In this document: positions 1-64,000 of the stretch, one piece after another
Layout of the letters: every line of letters begins with the position of its first letter
Position numbering within the stretch: position 1 is the first letter of the stretch
DNA from: Candidatus Nanohalobium sp.
GTDB lineage: Archaea; Nanohalarchaeota; Nanosalinia; Nanosalinales; Nanosalinaceae
Length of the DNA stretch: 64,000 nt
Assembly (NCBI GenBank): GCA_042217555.1
Contig: JBDGSL010000002.1
Location: 64,001-128,000 of the forward strand
Direction: 5' to 3'
Program-made: the position numbers and the translations under genes
Notes under the pieces: model-generated
The model's input: the letters and a program-made list of their open reading frames with translations, nothing else
Databases searched by the model: none
What the model was told of the DNA's origin: nothing

Positions 1-297
1 GTTCTCGGCGACTACGCCGATCTAAGTATCTATGTCACTGCTGAACTCGAGGAAAGAGCCAGAAGAGTTTTAGATGACCTTGAGAACAGAGATACTGAGG
101 AAGGAGGAGAAAACCTGGATGAAGTCAAGAAAAGAGTCCGTAAGCGAGACAGGGATAACCGTGAACGGTACAGAAAGTACTACGGGATAGACACAGGTAA
201 CACAGAGATATTCGATCTTTTCATCGACAACACCGATCTAGGGATAGAGGAGCAGGAAAGACTGGTGAAGAAAGCTCTCAGGAGAACCGGTCTTTGA
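1..297 (+). CDS. cmk: Cytidylate kinase, C-terminal part (5' truncated by window edge)
   Basis: Frame 1 reads ADLSIYVTAELEERARR...RDRDNRERYRKYYGIDTGNTEIFDLFIDNTDL, the archaeal Cmk C-terminal pattern; TGA at 295-297. Confidence 0.85.
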   Translation, partial: VLGDYADLSIYVTAELEERARRVLDDLENRDTEEGGENLDEVKKRVRKRDRDNRERYRKYYGIDTGNTEIFDLFIDNTDLGIEEQERLVKKALRRTGL

Positions 298-332
298 TTA
301 ATAATATAACCGGCGGACTGTAAAACTGTGAC

Positions 333-761
333 ATGAAAGGCCAGTCATCTGTAGAGTTTACTATGATCATGGGCATGGCCCTGGTGCTGGCCTCTCCTTT
401 TGTCCTGTCTGCTCAGACTTCCGTCGTAGATATGAAGGATGCCTCAGACTATCTCCAGTTGAAGAGATCTATGGATGAGTTAAAAATAGCTGCACAGGAA
501 CTGAACCAGAGTATGTATCCTGCGAGAAGAAATCTAGATTTTACAACGCCTGAAGATGTTACAGGTGTCTACAGCAAGGATCTGCCTGATGGTTCGGCCC
601 TGATATTTGAAACGTATTCCCAGGGCGCATACGAGAACCGTTCTATGGTCTTTCGGTTTGATCTTGAGGTGAACAGTTTTGGAAACATAACCCGGGTAGG
701 TATACACAGGGTACGTCTCAGGACTGCTTCTAACGCTGTCAACATGTCGGTGGTATCGTGA
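333..761 (+). CDS. Class III signal peptide (minor pilin-like) protein
   Basis: N-terminus MKGQSSVEF followed by a hydrophobic helix. Confidence 0.8.
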   Translation: MKGQSSVEFTMIMGMALVLASPFVLSAQTSVVDMKDASDYLQLKRSMDELKIAAQELNQSMYPARRNLDFTTPEDVTGVYSKDLPDGSALIFETYSQGAYENRSMVFRFDLEVNSFGNITRVGIHRVRLRTASNAVNMSVVS

Positions 762-1141
762 ACAAGGGACAGGTCAGTGTAGAGTTTGTTTCACTGCTTT
801 CGATCGCACTCCTGGCTTCTTCAGTGCTTTTAGGCCTGCTTAACTACAGGGTTGCAGCGGCTGATGAACGCCACGGATACGTGAAGGCTGAGGAGATCGC
901 TCAGAGAACAGCTTACCATGTAGAGTACCTCTCAGCCAATCCTGATTCAAAGGTAGATATCAGCTACTCTCCCAGGTTGGACCGTAACTACACAGTGAAA
1001 ATACAATCTAACCAGGTTACTGCAGCTTTTGAAGACGGTAACGCAAGCTACCCGGTCAACTACAACGGGCCTTCCGCTAACTTCACTACATCTCAGAAAA
1101 CGACATTAATATACAGTGATGGAGGTGTAAAAGTTGAGTAA
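758..1141 (+). CDS. Class III signal peptide (minor pilin-like) protein
   Basis: MNKGQVSVEF plus hydrophobic helix; GTGA overlap with the previous gene. Confidence 0.8.
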   Translation: MNKGQVSVEFVSLLSIALLASSVLLGLLNYRVAAADERHGYVKAEEIAQRTAYHVEYLSANPDSKVDISYSPRLDRNYTVKIQSNQVTAAFEDGNASYPVNYNGPSANFTTSQKTTLIYSDGGVKVE

Positions 1142-1619
1142 GGGCCAGTTGTTTGCTGCTGATTTCTCTGCAAGCGTAATGATCTTTTCATTCTTCATAC
1201 TCTTCTTTGGACTGGCATGGAACAGCTCGTTGGATCTCTTTGCCTCTGAAAGAAATATTTTACATGATCAAGGAGAGTACACATTCAACATTCTGAAAAC
1301 CTCTGGCAGCCCGGAGAACTGGGATTCATCTGACGTCAAAGTACCGGGCCTCTACATAGAAGGCCGTCTTTCTGAAAGAAAAGTCCTGGAACTGAAGAAT
1401 CTCTCTGAGTCCGTGCAGAGAAGGCTGCTGAAAACCCAAGAGTTCATGCTGGAGGTCAACTACCTGAACGGATCTACAGTTATGGAGAATGGCGAAAACC
1501 TGACAGTTCAGACCTCTGCACTGCCTGTGAACCGATCCGTGTATGTACACCAGGCGACCGCCGTACTCAGGGAAGATAGAAAAAGGGCCGAACTCAACTA
1601 TTACACATGGCAGAACTGA
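1134..1619 (+). CDS. Class III signal peptide (minor pilin-like) protein
   Basis: MSKGQLFAADF plus hydrophobic helix; SD GGAGGTG upstream of a TTG start. Confidence 0.75.
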   Translation: MSKGQLFAADFSASVMIFSFFILFFGLAWNSSLDLFASERNILHDQGEYTFNILKTSGSPENWDSSDVKVPGLYIEGRLSERKVLELKNLSESVQRRLLKTQEFMLEVNYLNGSTVMENGENLTVQTSALPVNRSVYVHQATAVLREDRKRAELNYYTWQN

Positions 1620-2053
1620 AAGGATTCTACTTCTCACTTGACGCCATACTTGCAACCTCAGTTCTGATGGGAGTGATAATGCTTCTAACAGGTTACACAT
1701 CCGGCGAACCCGCGGAGAAAAGGATACCTGACCTAGACCAGATACATAACTCGGCGGTTCAGAAAGTATCGAACTGGAACAGCAGCATAGACTCCTCAAA
1801 AACCGTCCTCGGACACATCTACTACCAGTACTACTCCGGAAATATTTCCAGAGCAGAACAGACATGCCTCAGCTACTTCCGGATAGAAAAACCTTACGCC
1901 CTCTACATGATAAACTCCACACACAGACAGAAGATATGTGGCAGCATCCAGAAAGACGCAGAACTGGCAACAGAAAGCGTAATAACACCAGACATACCTG
2001 TAAACCAAAACTTTCAAGGCCCTAAAAAAGCAGTCCTGGTGGTAGAAGATTAA
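1607..2053 (+). CDS. Class III signal peptide (minor pilin-like) protein
   Basis: LKGFYFSLDAILA plus hydrophobic helix; overlaps the previous gene. Confidence 0.75.
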   Translation: MAELKGFYFSLDAILATSVLMGVIMLLTGYTSGEPAEKRIPDLDQIHNSAVQKVSNWNSSIDSSKTVLGHIYYQYYSGNISRAEQTCLSYFRIEKPYALYMINSTHRQKICGSIQKDAELATESVITPDIPVNQNFQGPKKAVLVVED

Positions 2054-3164
2054 AGGAACAGCATACACTCCGTTCGCCTTGCTTGCAGCCACAGTAATAC
2101 TTTCAATGGCTACAGCCACTCATGCATCGATACAGCCTGAAACACAGGACGTATACGCTCGGTACTCGCTGCAGGAATCCTGGCAACACACACAGGAAGA
2201 GTACACACTCCGATCGCTTCAGAAACTGGCAGATATATCCGCAGATAAACAGGTTGAAAGCCTTGAAACAGGGGTAGAAAACCTGACAGAAAACGGAAAC
2301 CTCAACGGAACACACCAACTTGACATAAACCACAGGAACTGGAGCAAACATGCCACAGAGCTATCCTCTGAAATCCAGGAAACCCGTCTTGAAGTCACAT
2401 CAGTAGAGGCCTACAACTTTACACTGAACACTTCCTCCAACTTGACTGTCGACACAGAAAAAGGAGGGTTCACAGCAAGGATAGAATCATCAACAGAGAT
2501 AAAACAAGTAAAAGATCCTCTGCTTGACGAAATCTCCTACCAGACTGAAATAGAAGCCTGCAACTTCAATAAACTGGCTGAAAGAGTCTCTACAGCTGAA
2601 TGGAACGGAACAGCAAGAGGAAAACCTGTAAAAAAAGCTCCAGGAAATATAGATTCGCCTTACGGAGAGAAAATACTTGTAACAACTGATATAACACAGT
2701 ACGACAACGATACTACCCGGCAGCTGGCAGGATACGTGTCCGAAACAGATCCGACACGGCCAGGAAAGTACAACGACAACTATGTTGTCGGCGTATCCTC
2801 CACGCCAGACTTTGAAAACAGACAGAACGCACTGATAAACGACGGTCTGTGGAAAACAAACTTTGAAAGAGTTATAGAGGCCCGGTGCTACCTTTCAACT
2901 TCACTGGATGCTGCGCCCTCCGTAAAAAACAGGATAGAAGACAGGTCGCGGGGAGAAAACAGTCAGGGAATTTTCACAGTTTTGAACGCCTCAGAAGTTG
3001 GAGAAACCACGGACTCTGACATCGGATATGAGAGAGTGAACTCCACAGGACTCAACCTTGAACAGATAGAAGGCATTTCCACAGGAGAAGGACTCACATG
3101 GCCATACTTCCGGATGAGTCAAAAACTTGCAGAACAACACGGACTGGGAGATCTTATAGATTAA
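2049..3164 (+). CDS. Large pilin-like secreted protein (start uncertain: ATT 2049 or TTG 2079)
   Basis: Frame open from 2046; IKGTAYTPFALLAATVIL resembles the class III peptides of the four upstream genes. Confidence 0.65.
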   Translation: MKGTAYTPFALLAATVILSMATATHASIQPETQDVYARYSLQESWQHTQEEYTLRSLQKLADISADKQVESLETGVENLTENGNLNGTHQLDINHRNWSKHATELSSEIQETRLEVTSVEAYNFTLNTSSNLTVDTEKGGFTARIESSTEIKQVKDPLLDEISYQTEIEACNFNKLAERVSTAEWNGTARGKPVKKAPGNIDSPYGEKILVTTDITQYDNDTTRQLAGYVSETDPTRPGKYNDNYVVGVSSTPDFENRQNALINDGLWKTNFERVIEARCYLSTSLDAAPSVKNRIEDRSRGENSQGIFTVLNASEVGETTDSDIGYERVNSTGLNLEQIEGISTGEGLTWPYFRMSQKLAEQHGLGDLID

Positions 3165-3215
3165 TTAGAAAAAAAGATGAGGAAAAAGAGGTTAAATGCG
3201 GTTTTTCTACGGAAC

Positions 3216-3695
3216 CTAGTTCATAGGTGTCTGGATCTTCATTTCTCCGCTGATCGTTCCTGTTTCCTGCAGGCCTGTCAACTGTCCTTCGTTGTAAGTG
3301 ACAGTGAGATCAAGTTCTTTTCTGTCGCCTGACGTTATGTTAGGTAATATAACAGTTCCTGTGTCTGTGCTTGGAATGGATGGAAGTCCACTTGTGTCGT
3401 TCCAGAGCATGTCTCCGGTGTTGGTGTTCTCAACTGAGACGTTTACTATATCTACTGTCTCGGTAGTTGATGCTCTGATCTCCATCTGCAGACCGTTGTC
3501 GGATACTCCGAAGTTTTCTATCCTTAAATCGGAACTCCCACTGAATCCGGAAATCGCTGAGGGACTTGATGACTGGCTCTGGATTGTTGTGAAGATTGCT
3601 CCTCCTACGATAGCGATTACTAGAAGCATCCATCCGTATGTGGTTAGGTATTCGATTGCGGACTGACCTTTCCTGTGACTCGAAATTTTTGCCAT
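3216..3695 (-). CDS. Type IV pilin (candidate major pilin)
   Basis: RKGQSAIEYLTTYGWMLLVIAIVGG class III signal; directly downstream of the pilus assembly genes. Confidence 0.85.
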   Translation of the reverse strand: MAKISSHRKGQSAIEYLTTYGWMLLVIAIVGGAIFTTIQSQSSSPSAISGFSGSSDLRIENFGVSDNGLQMEIRASTTETVDIVNVSVENTNTGDMLWNDTSGLPSIPSTDTGTVILPNITSGDRKELDLTVTYNEGQLTGLQETGTISGEMKIQTPMN

Positions 3696-3729
3696 AGTTA
3701 AGTATTCTCCTCCCTGTTTAAAAGTTTTT

Positions 3730-4698
3730 TTAGAGGAGTCCTGCGAGCAAAGTTTTTATCCCCAGGAACAGTGATACTGCTATAGACACGGTAAACGGTA
3801 TGTACTTAGTTCCTTCCTTTATGTTGCCGTTCTTTATCTGTGAAATTATCAGGGAGGAGAAGAAGTTTGAGATGATGAGTGCGGCTATTGAGAACTGGAC
3901 GAGGAAGTCGGTGTTGACATCAGGTTTCTGGAAGGAAAGCCCTGTGGATCCTCCGGTTGCGAACTCTCCTCCCTGCTGGAGGTTGGTTTGCTCCCACATC
4001 TGTGTTGTGGTCTCTGCCATGTAGGTCGTGATGCCGAAGAGGGCCGGTGCGCCGAAGACTGCGGCCATCAGGATGAAGATGATGTACATCCTTATACTGG
4101 ATTTTATCTCGTCTCTCAGCTCCAGTGAACTTCTTATATCGTCTGCACTTGACTCCAGGAGTTCTGCAGTGTTTCCGCCTGCCTCTATGGCATTTGACAG
4201 CACCTTCAACGTGTCTTTGAAAAGTCCGGAGTTGACACGGCCTCTCAGGTTGTCCAGTGCGTCGTCCACGGGTCTGCCGCCGGATATCTCTATTGCAGTG
4301 GTCCTGAGTTCGTCTTCCAAAGGGCCGAACTCTTCTCTTGCAGAGGCGAGGAAAGCACGGTTGATGCTGGCCCCGGATTTGATGTTCGTACTTATCAGCA
4401 GGAGTGCGTCAGGCAGCATTCTCTCCATTTCCTTTCTTCTTCTCTCCGCAGCCACTGATATAACCATGTAAGGCGTTACGAAGTACGCGGCAGCACCTAT
4501 AAACGAGAAGAAGGCTGTGCGGACTGCAACAGAATAGGGCAGTATGTAAGCAATGATACCGGTCAAGACTACCCCCATCAGTCCAAGGCTTATCGTGGCT
4601 TTCTCGTAGTTGTCTATCTTTGCGTAAAGACTTTCACTCTCTATCCTGTCGGTGAATACATCAGGGTGAAGCTCGAACAGGAACTCTGTCTTGCTCAT
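3730..4698 (-). CDS. Type IV pilus membrane platform protein (T2SSF/TadC/PilC family)
   Basis: LPDALLLISTNIKSG...FGPLEDEL T2SSF motif; several TM helices. Confidence 0.9.
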   Translation of the reverse strand: MSKTEFLFELHPDVFTDRIESESLYAKIDNYEKATISLGLMGVVLTGIIAYILPYSVAVRTAFFSFIGAAAYFVTPYMVISVAAERRRKEMERMLPDALLLISTNIKSGASINRAFLASAREEFGPLEDELRTTAIEISGGRPVDDALDNLRGRVNSGLFKDTLKVLSNAIEAGGNTAELLESSADDIRSSLELRDEIKSSIRMYIIFILMAAVFGAPALFGITTYMAETTTQMWEQTNLQQGGEFATGGSTGLSFQKPDVNTDFLVQFSIAALIISNFFSSLIISQIKNGNIKEGTKYIPFTVSIAVSLFLGIKTLLAGLL

Positions 4699-5531
4699 GC
4701 CTTCACCTCCGGCCTCTTGGACTTGACAAGGTTAAGGAAGAAGACCTGTGCGACTATCAACATGAAAAGGATAGCCAGATACATCTGCTGGTTGACAGCA
4801 GTCCCTGTAAAACTGGAGATAACTATCAAACCTGTTATGCCCAGGCTAGGCCCTATCACAGCGATTAAAAGGTAGACAAGTATGTAAGGATTAAGCTCTT
4901 TCCCGTACTTCTCTATAGCAAGCTTCTGCTCTGTAATTATAGAGTCAACTATCGATTCAAGTGTTACAGAGATATCTGTACCTGATTTTATGGAGTTAGC
5001 CAGTTGCCACATAGCTCTTCTGTACTGTTCGCTGGGGTTACGGACTATTGACTCTTCCAGTGCAGTTGCAAGAGATTTACCTCCTTCCACGTCCTTTACT
5101 ATGATCTTGAGTTCTTCAGAAGCTTCTCCGTAACCTTCTGTAGCTGTCTTCATCGCCTGATGCAGTGAGATACCGGACTTTATCTGTATAAGTATATCTC
5201 TGAGTGCGTACGGCAGGTCTTTTTCCAGCTTCCTGGTTCTCTTCTTCGTCCTTATACGTGGCAGATTGGCCATGGTAAGAAATGTCATCCCGGTGAGGAG
5301 AGGAAGTGCAGCGATACCTAGCTTTGTGGTAGCAGGTTGCTCAAGTATCACGCCCATAGAAATAAGAGATATTCCGGCAGGAAAACCTGCTTTCAAGGCC
5401 TTGAATATACACTCCGCAAGGTACTCCTCCGGCTCCTTATCCATTCTTGCATTATCCAGCTGCCGGTTCATCTTTGGAAACAACTTGGACGCTCTCTGCC
5501 CAAGCGAAAGAAAAACATCTTCTCTAATCAT
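4695..5531 (-). CDS. Type IV pilus membrane platform protein (T2SSF/TadB-like)
   Basis: LEKDLPYALRDILIQIKSG...YGEASEEL T2SSF motif; TM helices. Confidence 0.9.
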   Translation of the reverse strand: MIREDVFLSLGQRASKLFPKMNRQLDNARMDKEPEEYLAECIFKALKAGFPAGISLISMGVILEQPATTKLGIAALPLLTGMTFLTMANLPRIRTKKRTRKLEKDLPYALRDILIQIKSGISLHQAMKTATEGYGEASEELKIIVKDVEGGKSLATALEESIVRNPSEQYRRAMWQLANSIKSGTDISVTLESIVDSIITEQKLAIEKYGKELNPYILVYLLIAVIGPSLGITGLIVISSFTGTAVNQQMYLAILFMLIVAQVFFLNLVKSKRPEVKA

Positions 5532-7032
5532 GTCTACCCGTTACTTCCTCAACACTGGCCTCGTCACGGATTTTACCAAGAACTTCCTCTTTACCTGAGT
5601 AGTACTCCGCGACAACCCTTCCAACATCCTCAAGCTCATCGACCTCGTTATCAACCATCCAGTGAAGGATCTCCCGCTTCTCCTCAATGTTATCCCGGAT
5701 CTCCTCATCCGTCAGACCGGTAAGAGTCTTCAACTTATCCAAGACCTCCCTGGAGTTACCGTCCTTGTAGAAACTGTCCTCCTGAGAGTTCCAGTCATAG
5801 ATAGTATGAGGAGATATATCATCTCCGTCATCAATGACCTCGGCAATCTCCATAACACGCCTGAAGTTCCTCCTCCTGTCACGGAACATAACAACGTTCA
5901 GATCCACCGCCCCAACAACCGTCTCCGAAACATCAATAGGAGGATTAGTCATACGCTTCAAAGTCGTCTCAGCAGTATCAGCATGCAACGTAGAGTAAAC
6001 CGAGTGCCCTGTCTGCATAGCCTCGAAAAGCACCTCGGCCTGACGCTTCCTACGGATCTCACCCACCAGAATCCTGTCAGGACGCATACGCAGAGAGTTA
6101 ACCAAGAGATCCTGCATAGAAACCTCTCCCTGACCATCAGGATTCGCCTCACGTGTAGTCATAGGCACCCAGTGAAGAAACTCCGGTAGAGACACCTCAC
6201 GCGTATCCTCAATCGAAATAATCCTCTGATTAGGAGGCATAAACGGAGTAAGCACATTTAAAAGAGAGGTCTTGCCTGTACCTGTCCCTCCACTTATAAT
6301 CACGTTCATCTCGTACTGTATGCAGAGCCAGAGAAAAGCAGCCATTTCAGGGCTGATAGTACCTATCTCAATGAAATCTGTAATAGTCCAGGGATCTCTG
6401 GCGAACTTTCTGATTGTTATAGTATTTCCCTGTGTTGATATAGGGCTTAAAGTTGCGTTAGTACGGTCTCCGCTTGGGAGGTGTGCGTCAAGCAACGGGT
6501 GAAGTGAGGAAATATTCTTTCCGACACCACGGCCTATCTCGGAGGCGTAGTTGTATACTTCATCCTCGTCGTCGAACGTGATATCGGTCTTCAGCCAGCC
6601 GTGTTCCTTGTGGTAGGCCCAGGCAGGTTCATCTGAACTGTTGATAACTATCTCCTCAAGGCCGTTATCGTTCAACAGTATCTCCACATCTCCCAGTCCC
6701 AGCATCTCGTGGATAAGGTTTCCTATCAACGTGTTCAGTTTTTCCTCTTCAACACTTGGAAGCTGGTTCTCAAGTATTTCTTTCGCAGTCTCACGGAATA
6801 TCCTCCGGGACTCCTCCATCTCGTTACTGTCCTCAAAGTTTTCAGTGGTGATATCTGCCTCTGCGATCGTCCTATCCCTGATCTCGTCCAGTATAGCCTC
6901 TGTTGCAGCACTCGGCTGAGGCCTCTTCACCCTGTAACGCTTGACGTAATCATCTTCATCCCTGATCTCGATCTCGGCAGGTACCTTATCTGCGTGAACC
7001 ACGTAATCCTCTATAACCTCTTCCTCACTCAT
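5524..7032 (-). CDS. Type IV pilus assembly ATPase (PilB/TadA/VirB11 family)
   Basis: Walker A GGTGTGKTS, SIEDTRE, LRMRPDRILVGEIR and His box GHSVYSTLHA. Confidence 0.95.
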   Translation of the reverse strand: MSEEEVIEDYVVHADKVPAEIEIRDEDDYVKRYRVKRPQPSAATEAILDEIRDRTIAEADITTENFEDSNEMEESRRIFRETAKEILENQLPSVEEEKLNTLIGNLIHEMLGLGDVEILLNDNGLEEIVINSSDEPAWAYHKEHGWLKTDITFDDEDEVYNYASEIGRGVGKNISSLHPLLDAHLPSGDRTNATLSPISTQGNTITIRKFARDPWTITDFIEIGTISPEMAAFLWLCIQYEMNVIISGGTGTGKTSLLNVLTPFMPPNQRIISIEDTREVSLPEFLHWVPMTTREANPDGQGEVSMQDLLVNSLRMRPDRILVGEIRRKRQAEVLFEAMQTGHSVYSTLHADTAETTLKRMTNPPIDVSETVVGAVDLNVVMFRDRRRNFRRVMEIAEVIDDGDDISPHTIYDWNSQEDSFYKDGNSREVLDKLKTLTGLTDEEIRDNIEEKREILHWMVDNEVDELEDVGRVVAEYYSGKEEVLGKIRDEASVEEVTGRHD

Positions 7033-8639
7033 ACAGCATCCACACCTCTAAAATGAGAAATCCAGTCTCTGATTTTACCTATGAAACCACTGGAAGGTTC
7101 CTCAGCGTTCTCCAGATCATTCTCAAGCTTGTCAATAGTACTGGCGATCTCCATCCTCTCCATCTCACCTACCTCAGTGTTCTTCAACTCTTTCTTCAAC
7201 TTCATCATCCTTTCATTCAACTCGCTGTACACCTCATCGTTACGGACCTCTTCATCCCTCAACTTCTCACCGAAAGAACTTAACTCGCTCACAGTACTCT
7301 CAAAATTACTGCCGCCGCGTGCCACGCCTACCGACTCACCTGTACCACTGGTTTCTACACTATCTGACTCGGCCCGGGTTTCAAACTTCTCTCCGGTTTC
7401 AGTGTCGGTATCAACTTTTTCACCGGAGCCCTGAGACCCACTGCTCTTCACAGCAGAATCACCCGCTGTTTCACTCCCTTTCTCCGGCTTCACCTTCTTC
7501 CTTCTTTCATCTTCGGAAGCGTCAAACCTGGCTCCCTCACCGCTATTCCCGGACTCCGGGACATCATCTTCAACCTGAGAACCTTCTTCCATCTTTTCAG
7601 CAGGCTCGCTGCGTTTCACAGTCTTCTTCTTGGCAGGCTTCACCTTCTTGACCTTCTTACCGGTCTTCTTTATCTTCGCCTTATCAGCCTTCAACTTGCT
7701 CTTCTTTTCCCCTTCCTCTTCTTTCTCTTTCTGCTTGCGCTCCAGCTCCTGTTTAAGCTTCTTCTTACCTTCCTCCTTCGACAAATCGGAAGGATCCTTC
7801 TCATCAAGGCTTTTACCGCCTTCATCCTCTTCACTGCTGTTTTCACGCTCCTCTTCTTCACTTTCTTCTTCCTTCCTTTCCTCGGCTTTTTGCTTTACTT
7901 TATCCTCTTCTTCGTCTTCTTTCTCTTCCGGCTTACTGTCTTCCGCCTCTTCCCCGGTTTCTGAGTCTTCTTCAGACTTGTCCTCCTCCCCCGGTTCTTC
8001 TGCTGTCTCTTTTTCCTCTCCGGCCTCTTCACCACTTTCCCCGTTATCTTTCTCTGAAGGCCTCTCACTCTCTTCACTGTCATCCTCCTTTCTCTGTATA
8101 TGTTCCTCACTGCTTTCTTCCCCGCCTTCCACCTGCGAGATATCAGTATCACTCCGGCCCTTACTCCTGCCAGGCCGTCGGATACCCGTACCACCTATCT
8201 CCTCACGTATATCAGTCCTGTCAACATCAGCACTCGGCTCACGGTGAATAGTCGTCGGCACCTCCTCAACCGTCTCCACCTCCTCAACCTCCTCAGTCTC
8301 ATCCGCCTCAATCTCAATCACATCAGCATCAAGAGGAAGCTCGGAACGGCCAACATTCAACTCCTCATAAGGCTGATCCGCATCATACTCAAGCACCATA
8401 CCCTTCACAGCAGAATAAGTAATCTCAATATAACCACTCTCCTCCAAAGCCTTCGCCCACGTCTTAACAGTATCCTCAGGCACACCAAGATCATCCGCAA
8501 TATCACTCACAGGAAACTTCGTCTTCTCCTCCAGAAAACTCAACAAAGTATCAGCACCCGTCTCAATATCCGGAGAATCACCCTCAGAACCACCATCCTC
8601 TTCCAGGCCCTCACCCTGCTGCACCTCTTCCTCAGTCAT
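7029..8639 (-). CDS. Acidic low-complexity protein with N-terminal winged-HTH-like domain, coupled to the pilus ATPase gene
   Basis: VSDIADDLGVPEDTVKTWAKALEESGYIEI HTH pattern; long E/K-rich linker; ATGA overlap with the ATPase gene. Confidence 0.7.
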   Translation of the reverse strand: MTEEEVQQGEGLEEDGGSEGDSPDIETGADTLLSFLEEKTKFPVSDIADDLGVPEDTVKTWAKALEESGYIEITYSAVKGMVLEYDADQPYEELNVGRSELPLDADVIEIEADETEEVEEVETVEEVPTTIHREPSADVDRTDIREEIGGTGIRRPGRSKGRSDTDISQVEGGEESSEEHIQRKEDDSEESERPSEKDNGESGEEAGEEKETAEEPGEEDKSEEDSETGEEAEDSKPEEKEDEEEDKVKQKAEERKEEESEEEERENSSEEDEGGKSLDEKDPSDLSKEEGKKKLKQELERKQKEKEEEGEKKSKLKADKAKIKKTGKKVKKVKPAKKKTVKRSEPAEKMEEGSQVEDDVPESGNSGEGARFDASEDERRKKVKPEKGSETAGDSAVKSSGSQGSGEKVDTDTETGEKFETRAESDSVETSGTGESVGVARGGSNFESTVSELSSFGEKLRDEEVRNDEVYSELNERMMKLKKELKNTEVGEMERMEIASTIDKLENDLENAEEPSSGFIGKIRDWISHFRGVDAV

Positions 8640-8690
8640 TGCACCTGCAGAAAACTTCCCATCCCAGCAACTTAAACCCTTCCCACAGTT

Positions 8691-11600
8691 TCAACTCTTC
8701 AAACCATCAGTATCAATACAAGTCTCCACAGGAGGAGACTCACCCGCCGAATTATACGCCCGAACCCTGTAACACACATACCTCCCAGGCCCAAGCTCCG
8801 AACCAGAGTCAAGGAAAGACTCACTGTTCGCAGGAACCTGGCCAATCCTCTCAAAACTCCCCGACAAATTACTGTAAACACGGAAACCAGACTCCATACT
8901 CGAATTATCCGTCCACGTCAAATTCACATCATACGTAGAAAAGTTGTAACTCTCACTCGTAGTCGAAACACCATCACTAACAACCACCCTCCACCGATAC
9001 ACCGCATCCCGAACCAAGTCATTCCACACAGCACTCACAGAACCATTACCATCCAAACTAAACGAATCAATAACACCGCCACTAGAAGCATTCAAAAACC
9101 TACCGCTCAAAGACTGACCATCCGCATCACCAACACGCACAGACAACTCACCATCCCTGTAGTAAACATTAGTATCATCAGGACTACCCTCACTCACCAC
9201 AGGCCTAGAATTCAAAGACACAGGCTCACGAGGCACACCAAACCCAAACGACTCCAAAACAGGAGTACTCCTCGCATCACCACTACTCAAATTAAACTGA
9301 GCCTGCACATACTGATTATTTTGCATATCAAGACCCACGTCACTCTGAGAAGTCCAAGCACTCCAACCACTAACATTCGCCAACGAAACACTCTCAACCT
9401 CCGGAACACCACCACTGGAACCAGTCAAGGAGTTGAGCTTGAACTGGTAATACTCGCCGGAATTATTGACGCTGAGACTTGAACCTGTGAAGTCTCTGGT
9501 TGTGGAGGAGAATTTGGATATTCGATAAATATCCTTGATTTTAGACTTAGATAAGCCTTCTGAGTAGACTCTGACTTCGTCTATACTTCCATTGAAGTAG
9601 TCTGCCCATCCGGAACCCATGTATAAGGCGTTGCTTGAATCGTCAATATTGCCTGTTGCCGATTTATTGGAAGCTACAATTTTTCCATTGACATAAAGCC
9701 TCATAACACTCCCATTGTATGTACCTGTATAGTGCTTCCATCTACTAGACAGTTCAGGCCCTATTAGAGTGTCTACTCCTTGGATGTGGAATAAAACGTT
9801 ATCTGTCCAACTACCGCCGCCTGTTTCTAATCCATAGTCTGCATAGTTGTAGTATGCTTCCTTGCCTCCTTTTGCTATCAGTTTAGTGTGCTCAAGGTCA
9901 TTCTCTTTGAATTGAATCCAGCCAGATACTGTAACCTCGTCAGTAGGGCTAATTGAAGAGCTATCTTCTATCTCTACAAATTTCTGCGACTTGTCGAAAT
10001 CTAGCGCCTGACCGCTGTAACCACTTACTCTCTGAGGATCACTGCTTGAATCAGAAGCATTAGGCCCGAGAGTACCGCTGTTACCGTTACCACTGGCATC
10101 CATCACTGTCTGCCCCACACCTTCAAAGCTGTAACTCGCCACCAGGGAATCGCTCTCCGGATCCGACTCCCGGCTCCTAACCTGAAGACTGGTAGAGGCC
10201 CAGCTCTGCGAAGGAGCATTATAGAGGGCCTTGATAGAGCTAGTAGACAGGGACTGGTTGTAGATGCGGATGTCGTCGATTTGGCCGTCTGTCCAATCAT
10301 TTTGGTGTGCTCCTATGACTAGATCGGAAGTTGTTGAATCGATTCTAACACTGGAAGATTCTGTCCCTACGTTTTCTCCATCTCTATAGAAAGTTGCCGT
10401 GGCTGAGTTGTTTTGGAAGCTTACTGCAACGTGATACCATGTATTGTTTTTCCAATTTAATGTGTTTGATGTGTATGCATTTCCATATAACCCTAGCCAG
10501 AGCGCATCATCCTTTTTTACCCCTCCTAGATCTGGTGCAAATGTGTAACCGTTGTTCTTATCGAGAATATAATGTGTTGTTGTAGTTTTGTTGGGTTTAA
10601 ACCAAGCGGAAAAAGTGACATCCTGGCCACTTAGGTCTAAGGTGTCCCCTACGTTAATATAATCACCCTTATCAAATTCAAGACAACCCTTGTACCGGCA
10701 GTCTTCCTTCCATGTCGGATCGCTGCTCTCGCTGCTGGTGGAGCCTCCAAGTGTCCCGTTCTGATTCTTTCCTGCTGAGTCAACTGCTACCTGGCCTGAA
10801 CCTGAGTCGAACCGCCACTGCGCCATCGGCTTCAAATCAGTGCCTTTCTGCGTCTGCTTCCACTGCGCCCAGTTCACGTTCGAGGCCTTGATCCATTCAC
10901 TGGTGTAAGAACCAGAGGTGTAGAGAGATTTGATTTCTTGTGTGGATAGGGAGCGACTATACAGCCTCACTTCATCAATTACCCCTTCAAATAGATTCCT
11001 ATTACTTCCAATTGCTTGAACTCCTACAGTTTTATCTGCATTGGCGGTGCTCATTGATGATGACTCATTTAGTGTACCAATCATGCGGCCGTTTAAGTAA
11101 GCTTTATGTAGCGATCCGTTAAAGGTCAAACTTGCATGATACCACGTTTTGGTCTTTCCATCATGACTCGCGATATATCCTCCGTTCCCTCCTCGCTCCG
11201 AATAGAATCCAATTTTGCCAGTATTATCGTCAATAAATATCTCTATTCTGTTGTTGCCGTCTACACCATAGGAATAGATTATTTGATTGTTTTTGGGGTT
11301 CTCCACCTTAAACCAGGTGCTCATTGTGTAGGGGCTGTTCCCTTCTGCATAGTCGGAAACCTGTAGGTCTATCTTATCATCTTTTCCATCGAAGCTGTAT
11401 GCGTTGCTCTGAGGCCTGAATCCTTCTGCGTAGGTGTCGACTCCGCCGTTCAGTGTTCCTGTGTTGCCGTTGCCGCTCCAGTCCCTTACCCCGTTTGGAT
11501 TGGTGTTTTCGAACCGCCAGTACCCGACCAGGCCTTCTGTCGGCCCGGAGAAGCTGGAGCTTCCTTCAACCCATTCACTGTATTCACTGGTTTTCTTGAC

Positions 11601-14600
11601 TTCTGAAGCGGTCTGCACCCGGCCCTCGATGTTGCCGGAGTTTAAGTCTTCGCTCCATGAGAAGCTGTCCCAGGAAATCTTCTTACCAGCATCGAAGAAG
11701 CTGGATGTGAAAAGGCCTGGTGAAGGATTGTATATACTTCTTATTCTCTTGAGGTCCAGTGCATCATAATATATACGGAACTCGTCTAATTTACCGTTGA
11801 AGCTTGCACCTGCGTGCGTCGCATCTCTAAGAGAACCGAATTCCTGGCTGAAACTTGCCTCTGATCCTCCTCCTACCATTCCATATCTCGTAATCCCTGT
11901 TCCTACTTTTCCAAAGTTTGAGAGGTTCTTTTTTGCTTTCACCTCTCCATCAACTATAATTTTCTGCTTGGAACCGGTAGAGTCGTAGAGACCGCAAATA
12001 TGATGCCAGCTTCCATAACTATAATTCTTCGCAGTGAATAAATCGCTTGTAGTGCCACTACTGTTTGTCAGATCCCAGCCCACCGTATTATTCGAACTGG
12101 AAAATTCGCTATTTAATGATAATCTCCAGTATTCACTGCGATCGAATGAAGCAATAAACTGCCCTTCCTTACCCTTTTCAGGTCCTTTTGATTTTACCCA
12201 CGAACAGACTGTTATTTCGTCTATTTGTCCTTTCTGGCTGTATTTTATTCCAGATATTTGCACGTAATCGTCTGATCCATCAAACCTGTATGATTTGGTT
12301 TGCCTAATGCCTTTTTTACCCGTCATTTGTGTGGCTTCTCCGGTTTCGTGGCTCCACCCGCTTCCTGATCGGTTGTAAGTATTTAATTCAAAGTTCCGAG
12401 GAGTACCATTAATCTTGTTACCTGTCTCGCCTTTTAGACAACCATTTCCTGAGGATGAGATATTTATTTTACATTCTCCAGGACCTTCGCGGAAGCTCTG
12501 ATGCATTACTAGGCCTTCGTCTTCTCCGGGTACTGATTCTCCTTGGTAGATGTCTTTGATTTCGAATTTGGAGAGTGAGGTGTTGTAGAGTCTTGGTTCG
12601 TCGATGTGGCCTTTGAAGTACCAGTCTCCGGAGTCTAGGCCTTTGCTTCCGATCAGTGTTTCTCCGCCGGTCTGTGGTGATACTTCTCTGTTGTTGGTGT
12701 CTACGAGTTTGCCGTCGATGTAGAGCTTGAGTGCTTCGCTGGATAGTTTTCCGGTCACCATGTGCCATCTTCCTGCGTCAAGGTTTGCGTTCGCTACCGC
12801 TACCTCGTCTTTGCTTCCATCGGAGATATGCAGTTTGAGATCTCCGTTCTCGGTGTACAATGCGTAGGCAAGGTTTTCGGTGACAGTGCCTGACTGGTTC
12901 TTGCCATGCCACAGAACTGTGTTGATGCCGTTGCCGTTTGACTTCACCCATGCATTTATCGTGAACTCAAGGCTCTGATCGAATACCGGGCTTTCAGAGA
13001 GATTGATCGTGTCGTTCACTCCGTCGAACTCGATGCTGGAACCGCTCAAAACTCCGGTGTTGCCGTTACCCGACCTGTCCTCCACTGTCCTGTCCTCGCC
13101 GTTGAAGTTGTAGTAGGCGACCAAGCTGCCTCCCGGCTGGTAACCTGAGCCAAGCTTCACTTCATCCGCAGTGTCGGCCTCTGTCGAGGAGAAAACGCCG
13201 TCCCGGAACTGCCGGGTAAAGCTTTCAACGTAACGCGAGATGTTCACGGCGAAACCTTTCACAGTACCGGCCGAAGTCGACACGTTATCATTATTGAAGA
13301 CGATGGAAGTGTCGAAGACGCTGTGTGTCCGGTTCCAGTCAAAAGTAAACACCTCCTTACCTCCCGAAAGCTCCGCCGTATTCAACTCGGAGAAACCACC
13401 TATGGCATCCGGACTACCCACCATCCTCGCAGAAATCGAACCATTAGCAGGACTGAAAACCCCTCCACGAATACCCGCCCGCGTAGGATCCCTGAAATTG
13501 CTCCTAGTCGTCAACTCTCCTCTCTGAGAAGTAGAGTAAAGAGACTGGACCTCAGAAGGCGTGAGAGAGCGGTTGTAGATGCGGACCTCGTCAAGAGATC
13601 CAACGAGTGATCCTACTATTCCACTACCATTATTATTGTGTCTTGCTCCAATTACTGGCTTTAAGCTGCTCATATGGAAATCTGTGTTGCTTTCGCCTAC
13701 TTTCTCGCCATCTATGAAGAGAGTAGTTGTATTGTTTCTATTATGAGTTGCACTTATCATGTGCCACTCGTTATCCAAAAGGTTCCTGTTGGAGAGATTA
13801 ATCGCCACTTTATCGCCACCAAACTCTGGTCCTGTAAACAAGAGGTGGTTATAATTGCCGGTGTTTGGAATTCCGTTTGTGTCAAGAGTTAGTACCCACC
13901 CTCTATTATTGTCCCAATAGTCATGACCAAAGATGTTATTCCATCCTAAATCTCTGTCTCTTTTTTTAATCCAAGTGGAGAATGTAAAGCTTCCGCTGTA
14001 AGGCCTTGAATTATTGATTTTTACATAAGTGTTATTGGTTTCAAAATCATATCCACTGGTCCCCAGAACCCCGTCAACTCCCTGAGTCGGATCGCTGGAG
14101 TCGCTGGAATTGCTTGAACCCAGTGTTCCATGGTTGCCGTGGCCGGAGAGATCGTAGGCCTTCTGTCCTGAGTCCTCGTCCAGGCTCCAGTACCCGACCA
14201 GGCCTTCATCTCTAGTTAACTGCCGCATATCGCGGCCGAACGTCCCGTGCTGGTAGAGTTCGTGGATTTCCTGAGAGTTTAATTCCCTACTATAGATTTT
14301 TACTTCGTCTAGAGTACCATTCATTAAGGCCTTTCGATTATTAGACCCTCCTATAACTAGTTTGTCGTTGTTATTGATGTCTCCCTTCTGGAATTTGCTC
14401 TTATTATCTAATCTTCCGTTGATATAAATGCTTCCAGTACTCTCAGATACGTCTCTTTTAACTGTAATGTGGGTCCAAACATGCTTCGAGATGTTTGATT
14501 CACTTGTGAAGCTTTGCCACTCGCTGCACTGGCTACATTTAGATCCCCACCGAATATTTTTGTTGCCAAAGTGATTGTACATAACTAAAAATCTAGCATG

Positions 14601-16442
14601 TGGTGCCAGTTCCTTACTACTAATAAACCACTGGGACTGGTTGGATTCAAATTTAGCCCATATTGATATTGAAATGTCTCCTTCCCCGTTCCAAACATCT
14701 TCTACATTTACTGTTTGGTTAGCATCAAATTCCAAGGCCTTACCTATCTTCCCATCAGTATAACTTGGCTGCGTAAAGTCGCTGGTGTTGCCCAGTACTC
14801 CGTCGTGGTTGCCCCATTCATCTTCTACTACGCGGTCGCCGTCGTTGTTGTCAAAGCTCCAGTACGCGACACCGCCTTCCTTGTCGCCCGGCGGCGTGGC
14901 GTAGCGGCCTGCTCCTTGCTCGTATAATCTTGTGATAGCTGATTTGGATAAAGGTCTGCCATACACCCTCACATCTTGCAGTTTCCCATTGAAAGCATTG
15001 TAATTTTCTCCAGTTTTCCATTCTCCACCTATTGTTTCGGGTCCTGTATCAATACCCCATGTCCCATTATCATCCGCTAAGTGTGCTTCGAGCTTACCAT
15101 TGACGTATATAGACCGGGTATCTTCTTTAAGATTTGCTACTGCTGCTACATGATACCATTTATCCTCTTCTATCACTCCCTTGTCTGTGTCTAAGCTTAC
15201 TTGAGACATATTACGGGAATAGAAACGTAGAGCTCCCGTCCCGGGATCACCATAGGATAGGGCATACCCTCCCGTGTTATTGGCGTCGTCAGCGAAAATT
15301 CTCTGTCCAGACATTGAATCATTATGTGTTTTCATCCATGCAGAGATCGTAAAGCTGCTCTGTATATTTTTAAAGTTTTTAACTTTTATTGTAGTATTTC
15401 TACCATTAAATAAAGCGCTTTTGCTTCCTCCCACTCCGGCATATCCTAGTTTAGGATCATACTCATCGCTTGAGGTGTTTGTGCCCAATATACCGTCTCT
15501 ATTTTTGGAAGAAAGATCCTCTACTATTTGACCTGAGGTTTCGTGCAGCGGCCACCATCCGACCAGGCCTGATTGAAGGGTGTCGCCTGGCCCGATTCTT
15601 TGCTCGGTGTTGCGCTGGTAAAGTTTCTGGACTTCTTTGGTGGAGAGGGCGCGGTCGTAGATGCGTACAGAGTCGATGGAGCCGTTGAAGTTGTAACTGT
15701 TGTCTTTTAGTGCTCCAATTGTTAAGGGGGTGTCATTCGGTTTCAGATCAAGAGATACTTGATTGTTTTGACTGTCTTTGTTTCCGTCTACGTATACTGT
15801 TGTTGTGTTTGTGGCATCGTTGTGTGTCATGGAGATGTGGTGCCATGTGCCGTCAGTTACGTCTGTATCTCCATCTGCTGCTTGGGAAGCGCTCCATGTT
15901 GTTCCGTCTCCGATCAGCCCTCTTACTGTTCCATTGGATAGTATAATCAGCTGGTACGTGAATGTCTTTCTAACTATTTTCATATTGGAGTCTTCTTCGC
16001 TTTTCACCCATGCACTGATGCTCACTTCATTTTTAGCATCCAGTGCACTAGTATCGTTTACTTCAACCAAATCATCTGCGCCATCAAAACTAAGTGAGTG
16101 ACTCCCAATTCTGGAGCTTGTGTTCCATGCCGGGTCGCTGGTTCCGGTAGAGGTGTTGCTTCCTAGTATTCCGTTGTTGTTTAGTGCTGAGTCGTTGGCG
16201 TACTGTCCGCGTCCCTCATCAAATTTGTAGTATGCGATTAGGCCTTGTGTTATGCTGCCGTATTTGTAGCCCTGTGTTAGTTTGTTGTCGGGGTGGTCTT
16301 GTATGCCGTCCCATGTTACTCCTGAGTGGTCGGCGGCGTTTCTCCAGCCGTAGCTCTGTCGGTATTCCTGGTTGAGTGCTGTTGCTGTTCCGGTGAGTAG
16401 GAGTAGTGCTAGGATTGCTGAGAATGTTTTTCCTTTATTCAT
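8691..16442 (-). CDS. Giant secreted surface protein/adhesin, 2583 aa: signal peptide, nine LamG (ConA-like) domains, C-terminal FN3-like domain
   Basis: Sec signal MNKGKTFSAILALLLLTGTATA; nine repeats GLVxYW.F...W.H......YxDG...G.IDEVRIY.R.L; C-terminal VNLTWTDNS...YRVRAYNSAGES. Confidence 0.9.
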   Translation of the reverse strand: MNKGKTFSAILALLLLTGTATALNQEYRQSYGWRNAADHSGVTWDGIQDHPDNKLTQGYKYGSITQGLIAYYKFDEGRGQYANDSALNNNGILGSNTSTGTSDPAWNTSSRIGSHSLSFDGADDLVEVNDTSALDAKNEVSISAWVKSEEDSNMKIVRKTFTYQLIILSNGTVRGLIGDGTTWSASQAADGDTDVTDGTWHHISMTHNDATNTTTVYVDGNKDSQNNQVSLDLKPNDTPLTIGALKDNSYNFNGSIDSVRIYDRALSTKEVQKLYQRNTEQRIGPGDTLQSGLVGWWPLHETSGQIVEDLSSKNRDGILGTNTSSDEYDPKLGYAGVGGSKSALFNGRNTTIKVKNFKNIQSSFTISAWMKTHNDSMSGQRIFADDANNTGGYALSYGDPGTGALRFYSRNMSQVSLDTDKGVIEEDKWYHVAAVANLKEDTRSIYVNGKLEAHLADDNGTWGIDTGPETIGGEWKTGENYNAFNGKLQDVRVYGRPLSKSAITRLYEQGAGRYATPPGDKEGGVAYWSFDNNDGDRVVEDEWGNHDGVLGNTSDFTQPSYTDGKIGKALEFDANQTVNVEDVWNGEGDISISIWAKFESNQSQWFISSKELAPHARFLVMYNHFGNKNIRWGSKCSQCSEWQSFTSESNISKHVWTHITVKRDVSESTGSIYINGRLDNKSKFQKGDINNNDKLVIGGSNNRKALMNGTLDEVKIYSRELNSQEIHELYQHGTFGRDMRQLTRDEGLVGYWSLDEDSGQKAYDLSGHGNHGTLGSSNSSDSSDPTQGVDGVLGTSGYDFETNNTYVKINNSRPYSGSFTFSTWIKKRDRDLGWNNIFGHDYWDNNRGWVLTLDTNGIPNTGNYNHLLFTGPEFGGDKVAINLSNRNLLDNEWHMISATHNRNNTTTLFIDGEKVGESNTDFHMSSLKPVIGARHNNNGSGIVGSLVGSLDEVRIYNRSLTPSEVQSLYSTSQRGELTTRSNFRDPTRAGIRGGVFSPANGSISARMVGSPDAIGGFSELNTAELSGGKEVFTFDWNRTHSVFDTSIVFNNDNVSTSAGTVKGFAVNISRYVESFTRQFRDGVFSSTEADTADEVKLGSGYQPGGSLVAYYNFNGEDRTVEDRSGNGNTGVLSGSSIEFDGVNDTINLSESPVFDQSLEFTINAWVKSNGNGINTVLWHGKNQSGTVTENLAYALYTENGDLKLHISDGSKDEVAVANANLDAGRWHMVTGKLSSEALKLYIDGKLVDTNNREVSPQTGGETLIGSKGLDSGDWYFKGHIDEPRLYNTSLSKFEIKDIYQGESVPGEDEGLVMHQSFREGPGECKINISSSGNGCLKGETGNKINGTPRNFELNTYNRSGSGWSHETGEATQMTGKKGIRQTKSYRFDGSDDYVQISGIKYSQKGQIDEITVCSWVKSKGPEKGKEGQFIASFDRSEYWRLSLNSEFSSSNNTVGWDLTNSSGTTSDLFTAKNYSYGSWHHICGLYDSTGSKQKIIVDGEVKAKKNLSNFGKVGTGITRYGMVGGGSEASFSQEFGSLRDATHAGASFNGKLDEFRIYYDALDLKRIRSIYNPSPGLFTSSFFDAGKKISWDSFSWSEDLNSGNIEGRVQTASEVKKTSEYSEWVEGSSSFSGPTEGLVGYWRFENTNPNGVRDWSGNGNTGTLNGGVDTYAEGFRPQSNAYSFDGKDDKIDLQVSDYAEGNSPYTMSTWFKVENPKNNQIIYSYGVDGNNRIEIFIDDNTGKIGFYSERGGNGGYIASHDGKTKTWYHASLTFNGSLHKAYLNGRMIGTLNESSSMSTANADKTVGVQAIGSNRNLFEGVIDEVRLYSRSLSTQEIKSLYTSGSYTSEWIKASNVNWAQWKQTQKGTDLKPMAQWRFDSGSGQVAVDSAGKNQNGTLGGSTSSESSDPTWKEDCRYKGCLEFDKGDYINVGDTLDLSGQDVTFSAWFKPNKTTTTHYILDKNNGYTFAPDLGGVKKDDALWLGLYGNAYTSNTLNWKNNTWYHVAVSFQNNSATATFYRDGENVGTESSSVRIDSTTSDLVIGAHQNDWTDGQIDDIRIYNQSLSTSSIKALYNAPSQSWASTSLQVRSRESDPESDSLVASYSFEGVGQTVMDASGNGNSGTLGPNASDSSSDPQRVSGYSGQALDFDKSQKFVEIEDSSSISPTDEVTVSGWIQFKENDLEHTKLIAKGGKEAYYNYADYGLETGGGSWTDNVLFHIQGVDTLIGPELSSRWKHYTGTYNGSVMRLYVNGKIVASNKSATGNIDDSSNALYMGSGWADYFNGSIDEVRVYSEGLSKSKIKDIYRISKFSSTTRDFTGSSLSVNNSGEYYQFKLNSLTGSSGGVPEVESVSLANVSGWSAWTSQSDVGLDMQNNQYVQAQFNLSSGDARSTPVLESFGFGVPREPVSLNSRPVVSEGSPDDTNVYYRDGELSVRVGDADGQSLSGRFLNASSGGVIDSFSLDGNGSVSAVWNDLVRDAVYRWRVVVSDGVSTTSESYNFSTYDVNLTWTDNSSMESGFRVYSNLSGSFERIGQVPANSESFLDSGSELGPGRYVCYRVRAYNSAGESPPVETCIDTDGLKS

Positions 16443-16724
16443 GTATTGAAGTCCTTGTGTTGTTCTACGGTTTCTTTGTTTTTTATCTGGTGTGGTTGAG
16501 GGAGAGAGGGTTAGAACTTGTTCACAGGCCGGTGTTTCTTGATGTGTTTATGTGTTCTGTCTTGTTTCTTTTTAGTTTTCGGCCCTGAGGTTGCATGTTT
16601 TCATTTGGAAGGTGTTCTGGAGTTAGTGTTTCTTGTTAGTTTGATTTTGGTGCTAAGTGTTCAACCGCTGATAAGTCTTTTGGCTGTTAGCACTAAAACA
16701 GCCCTGTTTTGGTGCTTATTTTTT

Positions 16725-16952
16725 ATGGCTAAAGATATGTCGGAGGAAACTAATGGAATGAGCTACAACACTTCCAATAGAGCTGTCCGACAGCTTATTG
16801 AGGACGGTATTATAGATCAGGTAGGGTCTAGGCAGAGAAATAAGAGGTACAAGTGTCAGGAGCTTCTTGATATACTTGAGGAGGAAGACATGAGGTTTGA
16901 GGAAGAAGAGAAAAGACAGATAAGTCTTACCGAGACAGAGGAAGAGCTTTAA
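16725..16952 (+). pseudogene. Short winged-HTH ORF, probably a C-terminal remnant of a Fic-family-like gene
   Basis: MSYNTSNRAVRQLIEDGIIDQVGSRQRNKRYKCQELLDIL resembles the C-terminal HTH of Fic proteins; no upstream domain. Confidence 0.45.
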
Positions 16953-16956
16953 GCAT

Positions 16957-17385
16957 TTATCGTGTGATCTTGATCGGTTGTGATGGGAAGATGTATTCTC
17001 CGTTGGTTGTCATGTAGAGGTTCATGTTTTTCCGGGTTTTGGTCTGGTTGCCGGGTACTTCGTAGGTTGGGCCGTTGAAGGGGTTGGCTTCGACTGTGTA
17101 TGTGATGGTCCAGTTGTACATTTGGGTGTTTCCTATCTGTACTGTCTGAATGTTTTCTGTTGAAAGGTTGTAGGTGAATGGGTAGCTGAGTGGTCCGTTT
17201 TGAAGGTAGTTTTTACCGTTTTCTATGGCTGTTTCCCTGTCTACCTTGTCTGTTGGGGTTTCCGGTTTCTGGATGTTCTGTTCCTGTGGTTGGAGTGTCT
17301 GTGAGGTTATGAAGCCTGTTGCGAAGAAGGCTGCGAGCAGTGTGCCGATGATTATCTGTTGCAGGGGTAGTTGTTCGGTTTCCAT
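16957..17385 (-). CDS. Hypothetical membrane-anchored protein
   Basis: 142 aa; N-terminal hydrophobic helix then a T/N-rich external domain. Confidence 0.6.
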   Translation of the reverse strand: METEQLPLQQIIIGTLLAAFFATGFITSQTLQPQEQNIQKPETPTDKVDRETAIENGKNYLQNGPLSYPFTYNLSTENIQTVQIGNTQMYNWTITYTVEANPFNGPTYEVPGNQTKTRKNMNLYMTTNGEYIFPSQPIKITR

Positions 17386-17440
17386 GTCTGGTTTTTTGTT
17401 GGGTATGGTTTTTATTTTGTCCGTGTCTAATTTCTGTGTG

Positions 17441-17923
17441 ATGGTCGGGAAGGGGCAGTCTTCTATAGAGTATCTTACGACGTATGGATGGATGATACTG
17501 GCTGTAGCGGTTGTGGGAGGTGTAGCTTACGATAATATAGGTTCTAGCTGTACGCGTTCTTTTTCCGGTTTTTACAGTGGTGATGTTGAGGTGAAGAATT
17601 TTGGTGTGGATGGGGATGGAAGTTTCAAGGTCTCTCTTGAGAACGAGAAGTATTATACCCTGGAGGTGAAAAGGTTTAACGTGAGTTCTGAGGATTCCTC
17701 GCGTTACAAGGATTTAAGCGTGTCTATCAGTCCTGGAGGTGTGGCGCAGTTGAGTGTTCCTGGTTATTCGCATGCTGAGACGTGTAAAACCCTGGATGTT
17801 GAGATGGTGTATGATAAAGGGCCTTTGAAGGGTCAGGTGTTGAGGGGTACTGTACGTGCGCCTATAAGTATTGATGCGGTTGCTGTTCCGGCGGCTCCTT
17901 ACTCGCTGGGGGCGGAGGCCTGA
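17441..17923 (+). CDS. Type IV pilin
   Basis: ATG 17441 gives MVGKGQSSIEYLTTYGWMILAVAVVGG; paralogue of 3216-3695. Confidence 0.85.
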   Translation: MVGKGQSSIEYLTTYGWMILAVAVVGGVAYDNIGSSCTRSFSGFYSGDVEVKNFGVDGDGSFKVSLENEKYYTLEVKRFNVSSEDSSRYKDLSVSISPGGVAQLSVPGYSHAETCKTLDVEMVYDKGPLKGQVLRGTVRAPISIDAVAVPAAPYSLGAEA

Positions 17924-17929
17924 GAAGCT

Positions 17930-18337
17930 ATGTACGAGTTGCTTGGTCATACGGCGGATGAGAAGTTTAGGGTGAGGGCTGGTTCTCTGGAGGAGGCTTT
18001 TTCTGAGGTTACGAGGGCTTTCTCTGAAGTTGTCAAGGGTGATAGGGGGAGTGGTGTTCACAGTGTTTCGGTTGAGTCGGAGAGCTTGGAGGCGTTGCTG
18101 TTTGATTTTCTGGATCGGCTTATCTTTCTGCAGGATACTGAGGGTGTTGCTGTTTCACATGCTGAGAGCTTGGATGTGGAGGAGACGGAGAATGGTTACA
18201 GGCTTGAGGCGGATGTGGCTGTGGATTCGATCACTTCTGGTATGAACTTCACTGATGTTAAGGCTCCTACCTACAACGAGATGAGGGTTGATTATGAGGA
18301 CGGTCAGTGGGTGCTTGAAGCAGTCCTCGATGTGTAG
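17930..18337 (+). CDS. Archease (RtcB cofactor)
   Basis: YELLGHTAD...VKAPTYNEMRV...VLDV; adjacent to rtcB. Confidence 0.95.
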   Translation: MYELLGHTADEKFRVRAGSLEEAFSEVTRAFSEVVKGDRGSGVHSVSVESESLEALLFDFLDRLIFLQDTEGVAVSHAESLDVEETENGYRLEADVAVDSITSGMNFTDVKAPTYNEMRVDYEDGQWVLEAVLDV

Positions 18338-18379
18338 TCCGAACCAAACTTAACCGTTCCGCCCGCCTAGAAACAATAT

Positions 18380-21226
18380 ATGGAGCTCAACAAAGTATCC
18401 GAAAACATCTACGAAATACCTCAAAAAGGAGATATGAACAAGCCAGGAAGGGTTTACGCAAACGAAGAACTCCTGGAAGAAATCAAACAGGACGACACAC
18501 TACAACAAGTCAAAAACATGGCTACACTGCCCGGACTGGAAAAATACTCAATCGTCATGCCAGACGGCCACCAGGGCTACGGATTCCCCATCGGGGGAGT
18601 CGCAGCAGTAAACAAGGAAAACGGAGTTATAAGCCCGGGAGGAATCGGCTACGATATAAATTGCTTAACGGAAGATTCGGAAGTTTTACTGGATAATGGG
18701 AGGCGAAAAAGCATTTCAGAACTTAAAGACAGTTTTGATGGTGAGAAAGCAGTGGTAGCTGCGGATAAAACAGTTAAGTCAGATATAATGCTGTTTACAG
18801 AGAATGAGGATAAGAAAGTATTTGAAGTGGAGACTGAGACAGGAGAAACTATCGAGGCTACTGCTGATCATCCTTTTATGACTGAAGAAGGAATGGTTGA
18901 ACTGGAAGATCTCTCTGAAGGATCACAAATCTTCGTCCGTCCCTTTAAAGGCGTCCAAGATTCTGAACCTGAAGAGTTCACTATCTTAGATGAAGAAGAT
19001 TTCCAAGACGAAAACCACCAACTGGTGGCGGCACTAAAGGAAAGGAATCTACTTCCATTGAAATCAACTGATGAAAAACTAAATACTTTGCTCAAACTAG
19101 TCGGATTCCATACGGGCGACGGGTCTTTCAACAACCACGGTGAGACAACTTTCTATGCTGAAAAAGAAGACTTAGAAGTAATTCAGAAAGATATAAAGAG
19201 ACTAGGTTTCAAGCCTTCAAAGATTTACTTCAGAGACAGAGACCACTCGGTTAAAGACCACGAGTTTTCAAGAACAGAACATTCAGTGAAGTCAACTTCT
19301 AGAGCCTTTCAGAAGCTTATGATTAAACTCGGGGCGCCTAAAGGAAGGAAGACGCAGCAAGAGTTTACTACTCCAAACTATCTGCAAAGACTGGAGAAAT
19401 GGCAGAAAGCGCTCTACCTATCAGCCTTCTTTGGAGCAGAAATGAGTTCTCCTTCAGCGAGCCAACGGAAAAACCTTTACTGTCCGAAAATCTCTCAGAA
19501 CAAGTCGATTGAAGCACAGGATTCGGGTAGAAAGTTCATGAAGGAAGTAAAGGAGATGCTGAATGAACTTGATATCAAAACCAATAGCATGGAAGAGTTT
19601 GAGACAGAGGAAAATAGCTACGGAAAAGTCAAAAGATTCAGACTGGGCATCAAAAATGATTCTGAGAATCTGCTTAACTTCTTCCAGAAGATAGGGTATA
19701 GATATAATTTGGAGAAGAGTAAGAAGTCTATCAAAGCCGTTCAGTATCTCAAAAAGAAGCATAAAGCAATCCAGCGAAGAGAAAAGATAGCACAAGAGAG
19801 TATAGAACTCTATGAGTCCGGAGAACAACCCAAGAAAATCAAGCAAAAATTCGATATCAATGAAAGGTTCATAGAAAGAAGCATCTACAGCGGGCGAAAA
19901 ACTGTTTCTAGGCCTCCAAAAAGTTTCCCGGATTATGACGAATACGTCAAACAGATAGGAGTTCACGACAATCTAGCTGTCAAGACATCAATCAAAAGCA
20001 TCGAAGAAAAAGGAAGGGAAACTGTCTACGACATAGGAGTAAAACACGAAGCACACAACTTCATAGCAAACCAATTTATTGTATCTAACTGCGGCGTACG
20101 TGTCCTAAAAACAGATTTAAGCTATGAAGAGATAAGAGGAAAGGAGCAACAGCTCGCAAATATACTATTCAATAAGGTACCGTGTGGTCTTGGGAAAGGA
20201 GGGTATATCGACCTTGAAGAAGAGGAACTGGACGAGATACTGGATAAGGGCATGGAATGGATGCTGGAGAACGGCCATGCAACGGAAGAAGACCTGAAGC
20301 ACTGCGAGGAGAACGGAAGACTGGAATGTGACGCTTCCAAGGTTCCTGAAGACGCCAAAAAGAGAGGGATTAAACAGGTAGGCTCTCTAGGTTCAGGAAA
20401 TCACTTCCTGGAAGTGCAGAGAGTGGAAAACGTGTTTAACGAGGAGAAAGCAGAGGCCTATGGCCTGGAAGAAGGCCAGATCCTAGTCATGATCCACTCT
20501 GGCTCCCGTGGACTCGGACATCAGACATGTACAGAGTACCTGAGAAAGTTCGAGAAAAACTACCCGGAGATAGTAGAGTCTCTTCCGGAAAAAGAACTTA
20601 TCTACGCACCGCTCGGCGACGAACTCGCACAGGACTACAAGAACGCGATGTTCGCAGCAGCAAACTATGCCTGGGCCAATCGACAGGGCATAACTGAAGC
20701 GGTCAGAGAAAGCCTGGACACACTGTTCGGCGATACTGAAACAGAGCTGGTCTACGACGTCTGCCATAACATCGCCAAGGAAGAAAAGCATGAAGTCGAC
20801 GGAGAAGAGAAAGAATTGCTGGTTCATCGAAAAGGAGCGACCAGAGCCATGCCTTCGGGACGACCAGAAGTACCGGAAGCATACAGCGAGGCAGGGCAAC
20901 CAGTACTACTTCCTGGAAGCATGGGAACCAGCAGCTACATACTCTCAGGCGGACAAAACTCACTGGAACTATCCTTCGGCTCAACTGCTCACGGCGCAGG
21001 ACGGCTCAAATCAAGGACACAGTCCAAAAAAGACTACAGGGCAGCCGACGTACAGAGAGAACTCAAAAGAGACCAGATCTTCGTCAAAGCAGCCTCGGGA
21101 GAAACCATAGAAGAAGAAGCGCCCGGCAGCTACAAAGACGTCGACGAAGTAATCAAAGTCTCAGACGAACTTGGAATTGGGGAGAAAGTAGTCCAGATGA
21201 AGCCGATAGTGAATGTTAAGGGCTGA
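18380..21226 (+). CDS. rtcB: RNA-splicing ligase RtcB containing an intein
   Basis: MPDGHQGYGFPIGG, GYDIN/CGVR, GSLGSGNHF, HSGSRG, HRKGAT and HGAGR motifs. Confidence 0.97.
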   Translation: MELNKVSENIYEIPQKGDMNKPGRVYANEELLEEIKQDDTLQQVKNMATLPGLEKYSIVMPDGHQGYGFPIGGVAAVNKENGVISPGGIGYDINCLTEDSEVLLDNGRRKSISELKDSFDGEKAVVAADKTVKSDIMLFTENEDKKVFEVETETGETIEATADHPFMTEEGMVELEDLSEGSQIFVRPFKGVQDSEPEEFTILDEEDFQDENHQLVAALKERNLLPLKSTDEKLNTLLKLVGFHTGDGSFNNHGETTFYAEKEDLEVIQKDIKRLGFKPSKIYFRDRDHSVKDHEFSRTEHSVKSTSRAFQKLMIKLGAPKGRKTQQEFTTPNYLQRLEKWQKALYLSAFFGAEMSSPSASQRKNLYCPKISQNKSIEAQDSGRKFMKEVKEMLNELDIKTNSMEEFETEENSYGKVKRFRLGIKNDSENLLNFFQKIGYRYNLEKSKKSIKAVQYLKKKHKAIQRREKIAQESIELYESGEQPKKIKQKFDINERFIERSIYSGRKTVSRPPKSFPDYDEYVKQIGVHDNLAVKTSIKSIEEKGRETVYDIGVKHEAHNFIANQFIVSNCGVRVLKTDLSYEEIRGKEQQLANILFNKVPCGLGKGGYIDLEEEELDEILDKGMEWMLENGHATEEDLKHCEENGRLECDASKVPEDAKKRGIKQVGSLGSGNHFLEVQRVENVFNEEKAEAYGLEEGQILVMIHSGSRGLGHQTCTEYLRKFEKNYPEIVESLPEKELIYAPLGDELAQDYKNAMFAAANYAWANRQGITEAVRESLDTLFGDTETELVYDVCHNIAKEEKHEVDGEEKELLVHRKGATRAMPSGRPEVPEAYSEAGQPVLLPGSMGTSSYILSGGQNSLELSFGSTAHGAGRLKSRTQSKKDYRAADVQRELKRDQIFVKAASGETIEEEAPGSYKDVDEVIKVSDELGIGEKVVQMKPIVNVKG
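18662..20089 (+). mobile_element. 476-aa intein with LAGLIDADG-type homing endonuclease in RtcB
   Basis: Starts CLTEDS after GYDIN; ATADHPF block B; LVGFHTGDGS and YLSAFFGAE endonuclease blocks; ends HNFIANQFIVSN before the +1 Cys of CGVR. Confidence 0.93.
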
Positions 21227-21282
21227 AGGCAAAGTAATAAACATCTGGAAGTTTTTTACTCTTGGAAGATTAATTCTACTGT

Positions 21283-21399
21283 ATGTCCAACATTGACAAT
21301 CCTCTCCAGAATCTGAAGAAATTGAGGAGTGAAATTACTTTTTCCTCAGAAGAAATTAATCGTATGATTGAAAATTCAAAGAAGGATTGGGGCAGGTAA
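21283..21399 (+). CDS. 38-aa ORF, possible antitoxin or remnant
   Basis: MSNIDNPLQNLKKLRSEITFSSEEINRMIENSKKDWGR resembles the C-terminus of archaeal VapB-type antitoxins; no partner toxin follows. Confidence 0.3.
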   Translation: MSNIDNPLQNLKKLRSEITFSSEEINRMIENSKKDWGR

Positions 21400-21629
21400 A
21401 TCAGTGTTAGAATTTATGATTTGGGGTAGATAACAGCTGTACAGAATATACTTCATTAATACGCCTTTCAAGGAGAGTAGGACAAATAGCAATTTGTTTC
21501 AGCAGTTTCCGATGGCTTTATGAGGAAACTGAGCTTGTAGAAAATGAATTGGGTCTCTGAAACTATTATGATCTTCAGATTCTCTATCAGTAATTTCACA
21601 TTACTATAATGAGATTAACGGAAATTGGT

Positions 21630-21733
21630 CGAAAATCGTATACAATCAATCTATAACTCAATCTAAACTTGAGAGACTGAATATCATGAGGGGTGAGGAT
21701 TGGACGGTTAGTGGTTGTAAGTTGACAGGGTAG
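21630..21733 (+). pseudogene. 3' remnant of a pilin-LamG gene
   Basis: Reads VYNQSITQSKLERLNIMRGEDWTVSGCKLTG*, homologous to VYNNSISESAIKNLDSIKSEKVAVSGCKLTG* of 23431-24804. Confidence 0.75.
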
Positions 21734-21777
21734 TGGGAAAGGTTAGTTTTTAGAAAATTGAATTATAACAAGGTAAC

Positions 21778-21972
21778 ATGGCTACTGATACTTTGAGTGA
21801 TAGAATCTCGAATATTGAGATGGAGTTGGAGGCTGTGAAGCGGAAGATTTCTGGCAATAGGAAACGCTTCTTGGAATCTGCTGGTTCTTGGAGTGATTTT
21901 GATGCGGAAGAGTTCAAAGAAAGAGTTAGGAAGGAAAGAAACAGGTCTGTAAGCGACAAGGTTGAGCTTTAA
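21778..21972 (+). CDS. Putative antitoxin (VapB-like)
   Basis: 64 aa; FLESAGSWSDFDAEEFKERVRKER; directly upstream of a PIN toxin. Confidence 0.75.
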   Translation: MATDTLSDRISNIEMELEAVKRKISGNRKRFLESAGSWSDFDAEEFKERVRKERNRSVSDKVEL

Positions 21973-22359
21973 ATGGGTTATTTGATTGATACTGATTGGG
22001 CTGTAGATTACCTGAAAGGAGTCGATGAAAAAGTAAAGTTCCTTCAGAGTCATGAAGAACTTTACATCTCCACATTAACAGTTGGAGAGCTTGTCGAAGG
22101 GATCGAAGACTCTAGCAGTAGAGAACAGAGAATGAATAGTCTGGAAGACTTTCTATCAGGAATAACGGTTTTAGCATTTACAAAACAGATTGGAGTAGAG
22201 TTCGGAAAGATTAGAAACAAACTACGGAAAGAAGGCGAAATGATTGGTGATATAGACACCATGATAGGGGCGACAGGAAAGACACATGACCTTGAAATAC
22301 TGACCGACAACAAACAACACTTCCAGAAAATAAACGGAATCCAAATACACGAAGAATGA
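21973..22359 (+). CDS. vapC: PIN-domain toxin VapC
   Basis: YLIDTD...STLTVGEL...IGDIDTMIGAT...LTDNKQHF. Confidence 0.9.
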   Translation: MGYLIDTDWAVDYLKGVDEKVKFLQSHEELYISTLTVGELVEGIEDSSSREQRMNSLEDFLSGITVLAFTKQIGVEFGKIRNKLRKEGEMIGDIDTMIGATGKTHDLEILTDNKQHFQKINGIQIHEE

Positions 22360-22673
22360 CATATTTTGAATACCACGAAGAAGACGACATAGCAGTATTT
22401 GAGTGTGGCGACTACGATAATTATGAGAGAAGTATTGATATCGCTAACTTCGTGGTAGATTTATCTCAAAGTGAAGAATTTCTTGGTCTAGAGGTAATTG
22501 GGGCGAGTGAAAGACTACCTCTCACGAAGAAACAGTTATCTCAGATCGAAGAAGTAAAGATAAACGTTCAGAAAGATGAAGGAAGCAAAATGATAACCAT
22601 AGTAATGAAGCAAGGTAAGGAGAAAACTTCCCTAAATCTGCCTGTTACGGGTTTGATGAGCCAACCTGCTTAG
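22356..22673 (+). CDS. DUF2283-like protein
   Basis: FEYHEEDDI...FVVDLSQSEEFLGLEVIGAS. Confidence 0.7.
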   Translation: MTYFEYHEEDDIAVFECGDYDNYERSIDIANFVVDLSQSEEFLGLEVIGASERLPLTKKQLSQIEEVKINVQKDEGSKMITIVMKQGKEKTSLNLPVTGLMSQPA

Positions 22674-22806
22674 AACTTTTCAGTTTAGGTATTCTACCTG
22701 AGTGCAGTGACTGTATCCGAAGAATTAATTTCGATAGAACTTCAGACTAAGTTCGAATGCCTCAGCCTCAGCCTATTTTTCTCCAAAGACGTTCAAGGCC
22801 TCTAAG

Positions 22807-22990
22807 AAGTTCGAAGTGAGGATTGGGCGGTTAGTGGTTGTAAGTTGACAGGATAGAGAAAGATTTTTTGTAGTTGCTGCCGTCAAATTGAGGTATGAGT
22901 GATGAGTTTTTCAGTAAAATTGTTTTGGATGAAGATGTTCGGATTCAGATAGGATATAAGCTGGAAGGTTCCGAGATATTGAAGAAGTAG
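22807..22990 (+). pseudogene. Second pilin-LamG tail remnant followed by a truncated DUF5615 PIN paralogue
   Basis: EVRSEDWAVSGCKLTG* ends 22856; MSDEFFSKIVLDEDV (22895-22990) matches MASDEFFDSLILDENV at 24841; the intergenic DNA is also similar. Confidence 0.75.
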
Positions 22991-23017
22991 AGACAGAGAT
23001 AGTCTGATTATTACAAG

Positions 23018-23281
23018 CTAGCTACTTCTCTCCTCAGCTTCTTCCAGCATTTTTCTTCCGTAGTCTGTTATTTGGTAGAATCTCCATTTTCTGTCTTCCG
23101 GATTCACTACGTTAACCATTTCTCGCTCTTTCAGTTCACCGAGCTTCGTGCTTACATTCGACTTGTCGATTTCTGTTTCTTCTGCTATCTGGACTGGGGC
23201 CATAGGTTCATCCAGCAATGCGTTCAAAATTTTTCTTCGGAGAGGGCTCCGCAACAAAAAACTCAAATCTTCCCAATCCAT
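23018..23281 (-). CDS. ArsR/MarR-type winged-HTH regulator
   Basis: RRKILNAL...PVQIAEETEIDKSNVSTKLGELKE...RFYQITDYG; divergent from the pilin gene. Confidence 0.85.
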   Translation of the reverse strand: MDWEDLSFLLRSPLRRKILNALLDEPMAPVQIAEETEIDKSNVSTKLGELKEREMVNVVNPEDRKWRFYQITDYGRKMLEEAEERSS

Positions 23282-23430
23282 CAGTCAAGAATTAGACATC
23301 TACCCAACACATGCATTGCAGTAAGCTCAAAGGTAAGTTATACATACGCTTTAAAAATAAGGCTGGTTTTACAACAAACTGTGAACGCCAAAATCCGCCA
23401 ACAATTTAAGCCAAAAAAAAAGAACAAGTT

Positions 23431-24804
23431 ATGGTGTCTTGGAAGGGACAGTCGGCAATCGAGTATCTGACTACCTACGGCTGGATGTTGCTGGTTATCG
23501 CTATTGTCGGAGGCAGTATTTTTACGACTGTTATGGGTTCTACCGGCATCCAAAGTGTCTCCGGTTTAACTAATGCTGATGTTCGGGTCTCAGACTTTGG
23601 GCTGAATCAAAATGGGTTACAACTGAGCTTGAGGAGTGCTGCAGTAGAACAAGTAGAAATACAGAAAGTAACAATAACCGACCCAAGAACAGGAATATCA
23701 GCTGACATACAAGTCTCCAAAACAGTTCCAATAGGTGAAACAACAACCGTTAATTTACAAGATGTTCAAACCACAGATACTTCCGACACTTATGACTTGG
23801 ATATAACCTACAACACTGGCAGTTTGAATGGGTTAGTAGCAGAAGGTAAAATAACAGGAAACTTCGGAGTATTCAACCGGATTTCACTGGAAAACGCCAA
23901 ATTCAACCGTTCCACCAACACACTACAGATAGATGTGAAGAATACGGGTGACAACACAACAAACTCAATTTCTTACACTGTTGAAGCCAACAATACTGAC
24001 TACACAGGCAGTTTACCCAACCTAGACGCAGGAGAAACCAGTCAGATAAACATTACAACAGACAGAACATACCCGCTACAATCAGTCTCTCTAAATACAG
24101 AAGGAACACAGTTCGTCGACTCCAGTTCAGGGCTCAAATGCACACCAACAAAAGGACTAGTCGGATACTGGACATTCAACCAAGAACAAACCCAGAATGG
24201 TTGGTTAGAGGACTTGTCAGATTTAGGTGTTAACGGAAGTTTAAATGGAAATCCTGAATTAGTCGAAGGAGAAGTTGGAGAGGCATATAATTTTGATGGA
24301 AGTGATGATTTCTTGGATAATTTTAACTCTGTAGAGGCTCATAAGTGGGGAGGAGAGGATGAATGGGCAATATATACTAAAGCAGAATTTGAATCAACTG
24401 GTTCTAATGAAAGATTAATTGACTTCGGAGGCTACCAAATAGAAATATGGATTAGAAATGGAGATATTAAAGGAGGTTATTATAATGATGCCGGTAATTG
24501 GAAATGGACAACCACTTCCAGTTCAAAGAAAGGACTTATAGATTTAGTTTATTGGAGAAAGGGAGACACTCAAAGACTGTATATTGATGGAGAGAAAGTA
24601 GCAGAAAGTAGTTATACCTCGACTCCGAACACTTCCCGAGACGGAGGGCTAAAGCGTATAGGTATGCAGAATAATGATTATTGGACTGGGAAAGTAGACG
24701 AAATCAGGGTTTACAACAATTCCATTAGTGAAAGTGCCATCAAAAACTTAGACTCTATAAAAAGCGAGAAAGTAGCAGTTAGTGGTTGCAAGTTGACAGG
24801 GTAG
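23431..24804 (+). CDS. Type IV pilin fused to an Ig/CARDB-like domain and a LamG domain
   Basis: WKGQSAIEYLTTYGW class III signal; IDVKNTG...LDAGETSQI; GLVGYWTF...GKVDEIRVYN. Confidence 0.88.
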   Translation: MVSWKGQSAIEYLTTYGWMLLVIAIVGGSIFTTVMGSTGIQSVSGLTNADVRVSDFGLNQNGLQLSLRSAAVEQVEIQKVTITDPRTGISADIQVSKTVPIGETTTVNLQDVQTTDTSDTYDLDITYNTGSLNGLVAEGKITGNFGVFNRISLENAKFNRSTNTLQIDVKNTGDNTTNSISYTVEANNTDYTGSLPNLDAGETSQINITTDRTYPLQSVSLNTEGTQFVDSSSGLKCTPTKGLVGYWTFNQEQTQNGWLEDLSDLGVNGSLNGNPELVEGEVGEAYNFDGSDDFLDNFNSVEAHKWGGEDEWAIYTKAEFESTGSNERLIDFGGYQIEIWIRNGDIKGGYYNDAGNWKWTTTSSSKKGLIDLVYWRKGDTQRLYIDGEKVAESSYTSTPNTSRDGGLKRIGMQNNDYWTGKVDEIRVYNNSISESAIKNLDSIKSEKVAVSGCKLTG

Positions 24805-24840
24805 GAAGGATTTTTGTAGTTGCTGTTCTCAAGTTTTAGC

Positions 24841-25200
24841 ATGGCGAGTGATGAGTTTTTCGATAGTTTGATTTTGGATGAGAATGTTGATTATTTGGTT
24901 GAGAAGAAGCTGGAGAACAACGGTTTTGAGTGTATCCGCTTCTTAGAAGGTGCTGAGGACAGGGATTTGATGGATTTCTGTATCGAGAAGGAGTTGCCTT
25001 TACTGACTGAGGATGATGATTTCAAGACAGATATTATTACGATAGAACATTCAGGTATCTTGTTTGACCGTTACCTGTCGAGAAGAGATACTGACATGGT
25101 TGTTGATACTTTGGAAGAAGTTCTCTCAACTTATAACAAGGAAACTTTAAGCAACGAAATATGGCATTTATCCGACTTTTATGGCAGAGATAGTTTTTAA
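24841..25200 (+). CDS. DUF5615/VapC45-like PIN protein
   Basis: LILDENV...GAEDRDL...LLTEDDDF...HSGIL. Confidence 0.8.
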   Translation: MASDEFFDSLILDENVDYLVEKKLENNGFECIRFLEGAEDRDLMDFCIEKELPLLTEDDDFKTDIITIEHSGILFDRYLSRRDTDMVVDTLEEVLSTYNKETLSNEIWHLSDFYGRDSF

Positions 25201-25418
25201 GCGGTGACGCCTGTTTCGTTTTCTTCCTGTTTCTGTCTGTATCGGATTGCTTCTTCTACATCTTCTGTGTCGATTGAAGGGTATCTACTGGCAATTTCTT
25301 CCGGTTCAACTCCATCCTTGTAGAGTCCGTAGAGTGTTCTGACAGGTATCCGTGTGCCTTCGACTCGTGGTTTGCCGTGAAGCGTATCCTCTGTTTTGAC
25401 AATCTTTGACATGAACAA
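25197..25418 (-). CDS. DUF433 antitoxin-like protein
   Basis: TLHGKPRVEGTRIPV...EEIASRYPSIDTEDVEEAIRY. Confidence 0.88.
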   Translation of the reverse strand: MFMSKIVKTEDTLHGKPRVEGTRIPVRTLYGLYKDGVEPEEIASRYPSIDTEDVEEAIRYRQKQEENETGVTA

Positions 25419-25516
25419 GTGAGATTCCTGAATTGTTTTATCAGTTATGGTTGTTGGAAGGGTGTTAGTTCGAAGTCTCTGTATGAGAGGATTCTCCTGA
25501 AGACTATTTCAACCCA

Positions 25517-25706
25517 TTTATAAAGTTTTCTTCCCTTTTCCAGTAATACCCGACACGAGTTTTCTCGGTTGGGACAAGCCGGCTCTTGTGGAGTGGGCCT
25601 CTGGTGATTGAATTCAGCGGCTAGACAAAGTTACGTCGTTGAATTATACTTAAACTGGCTATGCCTCTGACTTCAGTTGGAGGCCTATAGGAGTTGAATC
25701 AACACA
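25517..25706 (+). promoter_or_regulatory. Putative TATA box and ~160-nt structured 5' leader of the L3 operon
   Basis: TTTATAAA at 25517-25524; hairpins CCCGAC..GTTGGG and GCCTCTGACT-TC-AGTTGGAGGC before the GGAG SD. Confidence 0.5.
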
Positions 25707-26678
25707 ATGGCAGACAAGAATAGATCAAGAAGCGGTTCACTGGCGTACAAGCCCAAGACACGGGCTGAAAGAATCTACCCAGACGTAAGTACGTGGGAAG
25801 ACACAGACAAACAAAAACCATTAGGATACGCAGGATACAAGGTCGGAATGACCCGGGTACTGCGAATAGATGATACAGAAGGAGCAACACAGGGACAGGA
25901 AATCGCAACACCTGTAACAATTCTCGAAGCTCCGCCACTGAGAGTTTACGGAGCACGTTTCTACGTTGAAGATATCAACTCTGGAAAACAGGTCTTCACA
26001 GAGGCCTGGACAGAAAGCCCTTCGAAGGAACTCCAGAGAGCAACAGACATCCCGAAAGAAGGAAACATGGACAACCTGGAGAAAGCAAAGGAAAACTCAG
26101 GGAATATTACGGATGTCAAGCTGTTGGTTCACACTCAGCCTTCTCGTGCAGGAATCAGTAAGAAGAAACCTGCCAACTTTGAACTCGGCCTAGGTGGCTC
26201 AGTTGAAGATCAGCTTGAGTACGCAGAAGAGATGATCGGAAAAGAAATCGAGTTCTCGGACGTATTCGAGGAAGGAGAGTACTCGGACGTTATCGGTGTT
26301 ACGAAAGGAAAGGGAATGGAAGGTCCTGTACAGCGTTACGGAATCAAGAAGCTGGACCACAAGACGCAGAAGAAAAGAAGAAAGGCTGGAAACGTCGGTC
26401 CATGGCATCCGGACCAGCTTTCATGGAGAATTCCTCTTCCAGGACAGCAGGGTTACAACAACAGGACAGAGGAAAACAAGAGGATCCTCGCACATGGTGA
26501 AGACCCAGAGGAAGTTCAGAGGGATGGAGGATTCAAGAACTACGGAGAAGTCAAGTCCAACTACATTTTAGTTAAGGGAAGCGTACCAGGACCGGCAGAA
26601 AGACTGGTCCGACTTAGAACAGCACTGAGAAAGGATGAAAAACCAGGAAATCCAGAGATCACGCACATCGAAAAATAA
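25707..26678 (+). CDS. rpl3: 50S ribosomal protein L3 (uL3)
   Basis: RSGSLAYKP, GYAGYKVGMT, GVTKGKG and KGSVPGP. Confidence 0.97.
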   Translation: MADKNRSRSGSLAYKPKTRAERIYPDVSTWEDTDKQKPLGYAGYKVGMTRVLRIDDTEGATQGQEIATPVTILEAPPLRVYGARFYVEDINSGKQVFTEAWTESPSKELQRATDIPKEGNMDNLEKAKENSGNITDVKLLVHTQPSRAGISKKKPANFELGLGGSVEDQLEYAEEMIGKEIEFSDVFEEGEYSDVIGVTKGKGMEGPVQRYGIKKLDHKTQKKRRKAGNVGPWHPDQLSWRIPLPGQQGYNNRTEENKRILAHGEDPEEVQRDGGFKNYGEVKSNYILVKGSVPGPAERLVRLRTALRKDEKPGNPEITHIEK

Positions 26679-26689
26679 GGTGAATTAAA

Positions 26690-27445
26690 ATGGAGCTACC
26701 AAACCAGTTCGACGAGAGGATAAGGCCAGACATCATCAAGAGAGCCAACCTTTCAATCAAGAGCAAGAAAAGACAGGACTACGGGTCAGACCCGGAAGCA
26801 GGACTGCGACACGTAGTATACTGGAAAAAACAGCAAAACGCATACAGAGGGCAGAAAGGAAAGGGAATGTCTCGTACTCCTCGAAAGATCCGTGTCAGAA
26901 GAGGAAGTCAGATCTATGGAGACGGAGCAGAAGCACCGAACACGATCGGTGGCAGAACCGCCCATCCTCCAAAAGCAGAGAAAAACTTTGAAGAAGAGAT
27001 CAACGACAAGGAAAGAAGAAAGGCAATCAGGTCAGCAATCGCAGCAACAGCAGACCGGGAACTTGTCTCAGAGAAACATGAGTATGAAGGAGAAGTCCCG
27101 ATTATCGAGGAAGGAATCTCAGGGATTGAAAAGACACAGGAACTCAAGGAGAAGCTCGAAGACCTTGGACTTGAAGACGAACTTGACAGAGTGTCCGAGA
27201 AGAAAGTTAGAGGAGGTAAAGGAGCCAATCGTGGAAGAAAGTACGTTAGAAAGGTTGGCCCGCTTGTAGTAACAGCGGAAGACGAAGGAATCTCAGATGC
27301 GGCAAGCAACCTGGCAGGTGTAGACCACTCCCAGGTAGATCAGCTGAACGCCGAAAAACTTGCTCCAGGAGCAGAACCAGGAAGACTGGTTGTATGGAGC
27401 AAAAAAGCAGTAGAGAAACTTGAAGAAGACGGTATGTACCAATGA
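26690..27445 (+). CDS. rpl4: 50S ribosomal protein L4 (uL4)
   Basis: RPDII, GGRTAHPPK and LAPGAEPGRL. Confidence 0.97.
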   Translation: MELPNQFDERIRPDIIKRANLSIKSKKRQDYGSDPEAGLRHVVYWKKQQNAYRGQKGKGMSRTPRKIRVRRGSQIYGDGAEAPNTIGGRTAHPPKAEKNFEEEINDKERRKAIRSAIAATADRELVSEKHEYEGEVPIIEEGISGIEKTQELKEKLEDLGLEDELDRVSEKKVRGGKGANRGRKYVRKVGPLVVTAEDEGISDAASNLAGVDHSQVDQLNAEKLAPGAEPGRLVVWSKKAVEKLEEDGMYQ

Positions 27446-27501
27446 AAACGAAAACACAAGGTTTTCTAAGATTCAGCAACACGCGAGGTGTAACTGAATA
27501 A
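27442..27501 (+). CDS. Intergenic micro-ORF L4/L23, 19 aa MKTKTQGFLRFSNTRGVTE
   Basis: ATGA overlap with the L4 stop; TAATG overlap with the L23 start. Confidence 0.6.
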   Translation: MKTKTQGFLRFSNTRGVTE

Positions 27502-27770
27502 TGGAAGTTGACAGAGCATGGGAAGTTATCGAAAATCCACACATGACAGAACAGGCGATGGACATGATCGACGAAGAAAACAAACTCGTCCTCATGGTGG
27601 ATCTGGAAGCAGACAAAGGCCAGGTAGAGGACGCAGTAGAGACTCTGTTCGATGTGGATGTTGAGAAGGTCAATACTAACATCACGTCTTCCGCAAAGAA
27701 AAAAGCATACGTAAGACTAAGTCCAAGTGACAGCGCGATGGACGTCGCGACTGAGCTTGGCATGATGTGA
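27501..27770 (+). CDS. rpl23: 50S ribosomal protein L23 (uL23)
   Basis: PHMTE...ENKL...KVNT...KKAYVRL. Confidence 0.96.
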   Translation: MEVDRAWEVIENPHMTEQAMDMIDEENKLVLMVDLEADKGQVEDAVETLFDVDVEKVNTNITSSAKKKAYVRLSPSDSAMDVATELGMM

Positions 27771-27780
27771 GGTAGGTAAT

Positions 27781-27834
27781 ATGACTAAAATCGAAGATTT
27801 TATGGGTTACCAGAAACTCGGTGAGTTTCGATAA
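27781..27834 (+). CDS. Intergenic micro-ORF L23/L2, 17 aa MTKIEDFMGYQKLGEFR
   Basis: Own SD (GAGGTAGGT); TAATG overlap with the L2 start. Confidence 0.6.
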   Translation: MTKIEDFMGYQKLGEFR

Positions 27835-28535
27835 TGGGATCGCCACTAAAACAGCAGAGAAGAGGAAAGGGAAGTCCAAACTTCCAGGCCAATAAGAAAG
27901 GCAAGGGAGTAACGGATCACAAAAACGCAGAAGTAACGGGAACAGTAGTAGACCTGGTCCACGACCCGGCCAGGACAGCACCGGTAGCAAAAGTAGAGTT
28001 CGAAGACGGAGAAGTCAGAAACATTCTTGCACCGGAAGGCCTACAGACAGGAGACGAAATTCAGGTCGGAGTATCAGCACCTGTAGAACCCGGAAACGTA
28101 CTTCCACTAGGAGAAATCCCGGAAGGAGTACCAATCAACAACATCGAACTACAGCCAAACGACGGAGGAAAAATGGTTAAGGCATCAGGAACATACGCAT
28201 TCGTCGTAACACAGGAGCAGGACGGAGTAAGAATCAAGCTTCCAAGCGGTGACTTCAAGAAACTCGATACTGAATGCAGAGCAACAGTTGGAAAGGTTGC
28301 AGCCGGCGGAAGAAAAGACAAGCCGCTTGTCAAGGCCGGAAACGCATCCAAGGCTGCAAAGGCTCGTGGAAAACAGTACCCAACTGTCTCCGCAGTAGCC
28401 ATGAACGCAGTCGACCACCCATTCGGTGGATCAGCAAAACCAGGACAGCCAAAGACAGTTTCCAAGCACGCTTCACCAGGAAGCAAGGTTGGAAACATCG
28501 GAGCCAAACGCTCCGGAAAGAAGAACAACGACTAG
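27834..28535 (+). CDS. rpl2: 50S ribosomal protein L2 (uL2)
   Basis: QQRRGKGSP, HDPARTAP and AMNAVDHPFGG. Confidence 0.97.
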   Translation: MGSPLKQQRRGKGSPNFQANKKGKGVTDHKNAEVTGTVVDLVHDPARTAPVAKVEFEDGEVRNILAPEGLQTGDEIQVGVSAPVEPGNVLPLGEIPEGVPINNIELQPNDGGKMVKASGTYAFVVTQEQDGVRIKLPSGDFKKLDTECRATVGKVAAGGRKDKPLVKAGNASKAAKARGKQYPTVSAVAMNAVDHPFGGSAKPGQPKTVSKHASPGSKVGNIGAKRSGKKNND

Positions 28536-28545
28536 GTGAACCCGC

Positions 28546-28605
28546 ATGACTAAAATCAAAGATTTTATGGCATTGCAGAAAACCACTGAGGTGGTTTTCG
28601 AATGA
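28546..28605 (+). CDS. Intergenic micro-ORF L2/S19, 19 aa MTKIKDFMALQKTTEVVFE
   Basis: Own SD AGGTGA; ATGA overlap with S19; near-identical 5' half to 27781-27834. Confidence 0.65.
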   Translation: MTKIKDFMALQKTTEVVFE

Positions 28606-28979
28606 CAGAAGAATTCACTTACAGAGGAAAAACACTCGAAGAACTCCAGGACATGAGCCACGACGAACTAGCACCGCTTATGGATGCCCGGGCTCGCAGA
28701 AAACTGGAGAGAGGTCTTCGAGAAAACGAGGAAAAACTACTGGAAAAACTGGAGGACAAGGACCGTGTCCAGACACATCTCAGAGGAATGATCGTCCTTC
28801 CAGAAATGGTAGGAAAGACTATCGAGATCTACAACGGGCAAGGATTCGAAGAGGTTGATATTGAAGAAGAGATGATTGGCCACTACCTAGGAGAGTTCGC
28901 AAAAACCAGGAAAGAAGTATCACACAGCGCACCAGGACTCGGTGCTACAAGATCTTCAAAGCACGTACCGCTTAAGTGA
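28602..28979 (+). CDS. rps19: 30S ribosomal protein S19 (uS19)
   Basis: FTYRGK, THLRGMIVLPEMVG and EMIGHYLGEF. Confidence 0.97.
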   Translation: MTEEFTYRGKTLEELQDMSHDELAPLMDARARRKLERGLRENEEKLLEKLEDKDRVQTHLRGMIVLPEMVGKTIEIYNGQGFEEVDIEEEMIGHYLGEFAKTRKEVSHSAPGLGATRSSKHVPLK

Positions 28980-28984
28980 TTCAA

Positions 28985-29092
28985 ATGCGAAAATCAGAGA
29001 TTCGAAAATTCGGAGAATTTTCTCCAAGAAATTCCTCACGGAATTTCGTTTTCAGCCTTCCCAGAAACTCACAAGGTGAGTTTCGGCAATGA
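28985..29092 (+). CDS. Intergenic micro-ORF S19/L22, 35 aa MRKSEIRKFGEFSPRNSSRNFVFSLPRNSQGEFRQ
   Basis: Starts 5 nt after the S19 stop; ATGA overlap with L22. Confidence 0.6.
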   Translation: MRKSEIRKFGEFSPRNSSRNFVFSLPRNSQGEFRQ

Positions 29093-29511
29093 ACAAGATC
29101 GAAACAGAACCACATCAGGCAAGAGCACTCGGCAAGAACATGCCGATCTCCTGGAAAGACGCAACAGAAATCGGCCGCTTCATCAAGGGAGACACGGTCG
29201 AAAAAGCAGAGAGAAAACTGGAAAAGGTAACGGAAGAAGAACTCGCCGTACCGTACACAAAGTTCGACAGCGACGCAGGCCACCGAAGCGGAGACGGAGA
29301 CTCAGGAAAATATCCTGTCAAAGCAGCAGAACACATGCTTGAAGTCGTACAGGAAGCAGCAAGCAACGCAGAACACCAGGGACTTAACCCGGGATCACTG
29401 CATGTAGAAAACGTCATCACAAACAAAGGAAACGAGTACGCAACCCCTGGACGGTTTAGGGGAGAGAAAACCAAGGCAGCACATGTCAACGTAATCGTAG
29501 GTGAAAAGTAA
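29089..29511 (+). CDS. rpl22: 50S ribosomal protein L22 (uL22)
   Basis: ISWKDATEIGRFIKG, GKYPVKAA and NAEHQGL. Confidence 0.96.
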   Translation: MNKIETEPHQARALGKNMPISWKDATEIGRFIKGDTVEKAERKLEKVTEEELAVPYTKFDSDAGHRSGDGDSGKYPVKAAEHMLEVVQEAASNAEHQGLNPGSLHVENVITNKGNEYATPGRFRGEKTKAAHVNVIVGEK

Positions 29512-29615
29512 TGAATCGAAAACGAAAATTCAGTGAATTTTCTCAGAGAAAATCCTCAGGGATTTTCGGATCAGAGATTTTCTCAGTGATTTACACGCAA
29601 GGTGAAAATCAATAA
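29511..29615 (+). CDS. Intergenic micro-ORF L22/S3, 34 aa MNRKRKFSEFSQRKSSGIFGSEIFSVIYTQGENQ
   Basis: TAATG overlaps at both ends; own SD AGGTGA. Confidence 0.65.
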   Translation: MNRKRKFSEFSQRKSSGIFGSEIFSVIYTQGENQ

Positions 29616-30769
29616 TGCAAGAGAAACAGTTTATTGAGAAGGGAGCAAGGAAGGTAAGGCTTGATGAGTTCTTCTCGGATGAGCTTGCAGGAGCAGGTTA
29701 TTCCAACTGTGAAATTGAGAGGACTCCTACAAGTACCAAAATCGTAGTACATGCACAGAAACCAGGACTGGTTATAGGACGTGGTGGAAGCAGGATTCAG
29801 GAACTGACTGAAGATCTTGAAAGCGAGTTCGATTTCGAGAACCCGCAGATCGAGGTCAGCGAGATCGATGAACCGGATGCAGACGCAAAGGTCGTGGCGA
29901 AGAGTATTGCAGACTGGCTTGAGAAAGGAGGCCACGCCAAACGTGTAGGATACACATACGTCCGCAGGATGAAAGAAGCAGGTGTTATCGGAGCAGAGAT
30001 AGAGATTACAGGAAAACTCTCCGGTAACAGAGGAAGAACAGAGAAGTTCTCCTTCGGATACGTCAAGAGATGTGGAGACACCTCAAAGAAAAACGTTCAG
30101 AAAGGATACGAGCTAGCCCGTACCAAACCAGGTGCTATCGGTGTCAAAGTAAGGATCATGAAGGACATGCCAGGTTTCCTTCACAGAGACGTCGATGTAA
30201 GCGGTGAAGTCCTCCATGAAGTCCAGGAAACTGAGGAAGCAAGAGATAAATCCACGAGGATTGAGGAAGTCGTCAGAGAAGCAGAGAATATGACTTCGGC
30301 AGAGCTTGAAAGAGCTATCGAGGAGAAGACAGAGGAAGTCAAGACAGACGACATCTCCAAGGAGGAAATCAGGGAAGCCTTCGACTCCGCTGACGCAGTA
30401 GAGAAACTGGAGGAAGAAGCTGAAGAAGTCGAAGAAGAAGCAGAGGAAATCATCGAGGAAGAAACAGGTGAAGAACAGGAAGAAGACGTTGAAGCAACTG
30501 AAAAGGAAGCTGAAGAAGTCAAAGAAGAGGCAGAGAAAGTTGCTGAAGAGACAGAGGATGAAGACGTAGAAGAAAAGGCTGAAGAAGTTGAGGAGGAAAT
30601 GGAAGAAGTAGAAAAAGACCTTGAGGAAATCGTCTCAGGTACGATAAGCGATGCCAAAGAGATGATCAACGAACTGGAGAATCCTGACTTCACAGCCCTG
30701 CTCGAGGCAGAGAAAGAGAACAAGGACCGTAAAACCTTCAAGGACTGGCTTGAAACCCGGAAGGATTAA
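29615..30769 (+). CDS. rps3: 30S ribosomal protein S3 (uS3) with long acidic C-terminal extension
   Basis: KH domain PGLVIGRGG; GAIGVKVRIM; ~195-aa E-rich tail. Confidence 0.96.
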   Translation: MQEKQFIEKGARKVRLDEFFSDELAGAGYSNCEIERTPTSTKIVVHAQKPGLVIGRGGSRIQELTEDLESEFDFENPQIEVSEIDEPDADAKVVAKSIADWLEKGGHAKRVGYTYVRRMKEAGVIGAEIEITGKLSGNRGRTEKFSFGYVKRCGDTSKKNVQKGYELARTKPGAIGVKVRIMKDMPGFLHRDVDVSGEVLHEVQETEEARDKSTRIEEVVREAENMTSAELERAIEEKTEEVKTDDISKEEIREAFDSADAVEKLEEEAEEVEEEAEEIIEEETGEEQEEDVEATEKEAEEVKEEAEKVAEETEDEDVEEKAEEVEEEMEEVEKDLEEIVSGTISDAKEMINELENPDFTALLEAEKENKDRKTFKDWLETRKD

Positions 30770-30794
30770 AAGAGCTGAGAGGTGAAACCAAACC

Positions 30795-30983
30795 GTGAAA
30801 GCAGAAGAACTAAGAGAGAAGAGCGTATCCGAACTGAAGGAAGAACTTGGAAACCTTCAGAAAGAACTCGTACAGCAGAGAGGACAGATCGAGGCCGGAG
30901 GATTCGCTGACAGCCCGGGAGAGATCAAAGAGATGAAGAAAACCATTGCAAGAATCAAAACAGTTCTCAACGAACGCAACTAG
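30795..30983 (+). CDS. rpl29: 50S ribosomal protein L29 (uL29)
   Basis: MKAEELRE...IKEMKKTIARIKTVLNE. Confidence 0.95.
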   Translation: MKAEELREKSVSELKEELGNLQKELVQQRGQIEAGGFADSPGEIKEMKKTIARIKTVLNERN

Positions 30984-30989
30984 ATACTA

Positions 30990-31097
30990 ATGAACGAAAT
31001 TCACAGAATTTCTGGAATCAAAGGCCTTTCAGGCCTTCTGCAACCTAGAAACCTGAAAGGTTTCGGAACTGCAGAAAATCGGGAGGCCGATTTTTGA
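30990..31097 (+). CDS. Intergenic micro-ORF L29/SUI1, 35 aa MNEIHRISGIKGLSGLLQPRNLKGFGTAENREADF
   Basis: Starts 6 nt after the L29 stop; TGA abuts the SUI1 ATG; contains four perfect hairpins. Confidence 0.6.
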   Translation: MNEIHRISGIKGLSGLLQPRNLKGFGTAENREADF

Positions 31098-31403
31098 ATG
31101 TCAGAGACCTGTCCAAAGTGCGGAATGCCTGAAGATCTTTGCGTCTGCGACAGCATCGCACGTGAAGATCAACAGATTACAGTAAAACTCGACTCAAGAA
31201 GCTACAATAAAGAGATGACAGTAGTTGAAGGCCTTGAAGAAGGATCAGAAATAGACGAACTGGCCTCGACACTGAAATCCCAACTTGCCTGCGGAGGAAC
31301 AGCCAAGGAAGGCCACATAGAACTTCAGGGCGACCACAGAAGAAGAATCGTCGACATACTGGAAGACGAAGGCTTCTCACGAGAAAACATCGAAGTCAAA
31401 TAA
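31098..31403 (+). CDS. Translation initiation factor aIF1/SUI1
   Basis: CPKCGMPEDLCVC, LKSQLACGGT and IELQGDH. Confidence 0.95.
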   Translation: MSETCPKCGMPEDLCVCDSIAREDQQITVKLDSRSYNKEMTVVEGLEEGSEIDELASTLKSQLACGGTAKEGHIELQGDHRRRIVDILEDEGFSRENIEVK

Positions 31404-31596
31404 ATCTTCGACACATTTTTACTTCTCCATTTTCTCCGTATTGAGTCTCAGTAGCATGACTTACTGATTGGGGGCAGCGATTTTTAGCTTTTCTAAAATT
31501 GGAATATAAGGTTTGAGGACAGGCTTGAGGGAATATTTGATTATGTTGAGGTAGTAGATGAAGATAACTTCCTTGTTGTCAGGGCTGTGAAGTAGT

Positions 31597-31989
31597 TTAC
31601 CTGTTTCTCTCGTGTTTTCTGGCAAACTCTTGCCAGTTGTCTACAATTTTCTGGTATGCCGACCAGTAGTCCAGATGCTCTAGAGGAACTTTGTCGTCCT
31701 TGAAGGGGTGATCCTGGAACTTTAGGTCGATGTGTACAAATCCGTGTGCTGTGTCTAAAGTCACTACTTCCTCGTTTTCCTCTGTCTCAGGATTCCTGCA
31801 GACAAGAGTTATGCAGAAGTCTTCTTTTTCTTCAACGTCTTCTAGTTTATAGTCTGGCCTGTAGACGACCTCATATGCTTTGCCTTTAAACTGTCCCAGA
31901 GATAAGGAGTCGCTGGTCATTGCCGATTTTCCCTCTAAATGTTGTTTGTAATACATCATTGATAAAGTGTTGAGGTCAGACATCATCAC
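31597..31989 (-). CDS. Hypothetical protein, possible toxin partner of the divergent HTH gene
   Basis: VVTLDTAHGFVHID resembles the 'RYDNAHG' motif of DUF6516/TumE-like proteins. Confidence 0.45.
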   Translation of the reverse strand: MMMSDLNTLSMMYYKQHLEGKSAMTSDSLSLGQFKGKAYEVVYRPDYKLEDVEEKEDFCITLVCRNPETEENEEVVTLDTAHGFVHIDLKFQDHPFKDDKVPLEHLDYWSAYQKIVDNWQEFARKHERNR

Positions 31990-32022
31990 TTATTTAAGCT
32001 TTCAGCAACCACATTCCATATA

Positions 32023-32403
32023 GTGGCGGAAATGGAGACTACTACTGCAGAATCTGAAATAGATGTGGAAAAAGAGGGGTCGAAATCCTATGTTGGTGAG
32101 GACACGCTCGAATTTGTCAAAGAAGTTATTGAGAACAACAAAGACGTAAGTACTCACGTCATACCTGCTGAACTTGCCAGGAAGATAATGACGGAGAAAA
32201 GAATAGAGATTATAGAAACTATCAGAGAAGAGGAAATAGAATCCAAAAGAGATCTGGCCAGAAAAGTAGACAGAGACATCAGTGTAGTCTCTAAAGACCT
32301 CAAAGTACTCTGGAAATACGGCATCGTCGAGTACAGGGAAGAAGACAATAACCGGAAGATACCGGAGATCACAGCCGAAAAAATAATAATAGAGCCTCTG
32401 TAA
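32023..32403 (+). CDS. HVO_A0114-like HTH protein (putative antitoxin)
   Basis: KIMTEKRIEIIETI...SKRDLARKVDRDISVVSKDLKVL...GIVE...RKIP. Confidence 0.75.
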   Translation: MAEMETTTAESEIDVEKEGSKSYVGEDTLEFVKEVIENNKDVSTHVIPAELARKIMTEKRIEIIETIREEEIESKRDLARKVDRDISVVSKDLKVLWKYGIVEYREEDNNRKIPEITAEKIIIEPL

Positions 32404-32412
32404 AAACAATGT

Positions 32413-32935
32413 ATGCCGGGCGCAGTATTTCTAGAAGGCGACAAAGTCAACCTCAGAACAGTTGAGGAAGAGGATCTGGAATTTATCAGAGATGCCTATA
32501 ACCATCCTGAGGTTTGGCCTTGGCTAACTCATCAAGGTCCTCAAAACTTGGAGCAGGAGCGAGAATTCTTCGAAAACGTTATCTGCAGTGATGATCAGAT
32601 CAACCTGGCGATTTCCGACGAAGAGACTATAACGGGTTTGATATCTCTCGTTCCGAAAGATGAGGACTGTAGCAGAGATAGGTATCTGGATTCATCCTGA
32701 CTACCACGGAAACGGGTTTGGCACAGAAGCATCTGAACTCTTGGTAAAGTACGCCTTTGACCACAGGAACTACCACAAAATCGTGGCCCGTGCAATTGAG
32801 TCAAACACAGGATCTCAGAAAATCTGGGAGAAACTGGGGTTCCAGAAAGAAGGAGAACAAAGAGAGGAAATGTACAGAGACGGCAAACACAGAGACGTCT
32901 ACTACTACGGCCTCATAGAACACGAGAGAAATTAA
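32413..32935 (+). pseudogene. RimJ/RimL-type GNAT acetyltransferase, frameshifted near 32660-32666
   Basis: N-half VNLRTVEEEDL and C-half AEIGIWIHPDYHGNGFGTEA...SQKIWEKLGFQKEG lie in frames differing by +1. Confidence 0.8.
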
Positions 32936-33535
32936 ATGAGAAACAAAGTGAAGAAAGGCTATGAAGAAGGAGATTATGAATCTGATTACAGGGAAGGCAG
33001 GGACGTAAGGCCTGAAGAAAAAGATTTTTTCGACTCCCTTTCAGACCTGACAGGAGGAGATAAACTACTGGATTTAGGCTGTGGGACTGGAGTTCCTTTC
33101 GACAGGTATCTCTCAGAAAAGGGTTGGAAAGTTACAGGCTTTGATATCGCTGAAACTCACGTGGAAAAAGCCAGGGAAAACGTACCTTCTGGAGAGTTTA
33201 GACAGGGAGACTTCTTTCAACTGGACTTTGAAGAAGGCAGCTTTGACGCTGTAGTCAGCTTCTACGCTATATTCCACATTCCCAGGAAACAGCATTCTAA
33301 ACTGCTTGATAAGATAAGCAGATGGGTGAAACAAGACGGTGCTATTTTGATTACCATGGGAGCAGAAAAAATGGATATGATGGAAGGAGACATAGGAGGA
33401 GAGAAAATGCTGTGGAGCTCATACTCAGCAGAAAAGAACAAAGAAATAGTCAAAGAAGCAGGCTTCAACATAGTTAGCTCATATGAGGAAGACTGGAGAG
33501 AAGAAACACACCTTTGGATCCTAGCAAAACCATGA
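32936..33535 (+). CDS. Class I SAM-dependent methyltransferase
   Basis: LLDLGCGTG and FDAVVSFYAIFHIP. Confidence 0.9.
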   Translation: MRNKVKKGYEEGDYESDYREGRDVRPEEKDFFDSLSDLTGGDKLLDLGCGTGVPFDRYLSEKGWKVTGFDIAETHVEKARENVPSGEFRQGDFFQLDFEEGSFDAVVSFYAIFHIPRKQHSKLLDKISRWVKQDGAILITMGAEKMDMMEGDIGGEKMLWSSYSAEKNKEIVKEAGFNIVSSYEEDWREETHLWILAKP

Positions 33536-33569
33536 TAAAAACAAAATAATTCTCACATCATTATACTAC

Positions 33570-33848
33570 ATGCCACGAACACCTGAAAACCTGCCAAGAC
33601 ACGAACTGATCGGATTGGAAGCAGAAGTAGAGAAGCATCCTGATTCCAACAAAGAAGGTATCTCGGGAGAAGTACTGGATGAAACCCGTGACATGCTGAG
33701 GATAGGCGATAAATGGGTGGAGAAAAAAGGCACTACTTTCCTGTTTGAACTGGGTGAGAAGAAGGTTCGTATCGAAGGCGATATCATCGATAAAAGGCCG
33801 GAGGACAGGTTGAAAATGAAGATGCCTGGTAAATGGGAAAGTGTCTAG
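33570..33848 (+). CDS. rnp1: Ribonuclease P protein component 1 (Rpp29)
   Basis: HELIGL, ISGEVLDETR and KRPEDRLK; usual position between SUI1 and S17. Confidence 0.93.
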   Translation: MPRTPENLPRHELIGLEAEVEKHPDSNKEGISGEVLDETRDMLRIGDKWVEKKGTTFLFELGEKKVRIEGDIIDKRPEDRLKMKMPGKWESV

Positions 33849-33893
33849 TCCCTGTCATTACTGATTTAATATTCGGCGAACAAGATTTTTACC

Positions 33894-34169
33894 GTGGCAG
33901 AGTCTGAAATTGTCTCGTCTGAGGATACTCTTGGCGGTGAGCCACGGATTGAAGGCGCTAGAATCGGTGTTTCGCACATCGTCCAGTACTATGAGAGCGA
34001 GTGGAGTATCGAAAAGATTTCCCGGGAGCTGGACCTTGAACCTTTGGGGGTCGTGAAAGCTCTAGAATACTATTACAAGAATCTTCAGGAGATCCGAGGT
34101 ATAATCAGGGATCGTAAAAGTCGTGGCATTTTGTTTGGAGATGAAGAGGCGTTAGTGGAGAAAGCTTAG
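33894..34169 (+). CDS. DUF433 antitoxin-like protein
   Basis: TLGGEPRIEGARIGV...VVKALEYYY; partner toxin not intact downstream. Confidence 0.82.
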   Translation: MAESEIVSSEDTLGGEPRIEGARIGVSHIVQYYESEWSIEKISRELDLEPLGVVKALEYYYKNLQEIRGIIRDRKSRGILFGDEEALVEKA

Positions 34170-34809
34170 ATGAAGTGATGTTTAGGGAGAGGTTGTGTAA
34201 CTTGATTTTTCTCTGCAGCTGCTGAAAGATTTATCAGCAGGGCCGAATTATATTTGTTCGTGGAATTGATTGTAACTCCGCATGGAGAGGAAGATTTAGA
34301 TTCGCTGGAGAAGACAGGAAGCCTGGGTAGGATAGCGAAAAAGATTAATGAGATAGAGGGGAAGTTGAGCAAGGTTTCGATCCTGAAAAAGTAGTTGAAA
34401 AGCGGACAGGAGGTACGTGGCATCCTATTCTACAGCAAACAGTAGGAGACTATAGGATATGGTTTATCGAGGGTGGAAAAACCAAGAAAGGTGATGAAGA
34501 CAAACTATATTTGATCAGGGTATTGACCAAGCCAGAAGCATTGAAACTACAAGGTGTAGAAGTTAATCCAGATATTTATCTTTAATATCGCTCCAGTTCT
34601 TACCTTCGCCGCTGCCGACCGACTTCAAGGCCTCGATAGTTTTCTCTGCCTCTCTTCTCACATCTTCCGCCACCTTCACAGTTTCAGGCATTTCAATCCA
34701 CCTATGTCCTATTTTGGTATAAAGACTTAAACTTCTTACTGTCTTCCACCATCAGGGCTTGCACCCTTTTTAAGAGTTGTCTTCTTTTTTGTGTTTACGG
34801 CCTTTGGGT

Positions 34810-34940
34810 CGTGGATTTGGGATTCCTGCTGAAAGTCGCTTTCGAGCGAAACTGCAGATAGGGGTCCGGCTGAAAGTGGAAAACCTAGTTTTTCCTTGAT
34901 GGTCGGGTTTCTATGCTTTTTTTCAGCAGGAGTGTTCACG
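34810..34940 (+). promoter_or_regulatory. Structured RNA leader upstream of rps17
   Basis: ATTCCTGCTGAAA (34822-34834) pairs with TTTCAGCAGGAGT (34921-34933); CGTGGAT pairs with GTTCACG; internal TCGCT-TTCG-AGCGA hairpin. Confidence 0.55.
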
Positions 34941-34956
34941 AGGTGAAAAACGAATA

Positions 34957-35229
34957 ATGAGCCAAGAATACGAAGTGCGAGGCGGAACTTTCACAGGGAC
35001 GGTTGTATCTACGAAGATGCAGAAGTCCGCTACGGTGAGATGGGAGCACACACAGGAAATTCCAAAATACGAGAGAAAAGAAAGAAGAAACACCAAGGTC
35101 ACGGTTCACGTACCGGAAGACATTGACATAGAGGAAGGTGACAGAGTTGAGATAGGGGAGACACGGCCCATCTCAAAGACTAAAAGCCATGTAGTGATTG
35201 AAAAAATTGAAAACGGTGGCTCTGAATGA
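34957..35229 (+). CDS. rps17: 30S ribosomal protein S17 (uS17)
   Basis: GTVVSTKMQK and GETRPISKTK. Confidence 0.96.
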   Translation: MSQEYEVRGGTFTGTVVSTKMQKSATVRWEHTQEIPKYERKERRNTKVTVHVPEDIDIEEGDRVEIGETRPISKTKSHVVIEKIENGGSE

Positions 35230-35336
35230 AGATTTCCGCAGGAAATACTTCTGGCCACAGATTCGGAGAATCTGTTAATAGAAGTTCTGAGCAGAAGAAC
35301 TTCGGCAGAAATCACCTCAGAGGTGGTTTCGAATGA
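35226..35336 (+). CDS. Intergenic micro-ORF S17/L14, 36 aa MKISAGNTSGHRFGESVNRSSEQKNFGRNHLRGGFE
   Basis: ATGA overlaps at both ends; four hairpins. Confidence 0.65.
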   Translation: MKISAGNTSGHRFGESVNRSSEQKNFGRNHLRGGFE

Positions 35337-35734
35337 AACCTCTAGGATCGAACATAACACGCTCACTTGACCTGGGAGCAGAACTGACATGTGCAGATAA
35401 CTCCGGAGCCAAAGAACTAAAGATAATAGGCGTTAAGTCCAGAAAGGGCAGAAGAAGCAGAAGAGAAAGCGCAGGAGTCGGAGATGTCGTAAAGGTAAAG
35501 ATACTTAGAGGAGACGAAGAAGTAAGACACCAGGTATTCGACGCAGTTATAGTGCGTCAGGCAAAGGAGTTCGAAAGACCTCAGGGCCTCAGCGTAAAGT
35601 TCGAAGATAACGCAGCAGTCCTGATCGAGGAAGAGACCGGAATGCCGAAAGGAAACGTGACAAAAGGCCCGATCGCAAAGGAAGTAGTACAGAGATTCTC
35701 AGCGATCGGAAAAATCGCGTCAAAGGTGGTTTAA
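35333..35734 (+). CDS. rpl14: 50S ribosomal protein L14 (uL14)
   Basis: CADNSGAK, FEDNAAVLI and GPIAKEV. Confidence 0.97.
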   Translation: MKPLGSNITRSLDLGAELTCADNSGAKELKIIGVKSRKGRRSRRESAGVGDVVKVKILRGDEEVRHQVFDAVIVRQAKEFERPQGLSVKFEDNAAVLIEEETGMPKGNVTKGPIAKEVVQRFSAIGKIASKVV

Positions 35735-35787
35735 TGAATAAAATCGCAGATGTTAAGACTAGCCGGAAACCGGAGGTTTTCAACTAA
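35734..35787 (+). CDS. Intergenic micro-ORF L14/L24, 17 aa MNKIADVKTSRKPEVFN
   Basis: TAATG overlaps at both ends; own SD AGGTGG. Confidence 0.65.
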   Translation: MNKIADVKTSRKPEVFN

Positions 35788-36449
35788 TGGCAGATAAGAC
35801 ACAGAACTGGAGCAAGGAATGGAAGAAAAGCGAGAACCCTCAGAAACAGAGAAAATACAGGAAAAACGCTCCACAGCACGTAAAGGACAAAATGATATCA
35901 GCAAACCTCTCACACGGACTTAGAGACCAACTGGATACAAGAAACCTTCAGGTTAACCTTGGTGACAGGGTTGAAGTCATGAGAGGAGATTTCAAGGGAA
36001 GCAGCGGAATAGTAAGTGCCATAGACAGAAACAGACAGAAGATATACATCGACGGCCTTGAAGTAGAGAGACAGGACGGGACGACAAGAGAAAGACCGTT
36101 CCAGCCTTCAAACCTTCAGATACAGGCACTTAACCTTGAGGACATGGAAAGAATCGAGAAATACGAAGTAGAAGACGCAGAAGAGATCCAGATCGACGAG
36201 GAAGAAGTTGAAGAAGTGCTTGAAGAAGACGATGAGAACGAGATGATGCAGCAGATGCAGGGAGGCGGCGCACAGCCAGACATGGATATAGATGAGGAAG
36301 ACATGGAAGAAATCAAGGAGGCCGCAGAAGAAGCAAGCGAAGATGAAGGTTCCGAAGACGAATCAGAGGAACCCTCAGAAGATGAAGAAGTTGAGGAACA
36401 GGACGAGACAGAAACCTCTGAAGAAGACCAAGAAGGTGAAAAAGAATGA
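35787..36449 (+). CDS. rpl24: 50S ribosomal protein L24 (uL24) with acidic tail
   Basis: PQKQRK, GDRVEVMRGDFKG and PSNLQI. Confidence 0.95.
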   Translation: MADKTQNWSKEWKKSENPQKQRKYRKNAPQHVKDKMISANLSHGLRDQLDTRNLQVNLGDRVEVMRGDFKGSSGIVSAIDRNRQKIYIDGLEVERQDGTTRERPFQPSNLQIQALNLEDMERIEKYEVEDAEEIQIDEEEVEEVLEEDDENEMMQQMQGGGAQPDMDIDEEDMEEIKEAAEEASEDEGSEDESEEPSEDEEVEEQDETETSEEDQEGEKE

Positions 36450-37105
36450 CACATCAGAAAAGACTTTCAGCACCCAAGCATTATCCCATCTCCAGGAAAG
36501 AGAACACTTACATCTCGACGGTTAAGGGAAGCAGAAGTATCGAAGACGCTATCCCGGCCAATGTTTTCCTGAGAGATGTAACAGGTTACGCAGAGACGGA
36601 CAAAGAAGCCAAAAAAATAGTGAGAAACGGAGACCTCCTCAGGAACGGTGAAAGGATCAGGGATGTCAAGCAGGGAATTGGAGTCCTGGACGTAGTAGAG
36701 CTTCCAAAGGCAGAAGAAACTTTCAGGGCAATAAGAGATGGAAAAAACCTTAAATTCATCCCAACAGAGGATAAAAGAACGGCTGCCAAGATCACAGATA
36801 AAACTGTTGAAGACGATGAATTTATCTACCATCTTCACAACGGAGAGAACTTCAGGAGCACTACGGAATATGAAACAGGAAGCACCTTGCTTCTCAAGGA
36901 GGGAGAAGAGGAAGTCAAGCTTGAAGACGGAGCAGATGTTCTTGTTATCTCCGGTCAGCACGCAGGGGAGAAAGCAGAACTTGAAGAGATAAACAGGAGA
37001 GGGATGAATCCCGATACCGGAACGGTTTCGGAAGAAGGCACTGAGTTCGAGACAAAACTTGAAAACCTTGTAGCTCTTGGAGACCTCGAGGTGGTTTTTG
37101 AATGA
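36446..37105 (+). CDS. rps4e: 30S ribosomal protein S4e (eS4)
   Basis: HQKRLSAP, FLRDVTGYA and VISGQHAG. Confidence 0.95.
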   Translation: MTHQKRLSAPKHYPISRKENTYISTVKGSRSIEDAIPANVFLRDVTGYAETDKEAKKIVRNGDLLRNGERIRDVKQGIGVLDVVELPKAEETFRAIRDGKNLKFIPTEDKRTAAKITDKTVEDDEFIYHLHNGENFRSTTEYETGSTLLLKEGEEEVKLEDGADVLVISGQHAGEKAELEEINRRGMNPDTGTVSEEGTEFETKLENLVALGDLEVVFE

Positions 37106-37614
37106 CAGAGAACCCTATGAAGGAGATCAAGGTGGCAAAGGTAACAGTGAATATCAGTGAGGAAAACGTAGGAGATCAGGTTGAGGCAGCTTACGATCTG
37201 ATTGAAAAAATTACAGGTAAAGAGCCTGTCTGGGTAGAGTCAAAGGAAGGAGCGAAGACTTTTGGAAACCGACAGGGCTTGAACATCGGTGCAATGGTAA
37301 CACTTAGAGGAGAGGACGCAGTAGATTTCCTCGAAAAAGTTCGACCAGCTATCGAAGAACTTAACGCTTCAGCTTTCAGCGACGGAAACTTTGCCTTCGG
37401 AATCAGTGAATACATCGATGTTCCAGGAGTGGACTACGATGCAGACATCGGTATGAAAGGTTTCGAGGTGAACGTCGTACTGGAAAGACCTGGATACAGG
37501 GTGAAGAAACGGGATCATAAACCCTCCGAGATCGGAGGCAGTCATAAGGTCTCTAACGATGAAGCAATCGAGTTCGCGGAAAGCAAGCTTGGATTCGAGG
37601 TGAATAATCAATGA
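37102..37614 (+). CDS. rpl5: 50S ribosomal protein L5 (uL5)
   Basis: [20 protein letters not shown] and [12 protein letters not shown]. Confidence 0.96.
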
Positions 37615-37835
37615 GTTATGAGAAGGTTTTAGACCAGATCAAGCACAAGGAGGGTAAGAGAAAGAAGTTTGAGAAGAATAACTCTCCTAAGGAAAGAGAC
37701 TACGGAAAATCCAAGAAAGAATGCAGAAGATGCGGTAGAACAGGTAGAGGAGTTATCAGCAAGTACGGACTTAACTACTGCCGTCAATGCTTCAGAGAAG
37801 TGGCCGAGGAGATCGGCTTCAAACAGCTTAAATAG
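37611..37835 (+). CDS. rps14: 30S ribosomal protein S14 (uS14, Zn-binding)
   Basis: CRRCG...[12 protein letters not shown]. Confidence 0.96.
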
Positions 37836-37847
37836 GTGAGCCGAAAG

Positions 37848-37910
37848 ATGACAAGAGAATACGGAAACAAGTTTTCTAATCTAGAAAACGCCGGAGGCGA
37901 TTCCCAGTGA
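37848..37910 (+). CDS. Intergenic micro-ORF S14/S8, 20 aa MTREYGNKFSNLENAGGDSQ
   Basis: Own SD AGGTGA; GTGA overlap with the S8 start. Confidence 0.6.
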   Translation: MTREYGNKFSNLENAGGDSQ

Positions 37911-38296
37911 AACATGATACACTTAGCGATGCACTGAGCGCGATTAACAACGCGGCCAGGAACAACAAGGATTACGCAGTGGTCTCTCCAACCAGCAGCC
38001 TGCTGAAGAACGTACTGATCGAACTGCAGCAGAACGGTTACATAGGAGTATTTGAACTCGTAGAGGACGGAAAGGGAGGTAAGTTCAAGATAGAGGTAAC
38101 GGACGACATCAATGAATGCAGGCCTGTCAAACCTAACTTTTCAGTGCAGAACGACGAGTTCGACAAGTGGGCCAAGAGATACCTGCCTGCACAGGGATTC
38201 GGCGATCTATTGGTCACGACCTCACACGGAGTAATGACGCATGAAGAAGCCCGTGAGGAAAACCTGGGAGGAAAACTGCTTGGATACGTCTACTAA
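37907..38296 (+). CDS. rps8: 30S ribosomal protein S8 (uS8)
   Basis: DTLSDAL, TTSHGVMTHEEA and GGKLLGYVY. Confidence 0.96.
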   Translation: MKHDTLSDALSAINNAARNNKDYAVVSPTSSLLKNVLIELQQNGYIGVFELVEDGKGGKFKIEVTDDINECRPVKPNFSVQNDEFDKWAKRYLPAQGFGDLLVTTSHGVMTHEEAREENLGGKLLGYVY

Positions 38297-38308
38297 GAGG
38301 TAGAAAAA

Positions 38309-38839
38309 ATGTCAGAAGAAACAACAATCGAGATTCCGGAGGACTTCGACGCAGAATACGAAGAAGGAGTCTTCACTCTTTCAAACGGCGAAGAAGTCAG
38401 TAAGAAGATGGAACACGCACTGGTAGACGTAGAGATCAACGGTCAGGAAGTAACTTTCAGCACTTCCAGCAGTAAGAAAGATGTTCAGAGCATCGTCCAT
38501 ACTTTCAAGAGCCATGTAGAAAACATGATTGAAGGACTGGAAGACGAGCATGTCTACCGGATGAAGGGTGTTTACGCACACTTCCCTATGACTATCAAAC
38601 AGCAAGGTGGCCAGGTAGTGATCGAGAACTTCATGGGTGAAAGAAACCCTAGGAAGGTAGACATTATGGACGGAGTAACTGTAGAGGTAGATGGCGAGGA
38701 CCTGACACTGAAGGGAGCGGACAAGGACGCCGTAAGCCAGACAGCAGCAAGGATCGAACAGGAATGCAAGAAAGGAAACCGTGATCCAAGAACCTTCCAG
38801 GACGGAGTATACATCACACAGAAAGGTGATAGTCAATGA
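38309..38839 (+). CDS. rpl6: 50S ribosomal protein L6 (uL6)
   Basis: VYAHFPM, ENFMGE and RDPRTFQDGVYI. Confidence 0.96.
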   Translation: MSEETTIEIPEDFDAEYEEGVFTLSNGEEVSKKMEHALVDVEINGQEVTFSTSSSKKDVQSIVHTFKSHVENMIEGLEDEHVYRMKGVYAHFPMTIKQQGGQVVIENFMGERNPRKVDIMDGVTVEVDGEDLTLKGADKDAVSQTAARIEQECKKGNRDPRTFQDGVYITQKGDSQ

Positions 38840-38937
38840 GGCAGACCAAAGGTTTGCTTGATACAGAAAACAAAGACTCAACCGGTTTTTCCGGGAGAAG
38901 ATTCAGAGAAGCTTCGAATCAGGTGATTTTCAAATGA
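38836..38937 (+). CDS. Intergenic micro-ORF L6/L32e, 33 aa MRQTKGLLDTENKDSTGFSGRRFREASNQVIFK
   Basis: ATGA overlaps at both ends; own SD AGGTGAT. Confidence 0.65.
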   Translation: MRQTKGLLDTENKDSTGFSGRRFREASNQVIFK

Positions 38938-39269
38938 GTTTTGAGAGACAGGACAAGCACAAGAACAACAAACTGAAAGATAAATCCTGGAGAAGCCCCG
39001 ACGGAGGGCATTCCAAGGTAAGACTTGAGAAAAACGGAGCTGCACCCAAACCCAAGATAGGTTACAGGGCTCCCAGCGAGATAAGAGGAAGACATCCCTC
39101 AGGATACGAAGAAGTACTGGTACACAACACCGGCGACCTGGAAGAGATAGAGGAAGGAGAAGCAGCAAGAATAGCGTCCAAGGTCGGTGGAAGAAAAAGA
39201 GAACAGATAATAGAAAAAGCAGACGAAGAAGACATCAAAGTCCTCAACAGAGGTGAACAGTCAGAATGA
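38934..39269 (+). CDS. rpl32e: 50S ribosomal protein L32e (eL32)
   Basis: FERQ, WRSPDGGHSK and RGRHPSGYEEVLVHN. Confidence 0.95.
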   Translation: MSFERQDKHKNNKLKDKSWRSPDGGHSKVRLEKNGAAPKPKIGYRAPSEIRGRHPSGYEEVLVHNTGDLEEIEEGEAARIASKVGGRKREQIIEKADEEDIKVLNRGEQSE

Positions 39270-39334
39270 TTGATTCTGACTTTGCAGAAGATTCTCTAAA
39301 GAATCTTCGAACCGAGGTGTTTTCGAATGACTGA
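39266..39334 (+). CDS. Intergenic micro-ORF L32e/L19e, 22 aa MIDSDFAEDSLKNLRTEVFSND
   Basis: ATGA overlap upstream; 8-nt ATGACTGA overlap with the L19e start. Confidence 0.55.
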   Translation: MIDSDFAEDSLKNLRTEVFSND

Positions 39335-39770
39335 TCTAAAGTCACAGAAGAGAATGGCCGCAGAAGTAATGGACGTAGGAAAGGATCGTGTCTGGATCAA
39401 CCCTGATGAACAGGAAAAAGTAGAAGAAGCAATCACCAGGAAAGATATCAGGAACCTTGTAGAAGGAGGTACCATCCAGAAAAAAGACGAGGAAGGAAAC
39501 AGCAAAGGTAGAAGCAGAGAGAAAAAGAAACAGAAAAAGAAAGGACGGAGAAAAGGACAGGGAAGCCGGAAAGGAAAGAAATCGGCCAGAAAAGACGATA
39601 AACAGAAGTGGATGGAAAAAATCAGATCCATCAGGGAAAGACTGAAAGAAATGAAGGAAAACGAGGAAATCACCTCTGAACAGTACAGAGAACTCTACGA
39701 CATGAGCAAGGGAGGATTCTTCAGAGACACAAAACACCTAGAAAACCATGTAGAGAACAAACTGGAGTGA
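39327..39770 (+). CDS. rpl19e: 50S ribosomal protein L19e (eL19)
   Basis: LKSQKRMAA, VGKDRVWINP and GSRKGKKSAR. Confidence 0.96.
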   Translation: MTDLKSQKRMAAEVMDVGKDRVWINPDEQEKVEEAITRKDIRNLVEGGTIQKKDEEGNSKGRSREKKKQKKKGRRKGQGSRKGKKSARKDDKQKWMEKIRSIRERLKEMKENEEITSEQYRELYDMSKGGFFRDTKHLENHVENKLE

Positions 39771-39776
39771 ACAGAC

Positions 39777-39818
39777 ATGAAAATCAGAGACCTACAGAAC
39801 ACAGAAGGTGAACTTTGA
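39777..39818 (+). CDS. Intergenic micro-ORF L19e/L18, 13 aa MKIRDLQNTEGEL
   Basis: SD GGAGTGA; TGA ends 1 nt before the L18 ATG (39820). Confidence 0.5.
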   Translation: MKIRDLQNTEGEL

Positions 39819-39819
39819 T

Positions 39820-40329
39820 ATGGCAGAAGACTCAAACACTAAAGTCCCGCACAGAAGACGAAGAGAACAGAAAACAGACTACCAGCAGAGAAGAAAACTG
39901 GTGAAGTCAGGAAAACCAAGAGCAGTAGTAAGACTGAGCAACAAACACACGAGAACACACCTGGCACACTTCAACAGGGAAGGCGATGAGAACACAGCAC
40001 AGACACTCAGCAAAGAACTGGAAAACTACGGCTGGGAACACAACACAGGTAATCTTCCAGCAGCATACCTGACAGGTTTCCTGACCGGTATGAAAGCTGA
40101 AGAAGACGAAGCAGTACTTGATATAGGCCTTAGAGAAAAAAAGAATGGAGGAAGAGTATTTGCAGCAGTTAAAGGCATGAACGACGCAGGACTCAACGTT
40201 CCTGTAGGCGAAGAAGTAATCCCTGAAGAATCAAGGATCAAAGGAGAACACATTAAAGAAATGATCGACGAAGAAGTCCCGAAAAGCTTTGAAGAAGTCA
40301 AAGAAAACATTAAAGGTGATTTCGAATGA
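39820..40329 (+). CDS. rpl18: 50S ribosomal protein L18 (uL18)
   Basis: RRRREQKTDY and GNLPAAYLTG; ATG 39820 has SD AGGTGA. Confidence 0.96.
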   Translation: MAEDSNTKVPHRRRREQKTDYQQRRKLVKSGKPRAVVRLSNKHTRTHLAHFNREGDENTAQTLSKELENYGWEHNTGNLPAAYLTGFLTGMKAEEDEAVLDIGLREKKNGGRVFAAVKGMNDAGLNVPVGEEVIPEESRIKGEHIKEMIDEEVPKSFEEVKENIKGDFE

Positions 40330-40430
40330 TCGAAAATCAGAGATTTTCTGGACTCGAAACCGGAACGGTTTCTATGAGTACAGAATCCGTTGGATTCGAA
40401 CATGCAGAAATTCTAGGTGATTTCGAATGA
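40326..40430 (+). CDS. Intergenic micro-ORF L18/S5, 34 aa MIENQRFSGLETGTVSMSTESVGFEHAEILGDFE
   Basis: ATGA overlaps at both ends; flanked by the direct repeat AGGTGATTTCGAATGA. Confidence 0.65.
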   Translation: MIENQRFSGLETGTVSMSTESVGFEHAEILGDFE

Positions 40431-41092
40431 GCGAACAGGAAACAGAGGAGATTTGGAAGCCGAAGACAGAACTCGGTGAGATGGTAGCTAACGGACAGAT
40501 AACAGGAATCCGTGAAGCACTGAACTCCGACAAGAGGATAATGGAGCCGGAGATAGTTGATCAACTGGCAGATCTTCAGGAAGAAGTAGTACTGATCGGA
40601 GGAACACCTGGAAAGGGAGGGGGCAAGAGAAGAACAGTCTCCAAACGTACGGCTAGGATGCACAAGTCCGGAGCAAGATACAACAGTAAAGCGATGACAA
40701 TACTGGGTAACAAGAACGGTATCGTCGGGATCGGCATGGGAGAATCAGATGACACCCGTGCAGCGATCGACGACGCCAACAGGAGAGCAAAACTCAACCT
40801 GATAGAAGTGCCGCTTGGAAACGGAAGCTGGGAGGACCAGGGAGAAAACAACACTTCCATCCCTCTCGCAGTAGAAGGAAAGTCCGGAAGCGTAACCGTA
40901 GAAGTCAAGCCAGCGCCGAGAGGAACAGGTTTAGCTGCCAGTGACGAGGTAAAGAAGATACTTGAACTGGCTGGCATCCGGAACGCCTGGGTGCAGGCAC
41001 GTGGAACAACACGAACACGTGAAAACCTGATAAAGGCAACATTCAACGCACTGAAAAAAATCAAACAGTACCAGAGAAGTGATGACAGATGA
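40427..41092 (+). CDS. rps5: 30S ribosomal protein S5 (uS5)
   Basis: WKPKTELG, PAPRGTGL and LELAGI. Confidence 0.96.
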   Translation: MSEQETEEIWKPKTELGEMVANGQITGIREALNSDKRIMEPEIVDQLADLQEEVVLIGGTPGKGGGKRRTVSKRTARMHKSGARYNSKAMTILGNKNGIVGIGMGESDDTRAAIDDANRRAKLNLIEVPLGNGSWEDQGENNTSIPLAVEGKSGSVTVEVKPAPRGTGLAASDEVKKILELAGIRNAWVQARGTTRTRENLIKATFNALKKIKQYQRSDDR

Positions 41093-41424
41093 CACTACTA
41101 GTAGCAGTCAAGGTCAGGGGCAGCATCGACGCCTCCGAATCAATCAGCAGGACACTGCAGACACTGGGCCTGGAGAAGAAAAACCAGGCAAGAATCATGG
41201 AAGACAATGAGTCCAACAGAGGGATGCTGAGAAAGGCCAAGGACTACATCGCCTACGGAGAAGTAGACCAGGAAACCGTAGAGCAGCTTGAAGCAGAGAC
41301 AGGAGAAACAGTCACTCTATCACCTCCAAGTGGAGGATTCAAAAGCACGAAAAAACAGCGTCACCAGGGAGGAAGTCTCGGAAAAAGGGACGACATGGAA
41401 GAACTCCTTGGAAAGATGCTGTAA
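41089..41424 (+). CDS. rpl30: 50S ribosomal protein L30 (uL30)
   Basis: VAVKVRG, GMLRKAKDYIAYGE and LSPPSGGF. Confidence 0.94.
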   Translation: MTLLVAVKVRGSIDASESISRTLQTLGLEKKNQARIMEDNESNRGMLRKAKDYIAYGEVDQETVEQLEAETGETVTLSPPSGGFKSTKKQRHQGGSLGKRDDMEELLGKML

Positions 41425-41472
41425 CCGAAAATCGAGAGATTTTCTAAAAAATTCAACACACAGTGTTCAACA

Positions 41473-41526
41473 ATGCGAAATTCAAAGAATTTCTGTATTA
41501 CCAGAAGCACAGAGGTGCTTCGATAA
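41473..41526 (+). CDS. Intergenic micro-ORF L30/L15, 17 aa MRNSKNFCITRSTEVLR
   Basis: TAATG overlap with L15; ATG is 48 nt after the L30 stop but the same frame is open back to that stop. Confidence 0.45.
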   Translation: MRNSKNFCITRSTEVLR

Positions 41527-41951
41527 TGACAAAACGAAGATCAAAGAAGAACAAATCCGGAAGCCACGGATACGGAAGCTCCAAGAAGAACCGTGGAGCA
41601 GGAAGCCGCGGTGGAAGAGGAAACGCAGGTTCAGGTAAGAAAGGACAGTCCCAGAGAATGACAGAAGAAGGCGTCCAGGAGATGGGAGAAACAGGTTTCA
41701 ACTCCCGACAGCCAGATCAGGACGGCATCAACCTGCGAGACATCGACCAGAGAATAGAAGAATTTGTCGAAGCAGGAGTAGCTGAGGAAGAAGACGGAAG
41801 CTACGTTTTCCACGCTGAAGAAGCAGGCTACGACAAGGTTCTCGGCGGTGGAGAACTTAGGAAGGACATCAAGATCCATGCCGGGGAGTTCTCAGATACT
41901 GCAGAGGAAAAGATCGAGGAAAGTGAAGGCAAAGCCGTGAAGCAAGAATAA
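41526..41951 (+). CDS. rpl15: 50S ribosomal protein L15 (uL15)
   Basis: HGYGSSKKNRGAGSRGGRGNAG and GYDKVLGGG; SD GAGGTG before ATG 41526. Confidence 0.96.
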   Translation: MTKRRSKKNKSGSHGYGSSKKNRGAGSRGGRGNAGSGKKGQSQRMTEEGVQEMGETGFNSRQPDQDGINLRDIDQRIEEFVEAGVAEEEDGSYVFHAEEAGYDKVLGGGELRKDIKIHAGEFSDTAEEKIEESEGKAVKQE

Positions 41952-42003
41952 ATAAACAGTCTTTCCCAAAATATTTTTTACCAGCACAGAGGTAATCAAC
42001 CAG

Positions 42004-43392
42004 ATGTCAAAGATAGTTCAGGCAGCACAGTACCTTCCAAGCATCAAGGAACCTGAAAAAGAACAGTCACTTAAACAGATGTTGACCTGGACAGGTATAA
42101 CACTTCTACTGTACTTTACACTGGGATCAATCAACCTGTGGGCGCCAAGCTGGGCTAATGCATCGTTTACACAGGCTATAGGCCAGCTGGAGACATACCA
42201 GACCTTGCTTGGTGCACAGATAGGTTCTATAATAACACTGGGTATCGGCCCTATAGTTACGTCCTCCATAGTTCTCCAGATGGTGGTAGGATCTGAGATA
42301 CTTAACTGGAACACTAATACACAGGAAGGTAAACAGAAGTTCCAGTCAGCACAGAAAGTACTGGCATACGTACTCGCAGTAGTCGAAGGAATAGGATACG
42401 TCGCAGCAGGAACATTCGGAAACATAACACATCCTACAGTATTCGCGATAGTAGCAGGACAGATAGCACTTGGAGGAATCCTCATCATTCTAATGGACGA
42501 CCTGATCCAGAGCTGGGGATTCGGAAGTGGAACAGGGTTATTCATCTCCGCAGGAGTATCCCAGTCGATCTATGTTGCTACAGTCTCGCCTCTGGACGCT
42601 TCAGGAGCATTCGTAGGGATAGCTCAGGAAGCAGCAGGAGCAGTTCCAACGTTCCTCGCAACCTCCGAGATCAGCGCACTTGTACCGGTTTTCTCAACAC
42701 TGGCAGTTTTCGGAGTAGTAGTCTACCTTCAGGCCATGAGAGTTGAAGTACCGCTGACGTTTGGAAACGTAAGAGGATTCGGACAGAAATGGCCGCTGAA
42801 ATTCCTTTACACCTCTGTCACGCCTGTCATCCTGGTATCGGCACTGGTCACAAACTTCCAGATAGTAGGTACAAGCCTCGCCGGCCAGAACGGGTGCAGC
42901 GTACTTGGATGCGTAAGCCAGGGACAGGCATCTTCAGGGTTCATCGCATGGCTGCAGGCACCACAGGGAGTAGTCCAGTCCATGCTCAACGGCACACTGG
43001 GCTTGTTCGGAACAGGAAGCATCTTCCACATACTGTTCTACCTCGGGGTCTACATCGTAGGAAGCACGCTTTTCTCAATCTTCTGGATGAAGACCTCAGG
43101 TCAGGACGCAGACAGCGTCGCAGAACAGATACAGTCCACAGGTATGAAAGTCCCCGGCTTCAGAAAAGACAAGCGGGTTATCAAGAAAGTACTCAACCGT
43201 TACATACCCGGCCTAACAGTTCTATCAGGAGCCACCATAGGATCACTGGCAGCACTCGCCAACATGACAAACGCAGCAGGAGGAGGAACAGGAATCCTAC
43301 TGACAGTCATGATAATCTACAAGCTGTACGAAGAACTAGCCCAGAAACACATGGAAGAACTCCACCCAGCGATGAAAGACTTCTTCCAGTAG
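42004..43392 (+). CDS. secY: Preprotein translocase subunit SecY
   Basis: GSIITLGIGPIVTSSIVLQ, WGFGSGTGLFI, PLKFLYTS and GTGILLTV. Confidence 0.97.
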   Translation: MSKIVQAAQYLPSIKEPEKEQSLKQMLTWTGITLLLYFTLGSINLWAPSWANASFTQAIGQLETYQTLLGAQIGSIITLGIGPIVTSSIVLQMVVGSEILNWNTNTQEGKQKFQSAQKVLAYVLAVVEGIGYVAAGTFGNITHPTVFAIVAGQIALGGILIILMDDLIQSWGFGSGTGLFISAGVSQSIYVATVSPLDASGAFVGIAQEAAGAVPTFLATSEISALVPVFSTLAVFGVVVYLQAMRVEVPLTFGNVRGFGQKWPLKFLYTSVTPVILVSALVTNFQIVGTSLAGQNGCSVLGCVSQGQASSGFIAWLQAPQGVVQSMLNGTLGLFGTGSIFHILFYLGVYIVGSTLFSIFWMKTSGQDADSVAEQIQSTGMKVPGFRKDKRVIKKVLNRYIPGLTVLSGATIGSLAALANMTNAAGGGTGILLTVMIIYKLYEELAQKHMEELHPAMKDFFQ

Positions 43393-43395
43393 AGG

Positions 43396-44793
43396 TTAAT
43401 CCTCTAACTTCTCTTCTACTTCCTCTTCAGTCTTTTCGATCTCCTTCTCTCCTTTCCGAATCTCTTTCTCTATCTCTTCTTCCGTTCTTTCCACTTCCTC
43501 TTCTATAGGCTTCCTCTCGAAGTACAGGAACTCCACAGCTCCCAGGACAGCGAATACAAAAGCTACAACTATCAGAACATGGAGCTTGTCGACGTATAGA
43601 TGCCAGATCAGGAGTACAAAGCTCACCGCAGTTCCGACTAGCCCTAGACCTGTCAAAATGGAAACTCTGCGGCTTTCCGACTCCTTCAGGGCCAGGTAGT
43701 TCACCACCGAGAAGACTGCGATGAAGGATATCGAGGCAAAGGTTGTGATCTCCTCCAGGCTCCCGATAAAGGTGAACGCTGAGGTCAGAGCTCCGATGAT
43801 CAGTAGACTTCTTGTGGGAACACCTTCCCTGTTCCTGAAGGAGAATAGATCCGGAAGCTCGCCATCCGACGCCATCCGATGGCTAAAACGTGCGGTGCCG
43901 AAAAGAGTTGCGTTTATGGCGGATGAGGTGGAGAAGAGAGCGGCGGTCGAAATGAGGAACACGGAAACCTTTTCCACTGCAGGATTACCGAATATCTGGG
44001 AGGCTGCGAATGCGAGAACGGTTTCCTTGTGGTGGACTATCTGTTCCGGAGAGACAAGGCTGGTTGTAACAGCCGCAATCAGCACGTAGATCACGGTGGA
44101 AATCCCGACGGATGCGATCACCCCTTTCTTCAACGTTTCTATCCCGTTCTCCATCTCCGAGTACTCGTAGGTCAGGAGCTGGAAACCCTCGAAGGAGACA
44201 AAGACTGCACCGATACTGACTATCGGTGCCAGCACACCCTTGTTGAATAGGCCTCCTGAAAAGAAGCTTATCCCCGGTCTGGAGAGAAGGGTCCAGCTAC
44301 CGGCGGCGCTGAAAAGCAGGAGGATAGCGACCTTTACGTACACAAGCAGGTCTTCAGAACTTCCTGTCTCCTCAGCTCCAAGGAAGTTGATGCCTACGAA
44401 GACCGCTATCACAGCAACAGATAGAAAGCCCCTGAAAAATGAACTGGCAGAGAAACCTAGAAGTTCGGCTCCGAAAGCACCGAACGCATACGCATACATC
44501 GCCATCGTCCCGATGTAACCTACGAGAAGCACCCATCCGACCATGCCGGCTATGTTATTGTTTGAGACATAGTGCTCGAGGAACGTGAACGAACCGCCCT
44601 CTTCATGGACCTGGGCAGTTATCCGGTAGTACGCATAGGCCGAGATCAACGCGATGACACCTGCTAAAAAGTAGGTTAGAAAAGCTGCATTTCCGGATAG
44701 ACGGGCAGCGACACCTAGAACGGCGAATATCCCGCCGCCGATGATTCCGCCAACACCCATCGCAACTACTTCCTTCAGTCCGAGATCTGCCAC
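43396..44793 (-). CDS. APC-family amino acid permease
   Basis: GGIIGGGIFA, EGGSF and SFEGFQL; ~12 TM helices. Confidence 0.9.
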   Translation of the reverse strand: MADLGLKEVVAMGVGGIIGGGIFAVLGVAARLSGNAAFLTYFLAGVIALISAYAYYRITAQVHEEGGSFTFLEHYVSNNNIAGMVGWVLLVGYIGTMAMYAYAFGAFGAELLGFSASSFFRGFLSVAVIAVFVGINFLGAEETGSSEDLLVYVKVAILLLFSAAGSWTLLSRPGISFFSGGLFNKGVLAPIVSIGAVFVSFEGFQLLTYEYSEMENGIETLKKGVIASVGISTVIYVLIAAVTTSLVSPEQIVHHKETVLAFAASQIFGNPAVEKVSVFLISTAALFSTSSAINATLFGTARFSHRMASDGELPDLFSFRNREGVPTRSLLIIGALTSAFTFIGSLEEITTFASISFIAVFSVVNYLALKESESRRVSILTGLGLVGTAVSFVLLIWHLYVDKLHVLIVVAFVFAVLGAVEFLYFERKPIEEEVERTEEEIEKEIRKGEKEIEKTEEEVEEKLED

Positions 44794-44880
44794 AGGAAAA
44801 ACTACCCAAGTCTTGAATAAAAAATTTCTTCCAGAAAGCCTGCGTTAGTTTAAAAGAATACCAGCAACTTATTGATACGT

Positions 44881-45609
44881 ATGATCGCAGGTTTACTGAC
44901 AGCACTTTACAGTTTTTACAACGCAGTTTTCCAGCCCCTCCTCAGCATGGGGCCTTACCTCGCACTGGGGTTCTTCTCGGTATGCCTTGCAGCACTGTTC
45001 TCAGGGATCCGTTACTGGCTTCTAGACCATGAAAAAGCAGAACAGATACAGGACAAGATAGATGAACACCAGGAAAAGATGAAGGAAGCAAAGGAAAACG
45101 ACAAACACGAGAAAGCCTCCGAACACACCAAGGAACTGTTCAGACACAACCAGAAGTTCATGATGCTCAACATGAAACCCATGCTGGGAACCATGGTTTT
45201 CGTCTCACTGATCTTTCCCTGGCTCGGAGCAACTTTCGCACCGACAGTACAGCTACAGCAGACCAGTCCTGGCATGTACAAAGGCAACTTCACATACGCA
45301 CAGACAGACACTCCTATAACCGTAGACAACACAACGGAGAAAACCCGGCTGATCCTGGAAGATCAGAACATCACAGCAGGAGAATCAGCTAAAATAGGCA
45401 GCTTCAGATGGACCTTCAAAGGGATAAAAGATAAGACACCAGGACTGTTCAGCAACACAGAGGGAACAATCGCCAGCTTCAACGGGAAGTTCGTACAGCT
45501 ACCGTTCAGCATACCACTGGCAGGAGAAGCACTTAACTGGCTAGGATTCTACACCCTTATCGCCATGCCCCTCACATTCGCGTTAAACAAGGTGCTGGGA
45601 GTTCAGTAA
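44881..45609 (+). CDS. DUF106 / EMC3-TMCO1 (Oxa1 superfamily) membrane insertase-like protein
   Basis: TM, coiled coil, MKPMLGTM, then LNWLGFY; usual location near secY. Confidence 0.85.
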   Translation: MIAGLLTALYSFYNAVFQPLLSMGPYLALGFFSVCLAALFSGIRYWLLDHEKAEQIQDKIDEHQEKMKEAKENDKHEKASEHTKELFRHNQKFMMLNMKPMLGTMVFVSLIFPWLGATFAPTVQLQQTSPGMYKGNFTYAQTDTPITVDNTTEKTRLILEDQNITAGESAKIGSFRWTFKGIKDKTPGLFSNTEGTIASFNGKFVQLPFSIPLAGEALNWLGFYTLIAMPLTFALNKVLGVQ

Positions 45610-45843
45610 ACTTTCCAAAAACCCTTTTCCATCTCTATCTCACCTTCACCCAATGAGGATGAAATGTACTTCAAACTCAAGAAAACAAGAAAGGCTTGAT
45701 CACAGGCCCCTGCTCGATATAATCAACGGGAAAATATACTTCTCCAACATCTTCAACCAGGGAAAAACTCTCAGAGTACCACGGACTAGAACCCGACTTC
45801 AAGAACTGACAATCAGATAAAACTTCACCTCTGAACCTTGAAC

Positions 45844-46803
45844 ATGGAATGGTACACACGGGAAGAAGCAGAAACAGATCCGGAGTTTGGAGAAATGCCG
45901 GAGAAAAGAAACGCTGAAGAACTCTTGAAGAAAGGCTTTGTACTTGTTGACAAACCGTTCGGCCCGACAAGCAACCAGGTCAGCCACTGGATAAAAGAAG
46001 AACTAGACCTGGAAAAGACAGGACACTTCGGAACACTTGACCCCAACGCCACAGGAGTCCTCCCCGTCGGCCTCAACTCCGGTACCAGGATACAGGACGC
46101 ACTAACTCACGCAGACAAAGAATACGTATTCGAAGCAGAACTGAAAGAAGAAAAACCAGAGGAAGAGATCAAAGACAAACTACAGAGTTTCAAAGGAGTC
46201 AACAAACAAGTCCCGCCCGATCACTCAGCTGTAAAACAGGAGGAACGCGAAAGAAAAGTATACGAAATAGAGTTCCTGGAAAAACAAGGTAGAAACGTTC
46301 TCGGCCGTGTAAAATGCGAGTCAGGATTCTACGTAAGAGTACTCCTCCAACAACTCGGAGAAAAACTAGGTACAGAAACAGAAATGAAGGAACTTAGGAG
46401 AACACAGCAAGACGGATTCACAGAAAAAGACACCAACACCATACAGGACATAGTCGACGCATACAGATTCTACAGAGACAACAACGACGAAGAAAAAATA
46501 AGAGAAATACTACACCCGATCGAAGAAGCAGTCAGAAACACCAGAAAAATCGTCTTAAAAGACAGCGCAGTCAACGCAGTCGCCAACGGCTCCAACCTGG
46601 GAACCACAGGCATATCAAAACTACAGGACGGAATCAAAAAAGGAGAAACCATCGCCATAATGACCCTGAAAGGAGAACTAGTCGCACTCGCAGAAGCAGA
46701 AATGACCTCCGAACAAATATACGACCAAGACAGCACCGCAGCCACCCTCCAAAAAGTCTTCATGAACCCCGAAAAATACCCGCGAAGATGGAAACAGAAC
46801 TAA
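45844..46803 (+). CDS. cbf5: RNA-guided pseudouridine synthase Cbf5 (TruB family)
   Basis: DKPFGPTS, GHFGTLDP, CESGFYVR and PUA domain. Confidence 0.95.
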   Translation: MEWYTREEAETDPEFGEMPEKRNAEELLKKGFVLVDKPFGPTSNQVSHWIKEELDLEKTGHFGTLDPNATGVLPVGLNSGTRIQDALTHADKEYVFEAELKEEKPEEEIKDKLQSFKGVNKQVPPDHSAVKQEERERKVYEIEFLEKQGRNVLGRVKCESGFYVRVLLQQLGEKLGTETEMKELRRTQQDGFTEKDTNTIQDIVDAYRFYRDNNDEEKIREILHPIEEAVRNTRKIVLKDSAVNAVANGSNLGTTGISKLQDGIKKGETIAIMTLKGELVALAEAEMTSEQIYDQDSTAATLQKVFMNPEKYPRRWKQN

Positions 46804-46855
46804 ACCCTACCTAACAGCGCATAAAAAAATACGGCCAAAACAAACCATACAGGAA

Positions 46856-47011
46856 GCCGGGGTGACTGAGTCTGGCTAAAAGTGCCAGCCTGGAAAACAC
46901 CACTTGTCTAAGCGTATGCGAGAAAAGTGGTTTGAGAAAATCTTTGATTTTCGTACCAGTCAGCTGGTGGCCCATAACCGGGCCTCCTGGGTTCAAATCC
47001 CAGCCCCGGCG
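46856..47011 (+). tRNA. tRNA-Ser(GGA) with a 66-nt intron at 37/38 (46896-46961)
   Basis: Acceptor GCCGGGG/CCCCGGC; anticodon stem CCAGC/GCTGG; long variable arm; T-arm CTGGG-TTCAAAT-CCCAG. Confidence 0.9.
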
Positions 47012-47026
47012 CTTTACTATACTTTT

Positions 47027-47187
47027 GCTGGGATTATAAGAGAAGCTCCAGTTCTGCGAGCTTCGGGTTCAAATCTTGAAATTCTCTATGAGAATTTCTG
47101 CTCCACAAGTTCCAGGAAATTGTTATCAGCAACTTGGAAAGTTGCGTCCAGAAAATCTCAACGAGATTTTCGTGTCCAGCCCCGGCG
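47027..47187 (+). repeat. Duplicated 3' end of tRNA-Ser interrupted by hairpin inserts
   Basis: GGGTTCAAATC (47065-47075) and CCAGCCCCGGCG (47176-47187) repeat the tRNA 3' end, with three perfect hairpins between them and one just upstream. Confidence 0.7.
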
Positions 47188-47234
47188 AAGTCTTTTCCCT
47201 AAACTATTTTAACCAGCTTCTGTCTTTAATTGGT

Positions 47235-47645
47235 ATGGCGACTGCCCAAGAGTTGATGGATGAACCGGATTTTATTGATGCTGAGGCAGGTATTGATGAA
47301 GTGGTTGATGAGATTCACAGGCAGGAAAATACGTTGATCGTTCGGAGAGACGGTGATGTTGTCGGTGAGGTACATGAGCAGTCGCTTCTGAAGGTTTTAG
47401 TCCCGGAGGGTCGGCTCGACGAAGAGAAAGTAGTCGGTATTTTAGGCTTGTCGTTCGATGAAAGCTACGTTGCGGAGAAGGCCGAGGATATAATGAACAA
47501 GCATGAGGTAACTGTTGCGCCGGACGAGGAAACCAGCGAGATAGCCTTTGTTATGGATATGGAAGACCTGAGAGCTGTTCCTGTAGAAGAAGACGGCGAA
47601 ATCACAGGAGTAATACACGAAGACCGTTTAATAGAGGAGATTTGA
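47235..47645 (+). CDS. CBS-domain protein
   Basis: TAQELM...VVGEVHEQSLL; KAEDIM...AVPVEEDGEITGVIHEDRL. Confidence 0.85.
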   Translation: MATAQELMDEPDFIDAEAGIDEVVDEIHRQENTLIVRRDGDVVGEVHEQSLLKVLVPEGRLDEEKVVGILGLSFDESYVAEKAEDIMNKHEVTVAPDEETSEIAFVMDMEDLRAVPVEEDGEITGVIHEDRLIEEI

Positions 47646-47646
47646 G

Positions 47647-48849
47647 GTGGCAGCAAGTCTTTCCGGGGCAACGCTTCTCAACGTTGGGATACTGCTCGGC
47701 GCCTCGTTTATAGTCGGGGAACTGTTTGAACGGATAGGCCTTGAATCGATTCTCGGTTATATCTTCACCGGGTTGTTGATGGGTGCCGGGTTGAAGAACT
47801 TTGCCAAACTGACAGGTTTAATCCCGCCGGAGTGGGCGATCTCTGCATCTTCTGTAACTGCTTTTGCCACTGTCGGAGCGACTTTAATCCTTTTCCAGGC
47901 AGGCCTCAGGGAGCAAAACGTCAAGGAAATATTCATGCATAAACGTGGCCTCCAGCTCGGCACACTTGTACTCTCAGGATCATTCCTGTTCATTTTCTCC
48001 GCTTTAATGCTGACAGGAAGCTCCCTGCTGCCGTATCAAGGGGTTATGCCGCTGGTATTCCTCGCCCTCGCCTACTCGATCGTTGACATCGGTGTACCTT
48101 CCAAAATCATGCTTTCTAGAGGATTGATCCGTGAAGAAATGGGCAGCTACACCATTAAATCAGCGGTTATCAACGTTACAACCGGCTTCATGGTGATGAC
48201 CGGCCTTGTAATTCTTTTAACTCCGACGCTTCAGTCACAGGCGATTAAGACAGCGTCTATACTCGGTTTTGGCCTGGTTTTCTACTTCCTTCACGAGTTC
48301 ATTCATAGGATCGATGACTACATAGTCATGTTTGAAGAGGCGGAAGCCCAGTTCGCCATAACCTTCGCCCTGCTTCTCTCCATGAGCTATATGACCCAGA
48401 CCATCGGCATCTCCAGCGTCCTCGGAGCATTCTTCGCCGGCGTCCTCGTATCCAGAAGCGAGTTCACGGATTCCCGGGCATTCCAGGAAAAGATCAACGG
48501 CATCAGCGAAGGCCTGTTCGTACCGATCTTCTTCGCATGGTTCGGCCTCTCACTACAGATCTTCGGCAGCCACGGAATACTCGCCAACATCGAAGCCGCA
48601 ACCTACCTCTTCCTATTATCAACAGTGGCCAAACTCGGAATCGGCTACGCAGTAACAAAAATCCACAACATGGAAAAACCAGCCATGATCGCCTCATCAC
48701 TCATCAGCCTGGACATCGAAACACTGGTCGTACTCCTCATCGCCATCGATCTCGGAGTCCTCACCAACCAGATCCTCCAGATCTTCGCACCAAGCGTCCT
48801 ATTCTCCACCCTCACAATAATCGGACTCTACACCATCCTCGACCGATAA
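47647..48849 (+). CDS. Cation:proton antiporter (CPA2/Kef type)
   Basis: ILFQAGL, GISSVLGAFFAG and FVPIFF; multi-TM. Confidence 0.9.
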   Translation: MAASLSGATLLNVGILLGASFIVGELFERIGLESILGYIFTGLLMGAGLKNFAKLTGLIPPEWAISASSVTAFATVGATLILFQAGLREQNVKEIFMHKRGLQLGTLVLSGSFLFIFSALMLTGSSLLPYQGVMPLVFLALAYSIVDIGVPSKIMLSRGLIREEMGSYTIKSAVINVTTGFMVMTGLVILLTPTLQSQAIKTASILGFGLVFYFLHEFIHRIDDYIVMFEEAEAQFAITFALLLSMSYMTQTIGISSVLGAFFAGVLVSRSEFTDSRAFQEKINGISEGLFVPIFFAWFGLSLQIFGSHGILANIEAATYLFLLSTVAKLGIGYAVTKIHNMEKPAMIASSLISLDIETLVVLLIAIDLGVLTNQILQIFAPSVLFSTLTIIGLYTILDR

Positions 48850-48889
48850 AAAAGGGAAAAACTAAAAGAAGAACCTATAACAGTTCCTT

Positions 48890-50024
48890 ATGGATCCTGA
48901 CGAAATGCAGGAAAAATAGACGAACTGGAAGAGCAGTTTAAAGAAGGAGAGAGCCAGGTGAAGCAAGATCAGCAAGAGGCTGAGAACCTGGAGCAAGACG
49001 CCGAACAACACGAAGAAAAAGCCGGAAAAGAAGCCAAAGAAGCCGCTGCCGAGACAGAAGAAGCAGAAGAAACAGGGAACTCCCAGGAACTGGAAGACGC
49101 TGAAAAAGAAGAGGAAGCCGCCGAAGAAGAAACAGAAGAAGCAGAAGAAGAGATGGACCAGGCAGAGAAAGACATAGAAGAAGAAATACAGATAGAAGAA
49201 AAACAGGAACAGATGATAGAAGGCCTGGAAGAAGAAGCACAGGAAATGTCCAAGAAGCACTGAACAGCCTTCAACAAGAATACAGCCGGCTTCAAACAGT
49301 TAAACAGTCAGAAAACGCCCAGCTCACGAGAGAAGACTACCAGAACGTGGAAGAAATACTTGAAGAGTTCCAAGACGCGGTCTCACTTGTCAACGAGTCA
49401 ACCCAGATGCTCTCCGAACTAATGGACGAAATAATGGAGACAGAGAAAGAGGAAAACCAGGTTGAACAGTTAACAGCCCAGCTTACGCAAGAATTCGAGT
49501 TTATGGAGCGAGAGGTAGCAGAACTCGAGAAAGACTACGCACAACTCCAAGACCAGAAACATGAACAAATGGCGCAGAAAGAGGGACAAGAACTGAAACA
49601 GGAAGAAAAACATGAAAAACAGGAAGATCAAGAAGAACAAAAAATCGACGCCGAAATACAGAACGAAGTAAAGACTTCCGAACAGTTAATCAAGGAAGAT
49701 GAACAATTGCTCAAACTTGTAGACCAATCCATAGACGATTTGAGAAGCCTCTACCAGCTACTTCAAAGCGAGAAAAGCATCTGGAACTTCGCACTCAACA
49801 CTAATCCTCCTCTCGGAGACATAGAAGAGACAATCAACATGATGCAGGACGCCATGAACAGCGACAAAGACGCGCTCGAGGGAATAGAAAGCGAAGAATC
49901 AAAAGCCAGGAACATGATTCCCTCCAGAACAGCAGCTCGAGCAGGAATCACTGCATCAAAACTAATCCTGCTGGTAGTAGGTGTTGTAGTAGCGGCCTCA
50001 CTCTACTTCGTCTACGCGCCATGA
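48890..50024 (+). pseudogene. Acidic coiled-coil protein with C-terminal TM anchor, split by two apparent single-A deletions
   Basis: Adding one A at 48912-48916 and one at 49244-49246 joins MDPDEMQEKIDELEE..., 48958-49263 and 49347-50024 into one ORF. Confidence 0.7.
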
Positions 50025-50065
50025 CCTCTCCATAAAAAACTGTTTCTCCATACAGAAACTGTTGA

Positions 50066-50195
50066 AGTCCCCTGGGGTAGCGGTCAATCCTACCAGCTTC
50101 TGGACACCGGCTTCCTCTGTGAAGACGGTTTGAGAAGAGCTTGGCTCTTCGATTGGAAATGGCTGGTGACCCAGGTTCGAATCCTGGGGGGACTA
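50066..50195 (+). tRNA. tRNA-Gln(CTG) with a 57-nt intron at 37/38 (50104-50160)
   Basis: Acceptor AGTCCCC/GGGGACT; anticodon stem CCAGC/GCTGG; T-arm CCAGG-TTCGAAT-CCTGG. Confidence 0.9.
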
Positions 50196-50209
50196 AAACA
50201 CATGTCTTC

Positions 50210-50671
50210 TCAGATTTCCATGCAGTATTCTACCTGTTTCTTCTTGAATCCTTCTCTCCTGTAAAGTCTTCTGGCCTTCTCGTTTTCTGATTCTACATAC
50301 AGTTTCAGGTAGTCGCAGTCTTCCTCTACTTCTTTTTTGACATGTTCTATAAGTTCTGTGCCGTAGCCCTGTCCTCTAAAGTCTTTTTTGACGTAGAAGC
50401 TGAGTATTTCTGCATAACTATCTTTCTTGCGTGTTCTGCGGTGTCCTTTTTCCACACTGATATAGCCTATTTTCTCTTCCGAGTCTTCAAGGACATATAC
50501 AGTGTAGTTGTCTTCACTGAATTTTTCTCTTATGGCTTCCCGGGCCCTGCCTCTTGCATCATCTTTCAGAGAGTTAAAACGAGAGTATCTCTCCATTTCA
50601 CGGGCTAGAGGCAGCCAGAACTCGTCTACGATGGAATCTGACTCCTTTAGAGAGGCTTCACGGATCCTCAT
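50210..50671 (-). CDS. GNAT acetyltransferase
   Basis: MRIREAS..., FYVKKDFRGQGYGTEL and NEKARRLYRREGF. Confidence 0.88.
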   Translation of the reverse strand: MRIREASLKESDSIVDEFWLPLAREMERYSRFNSLKDDARGRAREAIREKFSEDNYTVYVLEDSEEKIGYISVEKGHRRTRKKDSYAEILSFYVKKDFRGQGYGTELIEHVKKEVEEDCDYLKLYVESENEKARRLYRREGFKKKQVEYCMEI

Positions 50672-50741
50672 GAACCAGAAACTACTTTTCCAATAACTTA
50701 AACCCTGTTGTCGTGAACCCTGTCCTTCTATAATGTTGGAC

Positions 50742-51104
50742 ATGGTTCTTGAAACTATGAAGTCAAGAGAGGACTATCTGAGAGCAATATATGAACTTGG
50801 AGATGAGGAAGGGACCACTACTTCAGAACTGGCAGAACACCTGGACGTGTCCGATGCCAGTGCCTCGGAAGCCATACAGAAACTGGAGGAGGATAACCTG
50901 GTATGCCGCGCACCGTACAGAGGATTCACCCTGTCACCTATAGGAAAAGCTGAAGCACAGAAAGTGGCCAGAAAACACCAAGTACTCAGAGAGTTCCTTG
51001 AGAAAACACTGGAAGTAGAGAAAGCGGAGGAACAGGCCGACGCCATCGAACACAGCATAACGGAAGAGACAGCGGAGAAGATCAAGGAACTCAATCAAGG
51101 TTAA
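50742..51104 (+). CDS. DtxR/MntR-family metal-dependent regulator
   Basis: REDYLRAIY, ELAEHLDVS and ADAIEH. Confidence 0.9.
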   Translation: MVLETMKSREDYLRAIYELGDEEGTTTSELAEHLDVSDASASEAIQKLEEDNLVCRAPYRGFTLSPIGKAEAQKVARKHQVLREFLEKTLEVEKAEEQADAIEHSITEETAEKIKELNQG

Positions 51105-51149
51105 CCTGTTTTCTTAAGTATTGGCTTCGTTCATTAAAACACAGCGTAC

Positions 51150-51320
51150 AGCCCCCTGGTGTAGTGGTCAAATAACTTGAGAACACCTCAGGTTAGGCAA
51201 TTCATATCGGCCTTTGGAGCCTCAAGTTCTCTCCGCCTGGAGAGAACGAGGATTAAAGGAAACAACTGAACGTTTCCCCAAAGTTAGCCGGTGACCCAGG
51301 TTCGAATCCTGGGGGGGCTA
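51150..51320 (+). tRNA. tRNA-Gln(TTG) with two introns (D-loop ~51172-51201; anticodon loop 51218-51285)
   Basis: Removing both inserts gives AGCCCCCTGGTGTAGTGGTCAA-TCATATCGGCCTTTGG-AGCCGGTGACCCAGGTTCGAATCCTGGGGGGGCTA, colinear with tRNA-Gln(CTG). Confidence 0.88.
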
Positions 51321-51474
51321 AACACCTATCATTAATCAATCTGGGCAAAAACCAGTTACAGCCCGAAAACTGTTTAGCCAATACCTAACACTTTCTCTCA
51401 GGAACTCAACACGGCAGGTCAATAACGGAAGCACAGTAGCCCGTCACATATTCACATCGAACCGTTAATGACCG

Positions 51475-52833
51475 ATGACGGAAACCGTCACCGCCTCCAC
51501 CAACACAATAAGGTGGGCGGAGTTCATTACAATGACAAACGAAAACGAACAGAACTCTGCACGCAAAGGCGGAGACCCTAACCGGATGAACGACAAACTC
51601 AAGAGCTCACTACAAAAAATCAAAAACTCCAACCAACTCACCGACCACAACAAAGAAACCTTGCTCGACTTCTACGACTACCTGGACAGAGTAGAAGACA
51701 TATCAGTCGGCAGAGTAGAAAGACCGCTCACCATCTGGCGAATCCTCCTGACAAGGACAGAGAAACAGTTCAAGATGGACGAACCCAGCAAGGAAGATAT
51801 CGTCAGACTTAAGAACGAGATAATGGACAATGAAATCAAAGATGTGAAGACAGGGACGAAACGAGAGTACCTGAAAGCGGTCAACAAGTTCTACAACCAC
51901 TACATGGAGTACAAGCACAAAGACTTCAACGGAGACAAGTACACCGGATTCTACAAACTCCCAGTAGTCAAGGACGACCAGAAAACCGACCCGGATGTAC
52001 TCCCAAGACCTCATCATGTCCAAGAACTCGTGGAAAACGCACCAAACCTCAGGGACAAAACTCTCATCATGTGCCTCTGGAGCACAGGAGCAAGGCGAGA
52101 AGAAGTACTCAACATCAAATGGAAACACGTCAAACTCCGAGAAGACGGAGGAAAAGTCAAGATACAGGAAAAAGACGAAGACGACTCCAAAAGAACAGTA
52201 CCGCTATACGAAGGCTACCTCTACCTACAAAGACTCAGAGAAGAAGACAAGATGGGAGGAGACCCAGAATCCTATGTCTTCAGAAGCACCAAAACCAACG
52301 AACAACTATCCTGCAACGGCTTATGCGAAGCCATCAAAAGAGCCAGAAGACGATCAGAACTACCTGAAGAAAAAGAAAACCTGAGAACCAACCCACACGC
52401 CTTCAGAAAAGGAAGAGCCGTATACCTCGCAAAGAAAGGCTTCACCTACACCGATCTCTGCCAACTACAGGGCTGGGAAATCGGCAGCGACATACCCAAA
52501 CGCTACATCCGAATAGCAGAAGGAGACATAGACAGCAGAGTCAGAGACAAAAGCAGAAACTTCGAAAGCGAAGACGAAGAACTCGGAGAAGGCTTCTACT
52601 TCGAACCACTACGCTGCCACGAATGCCACCACTTCAACCGATGGGAAGCAGACAACTGCGAATCATGCGGCCAAGTCCTCACAGAAAGCGAAATCTTCGA
52701 ACACACCCAGATAGAAGACATGACAGACGAACTAGTCTACGAAGTAGCACGAAGCGAAGCAGGAATACAACAAGAAGAAATCAAAGAAAAAGCCAAAGAA
52801 CTAGTCAAGGAAAGACAAGAAGTAGAGGCATAA
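51475..52833 (+). CDS. Tyrosine recombinase/integrase with C-terminal Zn ribbon (start may be 51532 or 51586)
   Basis: STGARREE, NPHAFRKGRA, QGW...RYI; CHEC...CESC. Confidence 0.92.
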   Translation: MTETVTASTNTIRWAEFITMTNENEQNSARKGGDPNRMNDKLKSSLQKIKNSNQLTDHNKETLLDFYDYLDRVEDISVGRVERPLTIWRILLTRTEKQFKMDEPSKEDIVRLKNEIMDNEIKDVKTGTKREYLKAVNKFYNHYMEYKHKDFNGDKYTGFYKLPVVKDDQKTDPDVLPRPHHVQELVENAPNLRDKTLIMCLWSTGARREEVLNIKWKHVKLREDGGKVKIQEKDEDDSKRTVPLYEGYLYLQRLREEDKMGGDPESYVFRSTKTNEQLSCNGLCEAIKRARRRSELPEEKENLRTNPHAFRKGRAVYLAKKGFTYTDLCQLQGWEIGSDIPKRYIRIAEGDIDSRVRDKSRNFESEDEELGEGFYFEPLRCHECHHFNRWEADNCESCGQVLTESEIFEHTQIEDMTDELVYEVARSEAGIQQEEIKEKAKELVKERQEVEA

Positions 52834-52943
52834 AGCCTCTTCTTTTCCTCAAATTTTTATTCTAGTGGCCTCCTAGGCAAATTACAGAACAAACACCTAA
52901 ACCAGACGAAACCTTTATATTATTACTTGAAAGTCATAACAGT

Positions 52944-53210
52944 ATGGCTGCAGAGTTTCAAGAACACAAGATACCTCAATTAGAAGAGGGAGAATTAGAA
53001 GGAGCGACAGCTTCAGAAGCCATGGAAGAGATAGAGCGACTGATGCAGGAAGAAAATGGCCGGATAAGCGAAGATGCAGCCGATTTTAGATATGAAAGAG
53101 AGAAAACAGAAGAAGGTTTCAGATATGTTCCGACCCTAATTCCGGAGTATTCGACACTGAAGAAGGACAGGAAATTAATGAAGAAATCTTTGAGATTGAA
53201 ACAGAGTTAG
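52944..53210 (+). CDS. Hypothetical protein
   Basis: 88-aa acidic ORF preceded by a TTTATA box. Confidence 0.5.
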   Translation: MAAEFQEHKIPQLEEGELEGATASEAMEEIERLMQEENGRISEDAADFRYEREKTEEGFRYVPTLIPEYSTLKKDRKLMKKSLRLKQS

Positions 53211-53251
53211 ATTTTGGAGAGGAAATTCTCTACGATGAAGATAATCAGAAG

Positions 53252-53815
53252 ATGGTGATAGACATGGGCTGGAACAGCGAAAGAGAAACATACCAAGTCA
53301 TAACGGAATCTCAAGAAGTATTTGAAAGCCCAGACTCGCCTATAATGTTCCGAAACGAAAAAGGCAAACAGGAAGGAATAATTGAATGGTATCCTGTCCA
53401 AGACAGAATCATCATGAAGAACTGTGAAGGCGAAAGAGAGAACTGGAAAGAGAGTAGCGAATACCAAGAAAAGAAGAAACTTGAGCTTTTCAGAGACCTT
53501 CGAAGACAGAGAAACAAGTTTGAATCTGCCGCAGAAGGTGACGAATGGGTTCTCCAGAATAGCGACTCAGCCGCCCAGAAGGCAAGAGAATACTTAATCG
53601 ATAATCTGTGCCCTATGCTCAAAGACAGGGGAAGAGTCAATGTAGCTCAAGGCGTCAAAAGACTTGGAGAGAAAGGTCCAAAGTACGGGAATCTGCTTCA
53701 AGAGTTTGACACAGCGGTAAATAGATTTGAGATTAAAGTCAGACAGGAATATGGTATGGACCCAGACAAAATCGAGATAAAGCATAGCAATGATAAGATT
53801 GTCTACCAAGAATAA
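53252..53815 (+). CDS. Hypothetical protein
   Basis: 187-aa ORF with host-like charged composition. Confidence 0.6.
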   Translation: MVIDMGWNSERETYQVITESQEVFESPDSPIMFRNEKGKQEGIIEWYPVQDRIIMKNCEGERENWKESSEYQEKKKLELFRDLRRQRNKFESAAEGDEWVLQNSDSAAQKAREYLIDNLCPMLKDRGRVNVAQGVKRLGEKGPKYGNLLQEFDTAVNRFEIKVRQEYGMDPDKIEIKHSNDKIVYQE

Positions 53816-53826
53816 GGGTAAGAACA

Positions 53827-54324
53827 ATGACTGAAGAAAACCCTCGAACCGATGGAATACCAGAAGAAATAGACTATGACATAGACCCAGAAGATGTTCC
53901 AGAATCTTGGGAGGACATGGTAGATGAAGAAATAGCCGACATAGACACAGATTATCTTGATGCAGACTACGTGAATAAGGCAGGTTATGGAGAGCTGCTT
54001 GAAGCACTAGGATATGTAGACGGGGCAGTAGAAGGAAGAGAAGTCGACGTTGAGATAGATGAATACACCACAGACCAACTTAGATGGGGTTCACTAGACG
54101 GACCTGTAGTTCTCAACCTTGAGATGGATGCCACTGACATCCTAGATGATATTGACGACTCCAGACTTACATATAAAGGAAAGTTCGTGGAAGTAGATCA
54201 CGAACCTCCGATTGTCCTCGGATTTGGAACTTACGAAGGAAGTTCAGACCATCAGCCGAGATTCTCAACCGAAAGCCTACGTGTCTCAGCCCCTAATAAC
54301 GATTTCTACGACGGCTTCGAGTAA
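53827..54324 (+). CDS. Hypothetical acidic protein
   Basis: 165-aa D/E-rich ORF. Confidence 0.6.
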   Translation: MTEENPRTDGIPEEIDYDIDPEDVPESWEDMVDEEIADIDTDYLDADYVNKAGYGELLEALGYVDGAVEGREVDVEIDEYTTDQLRWGSLDGPVVLNLEMDATDILDDIDDSRLTYKGKFVEVDHEPPIVLGFGTYEGSSDHQPRFSTESLRVSAPNNDFYDGFE

Positions 54325-54413
54325 CGCAAACCAGTTCAAGATTTAAAGTTTGACTTCGATTTTCCTCACCATCCTTTCCTCTTGAGATAATACGAACACG
54401 AACATGAAAAGAA

Positions 54414-54450
54414 TTATAAAGTTACTACGATAAGATAACAACATAAGGTG
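54414..54450 (+). promoter_or_regulatory. Promoter/SD module, repeated at 61279-61316
   Basis: TTATAAAGTTACTAC-N6-7-ATAACAACATAAGGTG precedes both 54456 and 61323. Confidence 0.7.
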
Positions 54451-54455
54451 TCAAC

Positions 54456-55925
54456 ATGCAAAAGGTCAATCACGACCCCGAAGATAGAACTACCAGAGAC
54501 AAGTTTCTGGATGTATATAACGTAGCCAGAAACGTACATCTAGAAAACGAGTTTATCGATGTCCACGGAAACCAGTTTAACCCAACAGCATACTTCGGAA
54601 CGCTTTCAGCAGCACTAAACGGAAACGAACTGATTCAAGGAGACCCGGGACGTGGTAAAACTACATCTTCAGAAGCAATTTCTTCACTTGCATACGGAGC
54701 ACCATTGGAGGTCATTCAAGACGCAGAAGTGAGAGGTAACGCAGAAGCTACAGAAGAAAAGATTAAAGGAACACTCGACCTCGGAGAACTAAACCAAGGT
54801 AATGAAGTCGTACAGTGGAACGACACCGTAATGTACGCACCTAAAATCATAGACGAGATTAACAGGCTAACACCCGGCACACAAGGAACAATCCTCGACG
54901 CCGTAGACCGTAACAACTGGATACTGAAAAACGAAACAATCCGCTCACCAGACGGACCTTTCTATGCTACCGCCAACAGACAGGACGCAGGGAACACAGA
55001 AATGCCTCTCGCAATCCGAGACAGATTCGACGTAGCACTTGAAGTAAACCATCCAGGACACGAGAACCAGGAGATAATTGACGAAGGCGGACCAGATATA
55101 TTCAACGAAATACTAAACGATCCAGATGTAGCAGACGACATCCGAGACATCGTAGAGGATAAAGAATACAGAAGCAAACCTCAAGAAGCAGCAAGACAGG
55201 TAACAGAAATCGCACAGGACTTCAGAACACAGATAGAAGACGAACTCACCGCACTCAAAGGAGACGGATACAAAGTACTTCTACCAACCCCTGAAGACCA
55301 CCAGCAAGCACTTCAAGAAATCGATAACGTGGACTTAGGCGACCAGGCAAGCATGTACCTGAAATTCCTTGACAAAGACCTCAACCTCTGTGGATTTGCT
55401 GACGGGAAAAGATGCAACGAACAGTGCGAATATACCGATATTCCAGCACACAGAATAGCACAGCTGGGAGGAAGAGCCACAACCTCCATCAGAGATTACG
55501 CAAAAGCCGCAGCATGGCTGGAAGGCTCTGACACTGCAACAGTAGACCATGTGGACTCCATTATTCCGTACGCACTGAACCACAGGTCAGAGTTCCAGCA
55601 AGACCCACGCAGCGTAGATGTGAAATCGCAGTACGACAGCGGAACTCACCCGATAGAGTTCAACATCTCCGCAATGATTGCTGGGGAGACAAGAGACCGT
55701 TTCGAGGAGAAAGAAGAGGGACTGAGAGAAGCACACCAGATTCAGCAGCAGGCACTTTACCCCGAAAACTTCGAAGATCCTCTTGACCCTGAAGAAGCTG
55801 TCAGCGAACTCGAAGACCTTGCAGAACAGTACGATGACGGTTCAGACGGATTCGTCCACGACTATATGATGACTGTAAGAGATGAACTAAACGAGCTACA
55901 CGAAGGCTCAGACTACGGATTCTAA
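54456..55925 (+). CDS. MoxR-family AAA+ ATPase
   Basis: Walker A GDPGRGKTT, IIDEINRL, FYATAN and PLAIRDRF. Confidence 0.9.
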   Translation: MQKVNHDPEDRTTRDKFLDVYNVARNVHLENEFIDVHGNQFNPTAYFGTLSAALNGNELIQGDPGRGKTTSSEAISSLAYGAPLEVIQDAEVRGNAEATEEKIKGTLDLGELNQGNEVVQWNDTVMYAPKIIDEINRLTPGTQGTILDAVDRNNWILKNETIRSPDGPFYATANRQDAGNTEMPLAIRDRFDVALEVNHPGHENQEIIDEGGPDIFNEILNDPDVADDIRDIVEDKEYRSKPQEAARQVTEIAQDFRTQIEDELTALKGDGYKVLLPTPEDHQQALQEIDNVDLGDQASMYLKFLDKDLNLCGFADGKRCNEQCEYTDIPAHRIAQLGGRATTSIRDYAKAAAWLEGSDTATVDHVDSIIPYALNHRSEFQQDPRSVDVKSQYDSGTHPIEFNISAMIAGETRDRFEEKEEGLREAHQIQQQALYPENFEDPLDPEEAVSELEDLAEQYDDGSDGFVHDYMMTVRDELNELHEGSDYGF

Positions 55926-55946
55926 CAATTTTTGAGGTGACAAACC

Positions 55947-57590
55947 GTGAGCTGGGAAGAAGAACTGGATGAAGCCTTGGAAGAGGCTAGAGAAGACTTA
56001 GGTTTCCCACCTATAGATGACTGGGAGAAAGAGCCAGGTATAGGAACAGCTGCGGTTGACATGAGTGCAGTAAGAGGCAAAGTAATGGTAGACCCAGAAT
56101 TTGCACCTCAACTATCCAATACGGCAAAAAAGGGTTTAATGAGCCACGAACTCGGCCACCCTAAAAAACATCCCAAAGACGCTAAGACAGCTATCCTTGA
56201 GAACCACTGGGGCAAAGAATACAACAATTCCGGAACAGTAGTCAATCTCTTCGATGACCTCGTGGACAACATCAGCCTGATAATGCAGGGACGTGACAGC
56301 CAGGCCGAAGAACTCGAAGCACTATACAGAGAAATATCAGACAACCAGCACATGGTTGAAGACGTGATAAGAAGAAGATACGAAGAAGTATCAGACATCA
56401 GACACGGAACCGAGGGAGAATTTGACTACGGCTCCACGGTTTACGACCCTGAAGGAGAACAGAAAGAACTTCTACAGGTACTACAGTCCATAGACTTCCG
56501 ACGAAATGAAATTATAGAAGACCACGAGTTCTACTTCCACAAGTTCGCCTCAGCCTTCGACCCTCACCTCGATGACATGCAACAATCTGGAGACGGTCAG
56601 GGAGAACCACAGCAAGGAGAAGGTCAAGAACAGCAGCAGGGAGAAAGCGGCGGACAAGGAGACGAATACGGAGAAGAGCAGCCATCCGACATAGGAGGAG
56701 ATGTAGGAGTAGACAGCTTCTCGGAAGATGAAATAGAAGACGCACTTGACGAAATCGCCCGAGACGAAGAAATAGATGCCGATGAATTTGAAGACATACT
56801 CGAAGACACGGCTGAAGAAATAGGAGAAGGCGCCGGAGACCAGCTAAACCAGAAGATGAACCAGGCAATCGCAACATATTACGACAGTCTCTCTCGACAA
56901 TACAACCTGAAGATAGAAGGAAGCGTAGCCAACAGGGTCGGAACAGCACCGAACGGCCACAAGGACTGGGAACTAGGCGATAGAAGTGACATGATAGACC
57001 CAGAAAACAGTCTCGGAAAAGTAGGAATGCCAGGGGTCACCAAGACACGGAAAATGGACGGATACGAGATGCATGGCGGACAAGCAGAAGGAAAACCGGA
57101 TGCAACAATTATCCTTGACTCGTCAGGTTCGATGCAAGACCCTGAAGAACAGACCTCCTACGCAGTTCTCGGAGCATTCTGTGCAGCCAATTCATACCTC
57201 GGCAATGGTTCAGAAGTAGCAGTCGCCAACTTCAGCAATGAGACAGAAATTACCGAGTTCACGAAGGATCAGACAGAAGTTCAAGAAGCTCTGGTAGACT
57301 ATCAAGCTGGAGGCACAAACCTCGATGTAGAAGCAATACAGGAATTGGAAGGACAGAAAACCGAAGACACACACTCAATCCTGATCACCGATGCAGGAAT
57401 AGAAAACTTTGACGACACCGTCGAATACCTGGAAAACAGTCACGGCAGGAACACCGTTCTCTGGATAAACGGCGAATACGACGATTTGCCAGAAGAATAC
57501 AGTGAACTACAAGAAGCACCTCAAACCTCGCTCTACCATATACAAGATGAAAGCGACATACCAAACGTCGTCCTCGGTGAAGTAAGATGA
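55947..57590 (+). CDS. HExxH metallopeptidase-like domain, acidic linker and vWA domain
   Basis: SHELGH; Q/G/E linker; MIDAS IILDSSGSM, GGTNL and ILITDAG. Confidence 0.88.
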   Translation: MSWEEELDEALEEAREDLGFPPIDDWEKEPGIGTAAVDMSAVRGKVMVDPEFAPQLSNTAKKGLMSHELGHPKKHPKDAKTAILENHWGKEYNNSGTVVNLFDDLVDNISLIMQGRDSQAEELEALYREISDNQHMVEDVIRRRYEEVSDIRHGTEGEFDYGSTVYDPEGEQKELLQVLQSIDFRRNEIIEDHEFYFHKFASAFDPHLDDMQQSGDGQGEPQQGEGQEQQQGESGGQGDEYGEEQPSDIGGDVGVDSFSEDEIEDALDEIARDEEIDADEFEDILEDTAEEIGEGAGDQLNQKMNQAIATYYDSLSRQYNLKIEGSVANRVGTAPNGHKDWELGDRSDMIDPENSLGKVGMPGVTKTRKMDGYEMHGGQAEGKPDATIILDSSGSMQDPEEQTSYAVLGAFCAANSYLGNGSEVAVANFSNETEITEFTKDQTEVQEALVDYQAGGTNLDVEAIQELEGQKTEDTHSILITDAGIENFDDTVEYLENSHGRNTVLWINGEYDDLPEEYSELQEAPQTSLYHIQDESDIPNVVLGEVR

Positions 57591-58441
57591 AACAAAGCAG
57601 ACTATATAGCGAAATTCTCGAAGAGAGGGATGAAGAGACTCATCGACCTAATCCTGTCTCTAATGAAAACCAATCCGATTACTCTATTCATGATGCCTAC
57701 AACGATTGGCTGGCGCAACTACCTGATCTTAAAAATGAATATCAAGATATAGGTAACTTGGGAAATGATATCTACAGAGCTAGAGACAACAAATATAGAG
57801 AAGCCCTCTTCCTTGCGGAAAAAGCGACTTACGATAAAGAAGATCTTCAAACCTTCCTAAATGGAAACTGGGCTATTGGTTGGAGAGATGAAATGACAAC
57901 AGAAAGTGCCTCCAGTCATAAAGATTACCTACATCATGAGCATAAAATCAAACAGGGAATATTTGCATCGGCATTCATAGAGATTTTAGATAACGAAATA
58001 GTTTCTATTCCAAGTGTAGATGTAGAAGGAATTGGATATGGGAATACCAGTAATATCCGGGTTGAAGGGGATGTCAAGGCCGGTTCCTTCTGTGATAAAA
58101 TGAGCGGAGGGAACGTTATAGTCGAGGGCGATATCACCGATACACTCGGTAATGGAATGACTGGCGGCGAAATAGAGGTAAGAGGTGATGCAGACACAGT
58201 TTTGGACAATGAAGATTCTTCTACGATCAAAATTGAGGGGGATTTACGAAGATATCTTGGGGTAGGCGGAACAACTAGGGTCTCTGGAAATTTAGAGGAA
58301 ATTACAGGCCTCGGTATTGCCGGAGAAGTATACGTGGAGGGAGAAATTAATAATTTAGGAATTGATCTGCCAGAAGATGTAACTATATATCAAAAACAAG
58401 ACGGAAACTGGACTGAGGTTTTTCCAAGTGATTCTCAGTGA
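57587..58441 (+). CDS. GXGXG (FwdC/GltB-C-like) beta-helix protein, paralogue 1
   Basis: Repeats MSGGNVIVEGD and MTGGEIEVRGD; ATGA-coupled to the vWA gene. Confidence 0.8.
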   Translation: MKQSRLYSEILEERDEETHRPNPVSNENQSDYSIHDAYNDWLAQLPDLKNEYQDIGNLGNDIYRARDNKYREALFLAEKATYDKEDLQTFLNGNWAIGWRDEMTTESASSHKDYLHHEHKIKQGIFASAFIEILDNEIVSIPSVDVEGIGYGNTSNIRVEGDVKAGSFCDKMSGGNVIVEGDITDTLGNGMTGGEIEVRGDADTVLDNEDSSTIKIEGDLRRYLGVGGTTRVSGNLEEITGLGIAGEVYVEGEINNLGIDLPEDVTIYQKQDGNWTEVFPSDSQ

Positions 58442-59685
58442 AACAACGCGATATTTACAGAGATATCTTGGATAAAAGCAGCGGAGAACAGAGGAATAGC
58501 ATGTCTCAGCCAGGCCAAGATTTCAATATAGTCACGAACCCTATGCTAGAGCAGTTCAGATTCTTGCAGAATACCTATGAAGAATGGGGAGAGGTTATTG
58601 AAGAAGAGGGTATAGATGAGAGTAGAGAAAAATTGGAAGTTGCTGAAGAACTTTTAGACGAAAATTATTCTGAAGAAGCTATTCACGACCTTTTAAGCGA
58701 ATTCAAAGACCGAGATTGGAGCATTAATGAACCAAACCAAAGTATCTACATGTCAGCCGTAATAAATCAAATAGGCGACGAAACTATCTCAATCGAACCA
58801 GATAATCTTTCTGAACTAACTGGTTTAGAAGGACTAGGATACAGGAATAAAACCGATGTCACTATTGAGGGAGACATATATGAAAACATATTCCGGGAGA
58901 ACATAGCAGGTAATGTCAATATTGAAGGTGACATTAACTCCCGAGTTGGGGAGGAAATGATGGGCGGCACCATCAAGGTAAACGGAGACGTCACTGGGAC
59001 CTTCGGAATAGGACGTCATATGCAGGGAGGACGAATAATAGTAGAGGGATACGTCGAGAAAGCAGGAACCGGTATGAAAAATGGATTTGTTAGAGTTACA
59101 GAAGAAGCCGAAAAACTCGGAAAAAGCATGGAAGGTGGAGAAATAGGTTCAGAGCAATCTGTTGAAAAACTTGCGAATTCCGCAAAAGGAGGAATTGCAT
59201 GGGTCAATGACGATGCTGAAGAAGTTGGAAATTATGCTAAGGGTGGCCTAATTTACGTAGCAGGGGACGCTGAAGAAATCGGTGAAAGAAGCAGAGATGG
59301 AGAGATCTACATAGAAGGAGAAATCGGAAATATTGGAGAAAGATGTGGTGCAGACGTATATCAGTGGAGAGACGGCGAATGGGAGTTAGTCCACGAAGGA
59401 GAAGACCGACAACCTCGACGCAACCAAGGAAAGAGTAAAAGCACCAGCACACCCACTAAAACCTCTAGAAGTTCTTCAGAGATAATGGAACACGAAGAGT
59501 CTTATGAAGAACTTGAAGAAATGAACAATATTCTGGAGTATGATGACGATGACTTCGGATTCTATGATGAAGAAAGTTACGAGACTAAAACTAAGGAAGC
59601 CCCAACTGGACTGGCTGAAAAAGTAGAGGAACTCGATCCACTTTCTGAAAAACCGATAGAAGAGCAGTTGAGGGATGAGGAATGA
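58438..59685 (+). CDS. GXGXG beta-helix protein, paralogue 2, with acidic tail
   Basis: MMGGTIKVNGD, MQGGRIIVEG and AKGGLIYVAGD. Confidence 0.8.
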   Translation: MKQRDIYRDILDKSSGEQRNSMSQPGQDFNIVTNPMLEQFRFLQNTYEEWGEVIEEEGIDESREKLEVAEELLDENYSEEAIHDLLSEFKDRDWSINEPNQSIYMSAVINQIGDETISIEPDNLSELTGLEGLGYRNKTDVTIEGDIYENIFRENIAGNVNIEGDINSRVGEEMMGGTIKVNGDVTGTFGIGRHMQGGRIIVEGYVEKAGTGMKNGFVRVTEEAEKLGKSMEGGEIGSEQSVEKLANSAKGGIAWVNDDAEEVGNYAKGGLIYVAGDAEEIGERSRDGEIYIEGEIGNIGERCGADVYQWRDGEWELVHEGEDRQPRRNQGKSKSTSTPTKTSRSSSEIMEHEESYEELEEMNNILEYDDDDFGFYDEESYETKTKEAPTGLAEKVEELDPLSEKPIEEQLRDEE

Positions 59686-60490
59686 AACAGAGCGAACTGT
59701 ATAGTGATATTTTGGAGTCAGAGACAGCAGATAAAATAGTTTCAGGAGACACTCAGGCAAGCATAAGTCCTGATTATACTGTAAGAGATGCTTACAACGA
59801 TTGGAAATCTAGCTTGCCTGATATGCCAGAAGATTCTGAAGCATTCAAACAGCTTAGTAAAATCAAGGATCAAAAATATGAAGAAGCACTTGAATTAGCT
59901 TCTGTAGCCGAATACGACCAAAGCGACCTATTCGCATTTCTTAAATAGATTGGCGAAAAGGCTGGGAAGACGACATCGGAAATTATGAGAAGAATCCAAG
60001 TTCGGTAAGAGACGGAATATTTGCTTCTGCATTTGCTGAAGCATTAGAAGCTCAAGAAGTTCGAGTTCCTGATATGTCGGGTGTTTTTGAGTTCGGATAC
60101 CGTAACAGCAGCGATTTAATAGTTGAAGGAGATGTTGGAGACTCCTTTGGCATAATGATGGAAAGTGGGAAAGTAACGGTCAGAGGTGACTCTGATCTCA
60201 ATCTTGCTCACACCATGAAAGATGGTGAAATAGAAGTCGAAGGTGATGTTGAAGGGATCTGGAATCCAAGCGGAAGGGTCGTGGTTCAAGGAGATGTAGA
60301 AAGTGCCTACCAGATCGAAGGCGAGCTAATTGTGAAGGGAGATATTGACGAAATATCTGGAGATGACCGTTTCGAACGAGAAGGAGAGATACGTGTAGAA
60401 GGAGAAATAGGCTCAGTTAATGAAGAAGAAATTGAAGGAACAGAAGTCTATCAAAACCAAAATGGAAACTGGGAGCAAGTTTTTCCCTAG
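59682..60490 (+). pseudogene. GXGXG beta-helix protein, paralogue 3, frameshifted at ~59943-59945
   Basis: One extra A gives DLFAFLK-IDWRKGW...GIFASAF...FGYRN, colinear with paralogue 1 (DLQTFLNGNWAIGW...GIFASAF...IGYGN). Confidence 0.8.
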
Positions 60491-60499
60491 GTGAAAGAA

Positions 60500-60673
60500 A
60501 TGAAAATTAGCGACCTATATGAAGATGTATTAGCTTCAGAGCAAGAAAGAGCTTCAAATAGGACTATCTCTGAGGAAAAAGAATCTGAAGGGCTAATACC
60601 TCATTTCCAGCAATTCTATGAAGATCACGAGTTAAACGAACACGAAACTGCGACCGAAATATCTGAGGAGTAG
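60500..60673 (+). pseudogene. Truncated fourth paralogue (N-terminus only)
   Basis: MKISDLYEDVLA N-terminal motif with SD AGGTGA; ends where the resolvase tail begins. Confidence 0.6.
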
Positions 60674-61164
60674 CTTTTTTCGGAGTATTTCAGTGCGATG
60701 GATTCTTTTTCGCTTTCTGTGAGGCTGGAGGGACGCCCGACCTTGCCCTCTTGCTTGGCTTTCTCGAACCCTTCTTCCATTCTGCGGCGTATCATCTTCC
60801 GCTCTAAGTCGGCGAACAGTGCAAGCTGGTTCAGTAGGAACTCGCCATACATCTCATCCTCTGTATTGATGGGCTGGTCGAGTGCCTGGAACTCCGCACC
60901 GTTCTCACGGACTTTATTGATGCGTTCTAGGAAGTCTTGGAGTGAGCGGGCGAAACGGTCTATTTTCGTGACAACAACCTTGTCGTAGTCTTCGATGTTC
61001 TGCATTATTTTCTCGAACTCAGGGCGTTCTTTGATACTGGATGCTTTCTCACTGTAGAGGTCGAAATTCCAGTCCTCCTGTTCAGCGTGTTCACGAAGTT
61101 TTTCTTCCTGTGGTTCAAGGTCTTGATTCTGTGTGGATACACGGGCATATAATGCGGCTTTCAT
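60625..61164 (-). CDS. Serine recombinase (resolvase/invertase), C-terminal HTH apparently truncated
   Basis: YARVSTQNQ, VVVTKIDRFARS and KVGRP. Confidence 0.9.
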   Translation of the reverse strand: MKAALYARVSTQNQDLEPQEEKLREHAEQEDWNFDLYSEKASSIKERPEFEKIMQNIEDYDKVVVTKIDRFARSLQDFLERINKVRENGAEFQALDQPINTEDEMYGEFLLNQLALFADLERKMIRRRMEEGFEKAKQEGKVGRPSSLTESEKESIALKYSEKSYSSDISVAVSCSFNS

Positions 61165-61322
61165 AGCGGTTCTTCAGAAACAACAGTATAATGCAACTTA
61201 AAGCCTTCGAAACCTTCCTGCTTCAGAAACATATGGTTTCGGATTTATCTCTAATTCTGTATGTCATCACCGACACATTTATAAAGTTACTACTACAATA
61301 TAACAACATAAGGTGAACAACC

Positions 61323-61973
61323 ATGGGAGAAGACATCATTCACGAGAATGCTTCCGAATACATCGAAACTGGAGATGTTCGGGAAGTTCTCAACGACTAC
61401 GACCACAACTTTGGAAACACTGAATATGGAGCTTACAACGTGGATGCTCTAGAAGGAAAATTGGATGTAGAAGGAGAAGAACACCCAGTCCACTACCAGA
61501 TGAAGAAGATGGGAGCGGAGTTCCTCGCCCGTGATATGCTCAGAGATGGGGTAGTTGAAGTCATAAGATGGGATGGAGGATACTCAGGAAACAGAAAACA
61601 ACCATCTGGAAGTATTGTAGGCCGGCCCTCGGCTAGCGATAAAGGTTCTGCCAAACTCAGAGATTTTGATGCAAGAGATTTCGGAGATTTCTACCAAGAA
61701 GTTTTAGAGAAAGATGCATCAGAACACGGGTTTGCACGAGATAGCGATGCTACAGCAGCAACTGCGGTCGCACTTTCAGCGATTGACAGAGCATTAGAAG
61801 ACGAATTAGAAGACGAAGTTAACAACTATACCAGAAACGAAGACGCTTCTGTTTTTCAGATGCATCAACAGCCAAGCAGTGAGCGCTACATTGGAGAAGT
61901 AGCTAATGACGCAGAAGCACAAGCCTTCCAGCCAAAGTCATTCGGTCAGAGAGTTGTAGAGAAACTCAGCTAA
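61323..61973 (+). CDS. Hypothetical protein
   Basis: 216-aa acidic ORF with SD AAGGTGA and the repeated promoter module. Confidence 0.7.
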   Translation: MGEDIIHENASEYIETGDVREVLNDYDHNFGNTEYGAYNVDALEGKLDVEGEEHPVHYQMKKMGAEFLARDMLRDGVVEVIRWDGGYSGNRKQPSGSIVGRPSASDKGSAKLRDFDARDFGDFYQEVLEKDASEHGFARDSDATAATAVALSAIDRALEDELEDEVNNYTRNEDASVFQMHQQPSSERYIGEVANDAEAQAFQPKSFGQRVVEKLS

Positions 61974-62067
61974 ACAGCTTCCATTTAGGAAGCACTCATT
62001 TCCTCTTTTTCTTCTATTTTTGAATCAGATAGAAAATCCTTTTATTTGACCAGTAACACGATAACTT

Positions 62068-62789
62068 ATGGTTTTAGATAACGAGGAGGCTAAATGGGAT
62101 GAAGAAGAAAGACAGTTTCAGAATCCGAAAGATGTAAAACATCAAATCCGTGACTCCTATATCTTCAGAAACCCTGGAGAGTGGGAAGCACAGGTAGAAG
62201 CACTTACAAGGAAAGAAGATAAAGCCGCTCACAACTCCTCAAAGGCGTAGAAAGATTAGAAGCAGAAACTAAAGAAATTTTGGAGGAAGAAGAACACTTT
62301 AAGAACTTTCTCAACGGTCTTATGAGAGATATAGAAAAACTTGAGGAAAGAGAAGGTAAAGTAGATGAAATTCTCGAAGCAGAAAATGAGATGGAGAGAA
62401 CAAGAAATCAAGCCTTTGAAGGTGCTGGCGAAGATGAACGAGTAGGTATGAGAAATATTGAAAACGCCTTAAGAGATTCTTTAGAAGATGAAGTAGAGAT
62501 GCTTCACGTCATTAGACACAAGATTGAACTCGGTCATAAAGTCTTACAGGATATAAAAGCTAGGCTGGATAGAGAAGAAGGAGATGTGGCGACTGTTGAT
62601 GATATAGAGGAAAAAATGCTGGAAGGTGAAGAAAAGATAACAGAGATTCTGCAAGAGATAAGCCATAAATCTGACCTCAACCTCCACGTGGATGCGGGAG
62701 ATGCAAAAAAGAACATCGCAAATATGAGCAGAGCTAATCTAAGCGAGGACGCAGAATACCTATTGAACAAAGTTTCAGACACACATTAA
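62068..62789 (+). pseudogene. Coiled-coil protein with an apparent 1-nt deletion near 62230
   Basis: 62068-62250 and 62280-62789 join as ...KAA-QLLKGVERLEAETKEILEEE with a -1 shift. Confidence 0.6.
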
Positions 62790-62924
62790 TCAAACACAAA
62801 CTTGTCAAACTGAATCCGACACCCCTCTGTATTCCCCTACGGACACGCACACGCCTGAACCCTGCGGAAACAACCCTTCTAATTCCTGAAAACAGGTTCA
62901 AACAAGGCACTTTGCAGGGCTTGG

Positions 62925-63524
62925 CTACATCTGTAGGGAGTTTTCCGCCATATAATTGTCGGGAATCTCCACTGAGTCGGTTCTGAAGATTTCTCCCCGA
63001 CGTGGTTGGGGATGCTCTCGGTCATATAATACCAGTGCGAAGCTATAGTCGTTCTCAGGGTCAAGAGGGAAGTAATCAGGGTTTGTCCAGTCAAGACCGT
63101 CCTCTAGCCGCCCCTGAATAAGTTCCCTGTAATCCTTCTTGCTCCATTCTTCTGGGTTCGAGTTCAGGTCGAATCGTGCTACGGACAGTCGTATATCGCC
63201 CTTCAGGAGGCAGAAGACGAGGAAATCTGGGAAAAAGAAAGGATAACGGAAGCAGAAATTCTTCTCCGTGTAGAGGATGATAAGCTCCAAGAAATACGGA
63301 AGCAACTACAGAAAACCTACCGCAACATCCAGAAACGTTTGAAAGAGATACACGAGGAAAACGCTAAAACCTACAAAGACATCTCAGATATACAGATTAT
63401 GGAGCTTCTGACAGGCGAGAAAAACAGGATTTCTGACACTTTATTCCAAATGGAAGACAAGGAAGGCGGGCTAGGAGAGGAAGAACAGAAGGAAATTGAA
63501 ATGCTTCTGCAAGGCAGATACTGA
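62925..63524. pseudogene. Two divergent gene remnants lacking starts, joined near 63180
   Basis: Minus-strand RFDLNSNPEEW... and plus-strand QSYIALQEAEDEEIWEKE...LLQGRY both look coding only away from ~63180. Confidence 0.45.
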
Positions 63525-63668
63525 ACCGAAAAATGTAAAGTCCGCCACCACCGATATAGATTTGGGGCATAGTCCTACAAACTCGACACTCCAGACACAG
63601 TCCTGGGGGGCTAAACTTTTCCCTGTCTGGAGTAGCTTCTTATCGTTTCGGTTGCAGAAACAGTTTTT

Positions 63669-63950
63669 ATGACAGAGGTACGTGCATCACACATCCTGGT
63701 AGATAACAAGGAACATGCAAAACAGTTGAAGCTCAAGATCGAAAGAGATGAAGCCTCGTTTGAGGAACTGGCGGAGGAGCATTCCGAGTGCCCTTCAAGG
63801 AGTAAAGGCGGCGATCTCGGATTCTTCGGAAGGGGAAAGATGGCTAAACCGTTCGAGAAGAAGGCCTTTGAAATGGACATAGGCGAGGTCTCAGATCCGG
63901 TGAAGACGGAGTTCGGATGGCATATCATCCGAAAAGACGATGAACGGTAA
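63669..63950 (+). CDS. ppiC: Parvulin-type peptidyl-prolyl isomerase
   Basis: VRASHILV, HSECPS..KGGDLG and PVKTEFGWHII. Confidence 0.95.
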   Translation: MTEVRASHILVDNKEHAKQLKLKIERDEASFEELAEEHSECPSRSKGGDLGFFGRGKMAKPFEKKAFEMDIGEVSDPVKTEFGWHIIRKDDER

Positions 63951-64000
63951 TCCTCTTTTTCCTGTGAAGCAGAAGAATCTTTTTTGAGAGACCGGAAGGG

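Follow-up and report, generated by a model that had tools for sequence, protein, structure and literature searches.

Mycobacterial interspersed repetitive units (MIRUs; Supply et al. 1997), characterised here through PMC12548453 and PMC3184786, are repeats that sit at start codons, carry an ORF of their own that overlaps its neighbours, and have been proposed to be harmless by virtue of translational coupling (PMC12548453 section 11; PMC3184786). In the parts of those sources used here they appear as 40–100 bp dispersed repeats, present in tens of copies at orthologous sites that may be filled or empty, with G-C-rich internal inverted repeats, short direct repeats at the ends and a transposase-free interior, coupled to the gene by −4 overlaps only. 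Translational couplings by termination-reinitiation (TeRe) and by hairpin unfolding (UTNI) are known in Haloferax and E. coli (PMC6728339, PMC10666635) and involve −4/−1 overlaps, a Shine-Dalgarno (SD) sequence in the upstream frame, a steep distance-dependent loss of coupling, and upstream translation that opens structure over the downstream ribosome-binding site; in Haloferax, reinitiation drops by 60% at +13 nt and is gone at +22 nt (PMC10666635). Our comparison also took in the 'ribosome delivery' ascribed to uORFs (PMC12548453 section 11) and REP/REPIN, MITEs, Neisseria REP2 and Borrelia IR repeats (PMC3184786).

The window analysed here, a 64,000-nt stretch of a Candidatus Nanohalobium genome, contains an S10-spc ribosomal protein cluster in which 14 spacers are each filled by a short open reading frame. 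We conclude that each of these spacers is probably a copy of a short mobile repeat, non-coding in type and MIRU-like in action, that belongs to Nanohaloarchaeota, and our best reading is that the repeat is selfish or neutral and tolerated because its mini-ORF relays ribosomes. The features are as follows, with starts given relative to the upstream stop and ends relative to the next start.

25707..41951, + strand: host locus S10-spc, uL3 to uL15, with 3.5 kb inserted between SUI1 and uS17, which breaks the cluster
27442..27501, + strand: element and micro-ORF 1, 19 codons, uL4-uL23, starts −4 and ends −1
27781..27834, + strand: element and micro-ORF 2, 17 codons, uL23-uL2, two hairpins, the second with an SD
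28546..28605, + strand: element and micro-ORF 3, 19 codons, uL2-uS19, covariance-model match of 63 bits, folding z −3.3
28985..29092, + strand: composite element and micro-ORF 4, 35 codons, uS19-uL22
29511..29615, + strand: composite element and micro-ORF 5, 34 codons, uL22-uS3
30990..31097, + strand: composite element and micro-ORF 6, 35 codons, uL29-SUI1, stop adjoins start (0)
35226..35336, + strand: composite element and micro-ORF 7, 36 codons, uS17-uL14, 7-nt direct repeat spanning both start codons
35734..35787, + strand: element and micro-ORF 8, 17 codons, uL14-uL24
37080..37105, + strand: eS4 3′ end resembling an element 3′ arm (family D7), at an otherwise plain −4 junction; possibly the scar of a lost copy
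37848..37910, + strand: diverged element and micro-ORF 9, 20 codons, uS14-uS8, weak folding, z +0.6
38836..38937, + strand: composite element and micro-ORF 10, 33 codons, uL6-eL32
39266..39334, + strand: element and micro-ORF 11, 22 codons, eL32-eL19, ends −8
39777..39818, + strand: shortest, diverged element and micro-ORF 12, 13 codons, eL19-uL18, ends +1
40326..40430, + strand: composite element and micro-ORF 13, 34 codons, uL18-uS5, 16-nt flanking direct repeat
41427..41443, + strand: extra family hairpin immediately 3′ of the uL30 stop, outside all micro-ORFs
41473..41526, + strand: element and micro-ORF 14, 17 codons, uL30-uL15, starts +48
46901..46957, − strand: further repeat copy, outside the operon, no coupled junction

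The identities of SUI1, Rpp29 and uS17 were confirmed with Pfam, and most r-protein names are those that we take from the sequences and gene order. All 14 micro-ORFs reported by the first-pass annotation are present, each initiated by ATG, 13–36 codons long and free of internal stops; the 52-nt uL15-secY spacer has no such ORF. Relative to the upstream stop, the micro-ORF starts lie, in order, at −4, +10, +10, +5, −1, +6, −4, −1, +12, −4, −4, +6, −4 and +48, so that 13 of 14 fall within 12 nt, as the annotation had said, and micro-ORF 14 is uncoupled from uL30. At the other end, the spacing from micro-ORF stop to next start is −1 in five cases, −4 in six, and 0, −8 and +1 in one each; all 14 downstream junctions therefore fall within −8 to +1, inside the range for TeRe (a stop about −8 to +10 nt from the next start). 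The four junction types originally listed cover 12 of these and omit the −8 and +1 cases. A loose SD-like motif precedes 11/14 micro-ORF starts. The upstream-side start and SD are mostly inherited from the old junction and so are not separate evidence. An assembly artefact is unlikely, since another DNA run belonging to the same study yielded contigs that agree with 35053–36853 and 37706–39261, covering four elements, without a single difference.

That the spacers form a repeat family had been overlooked in the first pass. The basic unit is about 55 nt long and comprises two A+T-rich hairpins, spacers of 95–115 nt contain three to five stacked hairpins, and the inserts at the junctions measure 43–108 nt. 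Size, internal inverted repeats and a transposase-free interior resemble those described for MIRUs, and the short direct repeats at the ends may do so too, whereas the stems are A+T-rich (36–45% G+C) rather than G-C-rich. Covariance-model matches occur in 46/70 genomes of the phylum (0–28 per genome, 21 in this one, with element 12 absent from those in the window), and perfect intergenic hairpins number 109 against 0–3 in shuffles. Hairpin 1 covaries, with two-sided changes in 6/7 pairs, a level reached by 0/500 shuffles. An exact pattern, which could miss remote kinship, gave 19 matches among 185,579 genomes, 17 labelled nanohaloarchaeal and two 'uncultured archaeon', and matched no mycobacterium; this confinement to nanohaloarchaea also differs from MIRUs. 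The exact pattern had no match in viral contigs, and Rfam returned five weak matches within 25000–44000, all far below gathering score. We found no paper on such a repeat in archaea, and the annotation's view that this arrangement had no description holds at most for archaea, because it has been described for MIRUs (PMC12548453, PMC3184786).

A profile search of this genome at E ≤ 1 returned 35 matches: 24 lie before a gene start, 18 of them coupled, and 11 lie elsewhere, none coupled. The same hairpins are found within tRNA introns and in tRNA flanks, where SD and ORF signals are lacking. Direct repeats of at least 12 nt flank 12/89 hairpin clusters versus 10/600 controls, but only one of the 14 elements has a direct repeat longer than 7 nt (the 16 nt around element 13, which consist of SD, spacer and ATGA), and long target duplications are exceptional. 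Duplications at element ends span 0–21 nt, and at least 4 nt are shared around both start codons in 11/14 (16 nt in one, none in another), of which the ATG part is shared by necessity. REP repeats are linked to RAYT. No mover emerged from our searches: the IS200-type TnpA transposase (Y1/HUH, PF01797), cognate to a REP/REPIN or IS200/IS605-derived MITE, is present in only 4/70 genomes, as against 46/70 for the element, and gave no match in single-contig genomes with 10–17 element copies. The archaeal repeat shows a terminal complement of only about 5 bp in the alignment, and its defining trait, the relay ORF, sets it apart from REPs and MITEs.

The repeat sits at or just before core-gene start codons, and the orthologous sites are empty in most relatives. 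Fourteen of 20 S10-spc junctions are filled here, compared with 0–7 in 31 same-family relatives (ten with none at scorable junctions) and two or three in close congeners; overall, 467/547 same-family junctions are short, and sister genomes fill different ones. As with MIRUs, filled and empty versions of a site coexist, with 13/14 filled junctions empty in at least one congener: uL4-uL23 is empty in relatives G001 and G003, and uL6-eL32 is a plain −4 overlap in all three congeners. At the clearest junctions the old start codon of the gene has become the micro-ORF start, and the insert brings a new SD in its last hairpin and a stop beside the new start. Element 3 is the clearest case, with the ancestral SD, spacer and ATG retained in front and the new SD locked in hairpin 2. 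This start-codon insertion with a coupled internal ORF is shared with MIRUs, although coupling here is by −1, −4, 0, −8 and +1 and the copies are concentrated in ribosomal-protein and other core operons.

Sequence comparison indicates that copies move between junctions and between genera. For 45/67 copies the closest counterpart in another genus sits at a different junction, and for 22/67 at the same one (4.3 expected); this excess would also suit old copies that are site-specific and have been retained by selection. Element 4 and its counterpart in G009, a genome of another genus, are identical at 103/104 aligned bases apart from a 3-nt indel, compared with 77% identity in the genes on either side; element 2 has 95% identity, with one 3-nt indel, to the uL4-uL23 copy of the same genome, and element 1 is 82% like the uS14-uS8 copy of G026. 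The subfamily of element 8 is found in relatives at uL23-uL2 and uL5-uS14, element 14 has a near twin ahead of a different gene (G000 C12:31276), the subfamily of element 11 is common to G005 and G012 along with an altered eL32 end, and the 3′ half of element 5 is common to 52–55-nt copies in all three congeners. Near-identity across genera and hairpin units in tRNA introns and flanks set the family further apart from MIRUs as described. Before other genes, only about 20 copies were counted in some 500 co-oriented gaps of at most 130 nt, and nearly all precede translation, transcription or ATPase genes (labels read from sequence); the target bias is strong, and neutrality alone leaves it unexplained. 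Some copies are only loosely coupled (+6, +7, +10 or without an ORF). This genome is simply heavily loaded with copies.

Frame and length are constrained, and the peptide is not. Here both ends are bridged in 13/14 spacers, where dinucleotide shuffles predict 2.6 and interior-only shuffles 6.8 (product of per-spacer probabilities 1.2e-4), and 12/225 hairpin-free co-oriented spacers of 30–130 nt are bridged in the rest of the genome; a frameshift null gave 3.65/10 for this genome. The pattern had been called unlikely by chance, which these nulls bear out, but the one-in-three null offered for it is only approximate because −8, −4, −1, 0 and +1 junctions together admit all three frames. In relatives, the frame is open and ends at the next start in 42/42 hairpin spacers (19.0 expected under the frameshift null), and 53/61 long spacers of same-family relatives are bridged (10.6 by whole, 37.5 by interior shuffle), counts that, like those of junctions, overstate significance because kin are not independent. 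In other families only 8/22 long spacers are bridged. At 19 loci chosen by DNA pattern alone, 17 had an ATG/GTG bridging ORF that begins at most 16 nt from the upstream stop and ends −8 to +2 of the next start. Bridged copies contain 103 off-frame stops over 1132 codon positions per frame, and different copies read hairpin 1 in each of the three frames (19/14/6), which means that the peptide does not matter.

An SD match of at least 5 nt is present at 62/67 filled junctions (the 16S 3′ end was not found in this assembly), and the median opening energy of the ribosome-binding site is 9.7 kcal/mol at filled (n=67) and 4.6 at empty junctions (n=443). We infer that a ribosome relay through the micro-ORFs, the part of the original interpretation that stands, is the best-supported mechanism. 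A ribosome would arrive at the old start either by reinitiating after the upstream gene or by entering afresh at the old SD, translate 13–36 codons and melt the hairpins, and terminate on or beside the real start, where it would reinitiate or free the site for another subunit; the insert would therefore carry little cost. Where a copy's length or sequence broke the relay, an essential gene would lie downstream of a 45–115-nt untranslated, structured gap, and the copy would be purged. Copies gained through a mover, or through recombination with relatives that co-occur, and lost by deletion between the duplicated SD/ATG signals would yield the patchy pattern. As in TeRe and UTNI, translation is predicted to open structure over the downstream site, but the upstream partner there is a real gene and here a disposable frame on an inserted repeat.

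In an unlikely version, a transposase-free repeat targets the most abundant RNAs of nanohaloarchaea, is mobile between genera and is partly domesticated, its SD locks enforcing a strict relay through the ribosomal operon with lineage-specific tightness; the targets would be start sites of ribosomal-protein, polymerase and ATPase mRNAs, tRNA introns and tRNA ends. The first-pass annotation had proposed a coupling or regulatory layer. An evolved, domesticated layer of this kind, in which the hairpin-locked SD ties each downstream gene strictly to upstream translation or to a hairpin-binding factor, would tune ribosome synthesis, for instance when cells change between a host-attached and a free phase. 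It would account for the bias to translation-machinery genes, the SD lock, the covarying hairpin 1, the junction-specific subfamilies across genera (22/67) and the filling of uL22-uS3 in 4/4 genomes of the genus; yet we consider it unlikely given the predominance of short junctions, the ten relatives without copies, the two or three copies of close congeners, the different junctions filled in sister genomes and the same hairpins lacking SD or ORF at tRNA loci. Leader-peptide attenuators have sensing codons, a conserved peptide and an alternative-fold switch. The repeat shares with them and with uORFs a short ORF upstream of a hairpin-occluded start, but it is sporadic and has neither sensing codons nor a conserved peptide, and with a ribosome placed on the start of the micro-ORF, the opening energy falls by over 2 kcal/mol in no more than 6/55 copies, so that 49/55 lack an attenuator-like switch.

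That the micro-ORFs are incidental, with the element's SD driving fresh initiation and the short frame translated rarely or inconsequentially, is improbable. At many empty junctions of the lineage the spacer is +10 to +17 and contains an SD of its own, which suggests that an SD can direct fresh initiation; several copies lie before a unit's first gene or stop +6 to +10 away from the start, and A-rich hairpins are stop-poor anyway (interior null about 0.5 per spacer); against this stand the frame and stop position kept in every hairpin spacer of the relatives and at 17/19 pattern-picked loci, the off-frame stops and the structured new SD. Functional micropeptides, also suggested in the first pass, are strongly disfavoured and very improbable: peptide motifs recur within subfamilies, but conservation is at the level of DNA and structure, hairpin 1 serves all three frames, the peptides are basic (K+R 20%, D+E 13%) in an acidic proteome (12% and 20%), and 0/6 among the longest micro-ORFs match Pfam. 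Just as remote is excision of the spacers from mRNA as tRNA-type bulge-helix-bulge (BHB) introns, restoring a plain junction. Related hairpins do fill tRNA introns of this genome, and a relaxed motif search found 17/75 spacers against 7.3 in shuffles; the same search in a narrower window found 13/22 tRNA introns against 1.0, a far stronger signal (a strict search recovered only 2/22 of these controls), the junction excess may stem from internal palindromes, and an excised intron needs no open frame, SD or coupled stop.

For annotation, the micro-ORF frames are a warning, as they mimic small proteins or N-terminal extensions. The near-identical cross-genus copies and the tRNA-intron copies offer new handles on the mobility of transposase-free repeats, and dozens of natural filled/empty junction pairs are available for studying how archaea melt hairpins and reinitiate once a very short ORF has ended. 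If our reading is right, the MIRU strategy of a start-codon insert with a throw-away ORF that relays ribosomes would extend to archaea and, in a symbiont with a reduced genome, to its most essential operon.

The 14 micro-ORFs, short frames in the spacers of the S10-spc cluster between uL3 and uL15 (window 27442..41526), are as the first-pass annotation described them, with correct coordinates, ATG starts, no internal stops and lengths of 13-36 codons. Thirteen begin at -4 to +12 nt from the upstream stop, as had been claimed, and the last at +48, and the stops of all 14 lie at -8 to +1 nt from the next start. An ORF bridges the spacer at both ends in 13/14 cases, compared with 2.6/14 in dinucleotide shuffles and 6.8/14 when only the interior is shuffled. 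In the rest of the genome, as delimited by our own rough gene calls, co-oriented spacers of 30-130 nt are bridged in 12 of 225 hairpin-free cases and in 5 of 17 that contain a hairpin under a loose definition. The one-in-three expectation put forward for neutral spacers is roughly right but only approximate, because the accepted junction types between them span every frame; under a frameshift null 3.65 of the 10 hairpin spacers here would be expected to pass, and 9 do. A second DNA run from the same study yields contigs identical to two stretches containing four elements, and the micro-ORF observation is real. Joints seen when DNA contigs were aligned at 85% likeness stem mostly from other organisms and were disregarded.

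The spacers are members of one repeat family, each folding into two short A+T-rich hairpins, with three to five hairpins in seven longer spacers. A covariance model built on 42 single-unit copies, used instead of an earlier loose pattern that matched no more than 14 of the phylum's 70 genomes, recovers all but one of the 14 window spacers at E<=1 (six of the 13 had served to build it) and has matches in 46 of the 70 genomes, at 0-28 per genome with at most 80 candidates scored in each. An exact pattern searched across 185,579 genomes gave 19 matches, 17 labelled nanohaloarchaea and two labelled uncultured archaea, and viral contigs gave none. The spacers had no Rfam match near threshold, the six longest micro-ORFs had no Pfam match, and the element is not evident by eye in any of the five ncRNAs that the available portion of PMC10266531 gives for a nanohaloarchaeon in culture.

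For comparison we used the same operon from 55 relatives having a uL14 match, excluding the SUI1-Rpp29, Rpp29-uS17 and uL15-secY junctions and dropping four spacers (three with uncertain starts, one containing N). Most same-family junctions (467 of 547) are shorter than 30 nt, and spacers of 30-130 nt, which usually hold the same element, are bridged in 53 of 61 cases vs 10.6 and 37.5 in whole and interior shuffles; in other families the corresponding figures are 8 of 22 vs 2.6 and 5.2. Placed on a ribosomal-protein tree, 14 of 20 S10-spc junctions are filled by the element in the studied genome (G000), 2-3 in its three congeners, and 0-7 in 31 same-family relatives, ten of which have none and many of which are scorable for only part of the 20. 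The orthologous junctions, which had been proposed as a check, have open frames and coupled ends in 42/42 hairpin spacers, where the frameshift null expects 19.0. A relative from an archaeal family outside the order (G057, locus L052) carries a different 59-178-nt repeat family in the same kinds of junctions (uL3-uL4, uL23-uL2, uL2-uS19, uS17-uL14 and uL24-eS4), mostly without a full bridging ORF. Two other relatives have inserted ORFs of 102 aa (G013, locus L020, uL2-uS19) and 110 aa (G014, locus L023, uL30-uL15) with the same coupled ends; neither reaches the Pfam cut-off, and they are possibly cargo-bearing relatives or unrelated genes.

The window holds further features, among them a variable insert that splits the cluster and whose length in relatives runs from near 0 to several kb.

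Other features of the window
8691-16442 (-), ORF of 2583 aa
29615-30769, uS3 with a long acidic C-terminal extension of ~180 residues
31404-34956, 3.5-kb insert between SUI1 and uS17: DUF7718, HVO_A0114-type HTH, GNAT, methyltransferase, Rpp29, DUF433
32413-32935, GNAT acetyltransferase split between two overlapping frames that cover Pfam positions 2-77 and 81-138, a frameshifted gene or pseudogene
35787-36449, uL24 with a long acidic C-terminal extension of ~100 residues

For 13 of the 14 filled junctions, one or more congeners have an empty counterpart. At seven (uL2-uS19, uL23-uL2, uS19-uL22, uL29-SUI1, uS14-uS8, uL6-eL32 and uL18-uS5) the stretch that ends with the micro-ORF ATG has the form of the empty junction ending with the gene ATG. 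The gene's old start is now the micro-ORF start, and the element brings a new Shine-Dalgarno sequence (SD), stop and start. The 5′ coupling noticed in the first-pass annotation is thus mostly inherited, and the element itself carries the 3′ coupling. The uL4-uL23 and eL32-eL19 junctions are unlike those of congeners on their upstream side, and the eL32-eL19 element seems to begin within the SD-to-ATG spacer. Around the two start codons most direct repeats measure 3-7 nt, and one measures 16 nt. Genome-wide, flanking repeats of 12-21 nt, several of which are the ends of tRNAs or genes, accompany 12 of 89 hairpin clusters vs 10 of 600 control positions. At 16 of 450 empty junctions there are element-like 3′ arms that may be scars of lost copies.

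Across the whole of G000, 24 of the 35 profile matches sit in front of a gene start; 22 of these have an SD and 18 pass a script test for coupling. The other 11 include two with an SD and none coupled, so it is the start-codon copies that carry the ORF signals. Some 20 additional copies stand before ATPase, polymerase, exosome, proteasome and EF-2 genes and other ribosomal genes (labels read from sequence), and some head a unit with nothing upstream to couple to, which fits start-codon insertion better than junction bridging. These hairpins are also found in tRNA introns and, in frame, within two or three genes. Introns are present in 22 of the 29 tRNAs found, and the long ones (up to 179 nt) are stacked hairpins of the family; a strict BHB-intron search was set aside, its positive control having failed. 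Family hairpins also adjoin 13-21-nt duplicated tRNA ends or gene 3′ ends, resembling minimal integration scars, and the genes concerned we take to be PCNA-like and thermosome-like. The in-frame double hairpins, in what are presumably a 1293-aa helicase-like and a 260-aa endonuclease III-like protein, resemble Rickettsia palindromic elements.

Family hairpins elsewhere in G000 (contig:positions)
C1:47962-48193, long tRNA intron
C15:25611-25806, long tRNA intron
C27:24561-24746, long tRNA intron
C50:23837-24091, long tRNA intron
C64:20970-21173, long tRNA intron
C24:2398, beside a duplicated end
C88:1092, beside a duplicated end
C3:58574-58865, beside a duplicated end
C31:11008, beside a duplicated end
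C75:50088-50201, beside a duplicated end
C39:11506-11553, double hairpin in frame inside a coding gene
C44:5547-5598, double hairpin in frame inside a coding gene
C12:32245-33102, several hairpins in 850 nt without a called gene, which may be a structured RNA gene with inserts

The uS19-uL22 copy is identical at 103 of 104 aligned bases to that of G009, a relative from another genus, and the flanking genes are 77% identical, with four-fold sites agreeing at 19/28 and 29/44. The uL23-uL2 copy has 95% identity to the uL4-uL23 copy of G009. Of 67 copies, 45 have their best other-genus match at another junction and 22 at the same junction (4.3 expected). These comparisons suggest that the element moves between sites and, in addition, spreads laterally or is retained in a site-specific way. 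A search of G000 (94% complete) and of the Y1 transposase distribution in 70 genomes found no mover; candidates in G000 comprise one Y1 transposase, six TnpB-type matches, two reverse transcriptases and 18 LAGLIDADG matches, and Cas1 was not found there. TnpA was rejected by distribution, the Y1 transposase occurring in 4/70 genomes vs 46/70 for the element, and three short LAGLIDADG loci inspected by eye have no element-type ends. From their context the two reverse transcriptases look like DGR enzymes, with a DGR-like layout at C75:52121-54347 and C38:426-1950. DGRs keep a homing hairpin at the 3′ end of the target gene, and the C75 locus has a family-type double hairpin right at the 3′ end of its putative target gene. 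An IS200/IS605 element (TnpA and split TnpB; C11:15190-16822) has family-type hairpins before tnpA and within its right end.

Among 19 loci picked by a DNA pattern with no ORF criterion, though one that contains the SD and yields several loci overlapping the earlier set, an ORF bridges both ends in 17, stops at +7 in one, and in one there is no ATG/GTG frame; the reading frame is constrained in element copies. So is the structure: in hairpin 1, 6 of the 7 pairs have changed on both sides, a score that none of the 500 shuffles or the slid controls reaches, although such covariation could also arise by palindrome self-correction. The peptide sequence is not constrained: among 39 copies that could be scored, hairpin 1 is spread over three frames (19/14/6), and the peptides, unlike the acidic proteome, are basic, so a set of micropeptides, as had been suggested, is not supported as the primary explanation. 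Nor is a regulatory layer. An attenuator-like alternative fold, seen in 6 of 55 copies, does not support a switch; the bias to ATPase, polymerase, exosome, proteasome, EF-2 and ribosomal genes is the main unexplained fact and leaves an opening for a regulatory role.

The arrangement had been thought undescribed, and we found no description for archaea in the literature searched, mainly open-access papers. Start-codon insertion with a coupled ORF is, however, known for mycobacterial interspersed repetitive units (MIRUs), which a 2025 review (PMC12548453) describes as apparently mobile, inserting at start codons, with an ORF coupled to the gene at -4 and expression little affected. According to another review (PMC3184786) they are 40-100 bp long, number 40-50 copies, have both filled and empty sites and show tetranucleotide repeats. 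The element probably works like a MIRU. It differs in not being G-C rich, and as no sequence kinship is shown we do not file it as one.

That ribosomes are relayed through the micro-ORFs is plausible, given the frame constraint and a new binding site that is harder to open. The predicted opening energy of the new ribosome-binding region has a median of 9.7 kcal/mol (n=67) vs 4.6 at empty junctions (n=443), and that at the micro-ORF start is 4.5 kcal/mol, like an ordinary start (computed for 37 C with no salt correction). The 16S 3′ end, carrying the anti-SD, was not found in the assembly. In Haloferax, a distance of +13 nt cuts reinitiation by 60% and one of +22 nt abolishes it, and translation of the upstream gene is strictly required for that of the downstream one (PMC10666635, PMC6728339); thus a structured gap of 45-115 nt should be costly unless the ribosome crosses it. 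In such a relay, the ribosome would probably start at the old ATG, melt the element's hairpins while translating, terminate on or beside the real gene start and reinitiate there using the element's SD.

Follow-up and report, generated by a model that had tools for sequence, protein, structure and literature searches.

The hairpins that cover the Shine-Dalgarno (SD) sequences of ribosomal-protein genes in the window, the whole 64,000-nt stretch of DNA analysed here, are probably parts of a tolerated mobile double-hairpin element that relays ribosomes by termination-reinitiation, the SD cover being a by-product. As read from the DNA, the element is patchily present, belongs to a dispersed family, carries a continuous frame whose stop overlaps the next start codon, and conserves no peptide. 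We infer that it is actually translated, that ribosomes reinitiate behind it, and that an enzyme acting in trans moves it.

The closest relatives of the L2 protein are Nanohaloarchaeota records (74-80%), and the host S10-spc operon is interrupted by an island of about 3.5 kb between SUI1 and S17. Pfam confirmed the gene names at the eight stems of the original prediction. Each stem is the second hairpin of a two-hairpin insert of about 50 nt, CGAAA…TTTCG, nested copies reaching about 100 nt. In total, 14 junctions of the operon carry this insert, called cassette below.

25707..43392 (+), host S10-spc ribosomal-protein operon of a nanohaloarchaeon, L3 to secY (Pfam)
27442..27501 (+), cassette L4-L23: micro-ORF of 19 codons with SD GAGGTG, overlapping by -4 on its left and -1 on its right, hairpins imperfect
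27781..27834 (+), cassette L23-L2: micro-ORF of 17 codons with an overlap of -1 on the right, two hairpins
27813..27829 (+), SD-covering hairpin before L2: GGTGA, -5.5 kcal/mol
28546..28605 (+), cassette L2-S19: micro-ORF of 19 codons, right overlap -4, the ancestral spacing of 10 nt retained on the left
28578..28599 (+), SD-covering hairpin before S19: GAGGTG, -10.3 kcal/mol
28985..29092 (+), nested cassette S19-L22: 35-codon micro-ORF, inner element within the first hairpin
29064..29084 (+), SD-covering hairpin before L22: AGGTGA, -9.8 kcal/mol
29511..29615 (+), old cassette L22-S3: 34-codon micro-ORF, last hairpin imperfect
30990..31097 (+), nested cassette L29-SUI1: 35-codon micro-ORF, stop abutting the start codon
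31075..31094 (+), hairpin before SUI1: SD GGAGG in 5' arm and loop, -8.0 kcal/mol
35226..35336 (+), nested cassette S17-L14: 36-codon micro-ORF, -4 left and right
35308..35330 (+), SD-covering hairpin before L14: GAGGTG, -10.9 kcal/mol
35734..35787 (+), cassette L14-L24: 17-codon micro-ORF, -1 left and right, first hairpin decayed
35767..35779 (+), weak SD-covering hairpin before L24: GGAGGT, -1.4 kcal/mol as written
37085..37105 (+), S4e-L5 junction without cassette: SD-to-ATG spacer like a cassette right end
37848..37910 (+), cassette S14-S8: 20-codon micro-ORF, -4 overlap onto a GTG start
37889..37899 (+), weak SD-covering hairpin before S8: GGAGG, -3.7 kcal/mol
38836..38937 (+), nested cassette L6-L32, decayed: intact micro-ORF of 33 codons, last stem at chance level
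39266..39334 (+), decayed cassette L32-L19: 22-codon micro-ORF, -4 left and -8 right, last stem at chance level
39777..39818 (+), decayed cassette L19-L18: hairpins gone, SD and a micro-ORF of 13 codons still intact
40326..40430 (+), nested cassette L18-S5: micro-ORF of 34 codons, SD-to-ATG stretch directly repeated on either side of the cassette, weak last stem
41427..41526 (+), pair of elements separating L30 from L15: the second alone forms a 17-codon micro-ORF (41473-41526)
41504..41521 (+), SD-covering hairpin before L15: GAGGTG, -8.9 kcal/mol
46856..47012 (+), tRNA-Ser(GGA) gene, its intron holding an SD-free hairpin of the cassette family
50066..50195 (+), tRNA-Gln(CTG) gene, its intron holding a cassette-family hairpin

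Each of the eight predicted hairpin strings occurs once in the window, 2-7 nt ahead of a start codon. Their isolated stem energies range from -10.9 to -1.4 kcal/mol, L24 and S8 being weak. The SD had been placed in the loop and 3' arm; part of it does lie in the loop in 8/8, but the GGAGG of SUI1 sits in the 5' arm and loop. The start codon, a GTG for S8, is outside the stem in all eight. The 16S 3' end, read from the congener G003, is GAUCACCUCC; it was not found in the window's own assembly. Folds were compared with chance by keeping the last 16 nt fixed and shuffling the 18 nt upstream. All eight regions folded better than their shuffles (p 0.007-0.043), a result which overstates the case because the stems were chosen after being seen. 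Two of the other six cassette junctions (L23 and S3) passed the same test, those of L32, L19, L18 and S5 failed it (p 0.24-0.63), and none of the eight cassette-free junctions passed (p at least 0.086). The predicted cost of opening positions -15 to +3 had a median of 9.5 kcal/mol where a cassette is present (47 junctions) and of 4.9 where none is (593 junctions). The proposal that initiation is blocked until a ribosome melts the stem is thereby upheld in part, at the level of modelled folding: the SD is predicted to be occluded, and the stem lies within the last codons of a micro-ORF with its stop at the start codon, so that a terminating ribosome would melt it.

The frame through the cassettes points to a relay. 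Micro-ORFs of relay cassettes have 13-20 codons, or 33-36 when elements nest. Held-out copies were collected with a cassette model trained on junction copies; 45 of its 51 held-out hits were on a start codon, a placement partly built in by this training. A relay ORF ending at the next start codon was present in 42/45 held-out copies versus 10/90 for other frames, while the remaining 3/45 failed the test. Relay stops were found at -4, -1 or 0 in 76/86 copies (35, 28 and 13, respectively), and 20/86 right ends were GTG. Two micro-ORFs of the window differ on their left side: that of L29-SUI1 starts on its own ATG without SD, like the empty alleles there, and that of L30-L15 starts 48 nt past the L30 stop, meaning that the relay is broken on the left. 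SD use was 45% for closely spaced genes versus 10-12% for leading genes, a reinitiation pattern. The first hairpin was read in all three frames (27/24/11). Conserved small peptides were rejected on account of these three frames and of the lack of any Pfam match among the four micro-ORFs of testable length.

We propose that a non-autonomous, mobile double-hairpin element of Nanohaloarchaeota, about 50 nt long, supplies the stems as its second hairpin, one subfamily carrying an SD in this hairpin as well as a stop codon and (A/G)TG at the right end. Upon insertion at a start codon, the SD and ATG position of the host would open a throw-away ORF. A ribosome reading this ORF would melt both hairpins, terminate on the stop overlapping or abutting the gene start, and reinitiate there. 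The relay would keep essential coupled genes working, and the insert would consequently be tolerated. The SD cover would make the gene dependent on the relay, as a by-product of the palindromic build and not as a host control. In a study on H. volcanii, a spacer of about 22 nt abolishes reinitiation (PMC10666635), so a 50-nt insert would need an ORF.

The cassettes are far from being fixed. Among the genomes compared, which are kin and whose genes were called in this analysis, 7/41 matching S10-spc junctions of three congeners are filled (4/23 for the eight named genes), and across 39 loci at most 33/259 junctions of these eight genes are. Empty alleles are overlapping or 0-15-nt junctions with an SD, that is, already in a coupling configuration. 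The L4-L23 cassette is missing in 3/3 congeners, and the L23-L2 junction is empty in two of the three, the third carrying a different subfamily. The L22-S3 cassette is common to all four congeners, its second nested element being found only in the window copy; a long spacer is present at this junction in 17/39 loci, and selection may retain some copies. The S19-L22 cassette matches its counterpart from another genus, located at this junction too, at 103/107 nt; for copies at one junction compared between genera, identity is 96% and 92%, with flanks at 68-83%. A near-identical cassette is located before rrp41 in the congener G000 and, one gene away, before rrp42 in the congener G003, each genome being empty at the other site. 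Spacers resembling deletion scars were found at 8/114 empty junctions in cassette-rich genomes versus 4/479 in others, a weak excess with three of them within the L18 coding sequence; judging from its sequence, the S4e-L5 spacer is possibly such a scar. In contigs of four DNA runs, one run, maybe of the source sample, spans several inserts unchanged. Contig joints skipping inserts showed 85% likeness and came from different strains or species, which indicates empty alleles in relatives and not polymorphism in the source strain.

The family extends well beyond this operon. Genome-wide, we detected 143 intergenic family hairpins versus 2-3 in three shuffles, and 57 hairpin clusters versus 1 and 3. 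The cassette model matched 41/61 genomes, with no match in four outgroups or in 17 haloarchaeal or methanococcal operon loci; its hits are mostly at 33-50% GC, in archaea. The SD-bearing subfamily is located on start codons of housekeeping genes. Other copies of the family were found in tRNA introns and flanks, in both ends of an IS605 in the window's genome, within a tnpB gene on a metagenome contig, and behind target genes of DGR type; one genome has such a paralogue with the insert and another without it. In-frame coding inserts of 18 and 20 codons are absent from G003, and one coding insert causes a frameshift. The same architecture was present in non-halophile contigs. Triloops are biased toward purine-N-A (37/50 and 12/14, versus about 28% expected). 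A wider scheme, which we advance tentatively, is that a widespread archaeal double-hairpin DNA, lacking an SD in tRNA introns, at IS605 and DGR ends and in non-halophile archaea, gave rise to a Nanohaloarchaeota subfamily whose second hairpin acquired an SD and which actively targets start codons in essential coupled genes, homing between genera and moved by an undescribed enzyme reading purine-N-A triloop DNA hairpins. If so, this would be a translation-transparent mobile element and a third way, besides introns and inteins, into essential operons.

A survey of Y1_Tnp, RVT_1 and TnpB revealed no mobilising enzyme among these that is co-distributed with the element. The distribution does not support IS605 TnpA as mobiliser: a Y1 transposase occurs in only 5/61 genomes, and none turned up in complete genomes having 15-28 cassette matches. 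Nor does it support the DGR reverse transcriptase (6/61 genomes) or TnpB (above cut-off in 13/61, including two without a cassette match). No regular target-site duplication was found, matches of at least 4 nt beyond the ATG being present in 4/86 copies; own-flank matches beyond the shared ATG barely exceeded those of cross-pairings (mean 1.06 versus 0.78 nt upstream), and flanking direct repeats were isolated, 5-13 nt long. Two patterns searched in IMG/VR for viral carriers gave no match. A GART bias was seen at the right end of 6/12 non-start units, only a lead because the linker orientation is ambiguous (14/32 fit both ways and 3/6 start-proximal ones are misoriented).

The original prediction held that the stems block de novo initiation and enforce stoichiometric synthesis of ribosomal proteins, which would make the cassette a domesticated regulator kept by the host for equimolar production. 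We consider this unlikely. Predicted occlusion is indeed roughly doubled at filled junctions, the last hairpin contains an SD of at least 5 nt in 16/18 start-proximal clusters versus 12/124 other terminal hairpins, and genes behind cassettes mostly encode complex subunits (ribosome, RNA polymerase, A/V-ATPase, exosome). Yet most orthologous junctions have no insert, coupling is already in place in the empty alleles, and the older copies before L32, L19, L18 and S5 have lost the stem while keeping ORF and SD. The anticipated compensatory changes do exist across genomes, as strong covariation, but the alignments indicate that the mobile family as a whole, first hairpin included, shares this covariation, which is not special to the SD stem: the first hairpin, distant from any SD, is 97% paired versus 72-81% for the second, and the family covaries equally where no ribosome-binding site exists. 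For coupled gene pairs of E. coli, PMC6728339 proposes that de novo initiation is blocked by local structure; in haloarchaea, by its account, such initiation is not driven by the SD, so a stem would be unnecessary there, and the nanohaloarchaeal lineage has a similar SD pattern. A conserved cis-regulatory leader was rejected, since the clade does not retain the element at any one gene and Rfam at gathering scores gave no match in the window; in 20 other loci Rfam returned only tRNAs and two sub-threshold matches.

Local template switching or short duplications, spread by ordinary recombination on SD/ATG similarity, would dispense with enzyme-driven mobility. Freely covarying arms, as expected from such events, the lack of transposase correlates, same-junction copies shared between genera, and some larger junction inserts in which about 22-45 nt from the end of the upstream gene are repeated are all compatible with this origin. 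We judge it quite unlikely nonetheless, as it accounts neither for the triloop bias nor for one architecture in unrelated coding genes, tRNA introns, IS and DGR ends and non-halophile contigs. A role of the hairpins as signals for mRNA processing or stability, or as sites for protein binding, the ORF being secondary, would agree with the conserved outer GAAA/TTTC arms and with sites in highly used operons and beside tRNAs; patchy occupancy, copies in coding genes and in the ends of IS, and a frame continuity well over chance make it very improbable. Excision of the inserts from mRNA as BHB introns, by the endonuclease that splices tRNAs, is barely conceivable despite the abundance of the family within tRNA introns, since a strict bulge-helix-bulge spans the ends in 0/14 window cassettes, a relaxed motif occurs in two versus 0.7 expected (11/25 tRNA introns pass), and a spliced insert would need no relay ORF.

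The mobile relay element resembles, by description and not by sequence, the mycobacterial MIRU. As described (Supply et al. 1997 via PMC12548453, PMC3184786), MIRU are dispersed repeats of about 40-100 bp with internal inverted repeats and filled and empty sites, inserted at start codons with an internal ORF coupled to the next gene by a -4 overlap, a coupling proposed to minimise harm. The cassette shares the size range, the inverted repeats, the filled and empty orthologous junctions and, on the held-out copies above, an apparently coupled internal ORF. Unlike the GC-rich MIRU of Mycobacterium, it is an AT-rich GAAA/TTTC double hairpin of an archaeal host, lacks regular tetranucleotide direct repeats on both sides, uses -4, -1 and 0 overlaps, holds its SD inside the second hairpin, nests, and has a sister form that lacks the SD and occurs in tRNA introns, in IS ends and within coding genes. 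As described for translational coupling (Huber et al. 2019 PMC6728339; 2023 PMC10666635), where termination-reinitiation has a strict distance limit, it shows -4/-1 stop-start overlaps and an SD in the upstream ORF; unlike between host genes, this ORF is a disposable frame from a mobile insert. Small clustered palindromes also recall REP/BIME with RAYT and IS200/IS605 ends, as covered in PMC3184786, but the cassette alignment has no GTAG foot or demonstrated RAYT-type flanking arrangement, and the scarcity of Y1 transposases sets it apart from IS200/IS605 derivatives. Its short CGAAA…TTTCG terminal inverted repeats, judged by eye in the listed units, are like those of TIR-type MITEs, without their fixed target-site duplication. 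Fungal mitochondrial double-hairpin elements and Rickettsia palindromic elements are tiny mobile repeats that insert between genes, into introns and, keeping the frame, into genes. The cassette family is likewise tiny, palindromic and found in varied sites, but differs in hosts and sequence, and we know of no relay ORF or start-codon subfamily among those elements. A literature search, most subscription papers being outside its reach, found no published description of the cassette.

The cassette thus appears as an archaeal, apparently independent counterpart of the MIRU strategy, in which selfish DNA may enter the most essential operons and stay harmless through termination-reinitiation. Its filled, empty and decayed alleles are a natural test of the need of archaeal coupling for stop-start contact, SD and RNA structure. 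The family also confuses annotation, through spurious small ORFs and through tRNA genes missed unless introns are searched: seven tRNA genes were found without an intron search and 54 candidates with it.

The ribosomal-protein region of the window, which is part of a 1.3-Mb assembly, was identified by Pfam as the archaeal S10-spc operon running from L3 to secY, and the nearest named relatives of its L2 are Nanohaloarchaeota (74-80% identity). We looked at the hairpins that had been predicted to bury the Shine-Dalgarno sequence (SD) in the loop and 3' arm before L2, S19, L22, SUI1, L14, L24, S8 and L15. All eight stems exist as they had been written, each occurring once and lying 2-7 nt 5' of the start codon. 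The SD is split between loop and arm in all eight, the arm being the 5' one before SUI1. Upstream regions of the eight genes, which were chosen after the fact, all fold better than shuffles (p < 0.05), while 0 of 8 cassette-free junctions do. In total, 14 window junctions have a 49-114-nt spacer, each with a 13-36-codon micro-ORF that stops between -8 and +1 relative to the next start. Thirteen of these micro-ORFs start -4 to +12 nt from the upstream stop, the exception being the one before L15, which starts 48 nt from it. Within SUI1-rnp1-S17, the operon also contains an island whose size differs widely between relatives.

Island within SUI1-rnp1-S17 (window coordinates)
31420-34950: whole island, with DUF7718, an HTH protein, a GNAT acetyltransferase, a methyltransferase and DUF433 (Pfam)
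32413-32935: the GNAT acetyltransferase, split over two frames

The window spacers are inserts, which we call cassettes: double hairpins of about 50 nt, or about 100 nt when nested. The operon was retrieved from 40 relatives, and among the 41 junctions of three congeners that match the 14 of the window, only 7 hold a cassette (4 of 23 for the eight genes). One of the other matching congener junctions is taken up by an unrelated 356-nt ORF; at the rest, the genes overlap or are 0-21 nt apart, in most cases with an SD. Over 39 loci, a spacer of at least 30 nt precedes the eight genes at no more than 33 of 259 junctions, and inserts of the same kind occur at different junctions in other genera (one row reading N was left out of this comparison). 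Other kinds of insert were also observed. The L2-S19 junction of L032 and of L038 is taken up by an unrelated ORF about 100-110 codons long, which has a flanking SD and a stop near the next start. Larger inserts at L6-L32 (L063 and L054), L22-S3 (L057) and L15-secY (L034) copy about 22-45 nt from the end of the upstream gene together with SD and start codon, and one of them holds a module also present in tRNA introns. At L32-L19, loci of two other families (e.g. L053-L056 and L061) contain a small zinc-ribbon-like ORF of about 50-60 codons with CxxC twice.

The most similar cassette pair of the set stands before rrp41 in the genome carrying the window (G000) and before rrp42 in a congener (G003), each genome being empty at the other's site. 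The nested S19-L22 cassette is identical at 103 of 107 nt to a copy in another genus, with flanking genes at 78-83%, and the same junction is empty in three congeners. Similarly, the L5-S14 cassette pair shares 54 of 59 nt versus 68-78% in the flanks. The L22-S3 copies, which are related by common descent, diverge as their flanks do (83-90% versus 81-91%). A fixed target duplication was not found at cassettes with a micro-ORF reaching the next start (relay cassettes), and neither Y1 transposase, reverse transcriptase nor TnpB tracks cassette number. Purine-N-A triloops closed by C-G are exceptionally stable when formed in DNA, not in RNA. The hairpin loops are mostly of this type (37/50, 12/14 and 35/38 in the sense strand), which points to a function of the hairpins at the DNA level.

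Members of the hairpin family occur throughout the genome. With a strict search, we found 143 intergenic hairpins versus 2, 2 and 3 in shuffles, and 33 coding ones, which is near chance (20-31 in shuffles). Copies are found in tRNA introns and tRNA flanks. Most tRNA genes of G000 have an intron at the canonical position (e.g. window 46856-47012 and 50066-50195); these introns are mosaics of recurring hairpin modules, and several of the genes are intron-free in G003. An IS200/IS605 element with TnpA and TnpB (L072:1330-3000, contig C11 of G000) has family hairpins in both ends, and a metagenome IS605 (L263) contains the double-hairpin element in frame within tnpB. The double-hairpin element also lies immediately 3' of three DGR-type target-gene ends and is missing behind a paralogous one; in G003, one such gene is filled and a paralogue empty. 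Two coding genes contain in-frame family inserts of 18 and 20 codons, both missing from G003, and one contains a frameshifting insert.

DGR-like loci with a reverse transcriptase and FGE-sulfatase-fold target genes
G000, contig C75:52121-53330
G000, contig C38:1357-1950
G000, contig C86:2700-2878
Retrieved locus L098:9229-10540
Retrieved locus L103:13233-16362

A covariance model trained on 27 junction copies, with the best 93 candidates per genome scored, matched 41 of 61 genomes: 27/36 in the taxonomic family, 13/20 in other families of the order and 0/4 in outgroups. Among 17 haloarchaeal or methanococcal operon loci, it had no match. A metagenome pattern scan yielded at least 120 stretches; among the 80 retrieved, a second hairpin is present in 48 and a relay ORF in only 2. 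Several of these matches adjoin archaeal-type genes on low-GC contigs and have a second hairpin without SD, indicating that an SD-free sister form occurs more widely. A near-identical SD-free double hairpin with common flanks recurs at unrelated loci of low-GC metagenome contigs, which suggests that another lineage has an active subfamily.

Loci of the recurring SD-free double hairpin
L272, L276, L277, L283, L294, L306, L329, L332, L335, L340

We then consider what the start-codon copies keep. In a search blind to SD and strand, the last hairpin contains an SD of at least 5 nt in 16 of 18 start-proximal clusters of G000 and G003, versus 12 of 124 terminal hairpins elsewhere, a few of which are junction copies misplaced by gene calling. 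Among 51 held-out model matches (at least 33 bits, outside the training set, two cut by a locus edge left out), 45 finish at a long ORF's start. A relay ORF is present in 42 of these 45 versus 10/90 for the two other frames, in a set where seven copies have more than one candidate start, five use TTG or GTG, and matches are not independent; two of the failures end in a stop 10 nt early. Stops fall at -4, -1 or 0 in 76 of 86 relay cassettes and all three frames are used across the first hairpin (27, 24 and 11 of 62), meaning that frame and overlap are conserved and the peptide is not. Downstream genes have an NCBIfam match in 30 of 31 cases tested and are nearly all housekeeping, including r-proteins, RNA polymerase, A/V-ATPase, exosome, aIF2-gamma and tRNA ligases.

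The original prediction, whose observation is confirmed, interpreted the buried SD as a block to de novo initiation that is lifted when a ribosome translating the micro-ORF melts the stem. This interpretation is partly supported. At filled junctions, the initiation region is predicted to take about twice as much energy to open as at empty ones (median 9.5 versus 4.9 kcal/mol; SD alone, 5.1 versus 2.5 kcal/mol); the pattern that defined "filled" here overlooked five window cassettes and let in about three unrelated spacers. Both helices show covariation in two alignments, the second of which was fitted to the structure. Contrarily, the first hairpin, remote from the SD, is better paired than the second, and the last stem does not exceed chance before L32, L19, L18 and S5, where ORF and SD are still present. 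The other reading is a relay, in which the ribosome would read the micro-ORF, terminate at the next start codon and reinitiate there. An SD precedes 105/233 (G000) and 94/211 (G003) closely spaced genes versus 33/336 and 35/299 leading genes. This resembles the pattern of haloarchaea, where, according to excerpts of PMC6728339, the SD is used for reinitiation but not for starting translation de novo. H. volcanii no longer reinitiates across a spacer of about 22 nt, as stated in an extract of PMC10666635. Therefore, an insert as long as 50 nt would be expected to persist at a coupled junction only if translated to the next start, which accounts for the ORF and leaves the stem in need of no regulatory purpose. 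We infer that Nanohaloarchaeota reinitiate as H. volcanii does.

Among known systems, the mycobacterial MIRU comes nearest: the portions available of PMC12548453 and PMC3184786 describe it as a mobile unit that enters at start codons, with coupling at -4. Judged from these portions, the cassette works like MIRU but differs from it in host and composition as well as in direct repeats. The literature searched, which leaves most subscription journals outside, contained no paper on the cassette. Altogether, the cassette is an archaeal coupling-preserving mini-element, with its translation and mobilising enzyme putative.

Two proteins of the operon have a long acidic C-terminal extension past the Pfam domain, namely S3 (window 29615-30769, 384 aa) and L24 (window 35787-36449, 220 aa). 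Finally, a 2583-aa ORF lies away from the operon finding, on the minus strand at window 8691-16442.
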